Part shown: in pieces, positions 1-64,000 of the stretch
How positions within the stretch are numbered: the first letter of the stretch is position 1
Layout of the letters: each line of letters begins with the position of its first letter
Source: Vulcanimicrobiota bacterium
Lineage (GTDB): Bacteria; Vulcanimicrobiota; Vulcanimicrobiia; Vulcanimicrobiales; Vulcanimicrobiaceae
Direction: 5' to 3'
NCBI GenBank assembly: GCA_963795405.1
Contig: CAWCHS010000004.1
Coordinates: 279,674 to 343,673 of the forward strand
Length of the DNA: 64,000 nt
Program-made: the position numbers and the translations under genes
The notes under the pieces: generated by a model
What the model was told of the DNA's origin: nothing
Database searches by the model: none
The model's input: only the letters and a program-made list of their open reading frames with translations

Positions 1-1
1 G

Positions 2-256
2 CCGAAGGCCTCGTCGCCGGCGCCGGCCCAAGCGCAGGTGACGCGCATCCCCGAACCGGTCGCCGCGATCGCAACGGCGCCAGCGGCAGGCACCGGAACG
101 GCGGCGCGTGGCCAAGTCGTCGCCGCCAAGGCGCGCGAAGCGATCGCCAAAGGCTACAGCGGCGACGCCTGCACCCAATGCGGTCAGTTCACGCTCGTGC
201 GCAATGGCACGTGCCTGAAGTGCGACAGCTGCGGCACCACCAGCGGGTGTTCGTAG
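2..256 (+). CDS. nrdJ: Class II (B12-dependent) ribonucleotide reductase, C-terminal fragment (5' end outside window)
   Basis: C-terminus KGYSGDACTQCGQFTLVRNGTCLKCDSCGTTSGCS matches the typical NrdJ zinc-ribbon tail; frame open to the window edge. Confidence 0.85.
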   Translation, partial: PKASSPAPAQAQVTRIPEPVAAIATAPAAGTGTAARGQVVAAKAREAIAKGYSGDACTQCGQFTLVRNGTCLKCDSCGTTSGCS

Positions 257-467
257 CTTCGCAGCATTCGTAGCGTCGGAGCGACCGACGCGCATGCCGG
301 CGCGTGTAAGCGGGCGACCACGATGGTCGCCCGCTGCCGTCCCGGCGGCCTTAGAACTGTCCTCAGGTCACCGGCAAACCGCCACGGTCGGCACACGGCA
401 ATGTGCCGCGGCGTGTCCTTCCCGAGCACGCCGTCCTGCGGAATGCTGCGTAACGCTGCGACCGCGG

Positions 468-1421
468 CTACCGCGGTGCGAGGCGTCCCATGGTGTCGAC
501 GATCGTCGCGATGAGCGTTTCGCCGCCATGGCCGGCGTCGTCGAGAACGATCAGCTCGCTGGTAGGCCATCGCCGCGACAGTCGCCAAGCGGTTTCCAGC
601 GGGCTGCTGACGTCGTATCGCCCGTGAATGAGCGCTCCCGGAATCCCATTCAGCAGCGGCGCGTTTTGAATCAGCTGTTCGTCTTCAACGAACGCGGCGT
701 GCCTCCAGTAGTGCGTAACCAGTCGGGCAAAGCGCAGCCGAAATTCCGCATCGAGGAATCGGGGGTTCGACACGTGGCCGGGCGTAAGGGAGACGTGAGC
801 ATCTTCCCAACGACACCATTCCGACGCTGCGCGCTCGCGCACGATCGGATCGGGATCGAACAAGAGTGCCGCGTATGCGTCCACCAACGACAAGTCGCGC
901 AATTCAGCAGGAACCGCCCCCGAAAAACGATGCCACTCCTGCGGAAACACACGGCCGACATCGCAGGTCAGCCACTGCACCTCGCGACGTGACGTCGTCG
1001 TCACGAGAGCAAGTATCAGCGCGTCGACACGATCCGGGTATGCCTGCGCGTACGCGAGACCGAGGGTGGTTCCCCACGAAACGCCCAGGATCGTCCACGC
1101 CCGGACGGCGAGGTGCTCGCGCAGCAGCTCGATGTCGGCGATGAGATGGCCGGTGGTATTGGCGCTCAGATCCGCGTCGGGTTCGCTGGCCAGCGGGCGG
1201 CTACGGCCGCATCCGCGCTGGTCGAAAAGCACGATGCGATACTTCGCGGGATCGAAGTAGCGTCGCTGATTTGCGGAGCAACCCGAACCGGGTCCGCCGT
1301 GAAGGAAGAGCGCGGGTCTTCGGCTTGGATTGCCGCAGCACTCCCAATAGATGCGATGCCCGTCCCCGACGTCGAGCATGCCGCTGTCGTACGGTTCGAT
1401 TGCCGGGAATCGCGGATCCAT
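468..1421 (-). CDS. pip: Proline iminopeptidase (S33, alpha/beta hydrolase)
   Basis: LHGGPGSG, FDQRGCGRS, GVSWG nucleophile, GRYD and DAGH motifs. Confidence 0.92.
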   Translation of the reverse strand: MDPRFPAIEPYDSGMLDVGDGHRIYWECCGNPSRRPALFLHGGPGSGCSANQRRYFDPAKYRIVLFDQRGCGRSRPLASEPDADLSANTTGHLIADIELLREHLAVRAWTILGVSWGTTLGLAYAQAYPDRVDALILALVTTTSRREVQWLTCDVGRVFPQEWHRFSGAVPAELRDLSLVDAYAALLFDPDPIVRERAASEWCRWEDAHVSLTPGHVSNPRFLDAEFRLRFARLVTHYWRHAAFVEDEQLIQNAPLLNGIPGALIHGRYDVSSPLETAWRLSRRWPTSELIVLDDAGHGGETLIATIVDTMGRLAPR

Positions 1422-1466
1422 TCACACGACCTCGCCGGTCGGAACGCGCTTCCTGCGATGCGGACG

Positions 1467-2237
1467 TTACGGCGCGTTGAGGCGCGCCGCGTAGATCGTC
1501 GCGACCGTGGCGGCGCTCAGGGCGGTGTTCCACAGCGCGACGTCGCCGATGTCCCCGTCGAAGAAACGGCCGGTGAAGACCTTGCTTTCGCCGATCGAGA
1601 ACTCGTCGGCCTTGCCGATCTTCCCGCCGCCGGCATCCTTGCTCCCGAGCTTCCCGTCCCAGTAGATCGCGCGCGCTCGCGTGCTCGCATCGAACGTGGC
1701 GATGATGAGATGCCACTCGCCGTCGAGCGATGCGACCGGCGGCGCGTACGAGACGTTCGACCCGGCGCCGGTGTAGAGTCGCAGCGTATTGTCGGGCTCG
1801 AACTGCAGGTCGAAGTCGTTCGTGTTCTGCGAGATCCCCGCAACGTACTCGATGCGGCCCTTCAGCGCCGGCCGGGAGTTCAGGTGGACCCACGCCATGA
1901 TGCTGCCGGCGCCACGGATCCCGCCCATCTGCGAGGTGTCGAAGTAGCCGGTCTTGCCGTCGAAGAGCGTGCACTGGTTGTTCGGGACGCTGATCGGGGG
2001 GCACAGCGACGCGGTCGGGGTCGCGACGCTGCTCACGCTGCTGACGCCGCCGACGGCCTTGTAGGTCGACGTCCCAACCTCGCTGGCTCCGGTCATCCCC
2101 GTGAGGCGATAGTACGCGATCGGATGCGTCGATTTCACGGTCGCGACGAAGCCGAGATCGGCGGCTGACCGCGGCAGCGGACCGAGGGCCAAAGCGGCCG
2201 CTGCGCAGGAGGCGGTGAGTGCCGTTTGACGGAACAC
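1467..2237 (-). CDS. Secreted LamG-like jellyroll domain protein
   Basis: GTG start after AGGAG; signal-peptide-like N-terminus; [33 protein letters not shown] motifs. Confidence 0.75.
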
Positions 2238-2459
2238 GGAAACTCCTGTCGTTGCGGGATTGGGTCGCGCGGCCTTCGGCTCCGCACGGTTCCCTCCTTC
2301 AGGGGGCGACGGGACGGACGCCCCCACCGCCGCTCGACCGCGCGTGACGGTGCCTCCTCGCGGGCGGCGCGGCCGTTCGCCTGATCTTCGCCGGAAACAA
2401 CGGGACGCCAACCGCGTTGGTTCACGCCCTCGGCGCGGGGGGAAGCCACGATTCGGGCG

Positions 2460-5117
2460 ATGACGACAGCAGCCGATCCTGATTCCCCGTTTGGCCCCGC
2501 GCGGCCGAACGCCGGCTTCGTCCGCGTTCGCGGCGCGCGGGAGCACAACCTCAAGGATGTCGACGTCGAGATTCCACGCGAAGCGCTCGTCGTCTTCACC
2601 GGGATCTCCGGCTCGGGAAAGTCTTCACTCGCTTTCAGCACGCTGTATGCGGAGGCGCAGCGGCGGTACCTCGAGTCCGTCTCCCCGTATGCGCGGCGGC
2701 TGTTTCATCAGATGGCCGTCCCCGACGTGGACGAGATCGATGGGCTGCCGCCGGCGGTCGCGCTCCAGCAGCAGCGCGGCTCGCCGACGACGCGCTCCTC
2801 CGTCGGCAGCGTGACGACGTTGTCGAACCTGCTGCGAATGCTGTACTCGCGCGCCGGCGACTACCCGCCGAAGCAGCCGCATCTCGAGGCGGAAGCGTTC
2901 TCGCCGAACACCCCGGAAGGCGCGTGTCCGCGCTGCCACGGGCTGGGGCGGATCTACGACGCGACGGAACGCTCGATGGTCCCCGATCCGTCGCTCACCA
3001 TCCGCGAGCGCGCGATCGCCGCGTGGCCGACGGCTTGGCACGGTCAGAACCTTCGCGACATCGCGGTGACCCTCGGATACGACGTCGACCGCCCATGGCG
3101 CGAGCTGCCGAAGAAAGACCGCGATTGGCTGCTGTTCACCGACGAACAGCCGACGGTTCCGGTCTACGCCGGATACACGCCGGCCGAAACGCGGCGCGCC
3201 CTGAAGCGCAACGAGGAGCCCAGCTACCAGGGCACGTTCACCGGCGCGCGGCGGTACGTGCTGGAAACCTTCGCGAATTCGCAGAGCCCGTTGATGAAGA
3301 AACGGGCGGCGCACTACTTGGTGAGCACGGGCTGCCCGCTGTGTCACGGCAAACGGCTGCGCCGGGAATCGCTCTCCGTGACGTTCGCCGGGCTCGACAT
3401 CGCGGAGATGGCCGGTCAGCCGCTGGTCCGCCTCGGCGAGATCTTCGGGCCGTACGCCGCGCTGACCGACGCCGGCCATGCCGAACGGGCGTCGGCGCAT
3501 CCGGAGAAGGCCATCGTCGTTCAGCGCATCGCGCAGGATCTGCTCGCGCGGCTCGCGATTCTGATCGACCTCGGGCTCGGCTATCTCTCGATGGCGCGCA
3601 GCACCCCGACGCTCTCGCCGGGCGAGCTGCAGCGCCTGCGGCTCGGCACCCAAGTGCGCTCGAATCTCTTCGGCGTCGTCTACGTGCTCGACGAGCCGTC
3701 GGCGGGTTTGCACCCGGCCGATACCGAGGCGCTGCTGCGCGCGCTCGATCAGCTCAAGGCCGCGGGCAACTCGCTCTTCGTGGTCGAGCACGAGCTCGAC
3801 GTCATCCGGCACGCCGACTGGATCGTCGACGTCGGCCCCGATGCCGGCGAACGCGGCGGGACGATTCTGTACAGCGGGCCGCCGGAGGGTTTGCGAGACG
3901 TCGAGGCCTCGCGCACGCGACGCTATCTCTTCGGCAACGGCGTTGCCAACAGCGCCGGCGCGGCGCCGGAGGCCGGCGGCGTCACGGCGCGCCGTACGCC
4001 GCGCTTGCCGACGGGCTGGCTGAAGCTCGAGGGTGTCACGCGCAACAATCTGCGCCAGCTCGACGCAGCGTTTCCGCTGCGGGTTTTTACGACCGTCACG
4101 GGCGTTTCTGGGTCGGGAAAATCGAGTCTCGTCGCGCAAGCGCTCGTCGAGCTCGTCTCCGCGCGCCTCGGCCACGCGCTCCCCGCGGTCGAGGAAGAGG
4201 GCGAGGAGCTCGAGCGCGCGCAAGCGATCCCCAGCGGCGGGCGAATCGCCGGCGGCATGGAGGCGATCAAGCGGCTCGTGCGCGTGGATCAGAAGCCGAT
4301 CGGACGTACGCCGCGCTCGAACCTCGCGACGTACACCGGACTCTTCGACGCCGTTCGTAAGCTCTTCGCCGCAACGAAAGCCGCGCGGGCGCGGCGGTTC
4401 GACGCCGGGCGCTTCTCCTTCAACGTCGCGAAGGGCCGGTGCTCGACCTGCGAGGGTGAAGGTTCCGTCATGGTCGAGCTGCTCTTTCTTCCCAGCGTCT
4501 ACGCGCCGTGTCCCACGTGCCACGGCACGCGCTATAATGCGGAGACGTTGAAGATCCGCTATCGCGACAAGAACATCGCCGACGTCCTCGCCATGACGGT
4601 GGACGCGGCCTGGGAGTTCTTCGGCGAGGAGCCGCAGGTGTGCCGTGCGCTGGGCGTTCTCCGCGAAGTCGGGCTGGGCTACCTTCGCCTCGGCCAGCCC
4701 GCCACCGAGCTCTCCGGCGGCGAGGCGCAGCGCATCAAGCTCGCCACCGAGCTGCAGCGCACGCAGCGAGGCGACACGCTGTACGTGCTCGACGAGCCCA
4801 CGACGGGGCTGCACCCCTCCGACGTGGAGAAGCTGATGACGCAGCTCGACGGCCTGGTGGCGGCCGGAAACACCGTCATCGTCATCGAGCACGACATGGA
4901 TGTCGTCGCGAACAGCGATTGGGTGATCGACATCGGCCCGGGAGCCGGCGACGAGGGCGGACGGATCGTCGTCTCCGGCCCGCCCGCGGACCTCGCGCGC
5001 GCACCCGCGAGCCGCACGGCGCCGTACCTCGCTCGGTTCATGGAATCGTCGAACGGTGTGCTAACGGCGCGCTCCAACGGCCGAGCGGCAAAGCACGAAC
5101 TGGTACGGACGCGTTGA
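2460..5117 (+). CDS. uvrA: UvrA-family ABC ATPase, short class II (DrrC/Ecm16-like)
   Basis: GAREHNLK, two Walker A ([18 protein letters not shown]), LSPGE and LSGGEAQR signatures, CxxC zinc fingers; 885 aa. Confidence 0.88.
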
Positions 5118-5160
5118 ATCGCGCGCCGGCCGTCGATGAGCGCGGCCGTCGCGCCCTATC

Positions 5161-5376
5161 TCAGCGGTGCACCGCCGCGACCGCGACCTTCGCGCTCTTC
5201 AGCGCGGCCAGGGCATCCTGCTCCCGCGCTCGATCGATGCTGAGCGAAAGGTTCGCGGTCGACTGCACGCCCGCCGGGGTCGGAATCATTCGCGCCGCGA
5301 CGCCGACGTCGCGCAGCGCTTTCGTCGCGATCATCGTTCCCGCATTTGACGGAAAGACGAGCACGAGGTCCAGCAT
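5161..5376 (-). CDS. DUF3343-like small protein
   Basis: LVFPSNAGTMIATKAL...MIPTP resembles DUF3343; 71 aa. Confidence 0.55.
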   Translation of the reverse strand: MLDLVLVFPSNAGTMIATKALRDVGVAARMIPTPAGVQSTANLSLSIDRAREQDALAALKSAKVAVAAVHR

Positions 5377-5378
5377 CG

Positions 5379-6041
5379 CTATGATTCCGCGCGCGCCGCG
5401 TGCCGGCTGAGCTGTTCTTGGAGCGCGGCGATCGTTTCGTATTCGCGCGTGAGCGCCTGCGCGGTCTCGCGCGCCGTGAAGTCGACGAGCTCCTCTTGCT
5501 GTTTGCACAGCCCGCTGATCGCGGCAGTCAGCCAGAACAGTACGCCGCACTCGATCACGACGGCAATCGCGTGGAGCGCGACACGGTCAAGTCCCTCTTC
5601 CGGGAAGACGTTCGCGGGGACGACGAGATCGAGGAGCAGATGATGGCCGGCAGTGAGCGCCGCGGAGATCGCGATCGGCCGCCAATCCACGTACGCCGAC
5701 AGCATCGCAAAGACGCCGAAGAAGTACATATGGTAGTCGATCTGCCAGTCGCCGTTCCCGGCGATACCGCTAAAATGTCCGCGACCCGCGTACACGAACA
5801 GGATCGGCCCGAACGTCAGGCATATCGCCATGACCGAACGTAGCGGCAAGCCGTCTCGCAGCCTCCAGAAAGCGAGGGTCGCGACGAGCGCCACGACCGC
5901 GGCCACGGCCATCGGCTCGCGCCATGAGTTTCGCGCGAGCAGCGCAACGCCGGCCGCGAGCAGGACGTGGGCCCAAATCACCCACAGAAAGATTTTCGTG
6001 GCTTGCACGCGGATGTGCGAAAGCGAAAACTGTCCGGACAT
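5379..6041 (-). CDS. Multi-pass membrane protein resembling the N-terminal membrane domain of some chemoreceptors
   Basis: About 6 hydrophobic segments; HMYFFGVFAMLSAYVDWR and HHLLL motifs; short coiled C-terminus. Confidence 0.6.
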   Translation of the reverse strand: MSGQFSLSHIRVQATKIFLWVIWAHVLLAAGVALLARNSWREPMAVAAVVALVATLAFWRLRDGLPLRSVMAICLTFGPILFVYAGRGHFSGIAGNGDWQIDYHMYFFGVFAMLSAYVDWRPIAISAALTAGHHLLLDLVVPANVFPEEGLDRVALHAIAVVIECGVLFWLTAAISGLCKQQEELVDFTARETAQALTREYETIAALQEQLSRHAARAES

Positions 6042-6236
6042 ATGAAAACCTCGCGAACTCTGAACGCGCAACCACTCCCTAAACCCATGCATCGGCCGTT
6101 TCCGGTCGGCAGTTTATCTGCCGCCTGGTACGGAATCGTATGAACCGCTCAAAAGAGCGGTGGAACGAGCGCCGCTCTGCCCCGCCGAGGACCTGCGCAA
6201 GACGGAGAACGGTGCCGGTCGAACCTGCCGAGGACG

Positions 6237-7145
6237 TTGCCGGAGCTCCCTGACGTCGCCGCGTACATCAGCGCCCTCGAGGATCGTATCGTCGGCCGGC
6301 CCGTGCGGCGCGTGCGGATCGCCGACACGTTTCTGGTCCGGACCGCGGATCCGCCGATCTCCGCGGTCGAAGGCCGCACCGTTCGCGAGGTACGCCGCAT
6401 CGGCAAGCGCATCGCCGTCGGGTTCGAAGGCGACCTCTGGCTGGTGCTGCACCTCATGATCGCGGGGCGGCTGCACTGGCGGCCGCCGGACGCAAAGCTC
6501 GCCGGGCGTACCAACCTCGCGGGGTTCGACTTCCCGAACGGAACGCTCGTCCTGACCGAAGCCGGGACGAAGCGCCGCGCGTCGCTGTACGTGCTTCAGG
6601 GCGCCGATGCCCTCGCCGCGGTCGATCGCGGCGGCCTCGACGTCTTCTCCGCCGACGTCGACCGCTTCCGCGCGGTGCTCGGCAAGGAGCATCACACGCT
6701 CAAACGCGCGCTCACCGATCCGCGCGCCATCGACGGCATCGGCAACGCGTACTCGGATGAAATCCTGCACGCGGCGAAGCTCTCGCCGCTCGCGATGACG
6801 CAGAAGCTGACGCCGGAGGAGTGGGAGCGGCTGTTCGCGGCGACTCGCGAGACGCTGCGCAGCTGGATCGAGCGGCTGCGCGACGAAGCGCGGACCGCCT
6901 TTCCCGAGCACGTCACCGCGTTCCGCAAGGAGATGGCGGTCCACGGCCGCTACGGAAAGCCCTGTCCGGTCTGCGGCGAGCTCGTGCGACGCATCCGCTA
7001 CGCGGACAACGAGACGAACTACTGTCCGGGCTGTCAGACCGGCGGGAAGATCCTCGCCGACCGCGCGCTCTCGCGTTTGCTGGGCGAGGACTGGCCGCGC
7101 AGCATCGACGACCCCAGGGCCCAGGCGCGGCGGCTCGAGCGCTGA
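6237..7145 (+). CDS. Fpg/Nei family DNA glycosylase/AP lyase
   Basis: N-terminal MPELPDV, HLMIAGRL, GIGNAYSDEIL H2TH motif, C-terminal CPVC...CPGCQ zinc finger. Confidence 0.9.
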   Translation: MPELPDVAAYISALEDRIVGRPVRRVRIADTFLVRTADPPISAVEGRTVREVRRIGKRIAVGFEGDLWLVLHLMIAGRLHWRPPDAKLAGRTNLAGFDFPNGTLVLTEAGTKRRASLYVLQGADALAAVDRGGLDVFSADVDRFRAVLGKEHHTLKRALTDPRAIDGIGNAYSDEILHAAKLSPLAMTQKLTPEEWERLFAATRETLRSWIERLRDEARTAFPEHVTAFRKEMAVHGRYGKPCPVCGELVRRIRYADNETNYCPGCQTGGKILADRALSRLLGEDWPRSIDDPRAQARRLER

Positions 7146-8596
7146 TCGAGCACCGGTCCGGTGCTCCGCCGTTCGGCCGGTGGCGGACAGGACGCCGAAC
7201 ACGGCGCGACGGTGCCTCGGGCACGACGCGCAGCGAGCTCGGAGACGATCTTGATGTGGCGCAGCACGCGCATGTGGATGCGATGGACGATCGCGTCGGC
7301 GAAGACGGCCCAATATGCGCCGGGCCAGAGGTGGTGCTGATACCACGTCGTGCCGACCAGCCGTGTGCGGCCGCCGGGCAAGGCTTCGAGCCGGAACTCG
7401 CCCCGTCGTGAGACCATGTAGCCGTGGAGATGCGGGGTCTCGAGGCCGGGATACGGGCTCAGCTCGCGCATCGGCTCCGGATTCCGCGCGACGCGGAAGC
7501 CGAGCCGTCGTCCCGCCTGCCACACGGTGATGGGCTCGACGAAGTCCCCGGTCGAGAACCGGCAGTAGCGCGTCGCGCCCACGCCTGTTCCGACGATCTC
7601 CGCGCGTTCCGGATACGCGACGCCGAGCCGGAAGACGGGTTCCACGGGCGGCGGAAGCGGCGCAAAACGGACGACATTCCGCCACACCGTCATCGGCGGG
7701 GCGTCGATGACGATCTCCGAGCGCACGACGTAGACCGGAGCCTCCCGCGGTACGACCGCCTCCGCGCCCATGACCGCCGGCGCGGCGGCGATCAGGACGA
7801 GCAGCGCGGCCGCGTCGATGCGACCGTTCACCGCCCGGCTCTGCAGCACGTGGCCGAAGAGCGCGCCGAGCGCGGCCAACGCCGCCGCGAGCGGCGCCGC
7901 CATCGCGACGCAGATCACCCCCTCGAGCGCGACGGCGATGAGCGCCGCAAAGGTCAGCCCCATCGAAAGCATCGCCACGCCCAAACTCTCGGCGATGCGA
8001 CGCCGGCGATGGACACCGTAGACGTACGCCGCGATCGCACCCTGCGAGAACGGGATCGCGGCGAACAGCCCCCAGCCGTAGCTGCTCAGAGCGCGCGTAC
8101 CGAGCGCGACGCACACGACGCCGAGAAGTGCAGCGGCGGCCACTGCCAATGTGGCGGCGCCCAGCGTGTCGGCCGGGACGACGCGCTCGAGCCAGCGCGG
8201 CGGCTGCGTCCGCTCGTCGTCCACGCGCTCGGGCCAGATCGCCGCCAGCGCGAACGAGACGATGTTCGCGACCGGCGCGAAGAACAGGACCGAGAGCCAC
8301 AGCGGCCAGCCGATCGTGCGGAACCGCTTCACCGTGATCGCGATGCCGACCGCGGCGAACGGGAGCGAGACGGCCAGCATCGAGAGCACGAACGCGCGGT
8401 CGTTCGCGGACAGATTGGTGATCGGGACCGCGACCCCGAGCGGAATGATATAGTCCAGCGGCGACCACGGCCGGTGAAAGACCACGCTTTCGAGCCAGAG
8501 GTCGACGCCGTGCTTCAGCAGCACGCCCGCGAACGCGACGAGGACATACGTCCGCCGGTCGATCGTTCCCGAGAACGCGAACGGCGTACGCAGCAT
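7034..8596 (-). CDS. Membrane protein with DUF805-like N-terminus and C-terminal SRPBCC-like domain
   Basis: KRFRTIGWPLWL membrane motif, about 9 TM segments, IVIDAPPMTVWRNV SRPBCC-like start. Confidence 0.6.
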   Translation of the reverse strand: MLRTPFAFSGTIDRRTYVLVAFAGVLLKHGVDLWLESVVFHRPWSPLDYIIPLGVAVPITNLSANDRAFVLSMLAVSLPFAAVGIAITVKRFRTIGWPLWLSVLFFAPVANIVSFALAAIWPERVDDERTQPPRWLERVVPADTLGAATLAVAAAALLGVVCVALGTRALSSYGWGLFAAIPFSQGAIAAYVYGVHRRRRIAESLGVAMLSMGLTFAALIAVALEGVICVAMAAPLAAALAALGALFGHVLQSRAVNGRIDAAALLVLIAAAPAVMGAEAVVPREAPVYVVRSEIVIDAPPMTVWRNVVRFAPLPPPVEPVFRLGVAYPERAEIVGTGVGATRYCRFSTGDFVEPITVWQAGRRLGFRVARNPEPMRELSPYPGLETPHLHGYMVSRRGEFRLEALPGGRTRLVGTTWYQHHLWPGAYWAVFADAIVHRIHMRVLRHIKIVSELAARRARGTVAPCSASCPPPAERRSTGPVLDQRSSRRAWALGSSMLRGQSSPSKRESARSARIFPPV

Positions 8597-9157
8597 CTAT
8601 TTCGGGGGCCGCAGCAGCGAGCGCAGCCGGCCGCGCAGCGTCGCGATGCCGCGCACGGCGGCGCTCGGCAGCAGGACGAACTCGTCGACGAGCGGGCTCA
8701 GCGTCTCGAACAGATCGCGCATCGCCCGAATCCGGGTTTCGACGAACTTGTCGGCGACGCGGTCGTGCCCTTGCGCTTCGGCGGCGCATTCTCGCAGGAT
8801 CGCCAAGGTCGGGTCGATCTCTCTGCGCTTGCGCGCCTCCGCCAGGATCGAGAGCATCTGCCAGACATCGCCGATCGCCTCGTAGTGCTCGCGCCGGTCA
8901 CCCAAGACGTGGACGGCGCGGACGACGCCCCACCCCTCCAGCTCGCGCAGGCTCGCGGCAGCGTTGGAGCGCGCGATCCCGAGGGCGCCGCAGATCGCCT
9001 GGACGTCCAGCGGTCTCTGCGAAAGGTAGAGCAGCGCGTGGACCTGGGCCACGGTCCGGTTGATCCCCCAGCGCGTCCCGAGCTCGCCCCAGTGCACGAT
9101 GAACTTCTGCGCCACGGGCAGCAAGGGCGGCCGATCGTGTCCTGTCTGTCCAGTCAT
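8597..9157 (-). CDS. GbsR/MarR family transcriptional regulator
   Basis: FIVHWGELGTRWGINRTVAQVHALLYL and ARSNAAASLRELEGWG; ATG 9157 follows AAAGGA. Confidence 0.85.
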   Translation of the reverse strand: MTGQTGHDRPPLLPVAQKFIVHWGELGTRWGINRTVAQVHALLYLSQRPLDVQAICGALGIARSNAAASLRELEGWGVVRAVHVLGDRREHYEAIGDVWQMLSILAEARKRREIDPTLAILRECAAEAQGHDRVADKFVETRIRAMRDLFETLSPLVDEFVLLPSAAVRGIATLRGRLRSLLRPPK

Positions 9158-9250
9158 GCCTGTCCTTTCAGACATTACTGCCGTTCCGAGCGGCCGTCAA
9201 GGGTCCCCAGGGCGAGGGAGTCGCGAGGAAGCAAGGCGGGTTCGGCCGGG

Positions 9251-9256
9251 TACCAT
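9251..9256 (+). promoter_or_regulatory. Possible -10 element (TACCAT) for a leaderless chaB transcript
   Basis: TACCAT lies 6 nt before the chaB ATG; no SD motif visible. Confidence 0.3.
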
Positions 9257-9262
9257 GACGGC

Positions 9263-9688
9263 ATGCCGGAGAAAGGTTCGAAGGGCGAATACGCGCCGCT
9301 GCCCTCGACGCTCGAGCGCTCGCCGAAGAAGGCGCAAGATACGTACGAAGCGACCTTGGAGGCCGCCGAAACGTCCTACGATCACGACGAGGAGCGCGCG
9401 CACCGCGCGGCGTGGGCCTCGGTGAAGCATTCGTTCGAGAAAGTCGGCGATCACTGGGAGCCGAAGGAGCAGCGCGGCCCGTCCGACCCGCGCGCGGCAT
9501 CGGGTGGTCCGAACCCGTCGGGCGAGAGCTATCACGGCGTCGACGTGATGGGCAAAACGAAGGATGACTTGCTGGCGGAGGCGCGCGAGCTCGGCGCGCA
9601 CGTCACGACGCACATGAGGAAAGACGAGATCGCTCATGCGATCGAGCGCGAGAACGCGAACGCGACCGATCGCGCGCGCAAGCGCTGA
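9263..9688 (+). CDS. chaB: ChaB family protein
   Basis: LPSTLERSPKKAQ...AHRAAWASVKHSFEKVGDHWEPK plus C-terminal Rho-N-like helix. Confidence 0.85.
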   Translation: MPEKGSKGEYAPLPSTLERSPKKAQDTYEATLEAAETSYDHDEERAHRAAWASVKHSFEKVGDHWEPKEQRGPSDPRAASGGPNPSGESYHGVDVMGKTKDDLLAEARELGAHVTTHMRKDEIAHAIERENANATDRARKR

Positions 9689-10421
9689 CCGCGAGGACGC
9701 GCTCGCCGCCGGGCAGTGCGAGTCGCCGGAGCGGTATCTGGCGCCCTACGGCCGCGTCGTCGTCGTATCGCCGCATCCCGACGACGACGTGATCGGCTGC
9801 GGCGGGACGATTGCGGCCGCCGCAGCGCTCGGTCTGGCCGTGGAGGTTGCGTACGTCACGGACGGTTCGGCGTCGCACGCCGGCTCGAGGGAATATCCGG
9901 CGACGCGGCTCGCGGCGGTCCGCGAGGATGAGGCGTGCGCCGCGCTGGAAATCTTAGGAGCTACCGCGCCGCCCCATTTCTTCCGCTGGCCCGACGGCGC
10001 CGTTCCCGGACCGGATGAGGCGGCGGCGATGGACCTGCTCGCGGGGCTCGCAGCGCTCGCATGCGAGTCGGACGAAGCGACGCTGATGCTCGTGCCGTGG
10101 CGCCGCGATCCGCACCCCGACCATCGCGCCGTCGCGGCGCTCGCCCGTCGTTCGTTCGCCGGCCTGTCGCACGTCACCACGGCCGAGTACGTCGTCTGGC
10201 TCGACGAGCGCGGCGAGGCCGAGGATCGCGCGCACGAAGACGAAGCCGAGGTTCACGAGGTCGACGTCGACGCATTCGTCGATCGCAAGCGCGCGGCGCT
10301 CGCGGAGCACCGCTCGCAGCTCGGTGAGCTGATCCACGACGCGCGTGAGGCGTTCGTGCTGCCCCGCGGGCTGCTCGACGCCGCCGCGCGCCCGGTCGAG
10401 CGCTTCTTCCATGGCCGCTGA
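9636..10421 (+). CDS. PIG-L/LmbE family deacetylase
   Basis: SPHPDDDVIGCGG, VTDGSASH, DPHPDH, HRSQ motifs; start uncertain (overlaps chaB). Confidence 0.88.
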   Translation: MRSSARTRTRPIARASADREDALAAGQCESPERYLAPYGRVVVVSPHPDDDVIGCGGTIAAAAALGLAVEVAYVTDGSASHAGSREYPATRLAAVREDEACAALEILGATAPPHFFRWPDGAVPGPDEAAAMDLLAGLAALACESDEATLMLVPWRRDPHPDHRAVAALARRSFAGLSHVTTAEYVVWLDERGEAEDRAHEDEAEVHEVDVDAFVDRKRAALAEHRSQLGELIHDAREAFVLPRGLLDAAARPVERFFHGR

Positions 10422-10983
10422 ACCGCTGGGCGCGGCGTTCTTCGAGCGCCTCTACGACGGTGCCGACGATCCGTGGTCGTTCGCGACCAGCCCGTATGAG
10501 AACGCGAAGTACGACGACTCGCTCGCCGCGCTCGGCCCGCACTACGCGCGTGCGTTCGAGATCGGGTGCTCGGTCGGCGTGTTGACGCGGCGGCTCGCCG
10601 AGCGCTGCGGCGACCTGCTCGCGGTGGACGTCAGCGCGCGAGCCCTCGCGCACGCGCGCGATCGCTGCGCCGGGATCGCGCACCTCCGGTTCGCGCGGCT
10701 CGACGTCCCGGCAGAGTTTCCGGGCGAACTCTTCGACCTGATCGTCTTGTCCGAGGTCGCATACTACTGGAGCGACGAGCGGTTCGCGCTCGCCCGCGAG
10801 CGTATCGCCGCGGCGCTCGACCCGGGCGGCGAGCTGCTGCTCGTGCACTTCCTCCCCCACGTCGCGGGGCACGTACGCGGCGGCGACGCCGTGCACGAAG
10901 CGTTCTCGCGCGACCCGCGGTTCGCACGCGCGCACGGCCACCGCGCCGAGCGCTATCGCCTCGATCTGCTGCGCCGCACGTGA
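10411..10983 (+). CDS. NodS-like SAM-dependent methyltransferase
   Basis: DPWSFATSPYENAKY, FEIGCSVG motif I, FDLIVLSEVAYY. Confidence 0.85.
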   Translation: MAAEPLGAAFFERLYDGADDPWSFATSPYENAKYDDSLAALGPHYARAFEIGCSVGVLTRRLAERCGDLLAVDVSARALAHARDRCAGIAHLRFARLDVPAEFPGELFDLIVLSEVAYYWSDERFALARERIAAALDPGGELLLVHFLPHVAGHVRGGDAVHEAFSRDPRFARAHGHRAERYRLDLLRRT

Positions 10984-12176
10984 CGCGCGTCGAGACCGCG
11001 TTCGCCGCGCTTCCGCCTCCGAGGACGCGCTGCACTTCCTCGATCGCGCTCCCGGCGCGCGACGAGTCCGCCTCCATCGCGCGCGCCCTCGCCGCGCTCG
11101 TCGCGCAGCGCAGCGCGGACGGCGCGCCGCTCGATCCGGGCACCTACGAGATCCTGGTCTTCGCGAACGGCTGCGCGGACGACACCGCGGCCGTCGCGGA
11201 AGCGGTGCGCGACGCGCATCCCGGGCACGCGATCTTCGTCGTGGTTGCGGACCGTGGCGCGCCGGAGTGCGCGCACGTCGGAACCGCGCGCCGCGCCGTC
11301 ATGGATGCCGCCGCCGCGCGCATGCTCGCCACGAGCAGGCCTGAGGCAGCCGTGCTGACCACCGACGCCGACACCGTCGTCGCGCCGGACTGGATCGCGC
11401 GCACGGTCGCCGCGCTATGCGACGCGGACGCGATCGCCGGACGAATCGTCATGGACCCGAACGAAGCCGCCGCGCTCGATCCGCGCTTGCAGACGGCGTA
11501 TGCGCTACAGGCTCGCTACGAGTTCGCGCGCGTGCGCCTGGAAACGCTGCTCGATCCGCTTTCCCACGATCCGTGGCCGCGCCATCCGCAGCACTTCGGC
11601 GCGAGCTTCGCGGTGCGGGCTGCGACGTACCGCGAGGCCGGCGGCCTGCCGGTGCGCGACCGTCTCGAGGATCTCGCGTTCTATCACGCGCTGCTGCGCA
11701 TCGACGCGCGCGTGCGGCACAGCATGGATGTGCGCGTGACAACGTCCGCGCGGCTCGACTGCCGCGTGACCGGGGGCCTCGGGACGTTCCTCCGCGATCT
11801 GCTGACCTCGGCGCGCGGAGGGACGCCGCTGCTGGTCGAGCACCCCGTCACGACTCGCGAGATCATCGAGGCGCGCGCCGCGCTGCGACGCTGGTGGCAC
11901 GGCCGCGACCGCATCACCGCGCCGGCCCAGCGCGCGCTCGTCGTGCGGCGTCTCGGCCTCGACGAGGCGGCATGGCACGCGCACGTGGCGCACGCCGCGG
12001 CGTTCGGCGCGGCGTTCGAAGCGGTCCACGAACACGCCCTTCGCGGGGGGCTCGCGACGCGGCGTCCGCGCGTGCCGGTCGCCGCGGCCTTGGCCGGGGT
12101 CGACGATCAGTGCCGGGCGCTGCGTTCGAGCGCCGCGCCCGCGACGCGCAGAACGGCGAGGTCCGGCGCGGGCTGA
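10980..12176 (+). CDS. Glycosyltransferase family 2
   Basis: LPARDE, ANGCADDT, TTDAD (DxD), GASFAV, ED, VTTSAR; GTGA overlap with the upstream stop. Confidence 0.85.
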   Translation: MTRVETAFAALPPPRTRCTSSIALPARDESASIARALAALVAQRSADGAPLDPGTYEILVFANGCADDTAAVAEAVRDAHPGHAIFVVVADRGAPECAHVGTARRAVMDAAAARMLATSRPEAAVLTTDADTVVAPDWIARTVAALCDADAIAGRIVMDPNEAAALDPRLQTAYALQARYEFARVRLETLLDPLSHDPWPRHPQHFGASFAVRAATYREAGGLPVRDRLEDLAFYHALLRIDARVRHSMDVRVTTSARLDCRVTGGLGTFLRDLLTSARGGTPLLVEHPVTTREIIEARAALRRWWHGRDRITAPAQRALVVRRLGLDEAAWHAHVAHAAAFGAAFEAVHEHALRGGLATRRPRVPVAAALAGVDDQCRALRSSAAPATRRTARSGAG

Positions 12177-13198
12177 CGCAGGTACATGCGCAGGTCGCGG
12201 ACGAGCGCGGCGAACGGCTCCGGCGCGAGCAGCCCGCGCGCGCCGACATTGCGCTCCGCGCGCTCGAGCACGTCCAGCGCCGCCCGTTCCACTGCCGCTC
12301 GTGCGGCATCCACGGTCTCGGTCAGCGCCGACTCGTTCGCGGCGTGCGGCGCGCGGTCGTACGCCTCCCACGCCGCCGCGCACTCCTTCACCCACAGCAG
12401 GGCGGTGCGCGCGGCGACGACGCTCTCGCCGAGCCGCAGCGCCGGAACGCCGTCGCTCGCGACGTGCCGGTTCGCCGAGAACGCGGCGAGCTCGTCGACG
12501 AGGCGGCCGACGCCGCCGGCCTGCACGGCGACGAAGCGCGCGGCGCCGGCGAGAAACCATGGCGCGCGCTCGTAGTCGCCCGGCGTACCGACGAAGGCGT
12601 CGGGACCGAGGCGCACGCCGTCGAAGGCGACCGCGAAGCTGTCCGAGGCTTCCATCCCGAGCGGCTCCCAAAACGAACGGTCGACGGCGACGTCGATGCG
12701 GTCCATCGGCAGCAGCAGCATCTGCGAGCCGCCGGTGGGAAGCGCCGCCGTCACCAGCGCGCGCGTCACCGTGCCGGCGCCCGAGCAAAAGGTTTTCCGC
12801 CCCGCGAGAAATGCGCTGGGCCGGTCCCGTTCGCGCGCGTCCGACTCCTCCGCTTCGCCCACGATCCGCACGCCGTCCGCCGCCTGGGTGTTCCACACGC
12901 CGAACAGATGACCGTCGCGCGCGTCCCGCGCGGCCGCGGCGCGCTGTGCGGCGGTCCCGCAGCGCGCGATCAGCGCGAGGGCGTTGCCGTGACCTTCGAA
13001 GAGCCGCCCGAAGACGAGATCGCGGTAGCCGGCGATCCGCAGCAGCTCCAGCTCCTCCTCGCGCCCGGCGAGCGGGACCCCGCGCTCGTCGGCCGTCACC
13101 GCGCCGAGGACGCGCCCGTCGCGCAGCAGCGCGGCGACCTCGCCGCCGGCGACGAGTTCGGCAGGCGGCTTCGAACGGTCGGTTCGCGCGGCTCTCAC
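12107..13198 (-). CDS. Acyl-CoA dehydrogenase-like flavoprotein
   Basis: GRLFEGH, GRKTFCSGA, WEPLGMEAS, RDLRMYLRQP; start approximate. Confidence 0.8.
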   Translation of the reverse strand: MRAARTDRSKPPAELVAGGEVAALLRDGRVLGAVTADERGVPLAGREEELELLRIAGYRDLVFGRLFEGHGNALALIARCGTAAQRAAAARDARDGHLFGVWNTQAADGVRIVGEAEESDARERDRPSAFLAGRKTFCSGAGTVTRALVTAALPTGGSQMLLLPMDRIDVAVDRSFWEPLGMEASDSFAVAFDGVRLGPDAFVGTPGDYERAPWFLAGAARFVAVQAGGVGRLVDELAAFSANRHVASDGVPALRLGESVVAARTALLWVKECAAAWEAYDRAPHAANESALTETVDAARAAVERAALDVLERAERNVGARGLLAPEPFAALVRDLRMYLRQPAPDLAVLRVAGAALERSARH

Positions 13199-13215
13199 AC
13201 CGAGTTTGTGCCCAG

Positions 13216-13614
13216 CTAGGCCGGGTAGACGCTGATCTCGATCAGGTTCCCGTCGGGGTCGCGGCAATAGACCGAGGTCATCGGCCCGAGCGCGCCCTGC
13301 TTCTCGACCGGTCCCAGCTCGACGTCGACGCCGCAGGCACGCAGGTGCGCGACCGTCTGCTCGACGGGCTGCACGGTGATGAAGCAGAGATCCTCGCTGC
13401 CCGCCGCGGCGTGCGCGCCGGTGGGCCACGCCTGCGGCTCGGTGTCGACCGGACGCAGGTTCAGCTTCTGGTTGCCGAAACGCAGCGCCGTACGCACCCC
13501 GCCGCCGGCGCGAAAGTCGCCGCGCTCCATCCCGAGGACGCGCGCGTACCACGCCGCCGAACGCTCGACGTCGCGCACGTTGATCACCAGGTGATCGAGC
13601 CGCTCGAGGATCAC
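13216..13614 (-). CDS. VOC/glyoxalase family protein
   Basis: LDHLVINVRDVERSAAWY, QKLNL, SVYCRDPDGNLIEI. Confidence 0.88.
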   Translation of the reverse strand: MILERLDHLVINVRDVERSAAWYARVLGMERGDFRAGGGVRTALRFGNQKLNLRPVDTEPQAWPTGAHAAAGSEDLCFITVQPVEQTVAHLRACGVDVELGPVEKQGALGPMTSVYCRDPDGNLIEISVYPA

Positions 13615-13642
13615 GCCGTTCTCCGCCGGTCGCGCGGGCGGC

Positions 13643-15073
13643 TCAGAACAAGTTCCAGAGGTACTGGTTGTAGACTTCGTGATGGTACTGGACCTCTTGC
13701 GCTTTCACGAAAGTCCCGAGCAGCCGCGGGCAGCGATCGGCGGCGGCCTGCTTCAAATCGGCATAGCGCGCCTTCACGTCGGCGGCCATCAGCTTCGAGG
13801 TCCACTCCGCGCTCAAGAAGTTCGCGATCGCATCGTAGATGTTGTCGGGCAGGTAGCGGGATGCTTGCCGCAGGTTGTGCTCCGAGCTGATCGCGCCTTC
13901 GAGCCCCGTCTTGAACACCGCGAGCATCACCATGTACGGGTTCGCGTCCGGCGCGACCGAACGCACTTCGACGCGCGCGCTGCGCTCGTTGCCGATCGGG
14001 ATGCGCACCATCGAGCCGCGGTCGACCGCCGAGGCCTTGATCTGGTTCGGGGCTTCGAAATGCGGGTCGAGCCGGCGGTACGCGTTCACGCTCGAGTTCA
14101 GCATGAGGCACATGTCGTTGCCGTGCGTGAGGATGCGGTCGATGAACTGCCAGCCGAACGCGCTGAGCCGCTCTTCGCCCTGCGGATCCCAGAACAGATT
14201 CTTCCCCTCCTTGCTCACCGAAACGTTGGTGTGCATCCCGTTCCCGTTGACGCCGACGACCGGCTTCGGCAAGAAGCTGGCCGTCATGCCCAGCCGCGTC
14301 GCGACCTGACGGCAGATCAGTTTGTAGAGCTGGATGGTATCGGCCGCGGCGACGACCTCGCCGTAGCTGTAGTTGATCTCGAACTGCGAGGGCGCGACCT
14401 CGGGGTGGTCCTTCTCGTTCTCGAAGCCCATCGCGCGCTGCACCTCGGCGACGGTGTCGATGAACGTGCGCAGCGGGTCGCCCGGCAGTGAGTGATAGTA
14501 GCCGCCGGTGTTGACGTACTCGAACTTCCCGGTTTCGTGATAGCGCTGCTCGGCGTCGGTCCCCTGAAAGACGAAGCCTTCGATCTCGTTCGCGGCGTTC
14601 AGCGTATAGCCGTCGCTCTCGTAGATTCGCTGCGAAAGCTGCTTGAGCACGCCGCGCATGTCGCCGGAGAAGGGCGAGCCGTCGCGGTCGAGCACGTCGG
14701 CGAAGATCAGCACCTTGCCGGGGCCGAAGATGTCGGCGGGACCCCAGTAGAACGCGCTCCAGTCGAGCGCGAGCCGCAAGTCGCTCTCGCGCTGCGGGGT
14801 GAACCCGCGGATCGACGAACCGTCGAACGTCAGGTTGTCGCTGGACTTGATCAGGAACTTCTTGTCGTAGTCCAGCATGTGCAGCCGGCCTTCGAGGTCG
14901 CTGAACATCACGGTCGCGGCTTTGATCCGCTTCTCGTCGGTCAGGTACTTCAGCCGCTCTTCCTGGAGCCTGTCGAGCGGCACGCGGTCCGTGCGCTGTT
15001 TCTTGGCGCGCAGATTGAGGTGCTCGAGCTCGTCGTACGAGTGCTGCAGAAAGTCCCGAAGTTCGGTAGCCAT
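13643..15073 (-). CDS. glnA: Glutamine synthetase (type I family)
   Basis: FDGSSIRGF, HPEVAPSQFEI, FLPKPVVGVNGNGMH, NAYRRL, EVRSVAPDANPY. Confidence 0.92.
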   Translation of the reverse strand: MATELRDFLQHSYDELEHLNLRAKKQRTDRVPLDRLQEERLKYLTDEKRIKAATVMFSDLEGRLHMLDYDKKFLIKSSDNLTFDGSSIRGFTPQRESDLRLALDWSAFYWGPADIFGPGKVLIFADVLDRDGSPFSGDMRGVLKQLSQRIYESDGYTLNAANEIEGFVFQGTDAEQRYHETGKFEYVNTGGYYHSLPGDPLRTFIDTVAEVQRAMGFENEKDHPEVAPSQFEINYSYGEVVAAADTIQLYKLICRQVATRLGMTASFLPKPVVGVNGNGMHTNVSVSKEGKNLFWDPQGEERLSAFGWQFIDRILTHGNDMCLMLNSSVNAYRRLDPHFEAPNQIKASAVDRGSMVRIPIGNERSARVEVRSVAPDANPYMVMLAVFKTGLEGAISSEHNLRQASRYLPDNIYDAIANFLSAEWTSKLMAADVKARYADLKQAAADRCPRLLGTFVKAQEVQYHHEVYNQYLWNLF

Positions 15074-15240
15074 CGAAGGGGATCGTTGCGAGGAGCGGCG
15101 GGCGACTCCTCGGCCCGAGGCCCGTGCTTCTCACGCACGTCGCCGCCGCCGCGTGCGACACATGGCGAAAGGGACATCCTTCCACGCCGGCCGAGCGAGC
15201 CCGTGAAGGGAGGCCTCGTTGCCCGGAGCAACCAGTCGCC

Positions 15241-17406
15241 ATGCGTAGTCGTGTAGCGGCCGTGACGGCCTTTTTCGTTCTGTCGGCGGCGACGGCCGTC
15301 TTGGCGGCCCTTCCCCCGCCGCCGGTGGCCAAGAAGGTTCCCGTGAGCGACACCTACTTCGGCCGGACCGTCGTCGACCCGTACCGCTGGATGGAGGCGC
15401 CGGGCAACCCCGATCTGCTGGCGTACTTGAAGGCACAGAACGACCGCACGCGGGCGATTCTCGACTCGATGCCGGGCCGGGCCGCGCTCGTCACGCGGCT
15501 GCAGCAGCTCGCCGAGACGACGAACACCTCGTCGGGCGTCGTCGTGCACCACGGCACGTACTTCTACGAGAAGCTGCCGCCCGGTGCGAACTCGGTGAAG
15601 CTGTACGTCCGCGTCGGCGCGAACGGCGCCGAGCGCGTCCTCGTCGACCCCGACGCGATGGCCGGTCCGCGCGTCGCGATCTCGCAGTTCCTCCCGTCGA
15701 ACGACGGGACGCGCGTCGCCGTCGTGCTCGCACCCGGCGGATCCGAAAACGGCGTCCTGCACGTCCTCGACGTGAAGACCGGAACGATGCTCCCCGACGC
15801 CTCCGACCGCTCCGATTTCGGCGCGGTGGCTTGGAGCGACGATGGGAAGACCGTCTATTATCTGCGCCGCCAAGAGCTCAAGCCGGGCGATCCGCCGGTC
15901 GCGAAATACTTGAACGTCCGCACCTACGCGCACGTCATCGGTCAGCCGGGCGCGAGCGACGTCGCCGTGTTCGGCGCCGGCGTCGACTCGGCGCTCGCCG
16001 TCCCGCCGACGGTCTTCGCGGCCTTCGCGGTCTCGCCGGAGACGCCGTACGCCAGCGGCGTGCTGATCAACGGCGTCGACCGCTTCGCGACCGTCTACGT
16101 CGCGCCGAAGAGCGCGATCGGCAATCCGGCGACGATCCCGTGGCGGCAGGTGATCGCGCGCGACGACCTGGTGACGAGCGCGGCCGTCCACGGCGACACC
16201 ATCTACGCGCTGACCGCCAAGAACGCGCCGCGCTTCAAAGTCGTGAGCTTCAAAGTCGGCCAGACCTTCGCGCAGGCCGTCGACGTGGTACCGGCGGGCT
16301 CGCGCGTCATCGACAACGTCGCGACGGCGAGCGACGCGCTCTACGTGCAGTCGCGGGAGAACGGCCTCGCCCGCGCGACGCGCATCGCGTACGACGGGAC
16401 GCGCAGCGAGATCCCGCTCCCGGTGAACGGGACGATCGCCGGGCTTGCGACGGAGTTCGACCGCCCCGGGTTCATCGCCCAGCTCGAGAGCTGGACCGAC
16501 TCGCCGCGCTGGTACGGCTACGATCCGGCGACGCACGCGCTCGTCGACACGAAGCTCGATCCGCCCTCGCCGGTCGACTATTCGGGCGTTGTCGCCGACG
16601 AAGTTCGGGTCCCGGCGCGCGACGGCGTCATGGTCCCGCTCTCGATCGTCCACCGGCGCGGCATGAAGCTCGACGGCTCCAATCCGACGCTGCTCTACGC
16701 GTACGGATCGTACGGGATCTCGAGCGATCCGAGCTTCTCGCCCGGCCGGCTGGCCTTCCTCGAACGCGGCGGCATCCTCGCAATCGCCCACGTGCGTGGC
16801 GGCGGCGAGTACGGCGAGGAATGGCATCTCGCCGGCAAGGACGCCAACAAGATCAACACGATCTACGACTTCATCGACTGCGCGAAATGGATGATCGCGC
16901 AGCACTACACGTCGCCCGGCAAGCTCGGCGCCCGCGGCGGGAGCGCCGGCGGGATCACGATGGGCGGAGCGATCACCCGCGATCCGGCGGATTTCGCGGC
17001 CGTGCTCGACGAGATCCCCGTCTCCGATCAGCTGCGCATCGAGACCTCGCCGAACGGGCCGCCGAACGTCCCCGAATTCGGGACGGTGACGACGAAGCAA
17101 GGCTTCGAGAACCTGTACGCGACGAGCGCCGTGCAGCACGTCGTTCCGGGCACGCACTATCCCGCGGTGATGCTGACGACGGGGATCAACGACCCGCGCG
17201 TCGACCCGTGGCAAGCCGCGAAGATGGCGGCGACGCTGCAGGATGCGAACGCCGGACCGCGCCCGATCCTGCTGCGCGTCGACTACAACGGCGGGCACGG
17301 CCTGATCGGCGGGACGAAGTCGCAGGCCGTCGACCTGAGCGCCGACGAGTATTCGTTCCTCCTCTGGCAGTTCGGCGATCCCGCGTTCCAACCGCCCGGC
17401 ACCTAG
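15241..17406 (+). CDS. Secreted prolyl oligopeptidase (S9A)
   Basis: Signal peptide; DPYRWME, RGGGEYGEEWH, GGSAGG nucleophile, DPRV, GGHG. Confidence 0.92.
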   Translation: MRSRVAAVTAFFVLSAATAVLAALPPPPVAKKVPVSDTYFGRTVVDPYRWMEAPGNPDLLAYLKAQNDRTRAILDSMPGRAALVTRLQQLAETTNTSSGVVVHHGTYFYEKLPPGANSVKLYVRVGANGAERVLVDPDAMAGPRVAISQFLPSNDGTRVAVVLAPGGSENGVLHVLDVKTGTMLPDASDRSDFGAVAWSDDGKTVYYLRRQELKPGDPPVAKYLNVRTYAHVIGQPGASDVAVFGAGVDSALAVPPTVFAAFAVSPETPYASGVLINGVDRFATVYVAPKSAIGNPATIPWRQVIARDDLVTSAAVHGDTIYALTAKNAPRFKVVSFKVGQTFAQAVDVVPAGSRVIDNVATASDALYVQSRENGLARATRIAYDGTRSEIPLPVNGTIAGLATEFDRPGFIAQLESWTDSPRWYGYDPATHALVDTKLDPPSPVDYSGVVADEVRVPARDGVMVPLSIVHRRGMKLDGSNPTLLYAYGSYGISSDPSFSPGRLAFLERGGILAIAHVRGGGEYGEEWHLAGKDANKINTIYDFIDCAKWMIAQHYTSPGKLGARGGSAGGITMGGAITRDPADFAAVLDEIPVSDQLRIETSPNGPPNVPEFGTVTTKQGFENLYATSAVQHVVPGTHYPAVMLTTGINDPRVDPWQAAKMAATLQDANAGPRPILLRVDYNGGHGLIGGTKSQAVDLSADEYSFLLWQFGDPAFQPPGT

Positions 17407-17415
17407 CCACTCTCG

Positions 17416-17624
17416 GGCGGATCGCCCGAAGGGCGAACGCGAAGGGTTCAGCGGAACGCTGAACCCACCACCGGCCGGCACCTCGCCATCGTAGGCGGAT
17501 CGCCCGAAGGGCGAACGCGAAGGGTTCAGCGGAACGCTGAACCCACCACCGGCCGGCACCTCGCCATCGTAGGCGGATCGCCCGAAGGGCGAACGCGAAG
17601 GGTTCAGCGGAACGCTGAACCCAC
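17416..17624 (+). repeat. Tandem array of a 78-bp double-hairpin unit (2 full copies plus a 53-bp copy)
   Basis: Identical GGCGGATCGCCCGAAGGGCGAACGCGAAGGGTTCAGCGGAACGCTGAACCCAC at 17416, 17494 and 17572, separated by an identical 25-bp spacer. Confidence 0.95.
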
Positions 17625-17660
17625 TAGGACTCGGCCGCCGCGGCGGAGATATTCGGCAGG

Positions 17661-18521
17661 ATGCCTTCTCTCTCGCCGCAGCGGCTGATCGAGCTGGAGA
17701 CGCACGCGAACGACGTGCGCCAGGGGATCATTCGCTCGCTGCTCTGCGCCGGCTCCGGTCACTCCGGCGGCTCGCTCGACATGGCCGACATCTTCACGGC
17801 GATGTATTTCGAGATCTTGCGCCACGACCCGAAGAACCCGGACTGGCCCGAGCGCGACCGCCTGCTGCTCTCGTGCGGCCACATCGCGCCGGTCCGCTAC
17901 AGCGCGATGGCCTACGCCGGCTACTTCCCGGTGGAGGAGCTGCAGACGCTGCGGCATTTCGGAAGCCGCCTGCAGGGGCACCCGGAGCGGGTGAGCCTGC
18001 CCGGGCTGGAGACGACCTCGGGCCCGCTGGGCGAAGGGCTCGCGCAGGGCACCGGGATGGCCTACGCGGCGAAAATGGACAAGAAAGACTGGCGCGTCTA
18101 CGTCGTCACCTCCGACGGCGAGCACCAGTGCGGTCTGCACTGGGAGGCGATGATGACCGCGGCCAAGTTCAAGCTGAACAATCTGACCTGCATCGTCGAC
18201 CGCAACGTGATCCAGATCGACGGCAGCACCGAGGACGTGATGCCGCTCGAGCCCTTCGCCGACAAGTACCGCGCGTTCAACTGGGCGGTGTTCGAGTGCG
18301 ACGGGCACGACATCGCCGCGTTCGTCGACGCGGTCGAACAGGCGAAGCAGGTCCAGGACCGGCCCCAGGTCATCATCGCGCACACGATCATGGGCAAGGG
18401 CGTCTCGTACATGGAAGGCGACTACACGTGGCACGGCAAGCCGCCGAAGCCGGACGAGGCCGACCTCGCGCTGCGCGAGCTGCTTGCCGCGCGCGAGAAG
18501 ATCGGAGCGGGTCGTGGCTAG
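17661..18521 (+). CDS. Transketolase N-terminal (TPP-binding) subunit
   Basis: GSGHSGGS, LSCGH, LQGHP, SGPLGEG, SDGE...VDRN TPP motif. Confidence 0.9.
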   Translation: MPSLSPQRLIELETHANDVRQGIIRSLLCAGSGHSGGSLDMADIFTAMYFEILRHDPKNPDWPERDRLLLSCGHIAPVRYSAMAYAGYFPVEELQTLRHFGSRLQGHPERVSLPGLETTSGPLGEGLAQGTGMAYAAKMDKKDWRVYVVTSDGEHQCGLHWEAMMTAAKFKLNNLTCIVDRNVIQIDGSTEDVMPLEPFADKYRAFNWAVFECDGHDIAAFVDAVEQAKQVQDRPQVIIAHTIMGKGVSYMEGDYTWHGKPPKPDEADLALRELLAAREKIGAGRG

Positions 18522-19533
18522 CGCCGAGACGATGAGCGGCGTCGCGGCGATGCACCTGGTCGACTACCGTCACGCCGATGCGGTCAAGCAGGTCCCGACG
18601 CGCAACGGCTTCGGCGAAGGACTGGTCGAAGCCGGCCGCCGGAATGCGAACGTCGTCGCGATCTGCGCCGACCTCGCCGAGTCGACGCGGATGGAGCCGT
18701 TCAAGCACGCGTTCCCCGACCGGTACATCGAGATCGGCGTGGCGGAGCAGATGCTGGTCGCGATGGCCGGCGGGCTCGCCGCCGCGGGGAAGATTCCGTT
18801 CATCGCGAGCTACGCGATGTTCAACCCGGGGCGCTCGTGGGAGCAAGTCCGCACGATCATGGCTCTCAACGAGTCCAACGTGAAGATCGCCGGCGCGCAC
18901 GCCGGGGTCTCGGTCGGCCCCGACGGCGCGACCCACCAGGCGATCGAGGACATCGCGATCATGCGCGTGATCCCGCACATGCTGGTCGTCGTTCCCTGCG
19001 ACTCGGTACAGACGAAGAAGGCGACGCTCGCCGTCGCCGAGAGCATCTCGCCGACGTACCTGCGCTTCGCGCGCGCCGAGTCGGCGGTCGTCACCACCGA
19101 CGAGACGCCCTTCGAGCTCGGCAAGGCGCAGACGTTCCGCGAGGGCGGCGACGTCGCGATCGTCGCCTGCGGGATCTTGGTCTACGAAGCCTTGATCGCC
19201 GCCGAGAAGCTGGCGAAGGACGGGATCCACTGCCGCGTCGTCAACAACCACACGGTCAAGCCGATGGACGAGCCGGCGATCCTCGCGGCGGCGGGCGACT
19301 GCGGCGCGATCGTCACCGTCGAAGAGCATCAGGTGCAAGGCGGGATGGGCTCGCGCGTCGCCGAGATCGTCGCGGCGAAGCACCCGGTCCCCATCGAGTT
19401 CATCGGCGTCCACGACCGCTTCGGTCAATCCGGAAAGCCGACGGAGCTGATCAAGGAGTACGGGATGGGCGCCCCGGCGATCGCCGAAGCGGCACGCCGC
19501 GCCCACGCCCGCAAGCGCGCCGCCGCGCGCTGA
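18514..19533 (+). CDS. Transketolase C-terminal (pyrimidine-binding) subunit
   Basis: ADLAES, EIGVAEQ, GPDGATHQ, YLRFAR, EEHQ...GG. Confidence 0.9.
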   Translation: MASAETMSGVAAMHLVDYRHADAVKQVPTRNGFGEGLVEAGRRNANVVAICADLAESTRMEPFKHAFPDRYIEIGVAEQMLVAMAGGLAAAGKIPFIASYAMFNPGRSWEQVRTIMALNESNVKIAGAHAGVSVGPDGATHQAIEDIAIMRVIPHMLVVVPCDSVQTKKATLAVAESISPTYLRFARAESAVVTTDETPFELGKAQTFREGGDVAIVACGILVYEALIAAEKLAKDGIHCRVVNNHTVKPMDEPAILAAAGDCGAIVTVEEHQVQGGMGSRVAEIVAAKHPVPIEFIGVHDRFGQSGKPTELIKEYGMGAPAIAEAARRAHARKRAAAR

Positions 19534-19569
19534 AGCACTGCGCCGTGCATCAGCGTCGCGCGCGGCTCG

Positions 19570-21027
19570 TCAGCGTCGCGCGCCGCCGATGAGCTCGTAG
19601 CGTTCCGGGCGCACGCGCCGCGTCCGCGCCCGGAACGCGAAGGTGAACCCGGGCCAGAGCGTCGTGACCTTCCCGCTGCGGTCGCGGTACCAGCTGCTGC
19701 ATCCGCTCGTCCACACGGTGCGCGCCAGGCGCGCCTGCAGCTTCGCGTTGTAGCGTGCTTGGACGTCGGCGCGCACGTCGAGCGCGCGAGCGCGCCGCGC
19801 GCGCAGCAGATCGAGCGCGCTGAGGACGTAGCGGTACTGCGCCTCCATCATCAGCACCATCGAGTTGTGGCCGAGCCCCGTATTCGGTCCGATCAGCAGA
19901 AAGAGGTTCGGGAAGCCGGCGACGCTCGTGCCCAGGTACGCTTCCATCCCGTCGCGCCACGCCTCGGCCAGGGTGACGCCGCCGCGGCCGGCGATCCGCA
20001 CCGACGGCGGGTCCGTCGCACGAAAGCCCGTCGCGAGAACGATCGCGTCGGCGTGGTGCTCGGCGCCGTCCGCGGTGACGATTCCCTGCTCGCGAACCGC
20101 CCGGATCCCTTGGGTCACCACCTCGACGTTCTCGCGCTCGAGCGCCGGGTAGTAGTCGTCCGACAAGAGGATGCGCTTGCAGCCCATGCGGTAGCTCGGC
20201 ACGAGCCGTTCGCGTAGCGCCGGCGCGGCGACGCCGCGCGCCAGATGACGGCGCGCCAGCACCTCCATCGCGCGTAAGACCCGCGGCTCCGCGGTGAAGC
20301 CGTACGCGCGCAGCTCGAGCTGCCAGTAGATCAGCTTGCGCTCCAGCCACGCGAACCCCGGCAGCCGGCGCCGCAGCAGCCGGCGCAGTGGCGACACCGG
20401 CGCGTCGCCGCGCGGCATCACCCAGGCCGGCGTGCGCTGAAACAGCGTCACGCGCCGCGCAAGCGGGGCGATCGCCGGAACGATCTGGATCGCGCTCGCG
20501 CCGGTCCCGATCACCGCGACGTCCTTCCCGCCGACGTCGAGCGCGGGATCCCACGCCGACGAATGGATCACGGCACCGGCGAACGACGCCAGCCCCGGCA
20601 GCTCCGGAACGTTCGGACGATTCAGGAATCCGGTCGCCCACACCAATGCGCGCGCCTCGATCGTCGCGCCGTCGGAGGTGCGGATCCGCCATGCGCCGGC
20701 GTCCTCGTCGTATGCGGCATCCACGAGCTCGGTGCCGAATCGAAGATGCGCACCGAGGCTGTGGCGTTCGACGCAGCGGCGCAGGTACTGCCAAATCTCG
20801 TCGCGTGCGGGATACGTGCGCGTCCACTCGGCGTTCGGCGCGAACGAGAACGAGTAGAGCATCGAGGGGATGTCGCAGGCGCAGCCGGGATAGGCGTTGT
20901 CGCGCCAGGTGCCGCCGACCTCGCTCGCGCGCTCGAGCACCACGAAGCTCGCGATCCCGCGCCGTTTGAGCCGGATCGCCATCCCGATCCCCGCGAAACC
21001 GGCCCCAACGATGACGACGTCGAGCAC
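19570..21027 (-). CDS. Baeyer-Villiger-type flavin monooxygenase
   Basis: GAGFAG, GGTWRDNAYPG, BVMO fingerprint FAGAVIHSSAWD, GTGASA. Confidence 0.9.
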   Translation of the reverse strand: MLDVVIVGAGFAGIGMAIRLKRRGIASFVVLERASEVGGTWRDNAYPGCACDIPSMLYSFSFAPNAEWTRTYPARDEIWQYLRRCVERHSLGAHLRFGTELVDAAYDEDAGAWRIRTSDGATIEARALVWATGFLNRPNVPELPGLASFAGAVIHSSAWDPALDVGGKDVAVIGTGASAIQIVPAIAPLARRVTLFQRTPAWVMPRGDAPVSPLRRLLRRRLPGFAWLERKLIYWQLELRAYGFTAEPRVLRAMEVLARRHLARGVAAPALRERLVPSYRMGCKRILLSDDYYPALERENVEVVTQGIRAVREQGIVTADGAEHHADAIVLATGFRATDPPSVRIAGRGGVTLAEAWRDGMEAYLGTSVAGFPNLFLLIGPNTGLGHNSMVLMMEAQYRYVLSALDLLRARRARALDVRADVQARYNAKLQARLARTVWTSGCSSWYRDRSGKVTTLWPGFTFAFRARTRRVRPERYELIGGARR

Positions 21028-21030
21028 CGA

Positions 21031-22698
21031 TTACCCCAGGGTCAGCGGCCGGTAGCGGATGCGGTGCGGTCGCGCGGCCTCTTCGCCGAGGCGCGCGATC
21101 TTTTCGGCTTCGTACTCGTGGAAGTTGCCCTCGAAGAACGTCACGCGCGAGTCACCCTCGAAGGCCAGGATGTGCGTCGCGATACGGTCGAGGAACCAGC
21201 GGTCGTGGCTGATCACCATGATCGTGCCCGCGAACTCGTCGAGCGCGTCTTCGAGCGCGCGCAGCGTCTCGACATCGAGGTCGTTCGAAGGCTCGTCGAG
21301 GAGCAGCACGTTGCCGCCGGTGAGCAGCGTCTTCGCGAGGTGCAGACGCGCGCGCTCGCCGCCCGACATCGTGCCGACGCGCTTCTGCTGATCGCCGCCC
21401 TTGAAGTTGAAGCGGCCCAGGTACGCCCGCGTGGGCATCTCGAAGCGGCCGACCGTCACCAGATCGCGCCCGTCGGCGAGGTCTTCGAAGACGGTCTTCT
21501 CGTCGCGCAGCTCCTCGCGGCTCTGGTCGACGGTCGCGAGCTTGACCGTCGGACCGACCGAGATCGTCCCGGCGTCGGGCTGCTCCTTGCCGGCGATCAT
21601 CCGAAAGAGCGTCGTCTTCCCCGCGCCGTTCGGCCCGATGATCCCGACGATCGCGCCGGGCGGCGCCGTGAACGAGACGTCGTCCATCAGCAGCCGGTCG
21701 CCGTACGCCTTGCGCACGCCCTCGAAACGGATCACCTGATCGCCGAGCCGGTCGGCGACCGGGACGAAGATCTCGCGCGTCTCGTTGCGCTTCTGGTACT
21801 CGTAGCTGCTGAGCTCCTCGAAGCGCGCGAGCCGGCTCTTGCTCTTCGTGCGGCGGCCTTTCGTCCCCGCGCGCACCCACGCCAGCTCGCGCTCGAGCGC
21901 CTTGCGGCGCGCCGACTCCTGCGCTTCTTCTTGCGCGAGGCGCGCCTCTTTCTGCTCGAGCCAGGAGCTGTAGTTGCCCTTCCACGGGATGCCGCGGCCG
22001 CGGTCGAGCTCGAGGATCCATTCCGCGGCATTGTCGAGGAAGTAGCGGTCGTGCGTCACCGCCACGACGGTGCCGGGAAAGCGCTGTAGGAACTGCTCGA
22101 GCCATTCGACGCTCTCGGCGTCGAGGTGGTTCGTCGGCTCGTCCAGCAGCAGCATGTCGGGCTTCGAGAGCAGCAGCCGGCACAGCGCGACGCGCCGCTT
22201 CTCACCGCCCGAGAGCGGCCCGATGCGCGCGTCCCACGGCGGGAGACGCAGGGCGTCGGCGGCGATCTCGAGCTGCTGCTCGACGTCTTCGCCGCCTTGC
22301 GAGAAGAGCTGCGCTTCGAGCCGCGCCTGCTCTTCGGCGAGCTTCTCGAAGTCGGCGTCCGGCTCGCCGTACGCGGCGTACACCTCCTCGAGCCGCTTGC
22401 GCGCGGCGAAGACGCCGGTCAGCCCCTCCTCGACCGTCTCGCGCACCGTCTTGTCGGGGTCGAGGACGGGCTCTTGCGGCAGCCAACCGGTCGTGATGTT
22501 CGGCATCGGCTTCGCCTCGCCGTCGAAGTCCTGATCGACGCCGGCCATGATGCGCAGAACGGTGGACTTCCCGGCCCCGTTGAGGCCCAGGATGCCGATC
22601 TTCGCTCCGGGGAAGAAGCTGAGCGAGATGTCCTTGAGGATCTGACGCTTCGGGGGCACGGTCTTGCCGACCCGGAACATCGTGTAGACGTATTGCAC
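21031..22698 (-). CDS. ettA: Energy-dependent translational throttle ABC-F ATPase
   Basis: QYVYTM start, GLNGAGKST, LSGGE, GIPWKGNYSSWLEQK; 555 aa. Confidence 0.93.
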   Translation of the reverse strand: MQYVYTMFRVGKTVPPKRQILKDISLSFFPGAKIGILGLNGAGKSTVLRIMAGVDQDFDGEAKPMPNITTGWLPQEPVLDPDKTVRETVEEGLTGVFAARKRLEEVYAAYGEPDADFEKLAEEQARLEAQLFSQGGEDVEQQLEIAADALRLPPWDARIGPLSGGEKRRVALCRLLLSKPDMLLLDEPTNHLDAESVEWLEQFLQRFPGTVVAVTHDRYFLDNAAEWILELDRGRGIPWKGNYSSWLEQKEARLAQEEAQESARRKALERELAWVRAGTKGRRTKSKSRLARFEELSSYEYQKRNETREIFVPVADRLGDQVIRFEGVRKAYGDRLLMDDVSFTAPPGAIVGIIGPNGAGKTTLFRMIAGKEQPDAGTISVGPTVKLATVDQSREELRDEKTVFEDLADGRDLVTVGRFEMPTRAYLGRFNFKGGDQQKRVGTMSGGERARLHLAKTLLTGGNVLLLDEPSNDLDVETLRALEDALDEFAGTIMVISHDRWFLDRIATHILAFEGDSRVTFFEGNFHEYEAEKIARLGEEAARPHRIRYRPLTLG

Positions 22699-22784
22699 GA
22701 ACGACCTTTGGCGAACGGTGGCGGGACCGGGGACCATTCGCGCTCGCAGGCCGGGCGCGCCTGCGCGCGCGAAGAGCCGGCGGG

Positions 22785-24293
22785 ATGGAGCAGGCCGAAC
22801 CGACCGTCGAGCACGGTATGCGGCTGGTCGTCATCGTGGCGGGGGTGTCGATCGCCGCGGTGATGCAGTTTCTCGACTCGACGATCGTCAACGTCGCGCT
22901 GCCGACGATCGGCGGAAACCTCGGCGCGTCGTTCGACGAGATCGGCTGGGTCGTCACCGCCTACTCGCTGGCGGCGATCGGCGTGATCCCGCTGACCGGC
23001 TGGCTCGCGCTGCGCTTCGGCCGCAAGCGCTACTTCATCTTCTCGATCGTCGGTTTCACGTTCGCGAGCCTGCTGTGCGGGCTCTCGACTTCCTTCGGCG
23101 CGCTGCTCCTCTCGCGCGTGATCCAAGGGCTGTTCGGCGGCGGGCTCGTCGCGACGTCGCAGTCGATCCTCGTCTCGCTGTTTCCGCGCGAGCGCCAGGC
23201 GGTGGCGACCGGCATCTTCGCGCTGATCGCGGTGCTCGGACCCGGCCTCGGCCCCACGGTCGGCGGCGCGCTGACCGACGAGTTCAGCTGGCCGGTGATC
23301 TTCTTCATCAACCTGCCGCTAGGGATCTTCTGCGTCGTCGCGCTGCTCACGACGCTCAAGGAGTCGCCGACGCAGCGCCGGCCGGTCGACGTGCTCGGGA
23401 TCTTCTTGCTGGTGAGCGGACTCGCTGCGCTGCAGTATTTTCTCGAGCGCGGGGAGATCAAGCAGTGGTTCGACGACGGCGGGATCGTGGCGTGCGCCGC
23501 ATGGGCGGCGGTCGCGCTGCCGTGGTTCGTCGTCCATGCGCTGCGCACGGCGCACCCTGTCCTCGAGCTGCGCACGCTGCGCCACCGCAACCTCACGCTC
23601 GCCTCGATCGGCACCTTCGCGCTCGGCGCGAACCTATTCGGCTCGCTGCTCGTCCTCCCGCTGTACTTGCAGAACTCGCTCGGTTTCACGGCTCTGCTCG
23701 CCGGGACCGTGCTGTTTCTGCGCACGGTGCCGACCGCGCTGCTCACCCCGCTCGGGACGTTCCTGCTGCAGCGCGGGATCGTCTCGGCGCGGGCCGCGGC
23801 GACCTTCGGACTCGCCACGCTGGCGGCCGGCACGTACATGCTCTCGCGCGGCGTGACGCCGGTCAGCGACGCGCAGGTGTTCGTCCCCGGGATGCTCGTC
23901 GTCGGCGTCGCCTTTGCCTTCCTCTGGACGCCGCTGGGGTTCATCGCGCTTCGCTCGCTGCCGGGGCCGGAGATCGGCTACGGCGCGGCGATCTGGAACC
24001 TGAGCGCCCAGATCGGCGGGAGCGTCAGCATCGCGACCATCACGACCTTGCAAGATCGACGGCAAGCGTTCTGGTGGGACGCGCTCGCCTCGCGGATTCA
24101 CCTCGCGAACCACGCGGTCGCCGCGCTGCCTTCGCGCGATCTCGTACACGTCGTGATCCCGCGGCTGACCGCGCTGGTCGGCGCCCAGGCCGCGGTGCTC
24201 ACCTACCGCGATCTGCTGCTGCTGCTGGCGGTGGTGCCGCTCGCGGCGATTCCGTTCGTCCTCTTCACGAAAGGCCGGCGCAGCCCCGCATGA
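22785..24293 (+). CDS. DHA2 family MFS efflux permease (EmrB/QacA)
   Basis: LDSTIVNVALP, WVVTAY, RVIQG, GPTVGG; about 14 TM segments. Confidence 0.9.
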   Translation: MEQAEPTVEHGMRLVVIVAGVSIAAVMQFLDSTIVNVALPTIGGNLGASFDEIGWVVTAYSLAAIGVIPLTGWLALRFGRKRYFIFSIVGFTFASLLCGLSTSFGALLLSRVIQGLFGGGLVATSQSILVSLFPRERQAVATGIFALIAVLGPGLGPTVGGALTDEFSWPVIFFINLPLGIFCVVALLTTLKESPTQRRPVDVLGIFLLVSGLAALQYFLERGEIKQWFDDGGIVACAAWAAVALPWFVVHALRTAHPVLELRTLRHRNLTLASIGTFALGANLFGSLLVLPLYLQNSLGFTALLAGTVLFLRTVPTALLTPLGTFLLQRGIVSARAAATFGLATLAAGTYMLSRGVTPVSDAQVFVPGMLVVGVAFAFLWTPLGFIALRSLPGPEIGYGAAIWNLSAQIGGSVSIATITTLQDRRQAFWWDALASRIHLANHAVAALPSRDLVHVVIPRLTALVGAQAAVLTYRDLLLLLAVVPLAAIPFVLFTKGRRSPA

Positions 24294-25084
24294 CGCAGCA
24301 CGCCACATCCGACGAGGCTCTCGCCGGAACCATCGATCTGCGCGGACGTGTCGCGCTCGTCACCGGCGGGAACCGCGGGATCGGTGCGGCGATCGTCCGC
24401 GCGCTGCACCGCGCCGGCGCGGCGGTGTTCTTCACCTACCGCGAGCGAAGCGCCGAGGCGAACGCGCTGCGCGACGAGCTCGGCGAGCGCGTCGAGCCGT
24501 ACCGGCTCGACCTCGCCGACGCCGACGCCGAGGCGCTCCCGGCCTGCGTCGACGCATGCCTCGGACGCTTCGGCACGCTCGACGTGCTGGTGAACAACGC
24601 CGCGGTCTTCGCCGAGAATCCCTTCGACGCCGCCGACTACGCGGCGTGGCGTGCGGGCTGGCGCCGAACGCTCGAGATCAACCTCTTCGCGGCCGCGAAC
24701 CTGATCTGGCTGGCGATGCGCGCGATGCGCGCGGGCGGGGAGGGCGCGATCGTCAACGTCGCCTCCCGCGCGGGGCACCGCGGCGAGCTGAGCTTCGCCG
24801 ACTACGGCGCCTCGAAAGCGGCGCTGATCAACGTGACGAAGTCGATCGCGCGCAGCTGCGCGCCCCAGATCGTCGCGTACGCGGTCGCGCCGGGGTTCGT
24901 CGACACCGAGATGGCGGCGCCCGATCTGGCCGAGCGCGGCGCCGAGATCGCCGCAGAGATTCCGGTCGGGCGCGTCGCCACGGCCGACGAAGTCGCGCAC
25001 GTCGTCGCCTTTCTCTGCACGCCGCTCGCGCGACACCTCAACGGTGCGACGCTCGACGTCAACGGCGGGTCGTACGTGCGCTGA
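24290..25084 (+). CDS. Short-chain dehydrogenase/reductase
   Basis: TGGNRGIG, VNNA, YGASK, PGFVDTEM; ATGA overlap. Confidence 0.9.
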   Translation: MTQHATSDEALAGTIDLRGRVALVTGGNRGIGAAIVRALHRAGAAVFFTYRERSAEANALRDELGERVEPYRLDLADADAEALPACVDACLGRFGTLDVLVNNAAVFAENPFDAADYAAWRAGWRRTLEINLFAAANLIWLAMRAMRAGGEGAIVNVASRAGHRGELSFADYGASKAALINVTKSIARSCAPQIVAYAVAPGFVDTEMAAPDLAERGAEIAAEIPVGRVATADEVAHVVAFLCTPLARHLNGATLDVNGGSYVR

Positions 25085-25942
25085 TCAGGTGAAGCGGCGC
25101 CGCTTCGCGCGGCGCCAGGCCCGGCGCCAGCGCGCACGGCAACGCAGCGCATCCGCGTGCTCGAGCGCGGCGAGCTGCCCTGCGACGAACGCGAGCCGCG
25201 GGTCCCATGTCGCCCGGCGCAAGCGCGCCGCCGCGACGACGCCGTCGTGCTGCTCGCCCAAAAGATCGCCCAGCCGCGCGACGCGCCGCGCGAGGACGCG
25301 AGCCGGGGCGCCCATCCACGGTTCGAGCGCCTCGGCGGCGTAGCGCACGCGCTTCGCCTTGATTCGCACGCGGTGCAGGTCCGCATCGCTGGGCGGGTCG
25401 GCGCACGCGCGCACGGCCTTGCGCACCGTCTTCCACGCATCGCGCATCACCTCGGCGGCGGCGCTCGCCGCATCCTCCGCGCCGCGCCGGCCCGGCGGCG
25501 GCGAGGCGGCGGCGGTGCGCACCGCCCCGACCAGCGCCGCGTGCCGCTCGCCGGCGAGCATCGCGCGCACCCGCACGTACGCGGCATCGCGCTCGGCGCG
25601 CAGCGGCGCGAGCGCGTCGGAGACGCGTTCGCGGTCGGCGGCCGGGATGTCGCCGGCATGGGCGTTCAGCCGCGCGAGCAGCACGTCGGCGTCGCGGGCA
25701 GCGCCGAGCGTGTCCCCCGCGGCCTGCAGCTCCTCGCGCAGCGCGTCGGTCCACGGCGCGTCGAGGAAGGCGCGAAACGAGCGCAGATCCGAGCGCAGCC
25801 GGCGGACGGCGACGCGCGCGTCGTGGACGGCTGCTTCGTCGATCTCGCCGGCGGCGTCGTGCTCGCACAGGTGCGCCTCACACCGCAGGAACCGCTGGGC
25901 CGAGCGCGCCAGCGCGGCGCGAACCAGCTCGCCGCTTTCCAT
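25085..25942 (-). CDS. CHAD domain protein (polyphosphate-binding)
   Basis: VHDARVAVRRLRS, LHRVRIKAKRVRY, LLGEQHD. Confidence 0.88.
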   Translation of the reverse strand: MESGELVRAALARSAQRFLRCEAHLCEHDAAGEIDEAAVHDARVAVRRLRSDLRSFRAFLDAPWTDALREELQAAGDTLGAARDADVLLARLNAHAGDIPAADRERVSDALAPLRAERDAAYVRVRAMLAGERHAALVGAVRTAAASPPPGRRGAEDAASAAAEVMRDAWKTVRKAVRACADPPSDADLHRVRIKAKRVRYAAEALEPWMGAPARVLARRVARLGDLLGEQHDGVVAAARLRRATWDPRLAFVAGQLAALEHADALRCRARWRRAWRRAKRRRFT

Positions 25943-26078
25943 CGCAGAGCCGCTTCCCGCGAGGCTTCGGCCGTTCCCGGCGGCCGGCGCCCCGCGGGAC
26001 CGGCGGCGCCAGGGCTTGTGAGGCCGCTCGCGTATGGCGGCCCTACACGACGCGCTCGCGAGGCCTGAGGAGGATGCG

Positions 26079-26996
26079 ATGTCCGATCTTTCCCGTGGGG
26101 AGTTCTTCGGCGTGACCGCGGCGAGCGGCGCGGTCGGGATCGTGCGGCCGCGCGGCTCCGCCGAGACGCTCGCACCGGCGAGCGGCGGCGGGACCCTGAA
26201 GATGCGCTGGTACGGCGGCGGCGTCTACGAGCTCGCAACCCCCGACGACAAAGCGATCGTGCTCGTCGACGCATGGATCTGGAACAACACCGGATTCAAA
26301 GCGTTCGGCATCGAGAAGCCGCCCGAGCTCGCGAGCGCCGCCGCGTACGTGGCGCACATGAAGGCGCGCAAGCCCGAGGCGCTGGTCATCGCGCTCACCC
26401 ACGATCACGGCGATCACATGGGCGATTACTTCGAGCTGATGCGTGCGCTGGTCGAGGCCGGCGTCGAGTTCCGCACCGTCGGTCAGAGCGACTTGTTCCG
26501 CGTCAACCTGATCAGCAAGTTCAAGGACGCGAAGCTCGACTATCCCACCCTCGTGCTCAACAACGGCGCGGCGATCAACATGGGCGGGGTCGCGACGTGG
26601 AAGGGGGTGCGGCTCGAATTGGTCCCCGCGATCCACTCGACCGCGGCGGGCTATCCCTCCGCCGGCTTCATCATCGACGTCGGGGGCGTGCGGATGTACG
26701 CCTCCGGCGACACGGACCTGTTCGGCGACATGGCGCTGATCGGCAACCGCTACAAGCCCGCGCTCGCCGTGCTCGCGAGCGGCAACGGCGCCTTCACGAT
26801 GGGACCGGAAGATGCGGCGAACGCGTGCCGCCTGGTCGGCGCGCAGCACGCCGTCCCGGTGCACTACGCGCACAACCCCCTCGTGCTGCAGACCGAATGC
26901 GGAGCCCGCTTCCGCGACGCCGCCGCCCGCCTCTCCCCCTCGACCACCGTCACCGTCATGCGCCCCGGCGAAACCGCCACGCTCCACCTCGCCTAA
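26079..26996 (+). CDS. MBL-fold metal-dependent hydrolase (UPF0173-like) with Tat-like leader
   Basis: THDHGDH, PAIHS, SGDTDLFGDM, PVHY; GAGGAGG SD. Confidence 0.85.
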   Translation: MSDLSRGEFFGVTAASGAVGIVRPRGSAETLAPASGGGTLKMRWYGGGVYELATPDDKAIVLVDAWIWNNTGFKAFGIEKPPELASAAAYVAHMKARKPEALVIALTHDHGDHMGDYFELMRALVEAGVEFRTVGQSDLFRVNLISKFKDAKLDYPTLVLNNGAAINMGGVATWKGVRLELVPAIHSTAAGYPSAGFIIDVGGVRMYASGDTDLFGDMALIGNRYKPALAVLASGNGAFTMGPEDAANACRLVGAQHAVPVHYAHNPLVLQTECGARFRDAAARLSPSTTVTVMRPGETATLHLA

Positions 26997-27049
26997 GCCG
27001 AAACCGAACCGCACGAAAACCGCAACCCGCCACCCCACCTGAGGCGAGG

Positions 27050-27134
27050 GGCGGACCGCAGCACCGCGAGGACCGCGATGGTTTCAGCGATCGTCGCCGC
27101 GGGATGGCGGACCGCACCCCAGCGAGGACCGCGA
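27050..27134 (+). repeat. Imperfect 29-bp direct repeat x2
   Basis: GGCGGACCGCA-N5-GCGAGGACCGCGA at 27050 and 27106. Confidence 0.8.
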
Positions 27135-27135
27135 A

Positions 27136-27198
27136 GGCGGCTTGCGGGCGCAGTCCGCAAACGCGATGGATTCGGCGCTCGTCCAGAGCGCCGAATCC
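27136..27198 (+). repeat. Divergent copy of the double-hairpin element; may also act as a bidirectional terminator
   Basis: TTGCGGGC-GCA-GTCCGCAA, then ACGCGA, then the 13-bp stem GGATTCGGCGCTC/GAGCGCCGAATCC, between convergent genes. Confidence 0.75.
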
Positions 27199-27199
27199 T

Positions 27200-28153
27200 C
27201 TAATCGAGCGTGCCGACGAGTCCGGCCTTGCTGGCCGACGTCGTGCTGTCGATCAGGTAGACGTCGAACAGGTAGCTGGTGAAAGTACCCACCGTGAACG
27301 GCAGCACGTTCGCGCCGTCGGCGCCCGGCGTCGCGATCTCGAACCCGACGCTGGCCTCCGAGGGGAGCGCGCTGGCGAAGATCGACGTCGGTGGAGTCGG
27401 CGTCGCGCCGGTGCTCACCTCGGTCCCGTCGCTGGCGTACACGCCGACGCCGGGCGACGTCGTCACGGCCGTGATCGTCCCATACGTCGCCGTCCCGCCG
27501 GCGAAGTTCGAGCCGGTCGCCGGCGCGGTGAAGCCCGCAAAGTTCACCGGCTTGGCATAGGTCGTCGACCCAGGCGGGAAGGTCCCGTACTGCACCGTTC
27601 CTTGCGCGGTCTTCGAGACGGACGCGAACAGCGGCGCCGCGTGGTGGAATCCGATCAGCGCCTGCCCCGTCGTGATCGACGGCGGGTCTTCGAGGAAGAC
27701 GTCGCACTGCAGCCCGGTGGGTGTGTTCGCCGGACTCGTCGCGCGGCCGGCGATGACGACCGTATAGCGATCGCTCTCGGCCAGCGCGGTCGTCGTGCAG
27801 CTCAGCGCCGTCGTCGAGGAACCGTGCTGCTTCACCGTCACGATGATGCCGACGTCGCCGATCGTCGAGCCGTACGCGGTCATCGACTGATAGGCGAGGC
27901 CGGTCGCATTCACCGGCGGACTCGGGCTGGCCGTCGGCGTCGCCTTGGGCGCCGGTGTGGGCGTCGAAGCCGGTTCGACGACGACGTCGATCGAGGCGAG
28001 GTCGGGCGAGCCGTTCAGCACGCGAACGTAGGACGCGGGCGTGACGTGGGTGACGGAGATCAGGCCCGCGTTCTGCGGACTGCAGGCGGCGAACACGACC
28101 GTCGTCGTCGCGACGGCGAGCCCGCCGAAGAGTCCGAGGAGCCGTAGGTGCAT
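27200..28153 (-). CDS. DUF4397-like lipoprotein
   Basis: Lipobox FAAC; VRVLNGSPDLASIDV; GFHHAAP. Confidence 0.7.
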   Translation of the reverse strand: MHLRLLGLFGGLAVATTTVVFAACSPQNAGLISVTHVTPASYVRVLNGSPDLASIDVVVEPASTPTPAPKATPTASPSPPVNATGLAYQSMTAYGSTIGDVGIIVTVKQHGSSTTALSCTTTALAESDRYTVVIAGRATSPANTPTGLQCDVFLEDPPSITTGQALIGFHHAAPLFASVSKTAQGTVQYGTFPPGSTTYAKPVNFAGFTAPATGSNFAGGTATYGTITAVTTSPGVGVYASDGTEVSTGATPTPPTSIFASALPSEASVGFEIATPGADGANVLPFTVGTFTSYLFDVYLIDSTTSASKAGLVGTLD

Positions 28154-28238
28154 GGAGCGGTCTTGTCCTTTACCGGAGGGGCACGAAACGTACCAAAGTG
28201 AGGCGCGCCTCGTGCTCCGTCCTGCCAGCGCGAGTGCG

Positions 28239-28457
28239 CTAGGAGAGCAGAGCCGCGTGCTCCGTCAGCAGGGCGTCGCGTCGGCGGCGCCACGAAACCG
28301 CACAATGTTCGGCGATCGCATCGTCGCCGGCGCGGAGCTCGGCGTCGGCGATCAGCGCGTCGATCGACGCGACCAGCCGGGCGATCGCGGTCGCCTCGAG
28401 GAGCGCGCGGACCTCATGCCCGCGGACGAATGCCGTCAGTTCCGTCATGGTCTCCAT
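28239..28457 (-). CDS. Small hypothetical helical protein (72 aa)
   Basis: Fills an intergenic gap; GAAGG before the ATG. Confidence 0.4.
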   Translation of the reverse strand: METMTELTAFVRGHEVRALLEATAIARLVASIDALIADAELRAGDDAIAEHCAVSWRRRRDALLTEHAALLS

Positions 28458-28591
28458 ACCTTCGGAGCTCCGGACCATCCTCGATCCGGTCGCCTCTGTA
28501 CCATCGGCGCGACCGCGCGTCCCGTTCACCGTCGAGAGGCCTAAGGACGATGGGAAATTGGTCCTAACGAGTCGCGTCCGGGCCCTCCGGC

Positions 28592-29458
28592 TCAGCGATA
28601 GGCGGCCTGCATCGCCGCGAACCCCGCTCGCTGAGCTTCGACATCCAACCGGGCGATCGGCTGCTGAGGGAGCCCGACACGCTCTTCGAAGGTCGGCCGC
28701 TCTACGCGGTAGAGGATGCCGAGGGCGATCGGGCCTTCGCGGGTGAGCGCCTCGAAGGCGGCGACCCGGTCGCGGGCGGCGTAGTCCGGGCGGCCGCCGA
28801 CGTCGTCGACGTGCTCCTTGAACCATGCGTAGGTGTTCACTTTGTTGTAGGTGACGCACGGCGACATCACTTCGACGATCGAGAAGCCGCGGTGCTCGAC
28901 CGCCGCTTTGATCATCGCGACGAGCTGCTTCGGCTGCGCCGAGAAGCCGCGCGCGACGAAGGTCGCGCCGGCCGCGAGCGCGAGCGCGAGCCCGTTGATC
29001 GGGTTGTCCGGATTTCCGTTGGGGCTCACCGATGCCACGTAGCCGCTGGCGCTGGTCGGCGACGACTGGCCTTTCGTGAGCCCGTACGTCTGGTTGTCCA
29101 TCACGATGTAGGTGATGTCGGGGTTGCGCCGCACCGCGTGGACGAAGTGCCCGGCGCCGATCGCGTAGCCGTCGCCGTCGCCGCCGGCCGCGATCACGGT
29201 GAGATCGCGATTCGCCAGCTTCACCGCCGTCGCGACGGGGAGCGCGCGCCCGTGCACGCCGTGGAACGCGTAACTGTGCAGGTAGCCGGAGATCTTCCCC
29301 GAGCAGCCGATCCCGCTGATGAACGCGACCTCGTGCGGTTGCTTGCCGAGCTCGGCCAGCGCCGACTTGAGCGCCGACAGGACGCCGTAGTCGCCGCAGC
29401 CGGGGCACCACCACGAGGGGGTCGCCGTGGCGAAGTCTTTCGCCGTGAGCATCGCCAT
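28592..29458 (-). CDS. korB: 2-oxoacid:ferredoxin oxidoreductase beta subunit
   Basis: WWCPGCGD, SGIGCS, HGVHGR, GGDGDG...MDN, YGLTKGQ, SPCVTYN. Confidence 0.93.
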   Translation of the reverse strand: MAMLTAKDFATATPSWWCPGCGDYGVLSALKSALAELGKQPHEVAFISGIGCSGKISGYLHSYAFHGVHGRALPVATAVKLANRDLTVIAAGGDGDGYAIGAGHFVHAVRRNPDITYIVMDNQTYGLTKGQSSPTSASGYVASVSPNGNPDNPINGLALALAAGATFVARGFSAQPKQLVAMIKAAVEHRGFSIVEVMSPCVTYNKVNTYAWFKEHVDDVGGRPDYAARDRVAAFEALTREGPIALGILYRVERPTFEERVGLPQQPIARLDVEAQRAGFAAMQAAYR

Positions 29459-29460
29459 GG

Positions 29461-31227
29461 TCAGATGATCTCCGCGGGCTTGCCGAGCTCGGCGATCCGC
29501 CGAATCGGTTCGATGATCTCGATCGGGCGGAACGGCCGGCCGTCGTACTTGCGCACGCCGTGGAGCGATTCGAGCGGGCCGACGACGCTGCGAATGAGGC
29601 GCTCGAGCTGTCCGGTGTAGTTGTTCTCGACGATGAACACGTGCCGCGCGCCGCCCACGAACTCGCGGATCGTGTCCTCGGGGAACGGCCAGAGCGTGCG
29701 CAGCTGCAGGAACCGGGTCAGCACGTCGGCGCGCCCGAGCCGCTCGACCGCTTCGCGGATCGGTCCGGTGTTCGCGCCGTAGCCGACGATCGCCACGTCG
29801 GCGTCGGCGACGCCGTGCAGCACCGCCTGCGGCAGATCGTCGCGCATCGCGTCGAGCTTGCCCATCCGCTTCTCCATCATCCGGGCGCGGTTGCGCGCGT
29901 TCTCGGTGATGACGCCGGCGTCGTTGTGCTCGGAGCCGGCGGCGAGGTGCATCCCGCCGAGGACGCCGGGGATCACGCGCGGCGAGACGCCGTCGTCGGT
30001 GAACGCGAAGCGCTTGTATTCGCCGAACGTCACCTCGCCGTCGTCGATCAGCTTGCCGCGCTCGATGCGCACCGTGTCGAGGTCGAATGGCGGAAGCGTC
30101 GCCTTGCTCTGGCACAGCGCCTGTTCGGTGAGCAGGAACACCGGGAGCTGATACATCTCGGCGAGGTTCAGCGCGCTGACCGCGAGCTCGAACGACTCGG
30201 CGACGGTCCCCGGGGCGAGCACGACGCGCGGAATCTCGCCGTGACCGCTGTAGATGAGATGGTTCAGATTGCTCTGCTCCGTCTTCGTCGGCATCCCGGT
30301 CGACGGCCCGGTGCGCGCGCACTCCACCACGACGACCGGGATCTCGAGCACGCCGGCGAGACCGATCGCTTCGGTCATCAGCGCCTGTCCCGGCCCTGAC
30401 GTCGCGGTCATGGCGCGCACGCCGGCGAACGCGGCGCCGAGCGTCATGGTGATCGCGGCGAGCTCGTCCTCCGCCTGCACGACGACGCCGCCGACGCGCG
30501 GCATCTCTTTCGACATCCACTCCAGGATGTCGGTCGCGGGGGTGATCGGGTATCCTGCCATGAAGCGGCAGCCCGCGACCAGCGCGCCGTAGGCGATCGC
30601 GTCGTTGCCCATCATGATGAGCCGGTCGCCGTCGTCCGAGGCGACGAGCCCGTAGCCGCTGGGACGCGAACCGAAGTGCTCGCGCACGTAGATCTCGCCG
30701 ACCTCGATCGCGCGCAGGTTGAGATCGACGATCTTCTCGCCCTTGCGGCCGTAGACGGCCCGCACGTCGGCGCGCACGATCTCCGGGTCCATCCCGACCA
30801 GCGCGCCGAGCGCGCCGAGCGAGATCGTGTTGCGCACCAGCGCCAGGCCCAGCTCTTCCTTCGCGAGCTTCTGCAGCGGGATCTCGTACCACGTCACGTC
30901 GTCGCGGCGCAGCTCGTCGGGGATCGCCTCGTCGGTGCTGTCGAACACGACGAAGCCGCCCGCTCGCATCTCGTCGACGTGCGCCTGCACCGCTTCGAGG
31001 TCGAACGCGACCAGCGCGTCGACGGCGTCGGCCATCCCGTAGTTCGCGCGCTCGCCGGCGCGGATCACGTAGTTCGTGTGGCCCCCGCGAATCCGCGAGG
31101 GGAAGTCCTTGTAGGTGTAGACCTCGAGCCCCATCCGCTTGAAGACACCCGCGATCAGATCGCCCGTCGTCAGGCTTCCGTCACCGGCCTGACCGCCGAA
31201 CATCACTTCGAGGCTGTTGAGGATCAC
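29461..31227 (-). CDS. korA: 2-oxoacid:ferredoxin oxidoreductase alpha subunit (gamma-alpha fusion)
   Basis: GGQAGDG, SRIRGGH, YPITP, QAEDE, TATSGPG, GPSTGMPTKTEQ. Confidence 0.93.
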   Translation of the reverse strand: MILNSLEVMFGGQAGDGSLTTGDLIAGVFKRMGLEVYTYKDFPSRIRGGHTNYVIRAGERANYGMADAVDALVAFDLEAVQAHVDEMRAGGFVVFDSTDEAIPDELRRDDVTWYEIPLQKLAKEELGLALVRNTISLGALGALVGMDPEIVRADVRAVYGRKGEKIVDLNLRAIEVGEIYVREHFGSRPSGYGLVASDDGDRLIMMGNDAIAYGALVAGCRFMAGYPITPATDILEWMSKEMPRVGGVVVQAEDELAAITMTLGAAFAGVRAMTATSGPGQALMTEAIGLAGVLEIPVVVVECARTGPSTGMPTKTEQSNLNHLIYSGHGEIPRVVLAPGTVAESFELAVSALNLAEMYQLPVFLLTEQALCQSKATLPPFDLDTVRIERGKLIDDGEVTFGEYKRFAFTDDGVSPRVIPGVLGGMHLAAGSEHNDAGVITENARNRARMMEKRMGKLDAMRDDLPQAVLHGVADADVAIVGYGANTGPIREAVERLGRADVLTRFLQLRTLWPFPEDTIREFVGGARHVFIVENNYTGQLERLIRSVVGPLESLHGVRKYDGRPFRPIEIIEPIRRIAELGKPAEII

Positions 31228-31405
31228 CAGGGGACCTCGCGTTCCGGCGCCGCTTCGTGAGGCGCCCACTCTGTCCACCGATGTTCCGAATGGCCAACCG
31301 CTCGACCTCCGGACGGCCCGAAAGCCGGCGCCTGCCTCCTCGGCGAGAACGGCGTCCACGCACCATGCGATCGCGCAATGCACCCGCCTTCGAGACGAGC
31401 CTCGA

Positions 31406-31624
31406 CTACATCGGCAGCGTCGCCGAGGCGTGCATGAAGCGGATCCAGGCGTCGAGGGCCCAGCCGACGATCAGGCCGGTGACGATCGCCGAGGCGAGCA
31501 GGATGGGGATCGTGCGGCGCGTGCGACCGCGCTCGGCGACCATGGAGTTGCCGATCGCGGCGACGATCGCCGCGCCGATCACGAATCCGACGATCCACCA
31601 GATCGCGTCGTTGCCGTCTCCCAT
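31406..31624 (-). CDS. Small two-TM membrane protein
   Basis: Two hydrophobic segments; lies 2 nt after the upstream stop. Confidence 0.5.
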   Translation of the reverse strand: MGDGNDAIWWIVGFVIGAAIVAAIGNSMVAERGRTRRTIPILLASAIVTGLIVGWALDAWIRFMHASATLPM

Positions 31625-31626
31625 CG

Positions 31627-32259
31627 CTACGCGCGCAATGCGGCGGCGCGCGTCGCGGCGTCGACCGCGAGGCGGATCGCCGTGTCGAGCCCGAGCGTCT
31701 CGGAGCACAGGACGAGATCGTACTGGCGGCTGTCGTACAGATCGGTGTTGAAGTAATGGCGCTGGTAGCGCTGGCGGGCGGCGTCGGTCCGCTCGATCCG
31801 GCGCGACGCCTCCTCCGCGTCGATCCCGTAGCGCCGCGCGAGCTGCGCGACGCGCCAGCTCTTGCTCGCCCGCAGCAGGATCGCCAAGACCTGGGTTCCC
31901 GCGGGGCGCCAGCCGAGGAGGCTGACGCCGCCGTGGCCGATCACGATGACGTGGCCGTGCGCGGCGCGCTCGAGGACGAGGCTGCGGACGCCGTCGACGA
32001 TGACGTTCTCCGGCTGCTCCCAGGTCAGCGTCACCGGCATCATCGCGCTCGCCGCGGCCAGGTCCGCGATGAGCTGCTGCCCGACCGGCGGGGGCCGCTC
32101 CATGCGCTCGGCGATGAACTCCGCCGGCAGGCCCTCCCGCTTCGAGATCTCCGCGATGATCGAGCGCTCGTCGAGCAGCGCGGCACCGAGGGCCGCGGCG
32201 ACGGCCTCACCGACGCTGAGCCCGCCCGCTCCCAGCTCGCGGGAGATGCTGACGATCAC
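31627..32259 (-). CDS. Cytidylate kinase-like family protein
   Basis: VSISRELGAGG, VIVIGHGG, YDLVL. Confidence 0.82.
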   Translation of the reverse strand: MIVSISRELGAGGLSVGEAVAAALGAALLDERSIIAEISKREGLPAEFIAERMERPPPVGQQLIADLAAASAMMPVTLTWEQPENVIVDGVRSLVLERAAHGHVIVIGHGGVSLLGWRPAGTQVLAILLRASKSWRVAQLARRYGIDAEEASRRIERTDAARQRYQRHYFNTDLYDSRQYDLVLCSETLGLDTAIRLAVDAATRAAALRA

Positions 32260-32361
32260 GCCGACCGTGTTCCCTGCGAACCCGGCGAGCAACCTCTGGC
32301 CCGCTCGGGAGTTCGCGCCGGGCCGCGCACGATTCCGAGGCGATCGGCCGATATGGTAAGC

Positions 32362-34971
32362 ATGGTGGAGAGACTCGCGCACGCCGAGGTATCGGACGCG
32401 GAGGGCGTTCGCACGTGGTTGGCCGAGATCGAGCGGACCCGCGACCTGACGCTTCCCCTCCCCAGGCTCGAAGCCGCAGCCGCGGCGCACGGTACGCTCG
32501 CGCAGCGCTTTGTCGACGGGCTCCGCGAGGAGATGGCGAACTTCCGCGAGATCGTCGAGGGCGCATCCGAAGCGGCGGCGCTCAACGCGCGTCAGCTCGA
32601 CGCGATCGCCGGCACCACCGCCGACCACAGCGCCGTCGTCGAGCAAACCGCCGCGGCGATCGCCGAGATCGATCGCGGCGCCGCCCATGTCGCCGACACG
32701 GCCGAAGCGCTTCGCGCGCAGGCTGGGACCATGGCCGAGTCGACGTCGCGCTACGACGCCGGGATCGATCAGGTGCTGAGCCGGCTCGACGCCGTCGCCG
32801 CGGCGGTCGAGGCCGCGGCGGCCTTCGCCGGCGCAATGGACTCGGGCTCCGGGCAGATCTCCGCTTTTCTCGACCGGCTCCGCCGCATCGCGCGCCAAGC
32901 CGGCCTGCTGTCGATCAACGCGGCGATCGAGGCCGCGCATCTGGGCGAGCGCGGTCGCGGCTTCGACATCGTCGCGAGCGAAGTCAAGAAGCTCGCGGCC
33001 TCGACCGACGAGTCGGCCGCCAACGTGAAGACGATCGAGCGCGAGCTGCACGACGCCAGCGCCCAGGTCGAAAAAACGATCAACGAATCGGCCTCGATCG
33101 TGCGCGGGCTGGCGCGCGATCTGCACGCGGCGCGCGAGCGGTCCGGCGCGACGCGCGAGCAGGTGCGCGAGCTGGACCGCGCGATCGGCGACGTCGCCAC
33201 CATCGCCGCCGAGCAGAGCGCGAGCCTTTCGAGCGTCGCCGGCGGCGTCGAGAGCATCGCCCGCCACGCGCATGAGATCTCGACCGCCGCGGAGCGCGCC
33301 GCGCGGCTCGCGCTCGGCGACGCGCTCGCCGGCCTGCAGGCTTCGATCGGCACCTACCGGCTAGGCGAGGGCGGCGCGCACGGCGCGCACGGCGCCGGCG
33401 CCCCGGTCGAGGTGGAGTCGCTTCCGCCCGCGGTCCGTGAGGCCGCTGGCGCCCTGCGCGCGCGGGTCGATGCGGACCAGCGCGAGCTCCTGCGCGGGAT
33501 CACCGCGATCGCGGTCTCGATCGCTCGCAACAGCTACGAGTGGCGCGCGATCGCCGACGGGCTCGTTTCGCTGCGCACGCAGCTCGAGGCGACGACGCAC
33601 GCGGTCGACGAGAACGCGGCCGGTGCCGAAGTGGCGGGCGGCGCGGCGCAGCGGATGCGTGAGTCGCTCGACGCGATGCGCGCCGGGTTCGGGTCGTCGG
33701 TCGAAGAGCTGCAGCGCGCGCTCGAGCGCGTCGTGCGCGTCCGCGAGACGGTCCAGCATGCCGAATCCTACGTCTCGGCGACGACCGCCGCGGGCGACCG
33801 CGCGGCGAAGATCCTCGACCTGATCGATGCGATCTCGAGCGAGACGACGCTGCTCTCATTGAACGCCGCGATCGAAGCGGCGCACGCCGGCGATGCCGGC
33901 GCGGGCTTCGGCGTGATCGCCGACGAGATCCGCCGGCTCGCCGAAGGCACCTCGCAGGCGACCTCCGAGATCGCCGGCGTGATCGCGGGCGTCGCCGAGG
34001 CGAGCGGCTCGATGTCGCGCACGACCGCCGCGGCGGTCGCGCAGACCGCCGGCGTCTTCGACGAGACGACGCGGATGCAAGGCACGGTGGGTGAGCTGCG
34101 CAACGAGCTGAACGGAACGCTCCAGCAGGCGTCGGAAGTGGCCGGCGTCGTCGAGCAGCAGCTCGCCGCCCTCGCGCAGGTGCGCACGGCGACGCAGATG
34201 GCGCTGCGCCGGGTCGAAAGCGACACGGTCGCGGCGACCGACAGCCGCCGCCTCGAGCTCGCGCTGCTCGGGATGCGCGCGCACGGGCTCGCGGCCCGCC
34301 GCCCGCTCGGGATCGTCGCCGAGTCGATCCGCTCCCTCGGCCACAGCGTCGCCGAGCAGATGGACGCGGTCTTCGACGCCGTCATCGCGCGCCGCGAGCT
34401 GCGCCTCGACGACTTCTTCGACACGAGCTACGTCGAGCTCAAGGGCCCGCTGATCGCCCGCCTCGGACGCTTGTTCGACGTGTCGAGGGTCCCCGAGAGC
34501 GGCTTCAACCCCCCGAAGTTCGAGACGCGCTACGACCGCTTCGTCGAGGACGGGATCGACGCGATCATCGACGCGTCGGTGTCCCGCCATCCCGCGATCA
34601 AAGCGATGTTCGCGGTCGATCTGAACGGCTTCTGCTTCGGCCACTACCGCGACTGCCGGCGCGACTGGACCGGCGTTCGCACGACCGACCTCGACCACAA
34701 CCGCATCAAACGTTTCTTCGAGGACGACTTGAGCCTGCGCTGCTCGCGCGTCGGCCTCGGCGCCGGCGCCGACGATCTTGCGCGCCGCACGGCCTACGCG
34801 ACGTTCCGCGAGCGGAGCTGCGCCCTCACCCTCGACGGCGAGCGCCCGTGGGCGATCTACACCTACGCCCGCGACACCGGGATCGTCTACAACGACCTGT
34901 CCGTCGCGCTCTACGCCCAGCGCCGCCGCATCGGCACGATCCGCATCATCTACGACGCCGACGTCGTCTGA
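32362..34971 (+). CDS. Soluble methyl-accepting chemotaxis protein with two MCP signalling domains and a C-terminal sensor-like domain
   Basis: Two hairpin-tip motifs (LLSINAAIEAAHLGERGRGF and LLSLNAAIEAAHAGDAGAGF); no TM segment; C-terminal PPKFETRYD...DLNG...NRIKRFF...YARDTG. Confidence 0.85.
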   Translation: MVERLAHAEVSDAEGVRTWLAEIERTRDLTLPLPRLEAAAAAHGTLAQRFVDGLREEMANFREIVEGASEAAALNARQLDAIAGTTADHSAVVEQTAAAIAEIDRGAAHVADTAEALRAQAGTMAESTSRYDAGIDQVLSRLDAVAAAVEAAAAFAGAMDSGSGQISAFLDRLRRIARQAGLLSINAAIEAAHLGERGRGFDIVASEVKKLAASTDESAANVKTIERELHDASAQVEKTINESASIVRGLARDLHAARERSGATREQVRELDRAIGDVATIAAEQSASLSSVAGGVESIARHAHEISTAAERAARLALGDALAGLQASIGTYRLGEGGAHGAHGAGAPVEVESLPPAVREAAGALRARVDADQRELLRGITAIAVSIARNSYEWRAIADGLVSLRTQLEATTHAVDENAAGAEVAGGAAQRMRESLDAMRAGFGSSVEELQRALERVVRVRETVQHAESYVSATTAAGDRAAKILDLIDAISSETTLLSLNAAIEAAHAGDAGAGFGVIADEIRRLAEGTSQATSEIAGVIAGVAEASGSMSRTTAAAVAQTAGVFDETTRMQGTVGELRNELNGTLQQASEVAGVVEQQLAALAQVRTATQMALRRVESDTVAATDSRRLELALLGMRAHGLAARRPLGIVAESIRSLGHSVAEQMDAVFDAVIARRELRLDDFFDTSYVELKGPLIARLGRLFDVSRVPESGFNPPKFETRYDRFVEDGIDAIIDASVSRHPAIKAMFAVDLNGFCFGHYRDCRRDWTGVRTTDLDHNRIKRFFEDDLSLRCSRVGLGAGADDLARRTAYATFRERSCALTLDGERPWAIYTYARDTGIVYNDLSVALYAQRRRIGTIRIIYDADVV

Positions 34972-34980
34972 CGCCGGCGC

Positions 34981-35922
34981 CTACGGGCGCAGGATCGCCT
35001 TGCCGTGGATCTCGCCGGCCTTGACCCGCTCGAGCACGTCCGGTGCCTCGGCGAGCGGGAACGTGCCGGCGATGCGAACCGTCAGCGTGCCCGCGAGGAC
35101 CATGCGGGCGACGGTTTCCAGGCCGTCGGGCGAGGACTGCGGCGTCTGGTTCATCACGATGTTGTACGCGCGAATGCCGTGCTGGGTGAACCAGGCTTCG
35201 TCCGCGACGTGGGTCGTCGTGACCAGCTTTCCGCCGGGTTTGAGGATCTCGGCGTTCTTCTTCAGCGTCTCGCCGTCGCTGACCAAATCGAGGACGAGGT
35301 CGATGCCCTCGGCGTGCGCGCGCTTCACCTGCGTGAACGGATCGCCGGCCGAGGCGTCGATCACCTCGTCGACGCCGAGCTCGCGCGCTTCGCCGGCGTC
35401 GCCTTTCACCGTCCCGATCACGTGCGCGCCGCGCGCCTTCGCGATCCGCGCGGCGTGACCGCCGACGGCGCCTGCCACGCCCGCGATGAACAGCATGGTC
35501 CCTTGCCCTGCGCCGAGCCATTCGATCGAGGCGAGCGCGGTGAGCGCCGGCGTCGGCAGCGCGGCCGCCGCTCCGTCGCCGAGGCCGTCCGGGACCGTCG
35601 CGACCGGCTCGGCCTGGACGTTCGCCGGCACCACCGTCTTCTCGGCGTACGCGCCGTGCGAGCGCGCGACGCCGAACACTCGCTGTCCTTCGCGCAGCCG
35701 CGTCACGTTCGCACCGGCGCGCTCGACGACGCCGGCGAAATCTTGCCCGAGGACGAGCGGAAAGGGGCGCGGCCCGGATTTTCCGTCCCGCACCTTCCAG
35801 TCGATCGGATTCACGCCCGCCGCGGTGATGCGAACGAGCAGGTCGTCCGGGCCGGGCTGCGGATCGGGGACGTCGCGGAGCGAGCCCCGCTCGCCGAACC
35901 GATCGATCGCGATCGTACGCAT
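34981..35922 (-). CDS. NADP-dependent oxidoreductase (quinone reductase/MDR)
   Basis: AAGVNPIDWK, LGQDFAG, GVAGAVG, GKAIL. Confidence 0.9.
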   Translation of the reverse strand: MRTIAIDRFGERGSLRDVPDPQPGPDDLLVRITAAGVNPIDWKVRDGKSGPRPFPLVLGQDFAGVVERAGANVTRLREGQRVFGVARSHGAYAEKTVVPANVQAEPVATVPDGLGDGAAAALPTPALTALASIEWLGAGQGTMLFIAGVAGAVGGHAARIAKARGAHVIGTVKGDAGEARELGVDEVIDASAGDPFTQVKRAHAEGIDLVLDLVSDGETLKKNAEILKPGGKLVTTTHVADEAWFTQHGIRAYNIVMNQTPQSSPDGLETVARMVLAGTLTVRIAGTFPLAEAPDVLERVKAGEIHGKAILRP

Positions 35923-35974
35923 GGACGTGCTATTCCCGCGCAGGCCGCGCGGCGAACGCGCCGCGCCGCGGGCG

Positions 35975-36973
35975 CTAGAGACGGCCTTCGAGCAGGCGGA
36001 TCGAGGCGGGCGGTCCCGCCGCCACGATCTCGTCGCCGGCGGCGAGCACCTTGGCGCCCGGCGGGCGAAACTCCATCGCGCCGCTGCGCTTGATCGCGAG
36101 GACGATCGCTTCGGTGTCGGCCGAGACGAGCTCCGCGAGCGAGCGGCCGATCCACGGCGAGCCCTCGCGAATCGTGAAGTCTTCGAGGATGAGCTGGCCG
36201 TTGTTCGCCGTGAGCACGGTGTCGACGAAGTCGACCGCGGTGGGGCGCATCGCGAGGCTCGCCATGCGGCGCCCGCCGATCGTGTACGGCGAGATCACGC
36301 GGTTCGCGCCGGCCAGCCGCAGCTTCTGCTCGGCGTCTTCGCGGTTCGCGCGCGAGACGATGAACAGGTCGGGCTTCAGCGTTCGCGCCGAGAGCGTGAC
36401 GTAGATGTTGTCCGCATCGCTGTCGACCGCGGTGATCAGCCCGCGGGCGCGCTCGACGCCGGCGGCGCGCAGCGTCGCGACGTCCGACGCGTTTCCGTGC
36501 ACCACGGTGAAGCCTTCGCCGATCGCGCCCTGCAGCGAGCTCTGGTTGATGTCGACGACGACGAAGGCGATGCGCTCGGCGGTGAGGTCGTGCGCGATCT
36601 CGCGGCCGACGCGGCCGAAGCCGCACAAGATGAAGTGCTCGCGCATCTTAGCGACCCGGCGCCGGATCCGGCGCCCCTCGACCTGCTGACCCAGCTGCCC
36701 TTCGATCACGTACGCGACGAGCTGCAGCACCGTGTAGGTCAGCACGCCGAAGCCGAACACGACGACTAGGATCGTCCACCACTTCCCCGCGAGATCCATG
36801 CGTCGCGGCTCGCCCCCGCCGATCGTCGTGATCGTGGTGATCGTCATGTAGAACGCGTCGAACGCCGACCAGCCCTCGAACGCGACGTAGCCCGCCGTGC
36901 CGAGGACGATCACCGCGAGGAGCGCGGCCGCCGCGATGAGCAGCCGCCGCGGGAGGATCGAGGAGACGTTCAT
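35975..36973 (-). CDS. Two-TM potassium channel-like protein with RCK (TrkA-N/TrkA-C) domain
   Basis: AFYMTITTITTIGGGE pore, CGFGRVG, GNASD...LRAAGVERA. Confidence 0.88.
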   Translation of the reverse strand: MNVSSILPRRLLIAAAALLAVIVLGTAGYVAFEGWSAFDAFYMTITTITTIGGGEPRRMDLAGKWWTILVVVFGFGVLTYTVLQLVAYVIEGQLGQQVEGRRIRRRVAKMREHFILCGFGRVGREIAHDLTAERIAFVVVDINQSSLQGAIGEGFTVVHGNASDVATLRAAGVERARGLITAVDSDADNIYVTLSARTLKPDLFIVSRANREDAEQKLRLAGANRVISPYTIGGRRMASLAMRPTAVDFVDTVLTANNGQLILEDFTIREGSPWIGRSLAELVSADTEAIVLAIKRSGAMEFRPPGAKVLAAGDEIVAAGPPASIRLLEGRL

Positions 36974-37539
36974 ACACCGGAGCGGCGCTTCTTCGCGCGC
37001 AGCTCCGCTTCCACCGCTGCGCGGAGCGGCTGCCGCGCATCGTACCAGGCGTCGGCGAACGAGCGCAGGATCGCGCCGGTCAGTCCCCAGACGCGACGGC
37101 CGTCGTAGTCGAGGATATGGCTCTCCACGATGCGCTCGGCGAACGAGATCGTCCCCTCGGTGAGCGCGTCGCTGAGGATGATCTCGAGCGGAATCGTGAA
37201 CACCGCCGCCGTCTCGCCCGCATCGATCGTCAAAGGACCCGGTTCGACGACCCCGACGAACGGCGTCACGTCGAAGACGTTCACGCGCTGCGAGACCATC
37301 GGCAGCTCGCCGACCAGGTGGACGCGCTCGGGCGCGACGCCGACCTCTTCGTGCATCTCGCGCAGGGCGGTGCGGCGCAGGTCGTCGCCGTCGGCCGGAT
37401 CGACGGCGCCGCCGGGGAGCCCGATCTGCCCGGGATGGTTCTTCAAGTGCGCGGCGCGCTCGACGAAGATCACGCCGTGCGGCGGCGAGGCCATGATCGC
37501 CAGCGTGACGGCGGCGCGGCGGCGCGGCCGGGGCGTCAT
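36970..37539 (-). CDS. Nudix hydrolase, CoA pyrophosphatase-like
   Basis: HPGQIGLPGG and ALREMHEEVG Nudix box; VWGLTGAIL. Confidence 0.88.
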   Translation of the reverse strand: MTPRPRRRAAVTLAIMASPPHGVIFVERAAHLKNHPGQIGLPGGAVDPADGDDLRRTALREMHEEVGVAPERVHLVGELPMVSQRVNVFDVTPFVGVVEPGPLTIDAGETAAVFTIPLEIILSDALTEGTISFAERIVESHILDYDGRRVWGLTGAILRSFADAWYDARQPLRAAVEAELRAKKRRSGV

Positions 37540-39080
37540 CGGCGGACCGGGCGCATCGCCAGCAGACCGTCGTCGTAGTCGAACCACAAATCGAAAAAAC
37601 GCAGCTCCTGCGTCCCGATGATCCCATCGAGCGCGATCGAGATCGCGTCGCTGCGCGGGTTCGCCGACTCGGTGCCCACGATCAGATCGCGAAACTTCAC
37701 CGGGCCGAGGTCGAGCTCGTCGACGCGGCGCGCGGTGAGGGCGATCGAGCCCTCGAGATAGTCGTCGGTGCGGTACGGTCCGCGGCGCGGGAACGCCGCG
37801 GGCTTCCAGCTGCGCTCGATCTCGGTGCGATGACGGTCGACGAACGGCGCCAGCACGTTCGGCATCGCGGAGCCCGTGTCGAGCGCGAAGCGATCGCCGG
37901 TCGCATCGCCGATCCGCACCTGGACCAGCGGGATCCCTTCGCCGACGTTCATCCGGAGCACCGCGATCTGCGGGTCGTGAAACACGCCGGCCGCCTCGTC
38001 GGCGCTCAGCACCTCGACCTTCTTTCCGGCGTAGTCGACGTGGATGACGTGCCCGTAGAAGAAATCGCCGCCGAGGATCCCGTCGACCCCGAAGTCGGTG
38101 GGGATCGCGAGCACGGAGGCGTCGGCGAGCGCGAGCGGGCCGACGCGCAGCAGCGGCAGCGTCGCATGCTGCAGCGTCGTCGTCACGCGCCGGCCGAGCA
38201 CGCTGCTCGCGACCTCGATGTCCTGCGTCCCCGTGTCGAGCACGAACTGGCGCTGCATCCCTTCCATCTCGACCGCGACGACGATGCGGTCGCCGTCGAA
38301 CCGCGCCGGCAGGGTCACGGCGCGCGGCGTGCGCGCGGCGGGCTCGAAGAGCCGCCGGTCCTGCGGCAGCGCGACGTCGGCTTCGGCGACCGGGCCGGGC
38401 TGCACCGCATCGACGCTCACGTCGAGATCGTCGGCGCGCTCGCCGTCGCGCACCTGCCACGCACGCGGGCGCCGCGCTCCGTTTTCCAGCGGGTCCGCAG
38501 TGAACCGGTCGAACGTCGTCTCGACGTCGTACTTTCCCTCGCGCGTGATCTCGCGAACGATCGCGCCGCTCGCTTCGTCGACGAAGAACCAGTGCGGCTT
38601 GTCGTGCGGCGCGCGGTCGACGACGACCCAGGCCGGTGCGGGACCGGACGTTTCGCCGCTGAGCTCGCAGTCGGCCGCCGAGAACGGAAAGAGACTCTGT
38701 GGAAGCCGGTCGAGCGGATCGCCTTGATCGTCGGACCAGGTCGCGTGCACGATCCCGTTCGCGTCGGCGCGCCAGCGCACGCCGTGCAAGCGTCCCGCCT
38801 CGTACGTTGCCGAACCGAGCCGAATCGTCGAGCGAAAGTCGTCGCCGCGCACCGCGACGTCGACCGCGATGCGCCGTTCGCCGGTCGCGTACGTCCAGCG
38901 CTCGCGCCGCTCGCGCGGCGCTGCGGCGCCGGCCGCCCGCGCACGAACCGCGAGCACCTCGAGCAGGGTCGCGCTCGTCGCATGCAGATTCGCCGGCCGC
39001 CACTCCGACGCGCCGGCCCGTGCCGCCGGCCCTGCGAGCGCAAGAGCCGCGAGAAGCGCCGTCGCCCCCAGCCGGTTCAT
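37536..39080 (-). CDS. Secreted protein with two retropepsin-like aspartyl protease domains
   Basis: Signal peptide; FVLDTG and FALDTG; DGILGGDF and DGIIGTQEL. Confidence 0.75.
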   Translation of the reverse strand: MNRLGATALLAALALAGPAARAGASEWRPANLHATSATLLEVLAVRARAAGAAAPRERRERWTYATGERRIAVDVAVRGDDFRSTIRLGSATYEAGRLHGVRWRADANGIVHATWSDDQGDPLDRLPQSLFPFSAADCELSGETSGPAPAWVVVDRAPHDKPHWFFVDEASGAIVREITREGKYDVETTFDRFTADPLENGARRPRAWQVRDGERADDLDVSVDAVQPGPVAEADVALPQDRRLFEPAARTPRAVTLPARFDGDRIVVAVEMEGMQRQFVLDTGTQDIEVASSVLGRRVTTTLQHATLPLLRVGPLALADASVLAIPTDFGVDGILGGDFFYGHVIHVDYAGKKVEVLSADEAAGVFHDPQIAVLRMNVGEGIPLVQVRIGDATGDRFALDTGSAMPNVLAPFVDRHRTEIERSWKPAAFPRRGPYRTDDYLEGSIALTARRVDELDLGPVKFRDLIVGTESANPRSDAISIALDGIIGTQELRFFDLWFDYDDGLLAMRPVRR

Positions 39081-39120
39081 CGGCCCGGCGTTCGCTTCGG
39101 GCTGCGGCCTTTCCCGGACG

Positions 39121-40239
39121 CTAGGCGCGCGGCACGGCGAGCGTGAAGCGCGCGCCGCCCAGCGGAGAGCGTTCCAGCGTGATCCGTCCTCCGGCGCGCT
39201 CGACGATCAGCCGCGCCAGCGCGAGCCCGATCCCGGTCCCGGCGGCGTGCGTCGCCCCGCGCTCCCCCAGCTCGAAGATCCGCTCGCGATCGATCGCCGC
39301 GATCCCGGGACCGTCGTCGTCGACCGTGATGCGGACGCGGTCGGCGCGCGCCGCGTCGATGCCGATGAAGACCCCGCCGCCCGTCTTGCCGTGCTTCACC
39401 GCGTTGTCGATCAGATTCACCAGAACGAGCGTGAGCTGGTCGAGTCCGATCGCGACGGCGAGGGCCGGCGGGTCGGCGAACGCGATCCCGACGCCGCACC
39501 GAATCGCGTTCGCGGTGCACGCGTCGTGGGCGGCGTGCAGCGCGTCGCGCACCTCGCATCTGGCGCGCGCGGGGCCGACGGCGTGCAGATCGAGCAGCGA
39601 GATCTCGAACATCCCTTCGACCAGCCGGCTCAAGCGCAGCGACTCGCCGTGCGCGATTCGCATGAAACGCGCGCGCGTTCCGGCGTCGATCTCACCGTCG
39701 AGGAGGGTCTCGAGGTAACCGCGGATCGAGGCGAGCGGCGTGCGCAGCTCGTGGCCGAGCGAGGAGAAGAACGCGTAGCGTTCTCGCTCCTGCGCCCCGC
39801 GCAGCAGCGCGCGCTCGATCACCGCGCTCGGCTTCCCGGCGTCGGATGCCGCGTCGTAGGTCGTCCAGCCGCCGAGGACGTCGAGCCGCGTCGCGGACTC
39901 GAGCGTCGCGGCGATGCGCGCCAGCGCGGAGCGCGCGTCGGCTGCGGGCGGCACGTCGGCTCCGCCGCGCGTCGGCGCGAGCAATGCCGCCACGAACACG
40001 TCGCTGGCCGCGTCGTGCGCGACGAGATCGCCGGCGCGCAGCACGCGCAGCGCCGCGGTCGAGAACGCCGCCGAGGCGCGCCGCTCGAGCGCGCGCGCCG
40101 CACGCAGCCCACGCCGCCACGCGACGCGCTCGAGCCCGGGCAGGCGCACCACCAGCACCGGCGGCCCGCCGGGCGGTGCGCTGGCGAGCCGGCGTTCCAG
40201 CGCGGCGAGCGGGAGCAGCAGCGAAGCGGCTTCAGCCAC
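39121..40239 (-). CDS. Soluble sensor histidine kinase (HisKA/HATPase_c)
   Basis: GHELRTPL, NLIDNAVKHG, DDDGPGI, GTGIGL. Confidence 0.9.
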   Translation of the reverse strand: MAEAASLLLPLAALERRLASAPPGGPPVLVVRLPGLERVAWRRGLRAARALERRASAAFSTAALRVLRAGDLVAHDAASDVFVAALLAPTRGGADVPPAADARSALARIAATLESATRLDVLGGWTTYDAASDAGKPSAVIERALLRGAQERERYAFFSSLGHELRTPLASIRGYLETLLDGEIDAGTRARFMRIAHGESLRLSRLVEGMFEISLLDLHAVGPARARCEVRDALHAAHDACTANAIRCGVGIAFADPPALAVAIGLDQLTLVLVNLIDNAVKHGKTGGGVFIGIDAARADRVRITVDDDGPGIAAIDRERIFELGERGATHAAGTGIGLALARLIVERAGGRITLERSPLGGARFTLAVPRA

Positions 40240-40912
40240 AGCCGAACTTGTAGCCGTAGCCGTGCACGGTGTGCAGCAGCGGCGGAAGCTTCAGCCGCTC
40301 CTGCAGCTTCAGCCGCAGCCGCCGGACGTGCACGTCCACCGTGCGCTCGTCGCCTTCGAAGGCGAACCCCCAGACGCGCTGCAGCAGGACCGTGCGCGAG
40401 AGCGCGACGCCGGCGTTGCGCGCGAGCTCGAGCAGCAGCGCGAACTCGCGCGGCTTCAGCGTCACGTCCTCGCCGTCGACGCGCACCTCGCGCGCGGCTT
40501 CGTCGATCTCGAGCCGGTCGAAGCGCAGGACGACCGGGATCGGCGTCGCCGCCAGCTTCGCGCGCCGGCCGAGCGCCTTCACGCGCGCCACGACCTCGCG
40601 CGGCGAGAACGGCTTGCTCACGTAGTCGTCGGCGCCGATCTCGAGCCCGACGACCCGGTCGACCTCCTCCGAGCGCGCGGTCAGCACGAGGATCGGCAGC
40701 TCGAGCCGCTCGCGGCGGAGCGCCCGCACGACCTCGAGCCCGTCGACGACGGGCAGGCCGAGGTCCAGCACCATCACGTCGGCGCCGGCGCGCGCCGCGC
40801 GCAGCGCCGCCGTCCCGTCGGCGACGGCATCGCAGCGAAAGCCCTCGCGCTCGAGGTGGTGCACGAGAAGGTCGCGGATCGCCGTCTCGTCCTCGGCGAC
40901 CACGATGCGCAT
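40232..40912 (-). CDS. OmpR-family response regulator
   Basis: AEDE, LDLGLP, GADDYVSKPF, RTVDVHVRRLR, TVHGYGYK. Confidence 0.93.
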   Translation of the reverse strand: MRIVVAEDETAIRDLLVHHLEREGFRCDAVADGTAALRAARAGADVMVLDLGLPVVDGLEVVRALRRERLELPILVLTARSEEVDRVVGLEIGADDYVSKPFSPREVVARVKALGRRAKLAATPIPVVLRFDRLEIDEAAREVRVDGEDVTLKPREFALLLELARNAGVALSRTVLLQRVWGFAFEGDERTVDVHVRRLRLKLQERLKLPPLLHTVHGYGYKFGCG

Positions 40913-40962
40913 GACGCCCATGCCGGGGACGGTGCCCGCGCCCGCGCGAACCATCGCGCCGC

Positions 40963-41388
40963 TCAGGCCTCGTCTTTTTGCAGGGTTCCTTCGCCCTCGA
41001 GGACCGTCTCGCCGCGCTGGTTGACGACGACCGCGAGCACGCGCAGCCGCCGGCGCTCGGGGAGCAGCTCGGTCACCTCGGAACGCGCGGTCAGCGTGTC
41101 CCCGATGAAGACCGGAGCGCGAAAGTGCAGCGTCTGCGCGACGTAGATCCCGCCGGGGAGCTGCAGCAGCATCCCGGTCACCGTCGAGAGCAGGCTCGCG
41201 GTCAGCATCCCGTGCGCGGCGCGCTGCCCGAAGCGCGTCGTCTGCGCGTACTCGGCGTCGACGTGAAGCGGGTAGAAGTCGCCGCTGACGCCGGCGAACA
41301 GCAGCAGATCGGCCTCGGTGATCGTCTTGCTGAACGTCGCCGCATCGCCGACACGAAAGTCTTCGTACCGCTTTTGCGCGAAGCTCAC
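40963..41388 (-). CDS. MaoC family dehydratase
   Basis: FAGVSGDFYPLHVD, AHGML, FRAPVFIGDT; GTGA overlap. Confidence 0.9.
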   Translation of the reverse strand: MSFAQKRYEDFRVGDAATFSKTITEADLLLFAGVSGDFYPLHVDAEYAQTTRFGQRAAHGMLTASLLSTVTGMLLQLPGGIYVAQTLHFRAPVFIGDTLTARSEVTELLPERRRLRVLAVVVNQRGETVLEGEGTLQKDEA

Positions 41389-43145
41389 GACTCCGCGTCG
41401 GAGCCGCGCACGCGCACGACGTCGAGCGGTTCGGCGAGGCCGCGCAGCGCGAGCGTTCCATGCTCGGCGCCGGGGAGCGCGCCGCGCACGCGCGCATCGC
41501 CGGCGAGCGCCGCCGTGAAGAGGACCTCGCCCACTCCGGCGGCGCGCGCGACGCGCGCGGCGAGCGCGACCGTCGCGCCGGCGTAATCGAGCCGCTCGTT
41601 GGCGCGCAGAGCGACGCACGGCCCGACGTGCGCGCCGGCCCGCATCGGCAGCGGCGCCGCCGCGGCGAACGCCTGCGCGGCGAGCGCCGCGTCGCGCGGC
41701 TCGGCGAACACCGCCATCGCGCCGTCGCCGGTCGTCTTGACGAGCGCACCGCGGTGGACCGCGACGACGTCGTGCAGCGTCTCGAACTGCTCGGCGATCA
41801 GCGCGCTCGCGCGAACGTCGCCGAACTCCTCGTAGAGCCGCGTCGCACCGGCGACGTCGGTGAAGAGCATCGTCTGCTCGCGCAGCGGGAAGGTCGTTCC
41901 CGCCGCGACCGCTTCCTCGGGAAAGAGGTCGCGAAACGCCTGCAGCGCGACGATCCGCGCCGCCGTCGCGACGTCGGCGGCCGGCGTCTCGGCGCTCACG
42001 CGCAGGGGCAGATGGCGCGCCGAATCGTTGACGACCGCGATCCGGACCGTGCCCGGCAGGACGGACGCCGGCTCGACGCGCAGCGCGCCGGCCGCGGCGC
42101 TGACGCCTAGCGAGCGCGCGCCCGCGCCGTCCTCGACGCCGAACGCGGCGTCGGCTCCGCCGGCGCGGATGCGATGCGGCCCGGTCGCCAGCACCGCTTC
42201 GGCCTCGGCCGAGAGGTGCGGCGCGACGCGGAGCTGGGCGTGCGCGCGCGGCGCGCCGCGCGGACCGGTCGGCCGGTCGGGGTCGACGGCGCCGCGATCG
42301 CTCGCGCGGCCGTCGAAGACGATCTCGACCGTCCGGTCCAGCTCGACCGGAGCGCCGAGCTCGCAGCCCTCGCAGCGAGCCTCGCGCGGCAGCGCCGACA
42401 ACACGGGCGCGCCGCCGCACCAGCCGCCGCAGCCCGGGCAGACGATCCGCCAGTCGTAGTCGAGCAGCCCTTCGCGCGCGGCGGCCAGCATCGCCGCCGC
42501 GACGCGTTCGCGCGCCAGCCCCCAGGCATCGGCCAGCCCGAACGGCCGCATCGCGCCGAGCGGCGTCGGTCCGGAGCGCTCGACGAACGCGGCGAGCCGG
42601 CTCGCGACGGCGAGATCGTCGGCGCTGTGCGGCCGCAGGACGTCCAGGGCGTCGACGAAGCGGGCCGTCCCCGCGGCCGAGGCCTGCGCGGCGCCCCCGC
42701 CGCCTTCGGCCAGGGCGATCGCCCGGGTCACGGCGGCGGCCGCGGCCGTTCGCCGGCGCGCGAGCACGATCGGCGCCAGCATCGTGCCGAGCCCGCGCTG
42801 CGCCTCCAGCGTGACCGCCTGCTCGACGCGTGACCCGCCCTCCTCCGGGGCGACGGTCGTGTCGCAGACGAACCGCGCGAAGGGTCCGCGCCGGAAGACC
42901 CGCTCGACGGTGACCCGCCGCGGCGCCTCCCAGGTCCACGCCGGCTCCTCCCATTCCACCGCGAACGGACCGAGCGCGGCGCGGCCGATGGTCGCGCCGG
43001 CCCCGTCGTCGCGCGGCTCGCGCTCGTACTCGGCGTCGGGGAAGCTCCCGTCGCGCTCGAGGGCCCCGCTCGCGCAGAGCGCCCGCCACACCGCGTCCGG
43101 CGCGGCCACCGACGTGAAGGTCGCGGACTCTTCGAAGCTCTTCAT
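41385..43145 (-). CDS. Class III adenylate/guanylate cyclase with N-terminal SRPBCC-like and DUF5939-like domains
   Basis: LFTDV, VKTTGDGAMA, GAHVG, LDY; CPGC/CEGC motif; APDAVWRAL N-terminus. Confidence 0.8.
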   Translation of the reverse strand: MKSFEESATFTSVAAPDAVWRALCASGALERDGSFPDAEYEREPRDDGAGATIGRAALGPFAVEWEEPAWTWEAPRRVTVERVFRRGPFARFVCDTTVAPEEGGSRVEQAVTLEAQRGLGTMLAPIVLARRRTAAAAAVTRAIALAEGGGGAAQASAAGTARFVDALDVLRPHSADDLAVASRLAAFVERSGPTPLGAMRPFGLADAWGLARERVAAAMLAAAREGLLDYDWRIVCPGCGGWCGGAPVLSALPREARCEGCELGAPVELDRTVEIVFDGRASDRGAVDPDRPTGPRGAPRAHAQLRVAPHLSAEAEAVLATGPHRIRAGGADAAFGVEDGAGARSLGVSAAAGALRVEPASVLPGTVRIAVVNDSARHLPLRVSAETPAADVATAARIVALQAFRDLFPEEAVAAGTTFPLREQTMLFTDVAGATRLYEEFGDVRASALIAEQFETLHDVVAVHRGALVKTTGDGAMAVFAEPRDAALAAQAFAAAAPLPMRAGAHVGPCVALRANERLDYAGATVALAARVARAAGVGEVLFTAALAGDARVRGALPGAEHGTLALRGLAEPLDVVRVRGSDAES

Positions 43146-43240
43146 TCCGACCTAGCGGTGAGGGCCGGCATCGAGCGCGAACGATTCGACACGATGAGGC
43201 CGCCTTTGATCGCTCGCTCTCTCCTCCCCTTCGGACTCGC

Positions 43241-43960
43241 GTGATCGCAGCCGACGTTCAGTTCCGCACGGCCGCCAACGCCGCCGCCGCGGCGTTCGCG
43301 CAAACCCCGCCGTACCTCGTCTACCGCACGCACGTCGCGATCGACCTGCCCGCGCTGAACCGGCACAAGGTGATCGACCGCGAGGTCGAGACCCGGACGC
43401 GCGACGACTTCGCGCTGCTCCACGATCTGCCGAACGGCGGGCGGCAGTACGCGCACAGCTTTCCGCTCATCCCCAGCTTCGATGCGATCTCGTACTTCCG
43501 GTTCCAGTTCAACGGTTCGCAGCGCGACTCGCTGAGCTACGTGAAGGAGATCCAGCCGATCACCTTCACCGAGAACGAGGTCTCGCACGCCGACGTCGTC
43601 GTGAAGATGCTGCGCTACTACCGCGCGTCCTACGCGCCCGACTCGACCGACGCGGTGGCGCACATCCTGATGGAACCGCTCCCGACGCTGACCCGCGGGA
43701 ACGAATCCGACTTCTACCTGCACGACGTCTACGTCGACACGGCGACGAACCTGCCGACGCGCGTGGCCTACGAAGGTCCGTCGGCCTCGTTCAGCTGCGA
43801 CTACGTCGTCGTCGGCGGGCACTGGCTGGTGCAGCACGCGACGTACCGCCAGACGTTCTTCGGCCCGCTGCACATCGGCCGCGTCACGGCGACGGCCGAG
43901 GCGACGAACTCCGATTTCAGCTTTCCGGCGGCGCCGAGCGACCCGAAGCTCGCGCTGTGA
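43241..43960 (+). CDS. Hypothetical beta-rich exported-type protein; 5' end possibly frameshifted
   Basis: Clean high-GC3 ORF; a signal-peptide-like frame from ATG 43194 is offset by one base. Confidence 0.65.
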   Translation: MIAADVQFRTAANAAAAAFAQTPPYLVYRTHVAIDLPALNRHKVIDREVETRTRDDFALLHDLPNGGRQYAHSFPLIPSFDAISYFRFQFNGSQRDSLSYVKEIQPITFTENEVSHADVVVKMLRYYRASYAPDSTDAVAHILMEPLPTLTRGNESDFYLHDVYVDTATNLPTRVAYEGPSASFSCDYVVVGGHWLVQHATYRQTFFGPLHIGRVTATAEATNSDFSFPAAPSDPKLAL

Positions 43961-43963
43961 CGA

Positions 43964-43995
43964 CGGCGCGCCGTCCGGTCCGGAACGGCGCGCCG
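43964..43995. terminator. Hairpin between a convergent gene and tRNA-Ser
   Basis: 11-bp stem CGGCGCGCCGT/ACGGCGCGCCG; no U tract. Confidence 0.5.
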
Positions 43996-44001
43996 CGAAC
44001 G

Positions 44002-44092
44002 TGGCGGAGAGGGAGAGATTCGAACTCTCGAGACGCTATCAACGTCTGCCCGCTTTCGAGGCGGGTGCCTTCAACCACTCGACCACCTCTCC
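44002..44092 (-). tRNA. tRNA-Ser(CGA)
   Basis: Cloverleaf, CCCGC-CT CGA AA-GCGGG anticodon arm, long variable arm, encoded CCA. Confidence 0.96.
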
Positions 44093-44096
44093 GTGG

Positions 44097-44600
44097 TCAC
44101 CGCCGGGTTGCGAAGAATCCGCGCAGCTGGGCGGCGGCTTCGTCCGCGAGCACCCCGTCGACGACGTCGACCCGATGGTTCACGGCGGCCGATCCGAGTA
44201 TATCGATGACCGACCCCGCGGCCCCTCCCTTCGGGTCGCGGCAGCCGAAGACCAGGCGCTCGATCCGCGCCGCGGCGAGCGCGCCGGCGCACATGGCACA
44301 CGGCTCCTTCGTGACGTAGAGCGACCCGCCGATCCGCCAGCGGCCGAGCGCGCGCGCCGCCCCGCGAATCACCAGCATCTCGGCGTGCGCGGTCGGATCG
44401 GGGAGCCGTTCCTTGGCGTTCCACGCTTCGAAGACGCGGCCGTCGACGGCGAGCACCGCGCCGATCGGCACGTCGCCCGCTTCGGCCGCTCGCTCGGCCA
44501 GCGCGATCGCGCGGCGTACGTACGCGACGTCGTCGTCGCGAAAGGAAACTCGCTCCCGGCCCGGCTCGAACGGGCAACCTTCGCCTTCGGAGGGCGACAC
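44097..44600 (-). CDS. tadA: tRNA adenosine(34) deaminase; start uncertain (44600 is a GTG inside the tRNA)
   Basis: DVPIGAV, PTAHAEM, TKEPCAMCAGA, DPKGGA. Confidence 0.9.
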   Translation of the reverse strand: MSPSEGEGCPFEPGRERVSFRDDDVAYVRRAIALAERAAEAGDVPIGAVLAVDGRVFEAWNAKERLPDPTAHAEMLVIRGAARALGRWRIGGSLYVTKEPCAMCAGALAAARIERLVFGCRDPKGGAAGSVIDILGSAAVNHRVDVVDGVLADEAAAQLRGFFATRR

Positions 44601-44624
44601 TCTATCCAATTGAGCTACGGGAGC
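44551..44624 (-). tRNA. tRNA-Arg(CCG)
   Basis: GCTCCCG/CGGGAGC acceptor, TCGCC-CT CCG AA-GGCGA, TTCGAGC T-loop; no encoded CCA. Confidence 0.95.
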
Positions 44625-44625
44625 C

Positions 44626-44773
44626 TGCCGCCATCTCGCTGCGCTCGATGGCGGTTCGGCATGACCCGCGTACAACGCGGGTCAGCCTTCCTTCGGTGTG
44701 TGCCTTCGGGCGGCGGGGTCTCGCTACCGCCTGCGGGCGCGGTGAGTTTGGGGTCGTCGCGGGCGCGGTGAGT
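44626..44773. repeat. Hairpin-rich spacer with a 15-bp direct repeat
   Basis: Stems 44628-44654, 44662-44684 and 44712-44731; GCGGGCGCGGTGAGT at 44733 and 44759. Confidence 0.7.
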
Positions 44774-44830
44774 CGGTCGTGGCGAGGCGCGGTGGGTTTG
44801 GTTGCGTGGCGAGTCGTGGTGCGCGTGGCG

Positions 44831-45088
44831 TTAGCGGCGGTCTTCGGTGGCGGCGGGGCCGGTTGGACCGGTGGGGCCGCTGCTCGGCATGTGCTTGAAG
44901 AGGTCCAGCTTGTGTTCGACGAGTCCCCGGTAGAATTTGCGCACGCAGTCGGGATGCCCGAAGAAGTACGTGCGCGCGTACGCCAGATCGTCCCCCGAGC
45001 TGTCCGGCACGTAGTGGCTGATTTCGATCTCCTCCATCTGCGCCCGGTCGACCGGGTGCGGGCAGAAATCGCAGGGGATCGTCGACAT
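44831..45088 (-). CDS. Small hypothetical protein with CxxC...HxxC
   Basis: GAGG SD; CDFC and HPDC; Gly/Pro tail. Confidence 0.65.
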   Translation of the reverse strand: MSTIPCDFCPHPVDRAQMEEIEISHYVPDSSGDDLAYARTYFFGHPDCVRKFYRGLVEHKLDLFKHMPSSGPTGPTGPAATEDRR

Positions 45089-45108
45089 GGTGTACCTCGA
45101 GAAATTCC

Positions 45109-45180
45109 TGACTCGGGTAGGATTTGAACCTACGACCTAGGGCTTATGAGTCCCCCGCTCTACCGCTGAGCTACCGAGCC
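45109..45180 (-). tRNA. tRNA with CAT anticodon (elongator Met or Ile2)
   Basis: GGCTCGG/CCGAGTC acceptor, CT CAT AA loop, TTCAAAT; G1-C72 pair so not an initiator; no CCA. Confidence 0.9.
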
Positions 45181-45290
45181 GTTGCCGTCCGTGCGTCGAA
45201 CGCACGTCGATTATCCAGAACACGTCAAGACCCTGCCGGGCTGCGTGCGTGCGGCAGGCCCCGGGCCGGGGGCTCCGCCAAGTGTACGGC

Positions 45291-46931
45291 ATGACGTTCC
45301 GGGTGTTTACCTCCCTGGCGGTCGCGGCGTTGCTCGCGAACGCTGCATCACCGCTTCCCTCGGCTGCTGCGCAGGACGACGCAGCCGCGGTCATGGCGCG
45401 ACACGCAGCCTACGTCGGCGCTCCGCAAGGCCTCGTGCTGCGCTATCGCTTTGAACGCGACGCCTCCGCGACGCCGCGGCCCTCGCCCTCGCCCGACGAA
45501 GCCGACATTCCCAAGAGCGGTCCGCCCGAGACGGTGACCTATCGGCGTGGCGCGCTCTTTCGCCAGCTCGGGTCGGGGAACGGGAACTCGACCGAGAGCG
45601 GCTTCACCGGACGCGCGTTCTGGGAGGCCGACGACAACGGCTACACCGTGCTCTTGCTGGAAGACCAGGGCCGTCGCGCGCTCACCGAAAACGCGCTCGA
45701 CAGCGATCAGCTCGCCGGCGCGACGCTGGAGTCGCGCGGAACGCGCACCGTGAACGGTATCCTCTGTGACATCGTGCGCGTCACGCCGCCGGCGGGCGTC
45801 ACCGCCGAGGTCGCCGTCGACCGCGCGACCGGCGGCTTCGTGAAGATCGTCTACGAACCCGACGACCGCTACGTGCACGACGACGAGACGATCGTCGGCT
45901 ACAAGGAGATCGCGCCCGGCGTTCGCGTCCCGGGCGCGTACAAGGCCGCCCACGGCGAATACAAGCTCGTCGACGGCACCGTGCGCGCGGTGACGAACGA
46001 CGAGCTCCGCGGCCCGGTGCCGACCGCGAAGTGGACGTTCGCCTCGACGGATGCGACGCCGATCGACGTCGTGACGCGCACGCCGGAGTTCGGGTTCATG
46101 CCGCCCGGCAAAGCGGTGCACGTGCACGCGACGATCAACGGAACGCCCGGAACCTTTCTGCTCGACTCCGGCGACGGCGCGGACATCCTGCTCTACAGCG
46201 CCTTCACCGACAAGCTCGCGAAGAAGCTCACGACGATCGGCCGCACCGGCTTCTCGGGGATCAACGGGCGCGGCGTCGCCGCGCGGCTCGAGCGCGTCGA
46301 CACGCTCCAAGTCGGGAAGAACACCCTTTCGAACGTCTCCGTCTCGGTCGCGAAGGGCGGCTTCGGCGCCGACATCGACGGGATTCTCGGCTTCGACTTC
46401 CTCGCCGGCGCGATCGTCGACGTGAACCTCGCCGAGAAGACGATTCGCATCCTCGACCCGAGCGTCTACGAGCCGACCGTCGTCAAAGGCGCCTACGCCT
46501 TTCCGATCAATCTGGCGAGCCGCCAGCCGGGGATCTCGCTCCGCGTCGGCGACGCCGAGACGAAAGCGGTCTTCGACAGCGGCGACTCCTTTCTGGTCTC
46601 GCTCAGCGACGATCTCCTGCGCAGCCGGCGCGTCGTCGCGCTCACCGACACCACGCGCATTGCGGACCCGTATTCCGGCGCGCCGATGGAGTTCCAGTAC
46701 AACCTCTTCTTCGTCGGCGTCGACGGGCCGACAAGCGTTCCGGCGAAGTGCTCCCGCATCAACCAGCTCGAGGTCGGTCCGTACCGCTACGAGCGCGTCG
46801 AGACGTGCTTCGCGCCGGCCGAGGTGTTCGGAAAGGACGGCGGCCTGATCGGGATGGACTTCCTCCAGCACTTCAACTGGACGTTCGACTACGTCGACTC
46901 GAAGCTCGTGCTCACGCCGAACGGGCTCTGA
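45291..46931 (+). CDS. Secreted protein with two retropepsin-like aspartyl protease domains
   Basis: Signal peptide; FLLDSG and AVFDSG; DGILGFDF and GLIGMDFL. Confidence 0.78.
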   Translation: MTFRVFTSLAVAALLANAASPLPSAAAQDDAAAVMARHAAYVGAPQGLVLRYRFERDASATPRPSPSPDEADIPKSGPPETVTYRRGALFRQLGSGNGNSTESGFTGRAFWEADDNGYTVLLLEDQGRRALTENALDSDQLAGATLESRGTRTVNGILCDIVRVTPPAGVTAEVAVDRATGGFVKIVYEPDDRYVHDDETIVGYKEIAPGVRVPGAYKAAHGEYKLVDGTVRAVTNDELRGPVPTAKWTFASTDATPIDVVTRTPEFGFMPPGKAVHVHATINGTPGTFLLDSGDGADILLYSAFTDKLAKKLTTIGRTGFSGINGRGVAARLERVDTLQVGKNTLSNVSVSVAKGGFGADIDGILGFDFLAGAIVDVNLAEKTIRILDPSVYEPTVVKGAYAFPINLASRQPGISLRVGDAETKAVFDSGDSFLVSLSDDLLRSRRVVALTDTTRIADPYSGAPMEFQYNLFFVGVDGPTSVPAKCSRINQLEVGPYRYERVETCFAPAEVFGKDGGLIGMDFLQHFNWTFDYVDSKLVLTPNGL

Positions 46932-46964
46932 TCCCTCCCCAGACCGCTGTTCGCTAGGAGATTG

Positions 46965-48479
46965 ATGATGAAAACGAGCGCCCGGGGTGCGCTCGCGGTC
47001 GCGGCGATGCTGCTCGCCGCGACCGCCGTCCCCGCCCATGCCGACGACGCGCGGGCGCTGCTCGCCAAGCACGCGGCGTACGTCGGCTGGCAAGCCGGCG
47101 ACGGCACCGTGACGAGCCTGCGCGAATCGGGCGCGGTCACGCTCGACGGAAAGGTTCGCGAAACGATCGAGTCCGTGCATCGCGGGTTCGTCTACCGCGA
47201 GCGCTACGGCGCCTTCCAGGAAGGTTTCACCGGCCGCGTGCTCTGGACGTCGAACGCGAACGGCTTCACCGTGCGCAGCGTCGGCGCGCCGGCGCAATAC
47301 ACGGCGACCTATCAGTCGCTCTTCGGCGAGGCGCTCGACGGCGCGCCCGCGACGGTTCTCCGCAGCGAGGAGCTGAGCGGGACGCCCGTGACCTGGGTGC
47401 ACCTGCAGCCGCAGGTCGGCGTCGCCGCCGACGTCGCGATCGATCCCGCCACCGGCGCGTTCAAGCGCGTCGTTCTCGATCCCGGCGGGAAATACGAGAC
47501 GACGATCGACGTGCTGAGCTACGCCGAGATCAGCGGCGGGAAGCGGGTGATCTCGTCCTGGCGGTACGGCGCCGGCCACTCGGTCTGGGCGTACACCGAG
47601 ATCAAGGCGAACGTTCCGGTCTCCGACGCAGAGCTGCACCCGCCGGCGCAGCGCGCGAAGTGGACGTTCGATCCCGCGAACACGCCGATCCCGGTCGAGC
47701 TGACCGAGCACCGCATCCTGATCGACGCGACCATCAACGGCGTGAAGGGGCGCTTCATCTTCGACACCGGCGCCGACGGCATCGCGCTGACCGATACCTT
47801 CGCGCGCCGCGCCGGGGCGAAGCGGCTCGGCCAAACCGAGATCGAAGGGATCGGCGGAGGCGCGCGCGCCAACGTCTACAAGGTCGACACCGTCGCCTTC
47901 GGCGGCAGCGTGCTGCACGACGTCGTCATCGACACCGGGCTCGACGAACGCGGGCCGATGTTCCAGGACACGGCCGGCCTGATCGGCTTCGATCTGCTCG
48001 GCGGCGCGATCGTCGACATGGACCTCGACGCGAAGACGATGCGCATCATGGACCCGCAGAAGTTCGAGCCCGACAAGAGCAAAGGGATCACCGTTCCGGT
48101 CGACCTGACCACCGGGCAGCCCCGTGTCCCGATGACGGTCGGCGGGCGGGTCGCCGTGCTCGCGACGCTCGACAGCGGCAACCCGGCCTGGGTGATGTTC
48201 AGCAAGTCGCTGCAGTCACGCGACCATGTCAGCTTCTTCGTCGACCCGACGGCGCTCGTGCAAGAGATCCAGTTCTACGGCGTCAACGGCAGCGAGATCG
48301 ACCGCTGCGGCAAGCTGCAAAGCTTGAACCTCGGCCCGATCTCCTACGCCCCGGTGCCGGCCTGCGCATCCGACTCGATGGCGCGCAGCGAAGTCCTCGT
48401 CGGCCTCGAGTTCATCCGCGCCTTCAACACCGTCTTCGACTATCCCGACGGCTACCTGGTGATGACGCCGCGCAAATAG
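46965..48479 (+). CDS. Secreted protein with two retropepsin-like aspartyl protease domains
   Basis: AGGAG SD; signal peptide; FIFDTG and ATLDSG; GLIGFDLL. Confidence 0.8.
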   Translation: MMKTSARGALAVAAMLLAATAVPAHADDARALLAKHAAYVGWQAGDGTVTSLRESGAVTLDGKVRETIESVHRGFVYRERYGAFQEGFTGRVLWTSNANGFTVRSVGAPAQYTATYQSLFGEALDGAPATVLRSEELSGTPVTWVHLQPQVGVAADVAIDPATGAFKRVVLDPGGKYETTIDVLSYAEISGGKRVISSWRYGAGHSVWAYTEIKANVPVSDAELHPPAQRAKWTFDPANTPIPVELTEHRILIDATINGVKGRFIFDTGADGIALTDTFARRAGAKRLGQTEIEGIGGGARANVYKVDTVAFGGSVLHDVVIDTGLDERGPMFQDTAGLIGFDLLGGAIVDMDLDAKTMRIMDPQKFEPDKSKGITVPVDLTTGQPRVPMTVGGRVAVLATLDSGNPAWVMFSKSLQSRDHVSFFVDPTALVQEIQFYGVNGSEIDRCGKLQSLNLGPISYAPVPACASDSMARSEVLVGLEFIRAFNTVFDYPDGYLVMTPRK

Positions 48480-48492
48480 CGCAGCGGCGTCG

Positions 48493-49839
48493 CTAGGGAC
48501 CGACGTCCCGAAGGATCTTCTTCGCGATGACCGCGGCCGGCGTCGTGCTGCCCTGCACGCCCAGGTTCGTCATGACGATCACGCCGACGCCGTCGGCCGT
48601 CCCGGGGTTGACCAAACCGATCCAGGCGGTGAAGCCTCCGGTCGCCCCGTCTTTCCAGGTGACCGTCTCGCCGTTGAACGCATCGGTCGCCCACGCGAGG
48701 TGCTGATCGTCGGTCCCGTTGTTACCGGTGCTCACCAGCGTGGTCATCTTCTCGGCCTGCTTCATCGCCGCGTTGATGTCCGCGTTGCTGCTCTGCAGCA
48801 GCGCGGCGTTGAGGTACGTCAGCATGTCGCCGCTCTTCGAGCGCAGCGTCCCGCCGCCGGGCCACGCGTTCACCGGCCAGTGATAGGTCGCGGTCGACGG
48901 CGCGCTGTAGCCGGTGGCGTAGTTCGAGCCGTAGTACGAGGTGCGCGAGACGTCGAGCGTCGAGGGCATGTCGAGCGGCACGAGCACCAGATGGTAGGTG
49001 AGCGTGAAGTAGTCGGTGTCCAGGAAGCCGGCCAGCCAGTCGCCGAGGATCCCGTATCCGATGTCCGAGTAGTCGTAGTACGAGCCGATCTTCTCGCTGC
49101 TGGGCGCGACGTACGTCTCGACGTAGTTGATGAGCCGCTGCGCCGGATAGCACGGTCGCAGGTAGGTCGGGAGCGTCGGCCCGCCCGTCGGGTACGGGTT
49201 CGGCGGCAGATCGGGGAGCGTCGAGGCGTGATCCGCAAGATCGCGCAGGTTCATCTCTTTGAACGTCGTGCTGTACCGCGAGGTGGGGACCGGCGTCGCG
49301 GCGGCGAGCGTCGGACACGCATTGCCGTTCGCGTCGGTCGTCGCCGGCGCGGGAACTTTGTACGCGGCGAGATGGCCGTCGTCGAGCGGCTCGGTCGGCG
49401 AGTACGTTCCCGCGTAGGTGCTGCTCGGGTCGATCGCCTTGTCCAGCGACGGGTACAGCAACGCCAGCTCGAGATCGAGCGCGGTGAACGTCTTCGTCAC
49501 CGACCCCAGTTCGAACGCCGTCGCCGAGCTGACGGCGACCTTCGTCGAACGATCCTGCACGCCGTAGAAGTACGTGTACGATTTCCCGTGATAGATGAAG
49601 TCGACCGCCGCGCCGGGGACACCGAGCGACTTCGACTCGTTCGTCGTGTCGGTCGCGATCTTGCCGGGGATCGGATCCGGCGTCGCGGTCGGCTTCGGCG
49701 TCGTCGTCGCCATCGTCCGCACCGCGCTCGTCGTGCGCTCGCCCGGCACCGGCGGCCCGACGGCGCCGTTCTGCGCGCATGCCGCGAAGAGCGCGGCGGC
49801 CGCCAATGCCGCGAGCATGCGAACGGAGCGAACGGTCAT
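48493..49839 (-). CDS. Serine hydrolase (beta-lactamase class C/PBP-like) lipoprotein
   Basis: Lipobox FAAC; FELGSVTK (SxxK), YSD, KDGATGGF. Confidence 0.82.
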   Translation of the reverse strand: MTVRSVRMLAALAAAALFAACAQNGAVGPPVPGERTTSAVRTMATTTPKPTATPDPIPGKIATDTTNESKSLGVPGAAVDFIYHGKSYTYFYGVQDRSTKVAVSSATAFELGSVTKTFTALDLELALLYPSLDKAIDPSSTYAGTYSPTEPLDDGHLAAYKVPAPATTDANGNACPTLAAATPVPTSRYSTTFKEMNLRDLADHASTLPDLPPNPYPTGGPTLPTYLRPCYPAQRLINYVETYVAPSSEKIGSYYDYSDIGYGILGDWLAGFLDTDYFTLTYHLVLVPLDMPSTLDVSRTSYYGSNYATGYSAPSTATYHWPVNAWPGGGTLRSKSGDMLTYLNAALLQSSNADINAAMKQAEKMTTLVSTGNNGTDDQHLAWATDAFNGETVTWKDGATGGFTAWIGLVNPGTADGVGVIVMTNLGVQGSTTPAAVIAKKILRDVGP

Positions 49840-49887
49840 GAACCACCTCGGTTGAGACGGGCGCAAGTCGGACCGATTTTCGCACCG

Positions 49888-49913
49888 AAAAGAAAAACCC
49901 CGCCGAAGCGGGG
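49888..49913 (-). terminator. Rho-independent terminator after the tRNA pair
   Basis: CCCCGC-TTCG-GCGGGG followed by TTTTTCTTTT on the minus strand. Confidence 0.85.
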
Positions 49914-49920
49914 GTGAAAC

Positions 49921-49994
49921 CGCGGTCGGAGGGACTCGAACCCCCAACCTACAAGTTCGTAGCCTGTTGCTCTATCCAATTGAGCTACGACCGC
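49921..49994 (-). tRNA. tRNA-Arg(ACG)
   Basis: GCGGTCG/CGACCGC acceptor, CT ACG AA loop; no CCA. Confidence 0.96.
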
Positions 49995-50071
49995 GTGCGC
50001 GCGCCGTTTGCGGCGGCGACCTCGTGGGATACGCCGCGTCGTACACGATCCCTTTTCGGATCGTCGGGCGC

Positions 50072-50162
50072 TGGCGGAGAGGGAGGGATTCGAACCCTCG
50101 ATACGATGTAACTCGTATAACGGTTTAGCAAACCGCCGCCTTCAGCCGCTCGGCCACCTCTC
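50072..50162 (-). tRNA. tRNA-Ser(GCT)
   Basis: TT GCT AA loop, long variable arm, encoded CCA. Confidence 0.96.
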
Positions 50163-50297
50163 CACGGTCGCGAACCGCCTTGTCCTACCAGGGCCGGTTG
50201 TCCTCTTGGTCAAGGCCCCGGACGAGCCCGGCGCGACGCGCTCGCCATTTTCTGCCGGCAGGGTCGCCGCAGAACCGCCTTCGCGTCGGCGCCGAGA

Positions 50298-51440
50298 TCA
50301 CACGAGCTGCGGTACGGCGGTCTCGGATACACCGGCGAGCGCGGCGATGCGGCCAGCGATGCGTTCGGCCGCGTCGGGGTGCGCCAGCGCGGCGCCGGCG
50401 CTGCGGAGGCGGGCGGCGACCGCGTCGCCGTGCAGCACCGTGCCGACGGCGCGGCACAGATCGCTCGGGCGCGCGACGCGCACGGCCGCGCCGCGCGCGA
50501 CCAGATAGCGCGCGTTGCGCTGTTCCTGCCCCGGCAGCGGTTTGAGCAACACGATCGGCACGCCGGCGGCGAGCGCCTCGGAGGTGCTCAGGCCGCCCGG
50601 CTTCGAGACCAGCACGTCGGCGGCGCGCATCCAGTCGTAGACGTTCTCCACGAAGCCCATGACGCGGACCTCGGCGCCGTCGCGGCGCGCGCCTTCCTCG
50701 ATCTTCCGCACGAGGCGGCGGTTCTTTCCGGCGATCACCACCGGGACGACCGCCGTGTCGTCACGCCCCAGCGCGCGCATCGTCGCGGCGACCGGCCCGA
50801 GCCCGAGGCCGCCGCCCATCACCAGCGCGACCTTCGCGCCGACCGGCAGTCCGAGGCGCGTGCGCAGCTCGGCGCGGTCGACCGGCTCGCCGAAGCGCGC
50901 GTTGACCGGAATGCCGTCGACCGCGATCCGCGCGGGCTCGACCCCGCGCGCGATCATCGCGGCGCGAATCTCGGGCGTCGCGACGGCGTACGCATCGACG
51001 TTGCGGTAGATCCAGAACGGGTGCACGGCGAAGTCGGTGACGATCCCCATCACCGGCAGCGTCGGATCGTACTGCCGCTTGTACGCCGACATCACCCCGC
51101 ACGGGAACGCGTGCGTGCAGACGACCGCGCTCGGCCGCAGCCGTTGGATCAGCACGTGGAGGTTGCGCGCGGTGAACTGATGCGCCCAGACGCGAAAGCC
51201 GCCGGCTTCGGTCGTGCGCTCGGCGCGCGCGTAGATGAAGCCGTACACCTGCGGGATCGTGCGCACCATCCCGATGTAGCCGTCGCTGACGACCTTCGAG
51301 AACAGCCGCGCCGCATACCGATAACTGTCGATCACCTCGCCGCGCATCCCGCGCAGCGCGAGCCGCTCGCACACCGCGTCGGCGGCGGAGCGATGCCCCT
51401 CGCCGACGCGGGCGGAGAGGAACAGGACCGGGCCGGTTAC
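50298..51440 (-). CDS. MGDG synthase/UgtP-like glycosyltransferase (GT28); probable non-canonical GTA start
   Basis: SARVGEGH, VCTHAFP, TDFAVH, MGGGLG, SKPGGLS, PGQE. Confidence 0.85.
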   Translation of the reverse strand, partial: VTGPVLFLSARVGEGHRSAADAVCERLALRGMRGEVIDSYRYAARLFSKVVSDGYIGMVRTIPQVYGFIYARAERTTEAGGFRVWAHQFTARNLHVLIQRLRPSAVVCTHAFPCGVMSAYKRQYDPTLPVMGIVTDFAVHPFWIYRNVDAYAVATPEIRAAMIARGVEPARIAVDGIPVNARFGEPVDRAELRTRLGLPVGAKVALVMGGGLGLGPVAATMRALGRDDTAVVPVVIAGKNRRLVRKIEEGARRDGAEVRVMGFVENVYDWMRAADVLVSKPGGLSTSEALAAGVPIVLLKPLPGQEQRNARYLVARGAAVRVARPSDLCRAVGTVLHGDAVAARLRSAGAALAHPDAAERIAGRIAALAGVSETAVPQLV

Positions 51441-51730
51441 GCTTGCTCCTCCGGCGGCGACGACTCTTCCGCGAGCACGAAGAAGTCGTCGAGGATCTCC
51501 TGCGCGAGCTCTTCGTCGTCGAGCAGCTCGCCGAACTGATCGGTGACGACGAACTCGTCATTCTGCTCGTTGTAGCAGACCGCGTACGAATGGCCCTCGT
51601 CGTCCTCGACCAGCCCGACCGCCTCGAAGCGCAGCGTGCTGCCGTCTTCCATGTGCAGCTCGAGCACGTCTTTGAGGTCGAGCGGCTGCTTCTGGGCGGC
51701 GTCTTCGGTGCCGTTGCTGATGCCGTTCAT
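51437..51730 (-). CDS. DUF1292 domain protein
   Basis: Acidic 97-aa protein next to mltG/ruvX; LELHMEDG...YAV. Confidence 0.7.
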   Translation of the reverse strand: MNGISNGTEDAAQKQPLDLKDVLELHMEDGSTLRFEAVGLVEDDEGHSYAVCYNEQNDEFVVTDQFGELLDDEELAQEILDDFFVLAEESSPPEEQA

Positions 51731-51770
51731 GTTCGCGTTGCCGCTGCCGTTCGTGTCGATGACGGGCTCC

Positions 51771-52802
51771 TTATTTCAGATACCGCGCGACGTTCGCATT
51801 GTGCTCTTCGAGCGTCTTGGCGAACGCGTGGCGGCCGTCGCCCTTCGCGACGTAGTAGAGGTAGTCGCTGCGTGCCGGATGGAACGCCGCGTCGAGCGAG
51901 GGTTTGCCGGGGTTCGCGATCGGCGTCGGCGGGAGCCCGGTGTGGAGATAGGTGTTGTAAGGCGAGTCGATCTGCAGGTCCCGCTTCGTGATCACGTCGT
52001 GATGTTCCGCGAAGACGTACTCGATCGAGGCGTCGACCTCGAGCGGCATCCCGAGCCGCAGCCGGTTGTCGATGACCGAGGCGATGAGCGGCCGCTCGTC
52101 GTCCACCTTGCCCTCCCGCTCGATCAGCGAAGCGACGGTGACGACCTGCGCGACGGTGAGGTGGAGGGCGCGCGCGCGCTGCACCGCGTCGGCCGGCAGC
52201 TCTTGGCGGAACTGCGCGACCAGAATCGAGGCGGTCTGCGCCGGCGTGTCGTCGACCGGGATCAGGTAAGTGCTCGGAAAGAGGTAGCCTTCGAGGTTCG
52301 GCGTGCGCGCACCGCCGAGCACGATCCCGCCGCGGTGCAGAAAGGCATCGAGGTAGGAGCGCTCCGGGCCGAGCTCACGGTCGGCGAACGTCTGGGCGAT
52401 CTGTCGTGCGGTGTAGCCTTCGGGGATGGTGATCCAGACGGCGAACTGCTCGCCGCGTACGAGCCGCCGCAGCACCTCGTCGCTCGACTGATGGGCGGGG
52501 AACCGGTACTCGCCGGCCTTCACCTCCGCGTCGACGTGGCGCAGCCGCGCCAGCAGGCGGAACGCGAAGGGGTCCGCGAGCACGTGCTTGTCCCTCAGCG
52601 CCGCGACGACATCGGAGAACGTCGCGCCGCGTGGAATCACGACGTCGGTGCGCACGGCCGGGAGGGAGCGGTCGGAGTACACCGCGTCGCGGAACCACAG
52701 CGAGGCCGCACCGACGATCACGCCGGCGCCGACGACGATCGCGACCGCCATGCCGACGAGCGCCCTTCCGGCGCGCGCTACCGAGGTCTGCGGGCCAGCC
52801 AC
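51771..52802 (-). CDS. mltG: Endolytic transglycosylase MltG
   Basis: TIPEG, LEGYLFP, ASLIERE, SPYNTY, GLPPTPIANPG. Confidence 0.93.
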   Translation of the reverse strand: MAGPQTSVARAGRALVGMAVAIVVGAGVIVGAASLWFRDAVYSDRSLPAVRTDVVIPRGATFSDVVAALRDKHVLADPFAFRLLARLRHVDAEVKAGEYRFPAHQSSDEVLRRLVRGEQFAVWITIPEGYTARQIAQTFADRELGPERSYLDAFLHRGGIVLGGARTPNLEGYLFPSTYLIPVDDTPAQTASILVAQFRQELPADAVQRARALHLTVAQVVTVASLIEREGKVDDERPLIASVIDNRLRLGMPLEVDASIEYVFAEHHDVITKRDLQIDSPYNTYLHTGLPPTPIANPGKPSLDAAFHPARSDYLYYVAKGDGRHAFAKTLEEHNANVARYLK

Positions 52803-53191
52803 GTTTCCAGAATCCCCACGGCGGCGAGCTGATCGACGACCTTCTTCCGCTTCGCGCGCGAGACGTCGGCGTCGATCAGGACGCGCTGGGCGGCGGCGGT
52901 GGTCATCCGCTCGTCGATCCGCTCGATCGTGCCGTCGAACGCGCGGGCAAGGTGCGCGACGAAGGCGTCGATCTGCTCCGAGGCCAGCGCGCGCTCCCCG
53001 CTCAGCGTCAGCGGGTCGCCCACGACGATCGTCCGCGCTCCGCGCTCGGCCGCCAGCGCGAGGATCCTCGCCACGTCGTCGCGCACGTTGGTGCGCTCGA
53101 GCGTCGCGTGCGGGAACGCGAAGGTGCCTTCGCCGACCGCTACGCCGATGCGCTTGCGTCCGACGTCGAGAGCGATCACCGCTGCCGTCAC
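52778..53191 (-). CDS. ruvX: RuvX/YqgF nuclease
   Basis: IALDVGRKRIGVA, VVGDP, DERMTT, VDQLAAVGILE. Confidence 0.92.
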   Translation of the reverse strand: MTAAVIALDVGRKRIGVAVGEGTFAFPHATLERTNVRDDVARILALAAERGARTIVVGDPLTLSGERALASEQIDAFVAHLARAFDGTIERIDERMTTAAAQRVLIDADVSRAKRKKVVDQLAAVGILETWLARRPR

Positions 53192-53925
53192 GACGACAAT
53201 TCGTGAACGAGGGCGCGAGACTTCGGCCGCCGGCCGAGATGCCACGTGACCAGGTCGTCCGCGGCGCGCGTCACGCGCAGCGTCGCGGCGAGCGCCGCGC
53301 CGGCACCCCGCTCGGCGCCGAGAGCGCGGAAGTTCGCGACGTCCTCGGCCATCAGCGCGTGCGCGTCGCCGCGGGCGCCGTAGCAGCGCTCGCAGCCGAG
53401 ACCGCCGGCTTCGAGGTCGAGCCACGCGCCGTGCCGGTCGAAGCCCTCACCGCAGCGCACGCACGCGTCGTCGGCCGGTGCGAGGCCCAGCGCATGCAAC
53501 AGGCGGAGCTGGAAACGCGGGACGAGCGCCGCGGGCTGCTCGGCGGATGCGACCGCGGCGATCGCGCCGCGCAGCAGCGCGTAGATCTCGGGGAGCGGAA
53601 GCTCGGGCTCGCAGAACAAGTCGATCGTCTCGGCGAACAGCGAGGCGGTGGCGAGCGCGTCGGGCCGCACCAAGCCTTCCCAGTACGAGCGCACCGTGCG
53701 CGCCTCGGTGACGATCTCGAGCGAGCGCCCTCGGTGCAGCGCCACGAACACCTCGGCGAGCGGCATGACGCGGCTCCCGACCGCGCTGCGCGGGCGGCGC
53801 GCACCTCTGCCGACGGCGTCGAGCTTGCCGCGCTCGCGCGTCAGCAGGGTGTAGACGCGGTCGGCCTCGCCGATCGGGCGCGCGCGCAGCACGATCGCCT
53901 CGGTGCTCGAGGTGCGCTCACTCAC
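53188..53925 (-). CDS. recO: DNA repair protein RecO
   Basis: TEAIVLR, GEADR, GKL, CVRC...CERC zinc motif. Confidence 0.9.
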   Translation of the reverse strand: MSERTSSTEAIVLRARPIGEADRVYTLLTRERGKLDAVGRGARRPRSAVGSRVMPLAEVFVALHRGRSLEIVTEARTVRSYWEGLVRPDALATASLFAETIDLFCEPELPLPEIYALLRGAIAAVASAEQPAALVPRFQLRLLHALGLAPADDACVRCGEGFDRHGAWLDLEAGGLGCERCYGARGDAHALMAEDVANFRALGAERGAGAALAATLRVTRAADDLVTWHLGRRPKSRALVHELSS

Positions 53926-55219
53926 GCGCCGTCGCCGTTTCGGCGTGTTCGTTCTGGTCGTCGGGCGAGGTGGTGAGCACGCGCACCGCCAGGATGCGGC
54001 GTCCCCGCGTGCGGTCGACGCGCAGCCGCACGCCCGCGATCGCGTCGATCTCCTCACCTTCGCGCGGAAGCCGGCCGAACAAGCCCACCACGTAGCCGCC
54101 GATCGTCTCGAACTCCTCGTGCGGGAGCACGATCCCCAGCGCGGCGTTGACGTCCTCGATGTTCGTGCCGGCTTCGACCACGGCTTCGGTGTCGCTGAGC
54201 CGCCGGATCGGCTCTTCTTCGCCCTCGTCGTGCTCGTCGCGGATCTCCCCGACGATCTCTTCGAGCAGATCTTCCATGGTGACCAGTCCGGCGGTTCCGC
54301 CGTATTCGTCGATCACGATCGCCAGCGAGTACTTCCCGCGCTGCATCTCGCGCAGCAGCTCGGAGATCCGCTTGTTCTCCGGGACCAGCGTGATCGGCCG
54401 CATCAGCGAGCGCAGGCTGGTCGAGGCGATCGTGCCGTTCGCGAGCGCGATCAGCAGCTCGCGGTCGTGCACGACGCCGATGACGTTGTCGACCGACTCG
54501 TCGTAAACGGGAAGCTTCGAGTAGCCTTCGGCGATCACCAGGTCGAGCGCGCGGCGCGGCGAGGAGGTGACGCTCACCGTCACCATGTCGGTGCGCGGCG
54601 ACATCACCTCGCGCACGATCGTGTCGCCGAACTCGATGATCGAATGGATCAGCTCGCGCTCTTCTTCCTCGAGGACGTTCTGCTCGACGCCGACGTTGAC
54701 CAGCGTCTTGATGTCGTCTTCGGTGACGTACGGGCCGACGTGCGGCTTCCCGCCGAACAGCCGGACCAGGCCGTCGCTCACCCACAGGAAGGCCGCGGTC
54801 AGCGGCGAGAGCGCGCGCGCGGTGAAGGCCAGGAACGGCGCGAGCCGCAGCGAGGCGCGGTCGCCGGCGTTGACGGCCAGCGTCTTCGGCAAGATCTCCC
54901 CGAACACCAGGATCACGATCGTCATCACCACGGTCGACCAGATCGCGGCGTTCGGGATGTCGAGATGGATGAAGAGCGCCGTCGCGACCGAGTCGGCGGC
55001 GAGCAGCACGAAGGTGCTGCCGATCAGCACCGAGGTCAGGGTGCGGTTGCGGTCTTCGACCAGCCGCTGCAGCCGGCGCGCTCCCTTGATCTGCTTTTCG
55101 CCGAGAGCGCGGGCGCGGATGCGGTTGATCGAGACGATCGCCGCCTCCGATGCCGCGAAGAACGCCGCCGCCCCGACCAGGACGACGAGAGCGATGAGCT
55201 CAGGAAGATGTTCGCTCAT
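53918..55219 (-). CDS. Hemolysin/CorC (CNNM-CBS) family protein
   Basis: FFAASEAA, FGEILPK, VREVMSPR, IDEYGGTAGLVTMEDLLEEIVGEI. Confidence 0.92.
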   Translation of the reverse strand: MSEHLPELIALVVLVGAAAFFAASEAAIVSINRIRARALGEKQIKGARRLQRLVEDRNRTLTSVLIGSTFVLLAADSVATALFIHLDIPNAAIWSTVVMTIVILVFGEILPKTLAVNAGDRASLRLAPFLAFTARALSPLTAAFLWVSDGLVRLFGGKPHVGPYVTEDDIKTLVNVGVEQNVLEEEERELIHSIIEFGDTIVREVMSPRTDMVTVSVTSSPRRALDLVIAEGYSKLPVYDESVDNVIGVVHDRELLIALANGTIASTSLRSLMRPITLVPENKRISELLREMQRGKYSLAIVIDEYGGTAGLVTMEDLLEEIVGEIRDEHDEGEEEPIRRLSDTEAVVEAGTNIEDVNAALGIVLPHEEFETIGGYVVGLFGRLPREGEEIDAIAGVRLRVDRTRGRRILAVRVLTTSPDDQNEHAETATARE

Positions 55220-55271
55220 CGCGGTGGCGGGCGTCTCCTGCCCGAGGCGGGGTCGGTATCCAAGCGGGGGT

Positions 55272-55280
55272 CATTATACC
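55272..55280 (-). promoter_or_regulatory. Extended -10 promoter upstream of the hemolysin-family gene
   Basis: Perfect TGGTATAAT (TGnTATAAT) about 50 nt upstream of the start, in a GC-rich genome. Confidence 0.65.
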
Positions 55281-55306
55281 ATACGGGGTGCCGGGCGGCC
55301 GGGCGC

Positions 55307-55666
55307 TCAATGCGCCGCCACGTCGAACGCGACGGCGATCCCGGCGGCGAGCGCCGCGAGTGAGGCGACCAGCACGCCCGCCGCCGCGGCGTCCTTCGCC
55401 AGCTTCGCCAGCGGATGCTCGCCCGGCGAAGCGAGGTCGACGGCCGCTTCGACCGCGGTGTTCAGCAGCTCGGCCGCGAGGACGAGCCCGATCGCCAGCG
55501 CGACGACGGCCCAGGCGAGCGGCCGCAGCCGGACGAGGATCCCGAGCGCGACGGCGAGCGCCGCGGCGATCCCGTGCAGACGCAGGTTCGGCTGCGCCCG
55601 CCAAGCCGCGGCGAGCCCGGCGAACGCGTAGCCGAACGCAGCGGCCAGACCGTCGCGGCGCTCCAC
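55307..55666 (-). CDS. dgkA: Diacylglycerol/undecaprenol kinase family
   Basis: AFGYAFAG, NLRLH, AELLNTAVEAAVD, AKLAKDAAAAGV. Confidence 0.9.
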   Translation of the reverse strand: MERRDGLAAAFGYAFAGLAAAWRAQPNLRLHGIAAALAVALGILVRLRPLAWAVVALAIGLVLAAELLNTAVEAAVDLASPGEHPLAKLAKDAAAAGVLVASLAALAAGIAVAFDVAAH

Positions 55667-55677
55667 GCGACGACCGC

Positions 55678-57228
55678 TCAGCCGAGGTCGGCGAGGGTCA
55701 GGTCGCGCGCGCCCTTCCACTGCTGCCGATAAGCGGCGCGCTCGACCCCGTCGTCCTTGTGCTGCGCGGCGAGCGCTTCGGCGAGCCCGAATTCGAGGTG
55801 CGGGTCGTTCGGGAAGCGCTTGAGCTCCGCCGCGAAGACGGTCTCGGCCTGAGCCGGCTTCTTCGCGGCGAGCAGCGCGGCGCCGTAGCCTTCGCCGATC
55901 GGATCGGCCCAATAGTCCTTCGGGTCGCCGCCGCCGTCGTTCTTCGTCGCTTCGTACGCGCGCTGGTAGGCGGCGGCTTCGGCGCTCGCATCGCCGGCAT
56001 GGCGCGCCAGCGCGGCATCGATCAGCGCCTGCGCGACCGGCTTCGCCGCTCCCGCCTTCGCGCGCTCGGCTTTCGCCCCCGCGACCTCGCCGCTGCGGGC
56101 CGCCGCGATCCCGCGGATCGTCGTCGCGCTCGCCGGCGCGACCGCGAGCACGGCTGCATCGTCGTGCGTGCGCAGCGCGACCTTCGCCTGCATCGAGGCG
56201 TCCTCGTTCTTGGCGAAGGCGCGCGCCTCGGCGTCGCGGCCCAGCGTCGTCAGACCGTACAGCACGAAGTCGACGTCGTGATCGTGGTAGTCGTGCATGT
56301 AGGCCTGTCCGGGGCCGTTGCCTTCGGCGAACCACGCGCGGTCGTTCGCGACGGCGCGCTCGTTGTCGTCGACCAGCTTCGCGTACTCGCCGAGCCGGGT
56401 CCAGATGTGCGCCGGCATGTGCGCGAGGTGCGAGGTTCCCGGCGGATAGCCGTACGACTCGAGCGCCTCCGCGTCAGCGACCGCCTCTTGCGGCCGTTTG
56501 ATCGTCTCCAGCAGGTGGATGCGCAGATGGTGCGCGCCGAGGTTCGTCGGCTCGAGCTTCAGCGCGTCGTCGAGATCGGTCAGGATCTCGTTCGCCTTCG
56601 CCGTCGGCGTGCCGTGCGCGTCGAGCAGATCGTCCTGGGCGTTCCAGATCGCGAACGCCGCGACCGTCAAGACGTTGGGATCGTCGCGATGCGTCTTCGT
56701 CCACGCGCTCAGGGCGCCGGCGTAGCGCGTGAAGCGCTGCTCCTTCGTCCCTTTCCCGTAACGCTTGCCGAGCGCGTCGATCAGCACCCGCTCGAGCACG
56801 CTCGCGTGCGCGAGATGACGGCGTCCGGCGGCGACGGCAGCCGCCCCGCGCTCGTCGCCCGCGGCGCTGTCGGGGAGGTTGATGTCGATCGTGTCGGCCT
56901 CGCCCTCACCCCAGTAGCCCAGCGCGAGATCGGGATCGCGCTGCACCGCGGCGCCGAAGGCGACGCGCGCCTCGCCCACGTCGAATGCGTAGAGCATCAT
57001 CAGCCCGCGGTCGACCAGCCGCTGCGTCTGATCGTCGGCGCCCTGCAGCGCCCAGTGCGCGTGCGCGGGCTGCGAGGTCGCGGGCTGCGGCGCGTGGGTC
57101 GGCGCCGCCGGCGGCGCGGCGGCCGGAGACGGAACGGCGCTGGGCGCGGCGGCCGAGGGGATCGGGCTGGGCGGCGCCGTCGCGCCGAGCAGCGCGGCCG
57201 CCAGCGCGAGCGCGAACGGGCGGATCAT
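55678..57228 (-). CDS. Secreted TPR-like helical protein
   Basis: Signal peptide; PDLALGYWG, GAHHLRIH, HLAHMPAHIW. Confidence 0.7.
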   Translation of the reverse strand: MIRPFALALAAALLGATAPPSPIPSAAAPSAVPSPAAAPPAAPTHAPQPATSQPAHAHWALQGADDQTQRLVDRGLMMLYAFDVGEARVAFGAAVQRDPDLALGYWGEGEADTIDINLPDSAAGDERGAAAVAAGRRHLAHASVLERVLIDALGKRYGKGTKEQRFTRYAGALSAWTKTHRDDPNVLTVAAFAIWNAQDDLLDAHGTPTAKANEILTDLDDALKLEPTNLGAHHLRIHLLETIKRPQEAVADAEALESYGYPPGTSHLAHMPAHIWTRLGEYAKLVDDNERAVANDRAWFAEGNGPGQAYMHDYHDHDVDFVLYGLTTLGRDAEARAFAKNEDASMQAKVALRTHDDAAVLAVAPASATTIRGIAAARSGEVAGAKAERAKAGAAKPVAQALIDAALARHAGDASAEAAAYQRAYEATKNDGGGDPKDYWADPIGEGYGAALLAAKKPAQAETVFAAELKRFPNDPHLEFGLAEALAAQHKDDGVERAAYRQQWKGARDLTLADLG

Positions 57229-57725
57229 CGCGTGCCCGTTTCGAGATAGGGCCACGGCATCCCGATCGCCGCCGCGAGGCGACGCTCCTCGGCTTCCATC
57301 GTCGCTCGCTCGGCGGGCTCGAGGTGGTCGTGCCCGGCCAGGTGGAGCACGCCGTGGATCAGCAGCCGCCGCACCTCGGCGCCGGTCGAGGCGCCGTAGT
57401 CGTCGGCCTGACGGCGCGCCGTGTCGACGCTCACGACGATGTCGCCGAGCATTCGTTCCGCTTCGCCGTCGTGCGCGAGCGGCCGCGTCGCGGCGCCGGA
57501 TCGCTCGAACGTCTCCGGCGCGTAGAGCGGGAAGCTCAGCACGTCGGTCGGCGCGTCCTTGCCGCGGTGCGCGCGGTTGAGCTCGTGCATCTCCGGATCG
57601 CGCACGAAGGTCAGCGAGACGCTCGATCCCGCTTCGCCGATCTCGGCGAGCAGCCGCTCGAGGTCGCGGGCCAGCGCTCGCGTGTCGAGGCCGCTGCCGC
57701 GGGTGCGGTTCGCGACGTAGATCAA
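57225..57725 (-). CDS. ybeY: rRNA maturation RNase YbeY
   Basis: TDVLSFP, LGDIV, HGVLHLAGHDH. Confidence 0.95.
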   Translation of the reverse strand: MIYVANRTRGSGLDTRALARDLERLLAEIGEAGSSVSLTFVRDPEMHELNRAHRGKDAPTDVLSFPLYAPETFERSGAATRPLAHDGEAERMLGDIVVSVDTARRQADDYGASTGAEVRRLLIHGVLHLAGHDHLEPAERATMEAEERRLAAAIGMPWPYLETGTR

Positions 57726-58699
57726 CGCTTACGCGCGTCGCGTTCGCGCGAGAGCCGGTCGTAGGCGGCGACGATGCGGCCGACCAGCGGGTGCCGCACG
57801 ACGTCGGACTCGTCGAGCCGCACGATCGCGACGTCGTCGGTCTCGGCGAAGAGCCGCTCCACGTCGAGGATCCCGCTCCGAGCGCCGCGCGGCAGATCGA
57901 TCTGCGTGTCGTCGCCGGTCACCACCATCTTCGAGTTCGCGCCGAGCCGCGTCAGGAACATCTTGAGCTGCTCGTGCGTCGCGTTCTGCGCTTCGTCGAG
58001 AATGACGAAGGCGTCCGAGAGCGTCCGTCCGCGCATGTACGCGAGGGGCGCGACTTCGATGATCCCGCGTTCGAGATAGCGCTGCGTCGTGCCGTCCTCG
58101 AGCAGCTCTTGGAGCGCATCGTAGAGCGGCCGCAGATACGGGTCGACCTTCTCGCGCAGATCGCCCGGCAGAAAGCCGAGCTTCTCGCCGGCCTCGACCG
58201 CCGGCCGCGAGAGAACGATCCGCGCGACCTCGCGGTTCTTCAGCGCGCGGACGGCCATCACGATCGCCAGGAACGTCTTTCCGGTCCCGGCGGGGCCGAT
58301 CGCGAAGCTCAGCGTGTTCGCGTCGATCGCGGCGACGAGCCCGCGCTGGCCGGCGGTCTTCGGCCGGACCTCCCGGCCGCGCGAGGTGGAGATCAGCGTC
58401 GGCGGGATCCCGCCGTTGCCGCGTTTCTCGGCCGTCGCGGAACGGGCGGCCAGCGCGACGTCGTCGGGACTCACCTGCGCGCCGGAGCGCGCCGCGGCCA
58501 GCATCGCGGCCAACACTTCCTCGGCGCGGCGCACGGCGGCGCCCTCGCCGCTGACGTGGACCCGGTCGCCGTCCAGCCGCAGCACCACGGGGATCAGCGC
58601 CTCGAGCGCGTTCAGGTTCTGGTCGCGGTGCCCGCAGAAGCGGAGGGGATCGGAAAGACCCGCGAGGTCGAAGACGGCCTCGCTCGTGATCGACGGCAT
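57722..58699 (-). CDS. phoH: PhoH family ATPase
   Basis: GPAGTGKT, RPAVEAGEKLGFLPG, YMRGRT, DEAQN, GDDTQIDL. Confidence 0.95.
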   Translation of the reverse strand: MPSITSEAVFDLAGLSDPLRFCGHRDQNLNALEALIPVVLRLDGDRVHVSGEGAAVRRAEEVLAAMLAAARSGAQVSPDDVALAARSATAEKRGNGGIPPTLISTSRGREVRPKTAGQRGLVAAIDANTLSFAIGPAGTGKTFLAIVMAVRALKNREVARIVLSRPAVEAGEKLGFLPGDLREKVDPYLRPLYDALQELLEDGTTQRYLERGIIEVAPLAYMRGRTLSDAFVILDEAQNATHEQLKMFLTRLGANSKMVVTGDDTQIDLPRGARSGILDVERLFAETDDVAIVRLDESDVVRHPLVGRIVAAYDRLSRERDARKR

Positions 58700-58735
58700 C
58701 TCCCCGCTATAACGCCGGGCCGTCGCGCAAGGTTG

Positions 58736-59245
58736 TCAGCGGAGCGCGCGCGGCGGGCCGAGGACCTCGGCCAGGATCACCGCGGTCCGGGCATGCGCCG
58801 AGTCGCCGAACGCCGCCGCGAGCGTCCAGCCGGAGCCGGCCGGAGCGCCTGAGGGGACGGCCGGCCGCAGCGCGGGCGAGGGCGGAAGGCCCGTCGGGCG
58901 AGGAGCCGGTGGAACGCTGACGGGCCCGGCCGCGGCACCCGTGGCGGGAGTAGTAGCGCCCGCGGGGCCACGCGGAAGCGCGCTCCGAGACCGCTGCTGC
59001 AGCGTCTGCCGGATTTCGAGCAGCTGCAGCTCGGCCGGCGAGGGTCCGCGCGGTGCGGCACCCAGCGGCACGACGGCGTACGGCGCGATGCCCGGCGCGA
59101 CACCGGATGGTGCGGCGCCGCGCGTCTGCGCGGCGTCCGGCCGCGCCGCGGCGGTGCGCTCCGCGACGCGCGCGGCGGCTTTGCGAAGCTGGTTCACCGC
59201 CGCGATGAGGGTCACGGCGATGACGATCCAGGCTCCCGGATTCAC
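58736..59245 (-). CDS. YqfB-like hypothetical protein
   Basis: N-terminal TM, low-complexity middle, C-terminal [15 protein letters not shown]; follows floA. Confidence 0.6.
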
Positions 59246-60255
59246 GACGTCGACGAGACCGGCGTGGCGGAGGCCGAGGCGTCTCCGGCGCCGACGCTCG
59301 AGCCGATCGCGCCGCGCATCTCGGTGTCGGCTTTCACGTTGTTGAGCTTGTAGTAGTCCATCACCCCGAGGTGTCCGGCGCGGAACGCTTCGGCGATCGC
59401 TTCGGGGATCTGCGCCTCGGCCTCGACCACCTTCGCGCGCATGCGCTGCGTCTCGGCCTTCATCTCCTGCTCGGCGGCCTGCGCGGCGTACTGCCGCTCC
59501 GAGGCCTTCGCCTGCGCGATGCGGCGGTCGGCTTCGGCCTGCGAGGTCTGCAGGTCGGCGCCGATGTTCTTGCCGACGTCGACGTCGGCGATGTCGATCG
59601 AGACGATCTCGAACGCCGTCCCCGCGTCGAGCCCTTTCGCCAGCACGGCCTTCGAGATGCGATCGGGATACTCGAGCACTTCCTTGTGGTCGATGGCGGC
59701 GCCGACGGCGCTGACGACACCTTCGCCGACGCGCGCGACGATCGTCGGCTCTCCGGCGCCGCCGACGTAGCGGTCGAGGTTCGAGCGCACGGTGATCCGC
59801 GCTTTGACGTTGAGCTGAATCCCGTTCTGCGCGACGCCCTGGAAGATCGGCGTTTCGATCACCTTCGGGTTCACCGAGGTCTGGAGCGCTTCGAGGACGT
59901 CGCGGCCGGCGAGATCGATCGCGGCCCCGCGCTGCCACTCGAGCGGGATCTGCGCGCGCTGCGCGGCGATCATCGCCAGCACGACCTTGTCGACGTTGCC
60001 GCCGGCCAGGATGTGCGACTGCAGCTGATCGACGGTGAGCGGCAATCCCGCCTTGCGCGCGCGGACGAGATTCGAGACGATCAGGCCGGCCGGAACCCCG
60101 ATGATCCGCATCCGAATCAGCGAGCCGATCGAGAGCGGAACGCCCGCGGCGATCGTCCGCACCCACAGTCCCAGCGGGAAGTAGTACAGGAACAGCACGA
60201 TCAGGATGACGATGGCGATAACGACCACCGCACTGAGTGCCCCGAGCTGCGTCAT
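59242..60255 (-). CDS. floA: Flotillin-like protein FloA (YqfA)
   Basis: [51 protein letters not shown]. Confidence 0.95.
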
Positions 60256-60289
60256 GAGGTCCCTTCCTAGAGGAATCGCGCGCGGTCCG

Positions 60290-61618
60290 CTACAGCGGGC
60301 GCACGAAGATGCGCGACCCTTCGACTCGCGTTACCCGAACCGGTGTCCCGGCCGGAACGAAATTCCCTTCGGTGAGCACGTCGACCCGCGTCGCCTCGAT
60401 CGTTGCGACGCCCGTCGGACGGAGGAAGGAGTCGGCGACGCCGCTCTTTCCGAGCAGCGAACGGTAGTCGGCGCTCGCGACGTAATCGCTGCCCTGCGCC
60501 CCCAGGAACATCAGCCGCTTCGCGAACGCGTTCTCGGGGATGAAGCGCCGCGCGATCGCGAACGCGACGGCGCTGAGCACGATCGCCACCGCCAGCGCCT
60601 CCAGCGCGCCGACGAAGAACGCGAGTCCGAAGGCGAACACGACCGCCCCGACGAGCAGCACGAGGCCGAGCACCCCCGGCACCCCGTGCCCCGGGAGGAC
60701 GTGCAGCTCGAGCAGGATCAGCCCGAGCCCCAGCAGCGCCGCGAACACCACCAGGTCGTTCGAGAACCCGGCGTACACGTGGGTCCCGAAGAACAGCGCG
60801 AGCGACCCGGCGCCGATCGCGCCGGCGACGAGGTGCAACGTCTGCAGCTCGATCAGCAGCCCCAGGAACCCGACCGCCAAGAGGATCCCGCTCACGTCGG
60901 GGTTGGTCGCGATCCGGGCGACTTGCTCGGCGAACGAGTATGACGCGTTCGCATGCGGCGCGCCGGCGAGGTCGAAGGAGGCGAGCGCGGCATCGAAGGT
61001 CGGCTCGATCGCCTCGGCGATCCCGGCCTGGCGTGCCTGATCTGCGGTCAGCGTGAGAATCGCGCCGGGTGCCTTGTAGCGCGGCGCGTCGACTTGCGGA
61101 TCGACCATCGCCGCGGCGAGGGTCGGGTCCCGATGGTAGCGCGACGCCGTGGCCTCGAACTCGGCGCGCAGCGCGGAGATCGTCTTGACGGTGGTCGGGA
61201 TCGGCTCGGCGGCGCCGATCGAGCCGGTCGGCGCCATCGCGATGTGCGCGGCGGACAGACTCACCAGGGCGCCGGCGGACCACCCGCGCGTCACGTAGGC
61301 ATCGACCGGGACGGGGCTCGTCAGCAAGGTGTCGCGAATCTCGGTCGCCGCGCTCACCAGCCCGCCGAACGTGTTCACGTCGAGCACGATGGCGCGCGCG
61401 TGCTGCGCGCGGGCGTCGGCGACGGAGCGCTCGACCAGATGCGCCATCCCCTCGTCGATCGTCCCGTGGATCGGGACGACGACGATCTCCCGGCCGGGGG
61501 ACGCGGCGGGATCGGCCGACGCAGCCTGGCGGGTCAGCACCATCGCGGCGAACGCGACGTACAGGCCGAGGGCGAGGGCGGTGATGAGCAGGCGGACCAC
61601 GAGGGGGCGAGCGGTCAC
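60290..61618 (-). CDS. nfeD: Long NfeD family membrane protein (YqeZ-like)
   Basis: NTFGG, SAGA, IGAAEP ClpP-like domain; TM bundle; C-terminal OB ([13 protein letters not shown]). Confidence 0.9.
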
Positions 61619-61628
61619 GTCAGGCTGT

Positions 61629-61649
61629 ACCTCGGCGAACCGCCGAGGT
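61629..61649. other. 9-bp perfect hairpin between yqeY and nfeD
   Basis: ACCTCGGCG-AAC-CGCCGAGGT; no U tract. Confidence 0.5.
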
Positions 61650-62092
61650 TACGCCGAAAGCTCCTCACCGACAACCCGCCGGACGGCGCTCCCGTCGGCG
61701 ACCCCGCGGACGCGCGGCATGACCGCCTTCATGACGGCGCCCTGGTTCCGGCCGGCCTCGGGGAGCGCGGCGAGCGCCTCCCGGACGATCGCCCGGATCT
61801 CGTCCTCCGAGAGCTGCGCCGGCAGGTACTGCTGCAGGAGGTCGCGCTCGCGGGTCTCCTTCTCGACGAGCTCGGTGCGCCCGGCGGTGCGAAACTGCTC
61901 GATCGAGTCGTTGCGCTGCTTGACGAGCTTCTGGACCACGGCGGCCTGATCGTCGTCCGAGAGATCGCTCCCCGCCTCGATGCGCCGATAGTTGAACGCC
62001 GAGACGACGCTCCGCAGCGCGTCCAGGCGAACCTGGTCGCGCGCCTTCATCGCCTCTTTCATGTCGGCCGCGATCCGCTCTTTGATGCTCAC
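61649..62092 (-). CDS. yqeY: GatB/YqeY domain protein
   Basis: DMKEAMKARD, KQRNDSIEQF, YLPAQLS, ADGSAVR. Confidence 0.92.
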   Translation of the reverse strand: MSIKERIAADMKEAMKARDQVRLDALRSVVSAFNYRRIEAGSDLSDDDQAAVVQKLVKQRNDSIEQFRTAGRTELVEKETRERDLLQQYLPAQLSEDEIRAIVREALAALPEAGRNQGAVMKAVMPRVRGVADGSAVRRVVGEELSA

Positions 62093-62094
62093 CT

Positions 62095-62141
62095 GGCTTC
62101 ACGTTCCGTGAAGCCGTCGCGTTCGCCCTGCGGGCGATCCG
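62095..62141 (-). repeat. Divergent copy of the double-hairpin element
   Basis: Minus strand reads CGGATCGCCCGCAGGGCGAACGCGACGGCTTCACGGAACGTGAAGCC. Confidence 0.85.
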
Positions 62142-62149
62142 TTGCCGTC

Positions 62150-64000
62150 TCAGCGTCCCTGGTGGAAACGCACCTGTAGCCGGATCGTCCGCGGCAGCGT
62201 CGGGATCGCGAACGGGATGTACGAGGACTGCTGAATCGCCCCGCTCGGTCCGAGGTAGTTGCCGACGATCGGCGTCCCGACGTTCGGCAGCGGCAGATAC
62301 TGCAGGTAGTTGTTCGTGTTCAGCAGGTTCTCGACCGAGACTTGCAGCTCGACGGCGCGCGTGATCGGATGGCGCATCGTCAGATCGAGCTGTGCGAACG
62401 GCAGCTGATAGTACGGGTTGTTCCGTCCTTCGTAGTCGACGCCGAGCGCAGCGTACGAGCCGTCGCGCATCGTGTAGGTGAACTGCGTGTAGCCCTTGAG
62501 GTACGGGATGCACACGGGGTTGTTCGGATTCGCGAGGCCGTTGCCGCAGATCTGCACGTTGGTCGCCGGAACGGTCGGCTGCGCCGCCGACGTCCCGAAG
62601 ACGCTGGCCGGGATCCCTTCGATGAGCGCACGCTCGGCGGTCGCCGCGACGTTGAACCCGAAGCCGGTGCGCGGCGCGTACGTGTACTTCAGCGTCGCGA
62701 GCTGCGAGCGCTCGCGCGATGCGTTGATCGGCTCGGTGGTGAACAGCGTTCCGCCGCTGATCCCCGACGATCCCGGCGCGCCCGCGACGGTGAGCGGCTC
62801 GAAGACGTTGCGGATCGTCAGATCCTGCAGATCGAGCGCGAGGACCGCGCCGTTGCCGAACCGTTTGTCGGCGCCGAGATCGAGGCCGAAGCTCTGCTCA
62901 GGGTCGAGGAATGGGTTCTTCTTGAGCAGGAAGGCGTTGTTGTTGGTCGTCGCCGAGGGCGGCTGGTAAAACGGCGAGCCCGTCACCTGGCCCGGATACG
63001 GGAACGTCTCCGACGAGCCGGCCGAGAAGCGGTACGAGAGGTCGTTGGTCGGGCGGAACGTCAGCGCCAAATGCGGGTCGAACCGGTTGAGCTGACGGTT
63101 CAGCGGCGCCAGGACGGCGTTTCCGGCGGTCACGACCGTCTGGTCGCCGAGCAGCTTCCAGGTCGTGTCGTACAGGCCGACCTGAATCCCGAGGTTGCGC
63201 ACGAGCCGCAGATCGCCGGTCAGCGAGAAGGTGGTGTAGCGTTCCGTCGAGTTGGGGACCGCGATGTTCGTCGGCGTGTTGTAATACGCGAACACGTCGG
63301 TCGCGTGGTAGTCGTAGTTGAAGCCCAGCAGGCTGTCGCCGACGGGGTACAGCAGCGACGCCGTCCCGCCGTACAGCTTGTCCTCCTCCAGCTCGCTGAA
63401 CGGCGCCTGGAAGCACTCTTCCTGTCCGTTGTAGTAGCCGCGCTGCCCGCTCGGACTCGTGCTCTGGCTGAACGGGCTGTTGCACTCCGAGTCGAAGGCG
63501 CTCGTCGAGGGCGGTGCATAGAGCGTGCTTGGCGGGGGACCGAAGAACTCCGGATAGTACCCTTCGCCTTGGCCGTCGACCACGTCCGGCTGGATGTTGC
63601 CGGCGTAGGGGCGCAGCAGCAGCGTCCCCTTCCCGATCGCGGTCCGGAACTCGGCGTCGTACATGCCCTGGTTGAAGTAGACGTTCGAGCCCGGATACCA
63701 GGCGTATGCGGGGATCTTCTTGCCGATGTACTCGGAGTCGAGCGGGTTCGTGCACTGACTCGTCGTCGTCGGCGCGCCCCCGAAGCAAGGCTCGATCGTC
63801 GTCAGCCCGAGATAGGTTCCGTAGGCGACGCCCTGCGGCAAGTAGCCGCCCCACGCGCCGACGAAGTCGACCTCGAACGAGGTCGACGGCGTGAAGTTGT
63901 AGCGCAGCTTCGCGATCTCGCCTTTCTGGAACAGCGAGCCGCTGGTGTTGCCGCAGAACTGGATGATCCCGGTCGACGCCGGCGTGTTGTCGTTCGAGGA
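62150..64000 (-). CDS. TonB-dependent receptor, C-terminal barrel (5' end outside window)
   Basis: LDPEQSFGLDLG, alternating beta strands, VSVENLLN, PRTIRLQVRF; frame open to the window edge. Confidence 0.85.
   Translation of the reverse strand, partial: SSNDNTPASTGIIQFCGNTSGSLFQKGEIAKLRYNFTPSTSFEVDFVGAWGGYLPQGVAYGTYLGLTTIEPCFGGAPTTTSQCTNPLDSEYIGKKIPAYAWYPGSNVYFNQGMYDAEFRTAIGKGTLLLRPYAGNIQPDVVDGQGEGYYPEFFGPPPSTLYAPPSTSAFDSECNSPFSQSTSPSGQRGYYNGQEECFQAPFSELEEDKLYGGTASLLYPVGDSLLGFNYDYHATDVFAYYNTPTNIAVPNSTERYTTFSLTGDLRLVRNLGIQVGLYDTTWKLLGDQTVVTAGNAVLAPLNRQLNRFDPHLALTFRPTNDLSYRFSAGSSETFPYPGQVTGSPFYQPPSATTNNNAFLLKKNPFLDPEQSFGLDLGADKRFGNGAVLALDLQDLTIRNVFEPLTVAGAPGSSGISGGTLFTTEPINASRERSQLATLKYTYAPRTGFGFNVAATAERALIEGIPASVFGTSAAQPTVPATNVQICGNGLANPNNPVCIPYLKGYTQFTYTMRDGSYAALGVDYEGRNNPYYQLPFAQLDLTMRHPITRAVELQVSVENLLNTNNYLQYLPLPNVGTPIVGNYLGPSGAIQQSSYIPFAIPTLPRTIRLQVRFHQGR

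Follow-up and report, generated by a model that had tools for sequence, protein, structure and literature searches.

Among described bacterial repeats, the closest to the element reported here are the tagged REPs of the GTAG and CGTC superfamilies (Di Nocera, De Gregorio and Rocco 2013), which have tags that supply TAG stop codons, form heterodimers, and occur in clusters reiterated with flanking DNA (PMC3733652). By definition, they carry a terminal GTAG, or GYAG, GYRG, GTRG, GTMG or GTGG, in most members (PMC3733652). REPINs consist of two inverted copies of one REP that fold into a single long hairpin (Bertels and Rainey 2011, PMC3116915).

Here we describe an element of approximately 55 nt (approximately 50 nt within the repeat unit of locus A) that is made of two small hairpins and occurs in five copies at three loci of a 64-kb window, by which we mean the whole stretch of DNA analysed. 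We regard it, with a probability of roughly 0.65, as a REP/BIME-like family of palindromic repeats between genes that is specific to its lineage and occurs in uncultured soil bacteria belonging to Vulcanimicrobiota (Eremiobacterota). We read it as a new heterodimer family that is probably mobile, the function and means of spread of which we infer.

Copies of the element in the window

A covariance model of the element (model R1) was scanned over the window and recovered all five copies that the first-pass annotation had placed at three loci, with 50–76 bits and E values of 2e-9 to 3e-15, against 19 bits for the next-best match in the 64 kb. The short motif ACGCGANGGNTTC alone gave eight matches with at most one mismatch versus 4.6 expected, which is not significant; the significance belongs to the whole element, not to the short motif. 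The copies and their neighbours are as follows.

15124–17406, + strand: prolyl oligopeptidase (S9) gene, upstream at locus A; its syntenic orthologue is annotated Peptidase_S9
17391–17624, + strand: locus A tandem array (TRF: period 78, 3.0 copies, 96% matches), repeat family D3
17414–17470, + strand: copy A1, 76.3 bits (model R1); hairpin 1 17422–17436 (TCGCCC-GAA-GGGCGA), linker ACGCGA 17437–17442, hairpin 2 17444–17466, tail ACCA
17492–17548, + strand: copy A2, 74.6 bits (model R1); same as A1 (A1 +78), with CGTAG directly before it
17570–17626, + strand: copy A3, 75.3 bits (model R1); A1 core (A1 +156), with the tail ACTA merging into CTAG 17625–17628
17661–18521, + strand: transketolase N-terminal subunit gene, downstream at locus A
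27050–27078 and 27106–27134, + strand: two decayed "module 1b" units (GGCGGACCGCA..CGAGGACCGCGA), upstream of copy C
27134–27202, + strand: copy C, 50 bits (model R1); hairpin 1 27142–27160, linker 27161–27166, hairpin 2 27168–27198, tail TCTA
27200–28153, − strand: ORF of a DUF4397 gene (Pfam match) at locus C; its stop codon is CTA 27200–27202 at the tail of copy C
61649–62092, − strand: yqeY (GatB/YqeY domain, Pfam); start codon 2 nt past hairpin 2 of copy B
62091–62145, − strand: copy B, 63.2 bits (model R1); hairpin 1 62123–62137, linker 62117–62122, hairpin 2 62095–62115

The 78-bp unit of the locus A array is composed of the element of approximately 50 nt and a spacer of approximately 28 nt, which is a copy of the 3' end of the upstream peptidase gene, and the array is a single local 78-bp triplication that includes flanking DNA. 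The positions given for the five copies stand, but with locus A counted once, as a single triplicated copy, the independent variants in the window number three rather than five. The TAG stop of the S9 gene falls within CTAG 17403–17406, and only locus A and its orthologue have CTAG on both sides.

Locus C (27050–27202) is a mosaic cluster of copy C and decayed modules, with a decayed left arm of hairpin 2 (GGTTTCAGCG) lying between the two module 1b units; module 1b was also found before an intact hairpin 2 in L080 (17311–17367). Hairpin 1 of copy C is TTGCGGGC-GCA-GTCCGCAA, with 8 bp including one G-T, and hairpin 2 is better drawn with 13 bp and a 5-nt loop, GTCCA. Copy B occupies the 57-nt spacer from the stop of a TonB-dependent receptor gene (62150) to the GTG start of yqeY (62092), a start backed by 147-aa homologues.

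Anatomy and pairing of the unit

The unit is formed by two dissimilar palindromes, module 1 and module 2. Module 1 has the consensus GGCGG-M-TCGCCC-GNA-GGGCGA and is followed by the spacer ACGCGA-N, and module 2 is a hairpin whose base is semi-conserved (GG-N-Y-TC ... GA-R-N-CC) and whose loop is usually a GNA triloop; its outer tail, AC(T/C)A, is a TAG tag on the opposite strand. Hairpin 1 with its outer GCG/CGC stem measures 27 nt and hairpin 2 with its tag approximately 26–36 nt. The distal stem of module 2 varies freely in sequence with its pairing always kept, and sequence conservation of the 5' GGCGG, the linker, and the base of hairpin 2 exceeds the needs of pairing. The tail is CC-ACCA in 8 of the 25 aligned copies and ACTA in most copies. 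The two-hairpin structure first drawn from the window holds in approximately 25 copies from several genomes, over which the ACGCGA linker, originally described as invariant, is kept but turns out to be near-invariant only.

The hairpins are clearly kept. Over the 25 copies 97.0% of the cells are paired (97.5% in the independent-loci set), two-sided changes are found in 9–10 of the 18 pairs, and none of 500 shuffles and no slid control approached the observed pairing and covariation, which bears out the compensatory changes initially noticed in hairpin 2. Hairpin 1 covaries too where the search left its sequence free (TCGGCC/GGCCGA, TTGGCGC/GCGCCAA, and TTGCGG/CCGCAA), and orthologues of the acyl-CoA synthetase locus show two-sided stem changes (GGGCTC/GAGCCC, GGATTC/GAATCC, and GGCTTC/GAAGCC). 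Mismatches are mostly G-G or A-C, not wobble, and one or two G-U pairs are present. A tally of G-U versus A-C mismatches, as a guide to the RNA strand, yielded very few cases and picked no strand.

The minimum-energy fold is two separate hairpins on either strand, and the RNA folding energies of the two strands are −33.1 and −32.7 kcal/mol, with z scores of −3.7 to −6.7 relative to shuffles. Hairpin 1 has a GNA triloop on the same strand at 15 of the 16 loci and hairpin 2 at 11 of 16, and the reverse-complement form (TNC) was found at none of them. C(GNA)G mini-hairpins, as the annotation had stated, are documented as very stable in DNA (PMC13037366, PMC3201870).

Distribution of the family

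A 20-mer scan of 185,579 species genomes returned 66 loci, 12 of them from Vulcanimicrobiota/Eremiobacterota, and the full element is present in 10 of these 12, the remaining two being look-alikes in coding sequence. L010 and L029 were rejected as family members, being coding sequence (..RPKGERD..) with hairpin 1 and the linker and without hairpin 2, and are regarded as chance matches. None of the 54 loci from other phyla exceeded 35 bits, and the structure is absent from them. A further 11 loci came from a scan of metagenomes, each of them with the complete structure, and viral contigs gave 19 chance seeds and no model match. Pattern scans bring the family to approximately 25 copies in several genomes, approximately 20 of them beyond the window. 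All extra copies come from Vulcanimicrobiota (Eremiobacterota) genomes or soil metagenome contigs, several of the latter being identical or syntenic to Vulcanimicrobiota/Eremiobacterota genomes. The suggestion of a lineage-specific, probably mobile element is in keeping with the evidence.

The sequencing runs that contain the locus are of soil DNA only, and contigs from soil DNA runs hold more copies elsewhere; Logan contigs break inside the locus A array. The window has three loci per 64 kb, and approximately 120 kb chosen without reference to the element held one intact and one or two decayed copies. By a rough estimate the density is about one per 40–100 kb, far below that of REPs in E. coli or Pseudomonas. 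The comparison with Rfam gave no match: at gathering thresholds only five tRNAs pass in the whole window, and under permissive settings the best score on the locus A array was 17.5 bits against thresholds of 70–88.

Placement at gene ends

Placement was counted over 16 independent loci, none of which lies between divergent genes. The co-directional loci comprise nine antisense and three sense copies, so that the initial statement that every copy follows a same-strand gene is true in the window only; the remaining loci are convergent, or gene orientation was established on one side only. At 13 of the 16 loci, 1–2 nt separate the outer end of hairpin 2 from the stop codon of an opposite-strand gene, and at two loci, those of yqeY and the acyl-CoA synthetase gene, hairpin 2 ends 2–3 nt short of a start codon. 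The adjoining stop is TAG in 10 of the 13 cases, compared with approximately 33% of called genes. The other end of the element is 0–130 nt from the next gene.

On the opposite strand, the flank of hairpin 2 reads xTAG-T at 10 of the 16 loci, TGG-T at two, and TGAGT, TAAGA, TTAGA or ACCT at the others. The first base of this tag is G in only three loci, and the sequence before hairpin 1 is GTAG at two loci and G[CT]GG at approximately five. The GTAG tag that defines classical REPs is therefore present only in part. The constant feature is that the outer, tagged end of hairpin 2 is flush with a gene boundary, often giving a TAG stop. Target-site duplication was not detected, the mean longest shared flank being 3.87 nt versus 3.87 nt for mismatched flank pairs. 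Related copies occupy unrelated gene ends in several genomes and in both orientations.

Turnover among relatives

Orthologous sites, suggested at the outset as a place to look for empty sites, revealed lost, decayed, and replaced elements among relatives; a clean empty site was not recovered from them, and the "empty" sites are relics or rearranged. The locus A orthologue (93% protein identity) retains a 25-nt skeleton with the hairpins gone. In L078 the skeleton is GGGCGG-GACGCGA-CACCCG, an instance of how hairpins can drop out neatly between short direct repeats. At locus B, there is a 10-nt gap in one relative and a decayed copy in another, and two more carry unrelated hairpins. The acyl-CoA synthetase locus has eight orthologues intact or nearly so and two decayed. 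In L080 versus L082, the adjacent amidohydrolase has the same length and C-terminus, and the insertion begins directly after its stop codon. Gene order is unchanged where close relatives lose, decay or replace the element. Between close relatives, sites are thus gained, amplified along with their flanks, degraded, replaced or left without their hairpins. The acyl-CoA synthetase copy persists over several species, and a relative has a decayed version of copy B in front of yqeY; the element could thus serve a local function at these places instead of spreading selfishly.

Comparison with known repeats and signals

The element shares with tagged REPs (PMC3733652) small GC-rich palindromes with stems of 6–13 bp and loops of 2–3 nt, pairing that survives stem changes, an unpaired terminal tag that can give a TAG stop, and a position near 3' ends between co-directional and convergent genes but rarely between divergent ones. 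Both also form dimers of unlike units, the head-to-head heterodimers being the closest of the tagged REPs, and clusters with reiterated flanks. Both hairpins have the palindrome size of REPs (roughly 20–40 bp with a short loop), and the placement at 3' ends is likewise that of REPs. The first-pass verdict of "not a standard REP" was too strong, given the xTAG-T flank at 10 of 16 loci and the REP/BIME-type distribution, clustering, and heterodimer layout (PMC3733652). In contrast to tagged REPs, the tag here is xTAG plus one spacer base, does not conserve the leading G and is degenerate at 6 of the 16 loci; the two units differ greatly and have a fixed 7-nt spacer between them; the loops are GNA rather than TY or CMA; and the copy number is apparently much lower, judged from the rough density estimate. 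Vulcanimicrobiota are absent from the eight phyla listed for tagged REPs in PMC3733652.

With E. coli BIMEs (background on E. coli REPs in PMC3733652, PMC12306157), the element has in common two dissimilar palindromic units in opposite orientation joined by a short conserved linker, intergenic and probably transcribed positions, tandem reiteration, and mosaics with partial units. The threefold array of locus A and the mosaics of partial modules at 27050–27202 in the window and at 37–118 in L069 are examples of this architecture. Compared by description, the element shows no sequence similarity to BIMEs, which are mosaics of Y and Z units, and its units are shorter. As in REPIN/RAYT systems (PMC3116915), a short hairpin repeat forms a within-genome population of singlets, clusters, and decayed copies; REPINs are also thought to move as single-stranded DNA. 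The element is not a REPIN: the stems of its two hairpins are unrelated in sequence and fold separately on both strands. A tblastn search with E. coli RayT over 406 kb of carrier DNA, a small share of any genome, gave a best E of 3.7, and no RAYT/IS200-like domain was found among the 34 annotated ORFs of the window.

A GC-rich hairpin directly 3' of a gene also resembles an intrinsic (Rho-independent) terminator. The element is not a classical terminator of this type: there is no U-tract, the sense tails being ACCA/ACUA with only UUCGCGUU on the other strand, and it is not listed in a terminator scan of the window although a canonical terminator at 49898–49913 is. True U-tract terminators are present in the same genomes, at 49898–49913 in the window and after rpsU in L085, L086, and L089. 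Like mycobacterial MIRUs, the 78-bp unit of locus A is a multiple of three, sits between same-orientation genes, and touches a stop codon; unlike them, the element is dispersed, mostly single, and not a minisatellite. A coding, MIRU-like coupling mini-ORF was rejected, since length differences in hairpin 2 are not multiples of three and the changes are compensatory. A MITE, that is, a DDE transposon derivative with inverted ends and a target duplication, was rejected because of the missing target-site duplication; a CTAG on either side is seen nowhere but at locus A and its orthologue. A tRNA-like minihelix ending in ACCA, as a substrate of RNase P or the CCA enzyme, was rejected as well, because most copies end in ACTA and are antisense to transcription.

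Alternative explanations

The alternative that survives best is a cis-acting RNA signal selected locus by locus, which could be a 3'-end mark, an mRNA stabiliser, an inter-cistron processing site or, for the sense copies at starts, a structured ribosome-binding region in which folding of hairpin 2 would bring the linker GAAGG next to AUG. The element always lies in a likely transcribed region at a gene end, the two-sided changes keep pairing even among the synthetase orthologues, one or two G-U pairs occur, and hairpin 2 stops 2–3 nt before the yqeY and synthetase start codons. However, both orientations relative to transcription occur, which makes a sequence-specific RNA signal unlikely and leaves only "any hairpin" as workable, and in most loci the conserved linker and GNA loops are on the non-transcribed strand. 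A selected signal is also at odds with the loss, decay, and replacement of the element in close relatives of unchanged gene order, and a terminating one with the missing U-tract and the canonical terminators of the same genomes. Moreover, unrelated loci share the same discrete subtypes of hairpin 2, which favours copying over independent local evolution. We consider an RNA signal possible, though unlikely, as the account of the family.

A second alternative, a non-autonomous IS200/IS605-type mini-transposon (PATE) or another HUH-moved element, would insert without duplication 3' of a stop-like target (TAG, TGAG), and its left end would be the tagged hairpin 2. PATEs (background in PMC6006769) likewise carry a hairpin close to each end, lack a target-site duplication, and have one end at a short target. 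In both hairpins, the GNA loops with a closing C-G pair, a kind that is stable in single-stranded DNA (PMC3201870, PMC13037366), are on one strand. One end of the element is always flush with a gene boundary, the other being separated from the next gene by 0–130 nt; the junction shows an excess of TAG, and the insertion that distinguishes L080 from L082 starts right after the amidohydrolase stop. On the other hand, IS200/IS605 elements have similar hairpins at both ends for one transposase, and the two hairpins here are dissimilar. The junction varies (TAGT, TGAGT, TAAGA, TGGT, ACCT), a clean empty site was not recovered, and neither a full-length parent IS nor a tnpA/RAYT or other transposase gene was found in the 34 window ORFs or the 406 kb. 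Such an element is distinctly unlikely in our view.

Pairing could also persist without selection on structure as a mutational by-product, if template switching at replication overwrites one arm of a quasi-palindrome with the other. Such correction of quasi-palindromes is a well-established type of mutation; the copies here are palindromic DNA, their mismatches are mostly not wobble, and L078 lost its hairpins cleanly between short direct repeats. Template switching leaves the one-strand GNA loops, the gene-end placement, and the existence of the family unexplained, and we judge it quite improbable as the whole account; it is compatible with the REP/BIME-like reading but does not replace it. 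A putative double-stranded DNA site for a chromosome-organising protein, by analogy with BIME-1 and BIME-2, which in E. coli bind IHF and gyrase, respectively, would suit the conservation beyond pairing needs, the indifference to orientation, and the BIME-like mosaic architecture, but is very improbable given the low estimated density and a distal stem of hairpin 2 that varies freely and yet stays paired, as would be expected of a folded single strand and not of a duplex site.

A probable REP/BIME-like family and its implications

Under the favoured REP/BIME-like reading, the family would spread at the DNA level. A single-strand, HUH/RAYT-like or other hairpin-dependent route is favoured over a cut-and-paste MITE, given the missing target-site duplication and the preference of the GNA loops for one strand. 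Once in place, the element would be co-transcribed with neighbouring genes, and either RNA strand would fold into two stable hairpins of about −33 kcal/mol, which, by analogy with E. coli REPs, may act as a barrier to 3' exonucleases. As the hairpin begins 1–2 nt after the stop codon, it may also be an obstacle beside the terminating ribosome, as in E. coli REPs. A bolder and improbable version is a stop-codon-seeking mini-element that moves as single-stranded DNA through a candidate enzyme of the phylum's own, with the C(GNA)G mini-hairpins as recognition structure, and whose sense copies would have come to serve as structured translation-initiation regions immediately upstream of starts such as those of yqeY and the acyl-CoA synthetase gene.

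A phylum that is known almost entirely from metagenomes thereby gains a clean repeat family with well-defined boundaries. The family provides a usable covariance model, markers for strain typing, and a warning of assembly breaks such as those of the Logan contigs. It also offers a natural test of how hairpin repeats are maintained, since module 1 is kept in sequence and module 2 only in structure and one-strand loop type. If the single-strand reading is true, the family would imply a mobilising enzyme beyond the Proteobacteria-centred picture of REPs and RAYTs; otherwise, it would be an ordinary REP-like family of value mainly for annotation.

Copies of the element in the window

A structural search of the window for two hairpins separated by the linker ACGCGA and a single base returned exactly five sites, all with perfect stems, and every sequence and position quoted in the first-pass annotation was present in the window. 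The sites fall at three loci:

17391-17624, plus strand: locus A, three units
27134-27202, plus strand: locus C, one unit
62091-62145, minus strand: locus B, one unit

A covariance model made from 12 copies scored these sites at 50-76 bits and all other sites in the 64 kb at 19 bits or less. The 13-base core motif by itself showed no excess over chance in the window. Both strands form the two hairpins; the folding energy is about -33 kcal/mol for RNA and -21 to -22 kcal/mol for DNA (z-scores -3.7 to -6.7), and in the computed fold the GCG ahead of hairpin 1 pairs with the CGC of the "linker".

Locus A is a tandem array (period 78 bp, 3.0 copies) in which units two and three are identical to each other and every spacer is a copy of the final ~20 bases of the peptidase gene upstream, indicating that the array was born when the gene end was duplicated locally along with the element. 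Thus, all five copies originally reported were located, but they represent three independent variants. In short-read assemblies of three soil metagenome runs (X1-X3), contigs break inside this array (window 17462-17569), and loose contig ends carry more element copies with different hairpin 2 sequences and flanks, e.g. ..GCGCGAACCCACTAGATCG.. and ..GCGAAGCCACTATAATTGC... Further perfect hairpins in the window, with stems of 10-13 bp, are unrelated to the element (309-335, 44662-44684 and 46995-47026). Two adjacent paralogues with aspartyl-protease (gag-asp-like) domains, at 45249-46931 and 46962-48479, share a 90-nt stretch that is 80% identical (repeat family D11).

Family members elsewhere

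The proteins encoded beside the element assign the window to Vulcanimicrobiota (Eremiobacterota, WPS-2), close to Ca. Elarobacter and Baltobacteraceae MAGs. When 185,579 species, each represented by a single genome, were scanned for exact matches to the 20-mer spanning hairpin 1 and the linker, 66 loci emerged, 12 of them in Vulcanimicrobiota. Hairpin 2 lies immediately 3' of the linker in 10 of the 12; the remaining two, L010 and L029, were rejected as coding look-alikes, and none of the 54 loci outside the phylum scored above 35 bits. A 22-base pattern run against metagenomes found 11 loci, each with the full element (11/11), and viral contigs yielded 19 chance seeds with the element in none. 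Model searches of flanking DNA additionally recovered copies that the search pattern could not have picked out, including the following on retrieved contigs:

L077, 13757-13811: copy with hairpin 1 TCGGCC-GAC-GGCCGA
L069, 64-118: copy with hairpin 1 TTGGCGC-GGA-GCGCCAA
L080, 17311-17367: copy with module 1, the hairpin 1 part, swapped for GGCGGACCGCAGCGCAGCGAGGACCGCGA

The GGCGGACCGCAGCGCAGCGAGGACCGCGA module was also found twice, in decayed form, immediately upstream of window copy C (27050-27134). Side observations on the contigs L078 (1-1288) and L080 (1-7144) are a ribonucleotide reductase gene of 2636 codons with intein and LAGLIDADG domains and, on a related contig, a Tc-toxin-like gene of >2900 codons (VRP1, TcA_TcB_BD).

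Covariation and loop sequence

Across 25 aligned copies, 97.0% of cells are paired and 9 of the 18 pairs show two-sided changes. None of 500 shuffles attained the observed values on four of five measures, and pairing fell to 29-44% when the partner columns were slid. The independent set of 16 loci, which comprises 18 sequences since locus A gives all three units, behaved similarly (97.5% of cells paired, two-sided changes in 10/18 pairs). The compensatory change claimed for hairpin 2 is correct. The base of hairpin 2 is semi-conserved, with four recurrent subtypes (GGA-TTC, GGC-TTC, GGG-CTC and GGG-TTC), and the distal stem is different at nearly every locus and paired in all. Unrelated loci and different genomes share the base subtypes, so some of the covariation was probably inherited through copying rather than arising at each site. 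Paired changes could also be produced by template switching inside the palindromes, and compensatory change alone is no proof of selection on an RNA.

Hairpin 1 has a C-G-closed GNA triloop in 15 of 16 loci, and a GNA triloop (N = A, C or G) is present in hairpin 2, too, at 11 of the 16 loci and on the same strand; the reverse complement, a TNC loop, occurs in none of the 16. Mini-hairpins of the d(C-GNA-G) type are exceptionally stable in DNA, dependent on the closing pair (PMC13037366, PMC3201870). Since the GNA-loop strand is mostly not the one transcribed with the adjacent genes, the bias mildly favours a constraint on single-stranded DNA, or on the source copy during new-copy formation.

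Placement at gene ends

Genes were called by third-position GC content and then compared with Pfam. The family consists of homologous two-palindrome units dispersed at gene ends in both orientations, with the tagged end, the outer tail of hairpin 2, flush with the gene boundary. No independent locus (0/16) lies between divergent genes. Between co-directional genes the element is antisense in nine loci and sense in three (window A, window B and an acyl-CoA synthetase locus), and the other loci are convergent or have one flank undetermined; the rule initially suggested, that copies follow a same-strand gene, thus holds in this window by accident.

The outer end of hairpin 2 is within 1-2 nt of the stop codon of an opposite-strand gene in 13 of 16 loci. 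In two others it is 2-3 nt from a same-strand start codon, that of yqeY in the window and that of the acyl-CoA synthetase gene, where the arrangement is seen in eight orthologous contigs; locus A is the sole locus with this end 38 nt from a start codon. On the hairpin 1 side, the distance to the neighbouring gene is 0-130 nt. TAG accounts for 10 of the 13 stop codons adjoining hairpin 2, versus ~33% of the stops of called genes (binomial probability ~0.0015, hand estimate).

In L080, the insertion starts immediately 3' of the stop codon of an amidohydrolase whose length and C-terminus equal those in L082, a related genome without the element. The L080 segment 17311-19762 places an ArsB/CitMHS transporter gene, a hypothetical gene and one element copy between the amidohydrolase and enoyl-CoA hydratase genes, which are 3 nt apart in L082 (17317-17320).

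Gain, loss and replacement between relatives

The family is locally amplified, mosaic, and rapidly lost or decayed. In a relative of locus A with conserved gene order (transketolase 93% identical), the intergenic gap is just 62 nt and reads CTAG-CCACGCGGGCGGGACGCGACACCCG-CTAG; what remains is the 5' GGGCGG, linker and ACCC tail, both hairpins being gone. At locus B, the gap is 10 nt in a relative at 92% identity, and in relatives at 93% and 89% long hairpins of unrelated sequence occupy the equivalent position. The site was mapped in two close relatives, whose hairpins are different and unrelated:

L088, 2700-2745: locus B site
L089, 3232-3272: locus B site

The hairpins at this junction comprise a 10-bp stem (CCGGCCCAGG/CCTGGGCCGG) and an imperfect ~15-bp stem with GCGAAGC in the loop. 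They seem to have been replaced, not conserved. In a fourth relative (88%), the receptor gene is absent and a decayed, refolded copy stands immediately before yqeY, after a canonical rpsU terminator. This TonB-dependent receptor gene (window 62150-64000) precedes yqeY in the window and in L088, and in L085 and L089 it separates rpsU from yqeY; the more distant L086 and L087 are without it, rpsU being directly followed by yqeY; it is a gene insertion adjoining the locus B site.

The acyl-CoA synthetase copy recurs in nine or more contigs, which come from several species; three of them carry differing, fully compensated versions of hairpin 2. Two copies there are decayed, in L035 and in L091, a syntenic orthologue among sequences chosen without regard to the element. 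No target-site duplication was found in the element flanks. A separate perfect hairpin (stem 9 bp, loop 3 nt; ACCTCGGCG-aac-CGCCGAGGT, window 61629-61649) overlaps the yqeY TAA stop by one base, 10 nt ahead of nfeD; it has no sequence kinship with the element and is absent from the homologous spacer of five relatives.

Identity and proposed mode of action

The element resembles a REP heterodimer or BIME in its workings and is not a new class. It shares a set of traits with tagged REPs, which are described as having tags that provide TAG stops, forming heterodimers, lying between co-directional or convergent genes, and occurring in clusters amplified together with their flanking DNA (PMC3733652). 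Its own tag is xTAG-T and degenerate, which falls short of establishing formal membership of the GTAG superfamily. A REPIN is ruled out because the two hairpins are unrelated. A classical terminator is excluded by the lack of a U-tract, while canonical terminators exist in the carrier genomes. Coding sequence and a MITE with inverted ends and target duplication were also ruled out, and the element fits no Rfam family.

The minus strand carries five tRNA genes at 44005-50163. Immediately 3' of the one at 49921-49994 is a textbook terminator with the hairpin CCCCGC-TTCG-GCGGGG and then TTTTTCTTTT (49898-49913, minus strand), so the phylum does use U-tract terminators.

No transposase or HUH domain is present among the 34 annotated ORFs of the window, all housekeeping genes, and an E. 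coli RayT query, a low-power test, gave no match in 406 kb of carrier DNA. We found no literature linking Eremiobacterota to REP sequences, and, judging from titles and abstracts, no such element appears to be described in the papers that mention both Eremiobacterota and intergenic repeats.

Taken overall, we consider it fairly likely (probability about 0.65) that the element belongs to the REP/BIME-like repeats and propagates as DNA, probably via a single-stranded hairpin intermediate, and that, once co-transcribed, it would form a double hairpin protecting the upstream mRNA. In E. coli, REPs situated no more than 15 nt from a stop codon have been reported to interfere with the terminating ribosome (summarised in PMC12306157); on this model, a hairpin starting 1-2 nt 3' of the stop would do the same. 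The element is solid, tidy and of use for annotation, and its intriguing feature is the combination of one-strand GNA loops with a stop-codon-flush end.

Follow-up and report, generated by a model that had tools for sequence, protein, structure and literature searches.

An orphan gene of the mostly uncultured phylum Eremiobacterota (Vulcanimicrobiota) encodes a soluble chemoreceptor in which two complete MCP signalling hairpins follow one another in a single chain and are succeeded by a C-terminal domain with a predicted PAS/Cache-like fold. The gene was studied within the window, meaning the whole 64,000-nucleotide stretch of DNA that was analysed. Its architecture is conserved across the family, it stands away from che clusters, and its origin is independent of DosM, which to our knowledge is the one lineage of double-hairpin receptors described so far, one that belongs to F9 systems and very rarely carries a sensor. 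Dimerisation, bridging of two array layers, ligand sensing and a motility output are features that we infer by analogy. The explanation we favour as a whole, that of a fusion-born orphan soluble receptor which would unite a sensor with a two-layer staple and pass its Che output to pili, falls a little short of an even chance. If confirmed, it would mean a second origin of the double-hairpin design, this time with a sensor, off the che clusters, and in a phylum of which the single cultured representative uses pili for movement.

The gene and its distribution

The open reading frame at 32362-34971 on the forward strand is uninterrupted, with zero internal stops, and encodes the single 869-aa chain that a first-pass annotation had reported. 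The database copy of the protein starts three codons upstream, at 32353; since the N-termini of the orthologues read MVE or MVG, the start at 32362 is favoured. A sigma-70 promoter or an intrinsic terminator was not found at the gene, a result that is uninformative at 70% G+C. The features are as follows.

32362..34971, + strand: whole gene, an orphan soluble double-hairpin chemoreceptor of 869 aa plus stop (alternative start 32353)
32362..32472, + strand: N-terminal cap, aa 1-37, with a helix at aa 8-26 and a conserved W19/L20...R27-D28-L motif
32473..33363, + strand: signalling hairpin 1, aa 38-334, with an N-arm of ~158 and a C-arm of 138 residues, ending in the Y-R-L-G junction motif
32887..33009, + strand: tip 1, aa 176-216, IARQAGLLSINAAIEAAHLGERGRGFDIVASEVKKLA, mean column conservation 0.87 in 86 orthologues
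33364..33426, + strand: inter-hairpin linker, aa 335-355, Gly/Ala/Pro-rich, the segment of lowest conservation (0.41)
33427..34308, + strand: signalling hairpin 2, aa 356-649, with an N-arm of ~155 and a C-arm of 138 residues, ending in R-R-P-L-G
33832..33954, + strand: tip 2, aa 491-531, ISSETTLLSLNAAIEAAHAGDAGAGFGVIADEIRRLA, mean column conservation 0.90
34309..34968, + strand: C-terminal domain, predicted PAS/Cache-like, of an unannotated family, aa 650-869, with the motifs LFDV, F-x-PPK, DLN, NRIKR and Y-x-RDTG
34633..34821, + strand: clade-specific Cys/His cluster C758, H761, C765, C794 and C820, each conserved in at least 90% of 86 orthologues

Relatives of 848-897 aa fill about 95 database clusters drawn from NCBI, ENA, JGI and Logan assemblies, all of them labelled Eremiobacterota (Vulcanimicrobiota), and the gene is present at 14 loci in GTDB species-representative genomes. 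An alignment of 86 full-length orthologues from independent assemblies (mean identity 64%) found the same architecture in all, and stop codons and start contexts are absent from the linker region in every case. The gene is a conserved component of the phylum. Mis-assembly or a hidden stop, named by the first-pass annotation as a possible flaw, is ruled out by the continuous frame together with the roughly 95 independent full-length relatives. The probability that assembly or gene calling joined two adjacent MCP genes is accordingly negligible; the unusual architecture is the one point in favour of such an artefact, and the recurrence of that architecture in the 86 orthologues shows that the chain is not an artefactual fusion.

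The signalling hairpins

The Pfam domain scan proposed earlier returned two MCPsignal matches, one at aa 129-301 (79.0 bits) and the other at aa ~463-612 (76.1 bits), against a gathering threshold of 34.6 bits for PF00015, which excludes a single-domain receptor. Two complete hairpin tips had been placed at about 32900 and 33850, and the motifs do lie there: NAAIEAAHLGERGRGF covers aa 186-201 (nt ~32917-32964) and NAAIEAAHAGDAGAGF covers aa 501-516 (nt ~33862-33909), a tip-to-tip distance of 315 residues. Both copies of the MCP tip motif N-A-A-I-E-A-A-x-x-G-x-x-G-x-G-F are invariant or nearly so in the 86 orthologues. In both tips, His replaces the usual Arg, giving EAAH instead of EAAR, and a fixed difference sets them apart, with G-E/D-x-G-R-G-F in tip 1 versus G-x-A-G-S/A-G-F in tip 2. 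Column conservation is highest in the tips, compared with 0.67-0.72 in the arms. In a divergent clade tip 1 is degenerate, while tip 2 is still canonical.

The N-arms, of 158 and 155 residues, amount to ~22 heptads, as in the 44H receptor TM1143. The C-arms, equal in the two hairpins, are ~3 heptads shorter, and separate helices in the secondary structure of the model appear placed to offset this shortfall. Even in members at most ~40% identical to the window protein the arms show zero indels; length change is confined to the linker, whose family-wide range is ~0 to ~45 residues. The linker adopts no helix in the AlphaFold model, where pLDDT over aa 338-345 is under 50. The model assigns isolated bridges to two residues alone, 28 and 333, a hint that the N-terminal cap touches hairpin 1 at its Y332-R-L-G end. 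Foldseek searches with the full-length model matched single MCP hairpins and long coiled coils only, with RMSDs that carry no meaning. A TM helix is absent, as the first-pass annotation had also stated; the Kyte-Doolittle mean over 19 residues peaks at 1.42, versus 2.51 in a TM-containing relative.

The C-terminal domain

A sensor-like domain had been proposed at the C-terminus instead of the N-terminus, and the ~220 aa after hairpin 2 are indeed modelled as a PAS/Cache-like fold, with a pLDDT of 89.4. Naming the domain by sequence was abandoned: it had zero Pfam matches even at E<=10, zero NCBIfam matches, and zero matches to PDB sequences in single-sequence and profile searches. Using the domain model, Foldseek returned a top 50 that consisted almost entirely of Cache/PDC/PAS sensors, with probability up to 0.99, but the matches are weak (best E 1.6e-3, TM 0.3-0.6).

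The domain belongs to a large family of 1,734 clusters at 50% identity, found mostly at the C-terminus of MCPs among the sequences inspected. Its members are presumed cytoplasmic sensors, so far without annotation or known ligand. The invariant set comprises Y690, K719, D725, D753, N755, D776, R781, K783, R784 and R796. The Cys/His cluster listed above is specific to the Eremiobacterota clade; in the wider family none of its residues reaches 70% conservation. It is a putative site for a metal, a cofactor or redox chemistry.

Genomic context

The first-pass annotation had noted a window free of che genes, and none were found among the 30 large window ORFs scanned, nor were flagellar or pilus genes. 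The search was extended to about 20 related loci and the 10 kb on either side of each, using Pfam annotation and phmmer with CheW3, CheA, CheB, CheR and CheY of an F9 control. Neither the window nor these loci yielded CheW, CheA, CheR or CheB methylesterase; the related neighbourhoods yielded generic receiver domains only. The gene is an orphan, away from che clusters, in the window and in these loci. Its context is conserved only in a downstream pair encoding an MFS protein and a metallo-beta-lactamase-fold protein and, in four loci, in an upstream Tad-type block, the gene lying directly downstream of this Flp/Tad-type pilus block.

V. alpinus, which belongs to the same family and is the only cultured member of that family and of the phylum, is reported as non-flagellated. 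Its genome carries cheA, cheW, cheY, cheC, cheB and cheR, three annotated mcp genes, and type IV and Tad pili, and lacks flagellin. If the receptor is one of the just three annotated MCPs of this organism, any part that it plays in phototaxis would be accessible to genetics.

Probable origin by fusion

The junction motifs point to a fusion between two paralogous receptors, both soluble and both built as a hairpin plus a C-terminal sensor, with loss of the first unit's sensor. Hairpin 1 ends in the Y-x-L-G junction, which in single-hairpin relatives precedes the C-terminal domain, and hairpin 2 ends in RRPLG, as in another subfamily. Each hairpin scores 102-110 bits against single-hairpin receptors with this C-terminal domain, versus 38 bits of one hairpin against the other (26% identity). 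A further chain, P0161, has two complete hairpin plus C-domain units. The window protein would have arisen when two paralogous receptors, each made of a 44H-sized hairpin and a C-terminal PAS/Cache-like domain, were fused end to end; the sensor of the upstream unit would then have been lost, a short disordered linker taking its place.

Proposed mechanism and alternative arrangements

By analogy with other MCPs, the receptor would act as a dimer. Hairpin 2 and the C-terminal domain would, again by analogy, make up the transducing unit, with the latter as the binding site for a cytoplasmic ligand or cofactor. The signal would run through the N-terminal helix of this domain and the C-arm to tip 2, which would control CheA via CheW. 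Hairpin 1, attached at the kinase-distal end, would provide a further intact docking module, so that one molecule would occupy two receptor positions of the array. Soluble receptors have been described as forming two-layer sandwiches, with sensor domains presumed in the middle. The simplest layout would put one hairpin in each layer of such a sandwich and the sensor at the mid-plane, making one molecule both sensor and staple. The output would go to the Che pathway of the family (CheA/W/Y/C/B/R) and most likely to pilus-based movement in these non-flagellated bacteria.

The protein may plausibly staple or couple arrays, because its tips are its most conserved part and its arms come close to the 44H size given for DosM in the literature. 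Bridging of two CheA/CheW baseplates and ligand-dependent array assembly, both raised in the first-pass annotation, are hypotheses. The linker is disordered and variable, in contrast to the helix-like, Gly/Pro-free DosM-type junction, and it cannot hold two baseplates at a fixed distance. In its most specific form, the proposal is that Eremiobacterota have an independent DosM-like array staple with its own sensor, its tips set in two opposed CheA/CheW layers, a ligand- or redox-responsive domain at the mid-plane, and a pilus output that is possibly phototactic; this is tentative and fairly unlikely. If the staple-with-sensor proposal were true, a cytoplasmic cue would modulate or couple both kinase layers together, and the C-terminal domain would represent a new and widespread family of cytoplasmic chemoreceptor sensors (>1,700 clusters at 50% identity).

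The two hairpins may instead share a layer, side by side with their tips at the same end and docked to a single baseplate, an arrangement that is possible though somewhat unlikely. It could take the form of an intramolecular four-helix bundle (a pseudo-dimer with one sensor) or of two neighbouring dimers of a trimer-of-dimers, and the tips would specialise, for example one in the CheA/CheW contact and the other in the trimer contact. The EAAH that is common to both tips despite their fixed difference would suit the shared layer, as would the divergent clade in which tip 1 has degenerated and tip 2 has not. The arm lengths of the hairpins match exactly, with zero indels across the family, and a loop of 0-45 residues is tolerable as a turn from the end of C-arm 1 to the start of N-arm 2. 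The full-length monomer model, with a pLDDT of 87.9 and a pTM of 0.67, scores above what we would expect of loosely tethered rods, and the pTM may mean that AlphaFold packed the hairpins side by side, which would favour the shared layer. However, monomer models of dimeric coiled coils often self-pack artificially. A single-chain bundle would also have just one C-terminal domain, whereas the relatives with a single hairpin are presumed to signal as dimers.

It is a quite improbable alternative that hairpin 1 docks no kinase at all and acts as a spacer, a localisation element or a non-Che docking site, or that the whole protein works outside arrays as an MCP-like regulator. The orphan position of the gene, its place directly after the pilus block in four related loci, the lack of flagella in the family's only cultured member and the decay of tip 1 in the divergent clade would all fit this alternative. 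Yet in the main clade tip 1 is on a par with tip 2 in conservation, its N-A-x-I-E-A-A...G-x-G-F core being invariant. Tip 1 also matches, at E ~1e-9, fragments of T. maritima receptors whose crystals contained CheA and CheW (3ur1, 4jpb). Moreover, MCP genes commonly sit away from che operons.

Comparison with known systems

The fold predicted for the C-terminal domain, in which a long helix at the N-terminus leads into an antiparallel sheet of five strands flanked by helices, resembles that of the Cache/PDC/PAS sensors, among them the extracellular domains of DctB, Tlp3 and WalK and the PAS domain of the HTR-like protein 3bwl. In contrast to these, it has no Pfam Cache or PAS sequence match and the structural scores are weak (TM 0.3-0.6); it is cytoplasmic, C-terminal, and has its own invariant residue set. 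H. pylori TlpD and other cytoplasmic receptors with a C-terminal sensor (CZB, PilZ and PYP fusions) resemble the window protein in being membrane-free and in carrying the sensor after the hairpin. They have, however, a single signalling domain, and their CZB, PilZ or PYP sensors differ from the domain found here.

The uncharacterised single-hairpin soluble MCPs with the same C-terminal domain (e.g. P0169, P0172, P0177, P0207 and P0270) are homologous over the whole hairpin and C-terminal domain and share the Y-x-L-G or RRPLG junction motif and a related N-terminal cap motif. They have one hairpin where the window protein has two, canonical EAAR tips where it has EAAH at both, and no counterpart of the Cys/His cluster seen in the Eremiobacterota clade. 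Receptors of this type are evidently the ancestors of both halves of the protein.

DosM (VC1403 of V. cholerae), together with its homologues, is the double-signalling-domain receptor of F9-class systems. DosM and the window protein are both soluble, with two complete MCP hairpins per chain, and both are 44H-like in size. Their arms span ~150-158 residues and their tips lie 300 and 315 residues apart, respectively, so that either would in principle be long enough to reach across a two-layer cytoplasmic array. The DosM-type reference gene, P0313, whose product has arms of ~150 residues, heads a full F9 cluster in which it is followed by genes for a 519-aa protein with three CheW domains, CheB, CheR, CheY and CheA. 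This agrees with the published gene order DosM-W3-B...R-Y-A. F9/DosM receptors have been assigned to class 44H, and in the published survey two of 78 DosM homologues carried a sensor, CZB in both cases, the remaining 98% having none; flagella occur in 97% of the species that have an F9 system.

After comparison with the genuine cluster of P0313, DosM orthology was rejected. That the protein is a true DosM orthologue, an F9 array scaffold which gained a sensor, would accord with the two MCPsignal domains in a soluble chain, the similar arm lengths and the two sensor-bearing homologues of the survey, but it is very improbable. In the window and the ~20 related loci there is no adjacent triple CheW or other F9 neighbour. 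BLASTP gives 57 bits over 150 residues between the window protein and the DosM-type protein, and the two strongest alignments, one per hairpin, both fall on DosM domain 1 and are not collinear; the similarity is that of generic MCPs at the level of the tips. The junction motifs speak for descent from single-hairpin receptors with the C-terminal domain. Whereas the hairpins of the window protein are joined by a disordered, variable linker, the DosM-type junction, as judged by eye from its sequence, is helix-like and without a Gly/Pro-rich break. The C-arms of the window protein are ~20 residues shorter than its own N-arms, unlike those of DosM. It carries a C-terminal PAS/Cache-like domain, as predicted, and comes from a phylum in which the sole cultured member has no flagella. 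The likeness to DosM drawn in the first-pass annotation therefore stands for the two intact, conserved tips and the similar arm lengths, and fails for the F9 context, collinearity, helix-like junction and sensor-free C-terminus. If the proposed role is confirmed, the covalent pairing of two kinase-docking tips, in DosM and again here, would be a recurrent route to membrane-free arrays.

A single chain with two signalling hairpins

The reading frame at window 32362-34971(+) is stop-free, lies within a longer open frame and translates to 869 residues. The same product is found in a public protein collection (P0001) with a start three codons earlier, at 32353; the start at 32362 is favoured because orthologues open with MVE or MVG. 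The protein was scanned in thirds with Pfam, which gave two separate MCPsignal matches, both above the gathering threshold of 34.6 bits, at residues 129-301 (79.0 bits) and about 463-612 (76.1 bits). The hairpin tips lie within these matches:

Hairpin tip 1, residues 186-201: NAAIEAAHLGERGRGF
Hairpin tip 2, residues 501-516: NAAIEAAHAGDAGAGF

Solved structures with a sequence match to the protein are chemoreceptor cytoplasmic domains. T. maritima TM1143 matches residues 396-623. Residues 166-233 are matched by 3ur1 and 4jpb, crystal structures of short receptor fragments together with CheA and CheW. No transmembrane helix was found by hydropathy, as the highest 19-residue mean is 1.42, within an Ala-rich coiled-coil stretch, compared with 2.51 in a relative with a real membrane segment. 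The first-pass annotation had described one continuous soluble chain with two signalling domains and a sensor-like domain at the C-terminus instead of the N-terminus. This description is accurate, including its tip positions.

About 95 clusters in a large protein collection, drawn from NCBI, ENA, JGI and Logan assemblies, span the entire query at 36-88% identity, nearly all with 848-897 residues. Candidatus Eremiobacteraeota, Elarobacter and Velthaea account for nearly all of the names attached to them; other taxa (Acidoferrum, Limnocylindria, Xanthomonadales) appear on a few MAG labels. When one genome per GTDB species was scanned, 14 loci were recovered, all from Vulcanimicrobiota (Eremiobacterota), the closest (80% identity) in a 'Candidatus Baltobacteraceae' MAG. 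This name leads to Vulcanimicrobiaceae in the NCBI taxonomy, the family whose only cultured member is reported to be Vulcanimicrobium alpinum. Since the same architecture recurs in independent assemblies and GTDB representatives, a fusion of two genes by mis-assembly or gene calling, a concern raised at the outset, is excluded.

Conservation and geometry of the hairpins

Mean column conservation over an alignment of 86 full-length orthologues
Tip 2: 0.90
Tip 1: 0.87
C-terminal domain: 0.79
Helical arms: 0.67-0.72
N-terminal 44 residues: 0.46
Linker, residues 333-356: 0.41

Both tips are intact and under strong purifying selection. A conserved Y-R-L-G and L-P flank the linker, which is rich in Gly, Ala and Pro. 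The full-length AlphaFold model (mean pLDDT 87.9, pTM 0.67) falls below a pLDDT of 50 only at residues 1-9 and 338-345. Its C-arms are exactly equal at 138 residues (E196 to L334 and D511 to L649) and its N-arms measure 158 residues (38 to 196) and 155 residues (356 to 511), so that in each hairpin the N-arm overhangs the C-arm by about 20 residues. Separate helices are positioned for these overhangs, the N-terminal helix 8-26 for hairpin 1 and helix 652-676, which opens the C-terminal domain, for hairpin 2; they could act as covers. Residues 28 and 333 are modelled as isolated bridge residues, the only two of this kind, which suggests a contact between them. Divergent members (about 40% identity to the window protein or less) have no indels in the arms, and their length change is confined to the linker, with about 0 to about 45 residues in different members. 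Arm lengths are fixed and matched, and the tether between the hairpins is variable and placed at their kinase-distal ends.

Chemoreceptor tips normally carry Arg at the EAAR position. Both tips of the window protein read EAAH, with His replacing the usual Arg, and single-hairpin relatives retain Arg. In a side clade of divergent double-hairpin relatives (P0290, P0293 and P0279), tip 1 is degenerate (EAAYV..GGF) and in two members lacks one or two residues, and tip 2 is back to the canonical EAAR. The NRIKR and YARDTG motifs of the C-terminal domain are altered strongly in P0290 and P0293 and mildly in P0279. Tip 1 integrity, the His substitution and the sensor appear coupled.

The C-terminal domain

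A conserved PAS/Cache-like domain continues from C-arm 2. When modelled alone with ten diverse homologues (pLDDT 89.4, pTM 0.87), it has a predicted fold in which a long helix leads into a five-stranded sheet flanked by helices. Using Foldseek against the PDB, nearly all of the top 50 matches were Cache, PDC or PAS sensor domains, including 5ere, Tlp3, DctB, WalK and 3bwl, with weak scores (best E-value 1.6e-3, TM-scores 0.3-0.6). The last 249 residues gave zero Pfam matches even at E<=10, the domain has no model in Pfam or NCBIfam, and a profile search of PDB sequences found no match to it. Searched with a profile, a set of 1.84 billion representative proteins yielded 1,734 clusters of the family at E<=1e-3, of which 1,059 also pass E<=1e-10. 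In the sequences that were inspected, the domain usually sits at the C-terminus of a single-hairpin soluble MCP of 500-600 residues; it also occurs in P0096, which has a transmembrane segment and a HAMP domain, and by itself in proteins 222 residues long.

Across 150 diverse C-terminal domains, Y690, K719, D725, D753, N755, D776, R781, K783, R784 and R796 are near-invariant, and these polar residues would show the pattern expected of a putative ligand pocket. A second set, C758, H761, C765, C794 and C820, each kept by 90% or more of the 86 orthologues, is specific to the Eremiobacterota clade and not conserved in the wider family. Judged by secondary structure, it maps to strand 2 and the helices after it. 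PAS domains hold ligands in this region, and because of this location the set may be a candidate metal, cofactor or redox site.

On an Eremiobacterota-like contig (locus L007, 5188-10669), a stand-alone C-terminal domain of 222 aa (P0138) lies directly 3' of a Liv-type ABC transporter operon, comprising a periplasmic binding protein, two ATPases and two permeases. This context hints that the domain may sense a transported metabolite.

A probable origin by fusion

The two hairpins share 26% identity over 216 residues. Hairpin 1 scores 102 bits against P0270 and hairpin 2 scores 110 bits against P0207, both single-hairpin receptors bearing the C-terminal domain, compared with 38 bits between the two hairpins. 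By these scores, each is nearer to such receptors than to its partner. Hairpin 1 ends in GTYRLG, a Y-x-L-G junction that directly precedes the first helix of the C-terminal domain in the single-hairpin relatives P0146, P0177, P0192 and P0195. Hairpin 2 ends in ARRPLG, shared with P0168, and P0207 is similar (AAQRSVA). The metagenomic protein P0161 (1,063 residues) holds two complete hairpin-plus-C-domain units in one chain; another, P0253 (844 aa), holds one complete unit and then a second hairpin. Both look like a fusion intermediate, in which losing the first sensor could give rise to the window architecture. The simplest history would be that two paralogous soluble receptors fused and the upstream sensor was later lost, the short linker being its probable remnant.

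Gene context and the Che pathway

Among the 30 large window ORFs scanned with Pfam, ordinary housekeeping and transport functions were found and no che, flagellar or pilus genes. CheW3, CheA, CheB, CheR and CheY of the F9 control (P0313, below) served as phmmer queries; six-frame ORFs from the window and from about 20 related loci gave generic receiver domains only. The first-pass remark that the window lacks che genes therefore holds, and in the absence of che genes there and in the related loci the gene is an orphan receptor. Orphan location is common for MCPs. Directly upstream, on the opposite strand, are a cytidylate kinase-like gene and then 2-oxoacid:ferredoxin oxidoreductase genes. The downstream side encodes a homologue of zinc-type alcohol dehydrogenase, a TrkA-type channel and a NUDIX hydrolase. 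Other genes of the window are:

37539-39206(-), 45150-46928(+) and 46932-48476(+): three paralogues, about 500-590 aa long, each with an Asp_protease_2 (retropepsin-like) match, that of the first weak and below the Pfam threshold; two are in tandem, and a similar gene occurs in the syntenic locus L006
41388-43151(-): DUF5939 protein that also has a class III adenylate/guanylate cyclase domain; this second-messenger enzyme is encoded about 6.5 kb away from the receptor
59245-61648(-) and 62153-64000(-): FloA flotillin and NfeD pair, then YqeY and a TonB-dependent receptor gene that extends past the window end

Orthologue neighbourhoods vary between lineages. An MFS transporter and a metallo-beta-lactamase-fold gene lie 3' of the receptor orthologue in 8-9 loci. 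In four Eremiobacterota loci the orthologue lies directly 3', on the same strand, of a pilus block:

L001/L015 5095-9958, also L009, L013 and L014: Flp/Tad-type pilus block of small ORFs, prepilin peptidase A24, a 493-aa ORF and secretin

A functional link of the receptor to pili is possible from this adjacency, which is not conserved in the window's lineage. The gene table of V. alpinum lists cheA (two ORFs), cheW, cheY, cheC, cheB, cheR and three mcp genes, together with type IV pilus and Tad pilus genes and no flagellin; its positive phototaxis is reported to be pilus-based. F1-type chemosensory systems use 44H receptors, and the CheC-containing system of V. alpinum would fit this type.

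Possible arrangement in the array

The protein probably dimerises as other MCPs do. Hairpin 2 and the C-terminal domain would act like their single-hairpin ancestors, with the signal passing from the sensor through C-arm 2 and tip 2 to CheA/CheW, and hairpin 1 would provide a second docking point for the molecule. Soluble receptors have been reported to assemble as two opposed layers, with sensor domains presumed to be in the middle, between the layers. The simplest picture would place one hairpin in each layer, because the tether joins exactly the ends that meet there. The helical path from one tip to the other, counted as about 291-296 helical residues and the linker, agrees with the 300 residues of DosM-type proteins. 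In the main rival picture the hairpins would lie side by side with both tips in the same baseplate, either as a single-chain pseudo-dimer or as two adjacent dimers within one trimer. This arrangement is compatible with the matched arm lengths, with the loop-like character of the linker and with the pTM of the monomer model, which is fairly high. Demonstration of two-layer bridging, or of a defined ligand, would make the receptor of much greater interest.

Comparison with DosM and F9 systems

DosM, of heptad class 44H, has been reported to mark F9 systems jointly with a triple CheW, in the gene order DosM-W3-B...R-Y-A. Baseplates of DosM-type arrays are 35 nm apart, and a sensor is absent in 98% of DosM homologues; the two exceptions have CZB as sensor. 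The first search gave weak matches of 640 residues with two tips (P0101, P0102). P0313, a member of such a cluster, is followed 3' by a 519-residue triple-CheW protein, CheB, a HEAT protein, CheR, CheY, CheA, a small unannotated ORF, a second CheY, an MCP and a ParA-like protein. This textbook F9 cluster was used as positive control. It is complete at the betaproteobacterial loci L025/L026 (1-21900; DosM-CheW3-CheB-HEAT-CheR-CheY-CheA...MCP-ParA), and genes for a phage-type integrase and for YqaJ, DUF932 and Gp3-like proteins lie about 5 kb away. An integrated element may carry the cluster, which would be in keeping with the horizontal transfer reported for F9 systems.

The window protein aligns with the DosM-type control at 57 bits, over only 150 residues around a tip, and the strongest alignments of hairpins 1 and 2 both hit the control's first domain. 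The control has arms of about 150 residues, a tip spacing of 300 and a junction without a Gly/Pro-rich break, whereas the tip spacing of the window protein is 315 and its linker is Gly/Ala/Pro-rich. Membership of DosM/F9 was rejected on the non-collinear match, the orphan context, the linker and the added sensor. The two proteins thus resemble each other in size and double-tip design, and differ in descent, junction, gene context and sensor content. The functional reading of the first-pass annotation, by which the protein could bridge two CheA/CheW baseplates, is a reasonable analogy and no family assignment. The window protein, a fusion receptor specific to its phylum, has come to the double-tip design by convergence and carries in addition a sensor of an unannotated family.

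Follow-up and report, generated by a model that had tools for sequence, protein, structure and literature searches.

A tadA Gene without a Canonical Start Codon That May Be Translated from within the Adjoining tRNA-Arg(CCG) Gene

The tadA gene of a soil bacterium of the Eremiobacterota adjoins the gene for tRNA-Arg(CCG) and offers no canonical start codon from the 3' end of that tRNA to the beginning of the first TadA helix, while its reading frame continues upstream through the tRNA itself. From a comparison of related loci we propose, at a probability of about 0.4, that translation of tadA would start at UUG 44609 or GUG 44600 within the unprocessed pre-tRNA and would compete with maturation of the tRNA 3' end. 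It is rare for an essential, universally conserved enzyme to lack a usable canonical start; because a whole genus shares the start-less state and related genera show it again, it is a working solution rather than an accident.

Organization of the Locus

The window, the whole stretch of 64,000 nucleotides that was analyzed, carries the locus on its minus strand, with the following features listed in the direction of transcription.

45109..45180, minus strand: tRNA-Met(CAT), heading a co-oriented cluster of tRNA and protein genes (ARAGORN; Rfam, 67.8 bits)
44831..45088, minus strand: small protein gene, 85 aa, CxxC...HPDC, between the two tRNAs (ORF list)
44628..44654, minus strand: conserved hairpin with loop GAGCGCAGCGA, directly 5' of tRNA-Arg(CCG)
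44551..44624, minus strand: tRNA-Arg(CCG), 74 nt, CCA not encoded (ARAGORN; Rfam, 62.7 bits)
44607..44609, minus strand: in-frame TTG in the D-loop, tRNA positions 16-18, the proposed main initiation codon
44598..44600, minus strand: in-frame GTG, tRNA positions 25-27, a possible alternative initiation codon
44532..44550, minus strand: junction spacer, consisting in the sequence of A (44550) and then GTT TCC TTT CGC GAC GAC
44100..44531, minus strand: conserved TadA body (Pfam and PDB matches; coding-like substitution pattern), with the invariant Asp at 44529-44531, helix 1 YVRRAIALAERA, HAE from 44387, PCAMC, and the C-terminal helix
44097..44099, minus strand: tadA stop codon TGA, 4 nt before tRNA-Ser(CGA)
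44002..44092, minus strand: tRNA-Ser(CGA), adjoining the tadA 3' end (ARAGORN; Rfam)

The cluster thus runs tRNA-Met, 85-aa ORF, tRNA-Arg(CCG), tadA, tRNA-Ser(CGA), and tadA is separated from its neighbors by only 1 nt (tRNA-Arg discriminator to frame) and 4 nt (stop to tRNA-Ser), an arrangement that is conserved. The position of tRNA-Met(CAT) upstream of tRNA-Arg(CCG) is maintained across the class and that of tRNA-Ser(CGA) downstream of tadA in nearly all related loci; in relatives this conserved tRNA cluster also includes tRNA-Arg(ACG), the substrate of TadA. A scan of 43900-45400 for one promoter type, which is uninformative for this phylum, found no sigma-70-like promoter on the minus strand between 45180 and 44002, nor was a terminator found there, and the junctions within the cluster are too tight to hold either.

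By its full cloverleaf, its CCG anticodon (ARAGORN), and the A20 in its D-loop (AAUUGGAUAG), tRNA-Arg(CCG) is predicted to be a functional tRNA; it covers the whole of the Rfam model RF00005, at 62.7 bits where the threshold is 29. It is present in a single copy among 62 tRNA calls in this 96%-complete genome, and its sequence is nearly invariant across 25 genomes of the genus. Because of this invariance the peptide encoded by tRNA positions 25-69, VSPSEGEGCPFEPGR, is identical in most of the genus and would form a diagnostic peptide common to it.

Identity and Conservation of TadA

The product of the gene is TadA by its fold, its best matches, and its H-A-E and P-C-x-x-C motifs, and A34-to-I34 deamination of tRNA is its predicted activity. 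The domain matches are MafB19-deam (PF14437; 6e-30) and dCMP_cyt_deam_1 (PF00383; 2e-22) in Pfam, and TadA chains of the PDB (7cph, 1z3a, and 2b3j) match across residues 47-192 with E values of 3e-39 to 2e-36. The HAEM that starts at 44387 and the EPCAMC downstream of it align to the zinc and catalytic motifs of solved TadA. When aligned with the 192-aa ORF, the solved structures begin at its residues 40-46, precisely where the tRNA ends on its 3' side.

For comparison we used 97 related loci in which tRNA-Arg(CCG) lies just upstream of tadA. The Asp at 44529-44531 is invariant in 97 of 97, once as the synonymous GAT. At the first, second, and third codon positions of the TadA body, pairwise differences amount to 0.085, 0.11, and 0.34. 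Decay of tadA into a pseudogene is scarcely conceivable, since the body is intact, shares 77-91% identity among members of the genus, and is under purifying selection, and since the genome has no other clear TadA (a second match, with an E value of 7e-8, belongs to a different kind of open frame, 502 aa long) and the resident tRNA-Arg(ACG), a single genome copy at 49920-49995, needs one.

Reading Frame and Start Codons in the Window

An earlier, sequence-only reading of this DNA had the tadA frame running through the tRNA, and the frame is indeed open across the whole of tRNA-Arg(CCG), from the stop at 44097-44099 up to an in-frame TGA at 44682-44684. Both canonical starts that it placed inside the tRNA, GTG 44600 and TTG 44609, are present in frame; the codon at 44675, which it gave as an upstream ATG, is a TTG, and the ATG nearby at 44662 is out of frame. 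Its statement that no ATG, GTG, or TTG precedes HAEM is correct from the tRNA 3' end to the start of helix 1 and fails beyond, where in-frame GTGs are found at 44471 (GDVP) and 44456 (GAVL); these follow helix 1 within the conserved core and hence cannot yield a complete TadA. Neither a canonical start nor a stop occurs in the junction spacer, which also lacks one-mismatch near-cognate codons.

The open tadA frame by itself is not beyond chance in GC-rich DNA, as the other two spacer frames likewise have few stops; the counts per spacer frame (0, 0, and 6) are alone too weak to show coding. What does exceed chance is the conservation of phase among relatives.

Comparison across Related Loci

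In 62 of the 97 loci, tadA has a canonical start 0-30 nt past the tRNA, in any phase (36, 17, and 9 loci in phases 1, 0, and 2), and the leader often contains in-frame stops. Most genera of the family carry a canonical ATG at this distance of 0-30 nt, and the ATG found directly behind the tRNA in more distant genera shows the ancestral state. The other 35 loci have no canonical start ahead of the invariant Asp of the first TadA helix, and they include all 25 loci of the window's genus as well as short-spacer loci of six further genera. Within the genus, the frame through the tRNA is open in 24 of 25 loci. Had the window suffered a local error, its relatives should carry a start just after the tRNA; none of the 25 does so, and a local error is thereby discounted. 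For the same reason we give almost no credence to a start codon deleted in assembly: the genome is a metagenome-type assembly of nine contigs, but the same state recurs in 25 independent assemblies of the genus and in six more genera, and the two assemblies whose loci are the oddest have an unbroken rpoB.

The start-less loci obey a rule of phase. Among those with short spacers, 32 of 33 have tadA in phase 2, the sole phase that is open through the tRNA. Their distances from the discriminator to HAE (155, 158, 161, 164, 170, 173, 176, 179, 182, and 185 nt) are all 2 mod 3, with a single exception of 175 nt, and within the genus 24 of 25 loci have spacers whose lengths are a multiple of 3 apart. 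Leaders of canonical-start loci tolerate indels of 1-2 nt and hold 15 in-frame stops in 390 codons, and start-less spacers of the window's genus and the six other genera never contain one. Ten start-less loci encode CCA, which leaves CAT, CAC, or CAG as the junction codon with phase 2 retained. The sole out-of-phase member of the genus, L019, is in phase 1, where its frame is open and has an in-frame TTG at tRNA position 48; because rpoB is intact in that assembly, its odd phase cannot be dismissed as an assembly error.

An in-frame TTG occurs at tRNA position 16 in 30 of the 32 phase-2 start-less loci, and the other two have CTG there, of which L018 has a GTG at position 7 but L056 has no canonical start anywhere in the frame. 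The in-frame GTG at positions 25-27 is shared by the window and most, though not all, members of the genus. A scan for the near-cognate codons CTG, ATT, ATC, and ATA found none in the spacer of 24 of the 35 start-less loci, the window included, so that a UUG or GUG internal to the tRNA is the only recognized start codon available there. Short-spacer start-less loci are found in seven of 16 genera with an open phase-2 tRNA frame and in none of 12 with a closed one; when tRNAs that also offer an in-frame canonical start are set apart, the genus table reads 6 and 4 versus 1 and 17 (Fisher p = 0.003, uncorrected for phylogeny).

Related loci are not independent of each other. The TadA tree, which is poorly resolved, implies two to six changes between the start and start-less states, and the sister pairs L052/L073 and L097/L056 show opposite states within the pair. 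In genus g38 the first base of the ATG is the tRNA discriminator A, and in L097 it is A76, from the CCA that the gene encodes; as these ATGs overlap the tRNA 3' end, tadA must there be translated from RNA that retains that end. Two loci with long spacers, L060 and L062, have no canonical start and a closed tRNA frame, which means that non-canonical tadA starts (ATC or CTG) must exist in the family.

Possible Start Sites in Helix 1 and at the tRNA 3' End

One alternative is a start downstream of the spacer. It would use ATC 44507 or CTG 44501 in the window and an ATG or GTG of helix 1 in those relatives that possess one, leaving the spacer untranslated and the beginning of helix 1 missing. In helix 1, an in-frame ATG does occur in most members of the genus, either at (Y)M-RRA or at RRA-M, and in some of them the Asp/Glu codons make a GAGG about 5 nt upstream of it. 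The first six spacer codons, moreover, evolve without a codon-position pattern (substitutions of 0.52, 0.45, and 0.45 at positions 1, 2, and 3); given no third-position excess, the case for their translation comes only from phase and the absence of stops. However, the window, L017, and L056 lack ATG and GTG at both helix-1 positions, the same positions are occupied by M, V, L, or I in the 62 canonical-start loci, in which they are internal beyond doubt, at least seven residues precede them in every solved TadA, and all 97 loci keep the Asp that lies four codons upstream, even the one that encodes it by the synonymous GAT. Since such a start would also leave the multiple-of-3 rule and the restriction to one phase unexplained, we think it improbable. 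GTA 44519, offered by the sequence-only reading as a non-canonical start, is rejected on similar grounds: it is a hydrophobic (M/V/L/I) helix-1 position that is internal in the 62 canonical-start loci, the closest relative carries the synonymous GTG, and the invariant Asp four codons upstream would stay untranslated.

The phase rule admits a second explanation. Phase 2 is also the frame that begins one base past the mature tRNA 3' end, in CCA-less and CCA-encoding genes alike, so the rule alone cannot separate a start inside the tRNA from one at the end of a processed message. In the latter case the tRNAs would act as punctuation: cleavage after G73 would free a leaderless tadA message, A-GUU-UCC, to be translated from its 5'-proximal non-AUG codon (GUU 44549 in the window; AUU, AUC, or AUA in some relatives), much as in animal mitochondria. 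The tRNAs flanking tadA at 1 nt and 4 nt accord with this, as does the exact 1-nt leader past the mature 3' end that phase 2 represents in both CCA-less and CCA-encoding relatives. The first codon is ATT, ATC, or ATA in seven CCA-less loci, among them L042, whose ATC GAG corresponds to ATG GAG in family f2, and the ATC ACT GAA of L060 aligns with ATG ACT GAA in L054. Yet the window and 23 other loci do not offer even a one-mismatch near-cognate as their first codon (GTT, GTC, TTT, GAT, GAG, CTT, CGT, GAC, CAT, and TGC are seen), and mycobacterial leaderless initiation takes ATG or GTG only (PMC4633059). Another gene of the same genus has its ATG at 0, +1, or +2 from the discriminator of tRNA-Leu(CAA), so that starts right at tRNA ends are used in this genus, but that gene always keeps a canonical start. 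At the tadA junction, no member of the genus has an ATG or GTG. As the confinement of start-less loci to open tRNA frames would also be left unexplained, we consider a leaderless message unlikely, though it is the main rival and less improbable than a start in helix 1.

The further suggestion that GTT 44549 is a dedicated start finds no support. It has two mismatches relative to ATG, and CCA-encoding relatives show CAT or CAC in its place and keep the same phase nonetheless. The T-rich motif G/A-TTTC, which lies inside the junction spacer, follows many tRNAs throughout this genome; as a general tRNA trailer it is no evidence of start function.

A Possible Start inside the tRNA

Under the reading that we prefer, a start inside the tRNA, TadA would be made from precursor transcripts in which tRNA-Arg(CCG) is still uncut. 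Initiation at UUG 44609 would give a protein of about 170 aa and initiation at GUG 44600 one of 167 aa, with the first 20 or so residues encoded by the tRNA and followed by a free linker. Because no CCA is encoded, cleavage at the tRNA 3' end is expected to be of the RNase Z type, and it would part the start codon from the enzyme body, so that a precursor could give TadA only before its maturation into tRNA; each precursor would be message or tRNA at any given moment. Initiation at a UUG within a folding tRNA, with no Shine-Dalgarno sequence, is expected to be very weak, which would fit a low-abundance enzyme behind a strongly transcribed tRNA. Translation in competition with tRNA maturation, as the sequence-only reading had envisaged, fits the comparative data best, although these fall short of a demonstration. 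Somewhat below even odds, likewise, stands the broader proposal that a bacterial tRNA gene also provides an essential tRNA-modifying enzyme with its initiation region and roughly its first 20 codons, an arrangement that would have arisen more than once in the Eremiobacterota and become fixed in a whole genus. We speculate that TadA output would rise as pre-tRNA processing lags, tracking the unprocessed backlog; that this closes a feedback loop through the CGN box, which tRNA-Arg(CCG) has in common with the TadA-edited tRNA-Arg(ACG), is speculation as well.

Several observations sit poorly with a start inside the tRNA. No Shine-Dalgarno sequence lies upstream of the UUG at position 16, and the tRNA folds quickly; as the genome's only tRNA-Arg(CCG), it also requires efficient processing. 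Locus L056, with CTG at position 16, offers no in-frame canonical start, and L060 and L062 are start-less with a closed tRNA frame.

Comparison with Known Systems

A close parallel in layout is the tRNA punctuation of animal mitochondria (the Ojala-Montoya-Attardi model, reviewed in PMC3790967), where tRNAs stand on both sides of a protein gene with spacers of 0-4 nt, the message has no 5' leader or ribosome-binding site, and first codons are non-AUG in some lineages. Here too tRNAs flank tadA with spacers of a few nucleotides, and their excision, by RNase P and RNase Z, would set both ends of the message. No recognized codon (AUG, AUN, or GUG), however, stands at the presumed processed 5' end in most start-less loci; the codon there is GUU in the window and CUU, UUU, CGU, or GAC in CCA-encoding loci; the first codon past the tRNA is usually not AUN, and the organism is a bacterium with otherwise ordinary gene structure. 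Unlike its mitochondrial counterparts, tadA keeps its frame in step with the interior of the tRNA, and this suggests that an unprocessed precursor is translated rather than an excised message. Mixed tRNA-mRNA operons of Escherichia coli (thrU-tyrU-glyT-thrT-tufB and secG-leuU; PMC2241853) place tRNAs and a protein gene on one transcript, to be parted by RNase P or RNase E, as may also be so here, but in them the protein gene comes with a leader, a Shine-Dalgarno sequence, and an AUG of its own well off the tRNA, whereas tadA has neither separation nor start codon.

Weak initiation codons are known from low-abundance or regulatory genes, as in the AUU of infC. Leadered ATT and TTG starts are found in mycobacteria (PMC4633059). 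Such cases resemble tadA in joining a poor initiation codon to a gene that needs low or controlled output, and a few relatives have ATC, ATT, or ATA in place of ATG at the homologous site. Starts of the infC type nevertheless combine a one-mismatch codon with a Shine-Dalgarno sequence at 5-9 nt, and the window spacer has neither. Genome-wide, Shine-Dalgarno sequences show a modest enrichment at -14 to -8 by crude start calls. The only GGGAG near the junction belongs to the tRNA acceptor stem, of which it forms the 3' strand, and lies 3 nt ahead of GTT. The tmRNA also joins a tRNA structure and an open frame without an initiation codon in one molecule, a resemblance of layout only: it has a free, charged 3' CCA end and lets stalled ribosomes resume translation in trans, whereas here the tRNA 3' end runs on into the tadA frame and so cannot be charged.

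We found no described tadA or other bacterial gene that starts inside a tRNA in the literature searched, and to our knowledge there is no earlier case of one RNA stretch serving as functional tRNA and as protein coding start. A start inside tRNA-Arg(CCG), if true, would thus be the first, and would provide a simple kinetic link from tRNA processing to the supply of a tRNA-editing enzyme and a new way to couple a protein to tRNA processing. If instead a processed message starts at GUU or arbitrary codons, free-living bacteria would have a mitochondria-like selection of the start by the 5' end. On either reading, gene finders are expected to mis-call tadA, truncating it or extending it to an arbitrary upstream codon.

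Other Readings and Features of the Cluster

Four other readings were considered, three of which were rejected. Excision of the tRNA as an "intron" that would join an upstream ATG to tadA was abandoned because relatives do not conserve the ATGs at -8 or -10, which are out of frame after removal of 74 nt, with an in-frame TAG at -5 in L012 and L034. A start edited by TadA itself (GUA to GUI, in the UACG at 44517-44522) fails because the motif lies outside any predicted loop and is found only in this species, the closest relative having GTG. The acceptor-stem GGGAG finds no support as a Shine-Dalgarno sequence for GTT, with a spacing of 3 nt and its bases buried in a 7-bp stem, and it is missing from other start-less genera. 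Pairing of tRNA leader and trailer that would hide the tadA 5' end was suggested by the fold, but in relatives the duplexes are not conserved and the leader forms its own conserved hairpin.

That hairpin, directly 5' of tRNA-Arg(CCG), varies in stem sequence among relatives of the genus while retaining its pairing and an AGCGAG-type loop, and it may be a candidate processing or protein-binding site. Farther upstream, the ORF for the 85-aa CxxC...HPDC protein has its ATG 20 nt past tRNA-Met; a Pfam search with the protein gave no match, and over 98 related loci it is about 85-96% identical in amino acid sequence, a conservation far above that of TadA.

Organization of the tadA Locus

The tadA gene lies on the minus strand of the window, in a cluster of tRNA genes:

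45180-45109, minus strand: tRNA-Met(CAT), first in the cluster
45088-44831, minus strand: 85-amino-acid open reading frame (ORF), between tRNA-Met and tRNA-Arg(CCG)
44624-44551, minus strand: tRNA-Arg(CCG), with discriminator G at 44551
44099-44097, minus strand: TGA stop of the TadA-type deaminase, ending the tadA frame
44092-44002, minus strand: tRNA-Ser(CGA), last in the cluster

The deaminase has Pfam hits to MafB19-deam and dCMP_cyt_deam_1, carries HAE and PCxxC motifs, and aligns with solved TadA chains (E 3e-39 to 2e-36). Known TadA N-termini align to residues 40-46 of the 192-residue open frame, which is exactly the tRNA end. The sequence-only reading described a frame open through the tRNA, and it does run from a TGA at 44684-44682 across the whole of tRNA-Arg(CCG), a single-copy, well-formed gene, into tadA. 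The junction reads cgg gag cGa / GTT TCC TTT CGC GAC GAC GAC GTC GCG TAC GTA CGC CGC GCG ATC, where the capital G in cGa is the tRNA discriminator (44551). The in-frame TTG 44609 and GTG 44600 reported inside the tRNA were both found, in the D-arm; the codon at 44675, given as ATG, is TTG. That no start precedes HAEM holds in substance, although the first in-frame canonical codons (ATG, GTG, or TTG) past the tRNA in the window sequence, GTG 44471 and GTG 44456, do precede it, in GDVPIGAV after helix 1.

The 85-amino-acid ORF, whose ATG lies 20 nt after tRNA-Met, contains the motifs CDFC...HPDC, and a Pfam search with it returned no family. It is embedded in the tRNA cluster at every locus and, at approximately 85-96% identity across 98 related loci versus approximately 60% for TadA, is far more constrained. 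Plus-strand genes at 45181-49919, including paralogous secreted retropepsin-like proteins, part tRNA-Met from tRNA-Arg(ACG) and tRNA-Ser(GCT); in many relatives, unlike the window's genome, the five tRNAs lie within 1-2.6 kb.

Two States among Relatives

We drew tadA loci from 130 stretches of genome within the same class; in 97 of these, tadA follows tRNA-Arg(CCG) by no more than 300 nt. The unpublished genomes G036, G131, and G175 enter the search tallies only, and their loci were left out of the comparison. The order tRNA-Met, small ORF, tRNA-Arg(CCG), tadA, tRNA-Ser(CGA) is conserved, and in many genomes the TadA substrate tRNA-Arg(ACG) lies with tRNA-Ser(GCT) just upstream of the cluster. 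In every one of the 97 proteins, helix 1 (D-x-x-x-[MLIV]-R-R-A) has an invariant Asp, placed four residues ahead of its hydrophobic position.

Class I (62 loci) has a canonical ATG, GTG, or TTG one to five codons ahead of this Asp, 0-30 nt past the tRNA, as in CAT TGA TGC ATG ACT GAA GAC GAA or, in family f2, ATG GAG AGT GAC GAA. All three phases of the tadA frame relative to the tRNA are used (36, 17, and 9 loci), the leaders of close relatives vary by 1-2 nt, and in-frame stops are frequent (15 in 390 codons). In five loci of genus g12 (L054, L071, L081, L088, and L103) the 9-nt leader to the tadA ATG reads CAT TGA TGC ATG (or TAA for TGA), the in-frame stop being conserved one codon ahead of the ATG, as though to terminate any reading that leaves the tRNA.

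Class II (35 loci) lacks a canonical start before the Asp. Every one of the 25 loci in the window's genus belongs here, as do loci from genera g40, g35, g50, g36, g17, and g47; two further loci (g51 and g13) have long spacers between the tRNA 3' end and the Asp. On the TadA tree, which is weakly resolved and built from non-independent relatives, well-supported branches force two changes of state and the most parsimonious count is six. A local error had been allowed for in the sequence-only reading, but the start is equally absent from all 25 loci of the genus, and on these alignments the start-less state is real and genus-wide. Assembly error and gene decay are excluded: the state recurs in 25 assemblies of the genus, and the TadA body is under purifying selection.

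Reading-Frame Constraint on the Spacer

Leaving aside the two loci with long spacers, 32 of the 33 Class II loci are in phase 2. Among these short-spacer loci, discriminator-to-HAE distances are 155, 158, 161, 164, 170, 173, 176, 179, 182, or 185 nt, all 2 mod 3, with the single exception of locus L019 (175 nt), and no in-frame stop occurs in any of the 33 spacers. On the TadA tree, changes in spacer length occur at scattered points within the genus, so that some ten or more independent indels have kept the frame. Together, the phase and the frame-respecting indels place the spacer under reading-frame constraint, and coding constraint very probably reaches up to the tRNA.

Such constraint is not expected if translation starts at the helix-1 ATG present in many genus members. 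An internal start of this kind, at GTA 44519 (proposed in the sequence-only reading) or at other helix-1 positions, ranks third and is improbable: the residue at the candidate positions is M, V, L, or I even in loci that certainly do not start there, the window's GTA is matched by a synonymous GTG in the closest relative (91% identity), and the invariant Asp would be left upstream.

Substitutions at codon positions 1, 2, and 3 show a codon pattern in the TadA core (0.085, 0.11, 0.34) and in the stretch from Asp to RRA (0.20, 0.23, 0.36), and none in the first six spacer codons (0.52, 0.45, 0.45). The spacer thus acts like a free linker, and its probable translation is supported by the phase and the absence of stops.

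Where Translation May Begin

On the comparative evidence used throughout, the best-supported reading, to which we assign a probability of about 0.4, is that translation initiates inside the tRNA on the unprocessed precursor. Ribosomes would begin within tRNA-Arg(CCG) and continue into tadA, and a cut at the tRNA 3' end would separate the start from the enzyme body. Because this single-copy, well-formed tRNA needs efficient maturation, any precursor-dependent translation would be weak by design. Initiation inside the tRNA is favored by the phase rule, the start-poor spacer, the trailer motif at GTT 44549, the phase kept in CCA-encoding loci, a link with an open tRNA frame, locus L019, and overlaps in genus g38 and locus L097.

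Phase 2 is the only stop-free frame of tRNA-Arg(CCG). Of the 32 phase-2 Class II loci, 30 have TTG in this frame at tRNA positions 16-18, and L018 and L056 have CTG there; GTG occupies position 25 in most loci and position 7 in three. Of the 35 Class II spacers, 24, the window's included, hold no in-frame CTG, ATT, ATC, or ATA. Counted by genus, short-spacer Class II occurs in 7 of 16 with an open phase-2 tRNA frame versus 0 of 12 with a closed one; when the tRNA must also offer an in-frame canonical start, a stricter criterion, the counts of genera become 6 and 4 versus 1 and 17 (Fisher p = 0.003, with no correction for phylogeny). L019, the sole out-of-phase locus of the genus, is in phase 1, and there that frame is open, with an in-frame TTG at position 48; assembly error was not accepted for it, as rpoB is intact in that assembly. 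In g38 (L038 and L039) the tadA ATG takes the tRNA discriminator A as its first base, and in L097 (g47) it takes A76 of the encoded CCA, so that tadA there must be read from RNA still carrying the tRNA 3' end. At these loci a simple cut that leaves the tRNA 3' end complete would break the start codon, so that one transcript cannot supply both.

The phase rule is equally predicted by the second-ranked explanation, in which processing of the tRNA 3' end would free a leaderless message and ribosomes would start on it at a 5'-proximal non-AUG codon, since phase 2 begins exactly one base past the mature 3' end (N73 in CCA-less or A76 in CCA-encoding loci). ATT, ATC, or ATA occupies the first-codon place in seven CCA-less Class II loci, ATC ACT GAA of L060 aligns with ATG ACT GAA of a relative, and in the same genus a 379-amino-acid methyltransferase-like gene has its ATG at 0, +1, or +2 from the tRNA-Leu(CAA) discriminator. 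In that gene, however, the canonical start is never lost, and in most tadA loci the leaderless first codon would be arbitrary (GUU, GUC, UUU, GAU, GAG, CUU, CGU, GAC, CAU, or UGC), whereas leaderless initiation in mycobacteria is restricted to ATG or GTG (PMC4633059). Nor does this model explain the link with the open tRNA frame; we consider it less likely than initiation inside the tRNA. GTT 44549, suggested earlier as a start, is part of a motif, G/A-TTTC, that comes after many of the genome's tRNAs, coding-adjacent or not; a C-G/A-T trailer also comes after tRNA-Arg(CCG) in loci with a plainly non-coding spacer. In the ten Class II loci with an encoded CCA, the junction codon is CAT, CAC, or CAG, and phase 2 is kept nonetheless. 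By their sequences, L056, L060, and L062 show non-canonical tadA initiation of some kind in the family.

In layout the tadA locus comes closest to mitochondrial tRNA punctuation and to E. coli operons that mix tRNAs with mRNA, but it differs from both in having no start codon at the junction and a phase linked to the tRNA interior. It is unlike infC-type weak starts in having neither a near-cognate codon nor a Shine-Dalgarno sequence, and it resembles tmRNA in layout only. Full-text literature searches returned no description of a start-less gene phase-locked to a tRNA.

Surroundings of the tRNA and a Second tRNA-Abutting Gene

Directly 5' of tRNA-Arg(CCG) is a hairpin (44628-44654, minus strand) whose stem varies in sequence among genus members with pairing kept, and whose loop retains repeats of the AGCGAG type (GAGCGCAGCGA); a role in processing or protein binding is possible. 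Another hairpin, with a perfect 8-bp stem (44663-44683, minus strand), reads GACCCGCG-TTGTA-CGCGGGTC. The TGA at the upstream limit of the tadA frame falls in its first stem arm, and TTG 44675 in its loop; many genus members have an in-frame TGA at the same distance (-59).

In the window's genome, a T-rich (A/T)GTTTC or ATTTC motif follows many tRNA genes, past encoded CCA and CCA-less ends alike. Approximately ten well-formed tRNAs there lack an encoded CCA, including Arg(CCG), Arg(ACG), Arg(TCT), Arg(CCT), Phe, and Leu(CAA). The last of these, outside the window on contig C4 (36184-36266), is followed directly by the ATG of the 379-amino-acid methyltransferase-like protein, which is Pro-rich. 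Across 22 genus genomes (L131, L132-L160), most have the linked ATG or GTG at +1 or +2 from the discriminator, or at 0, where start and tRNA share the discriminator A; in five the distance is 12-110 nt. The genus thus has a second gene abutting a tRNA, with a canonical start in every case. The tRNA-Leu(CAA) region is duplicated on contig C9 of the window's assembly.
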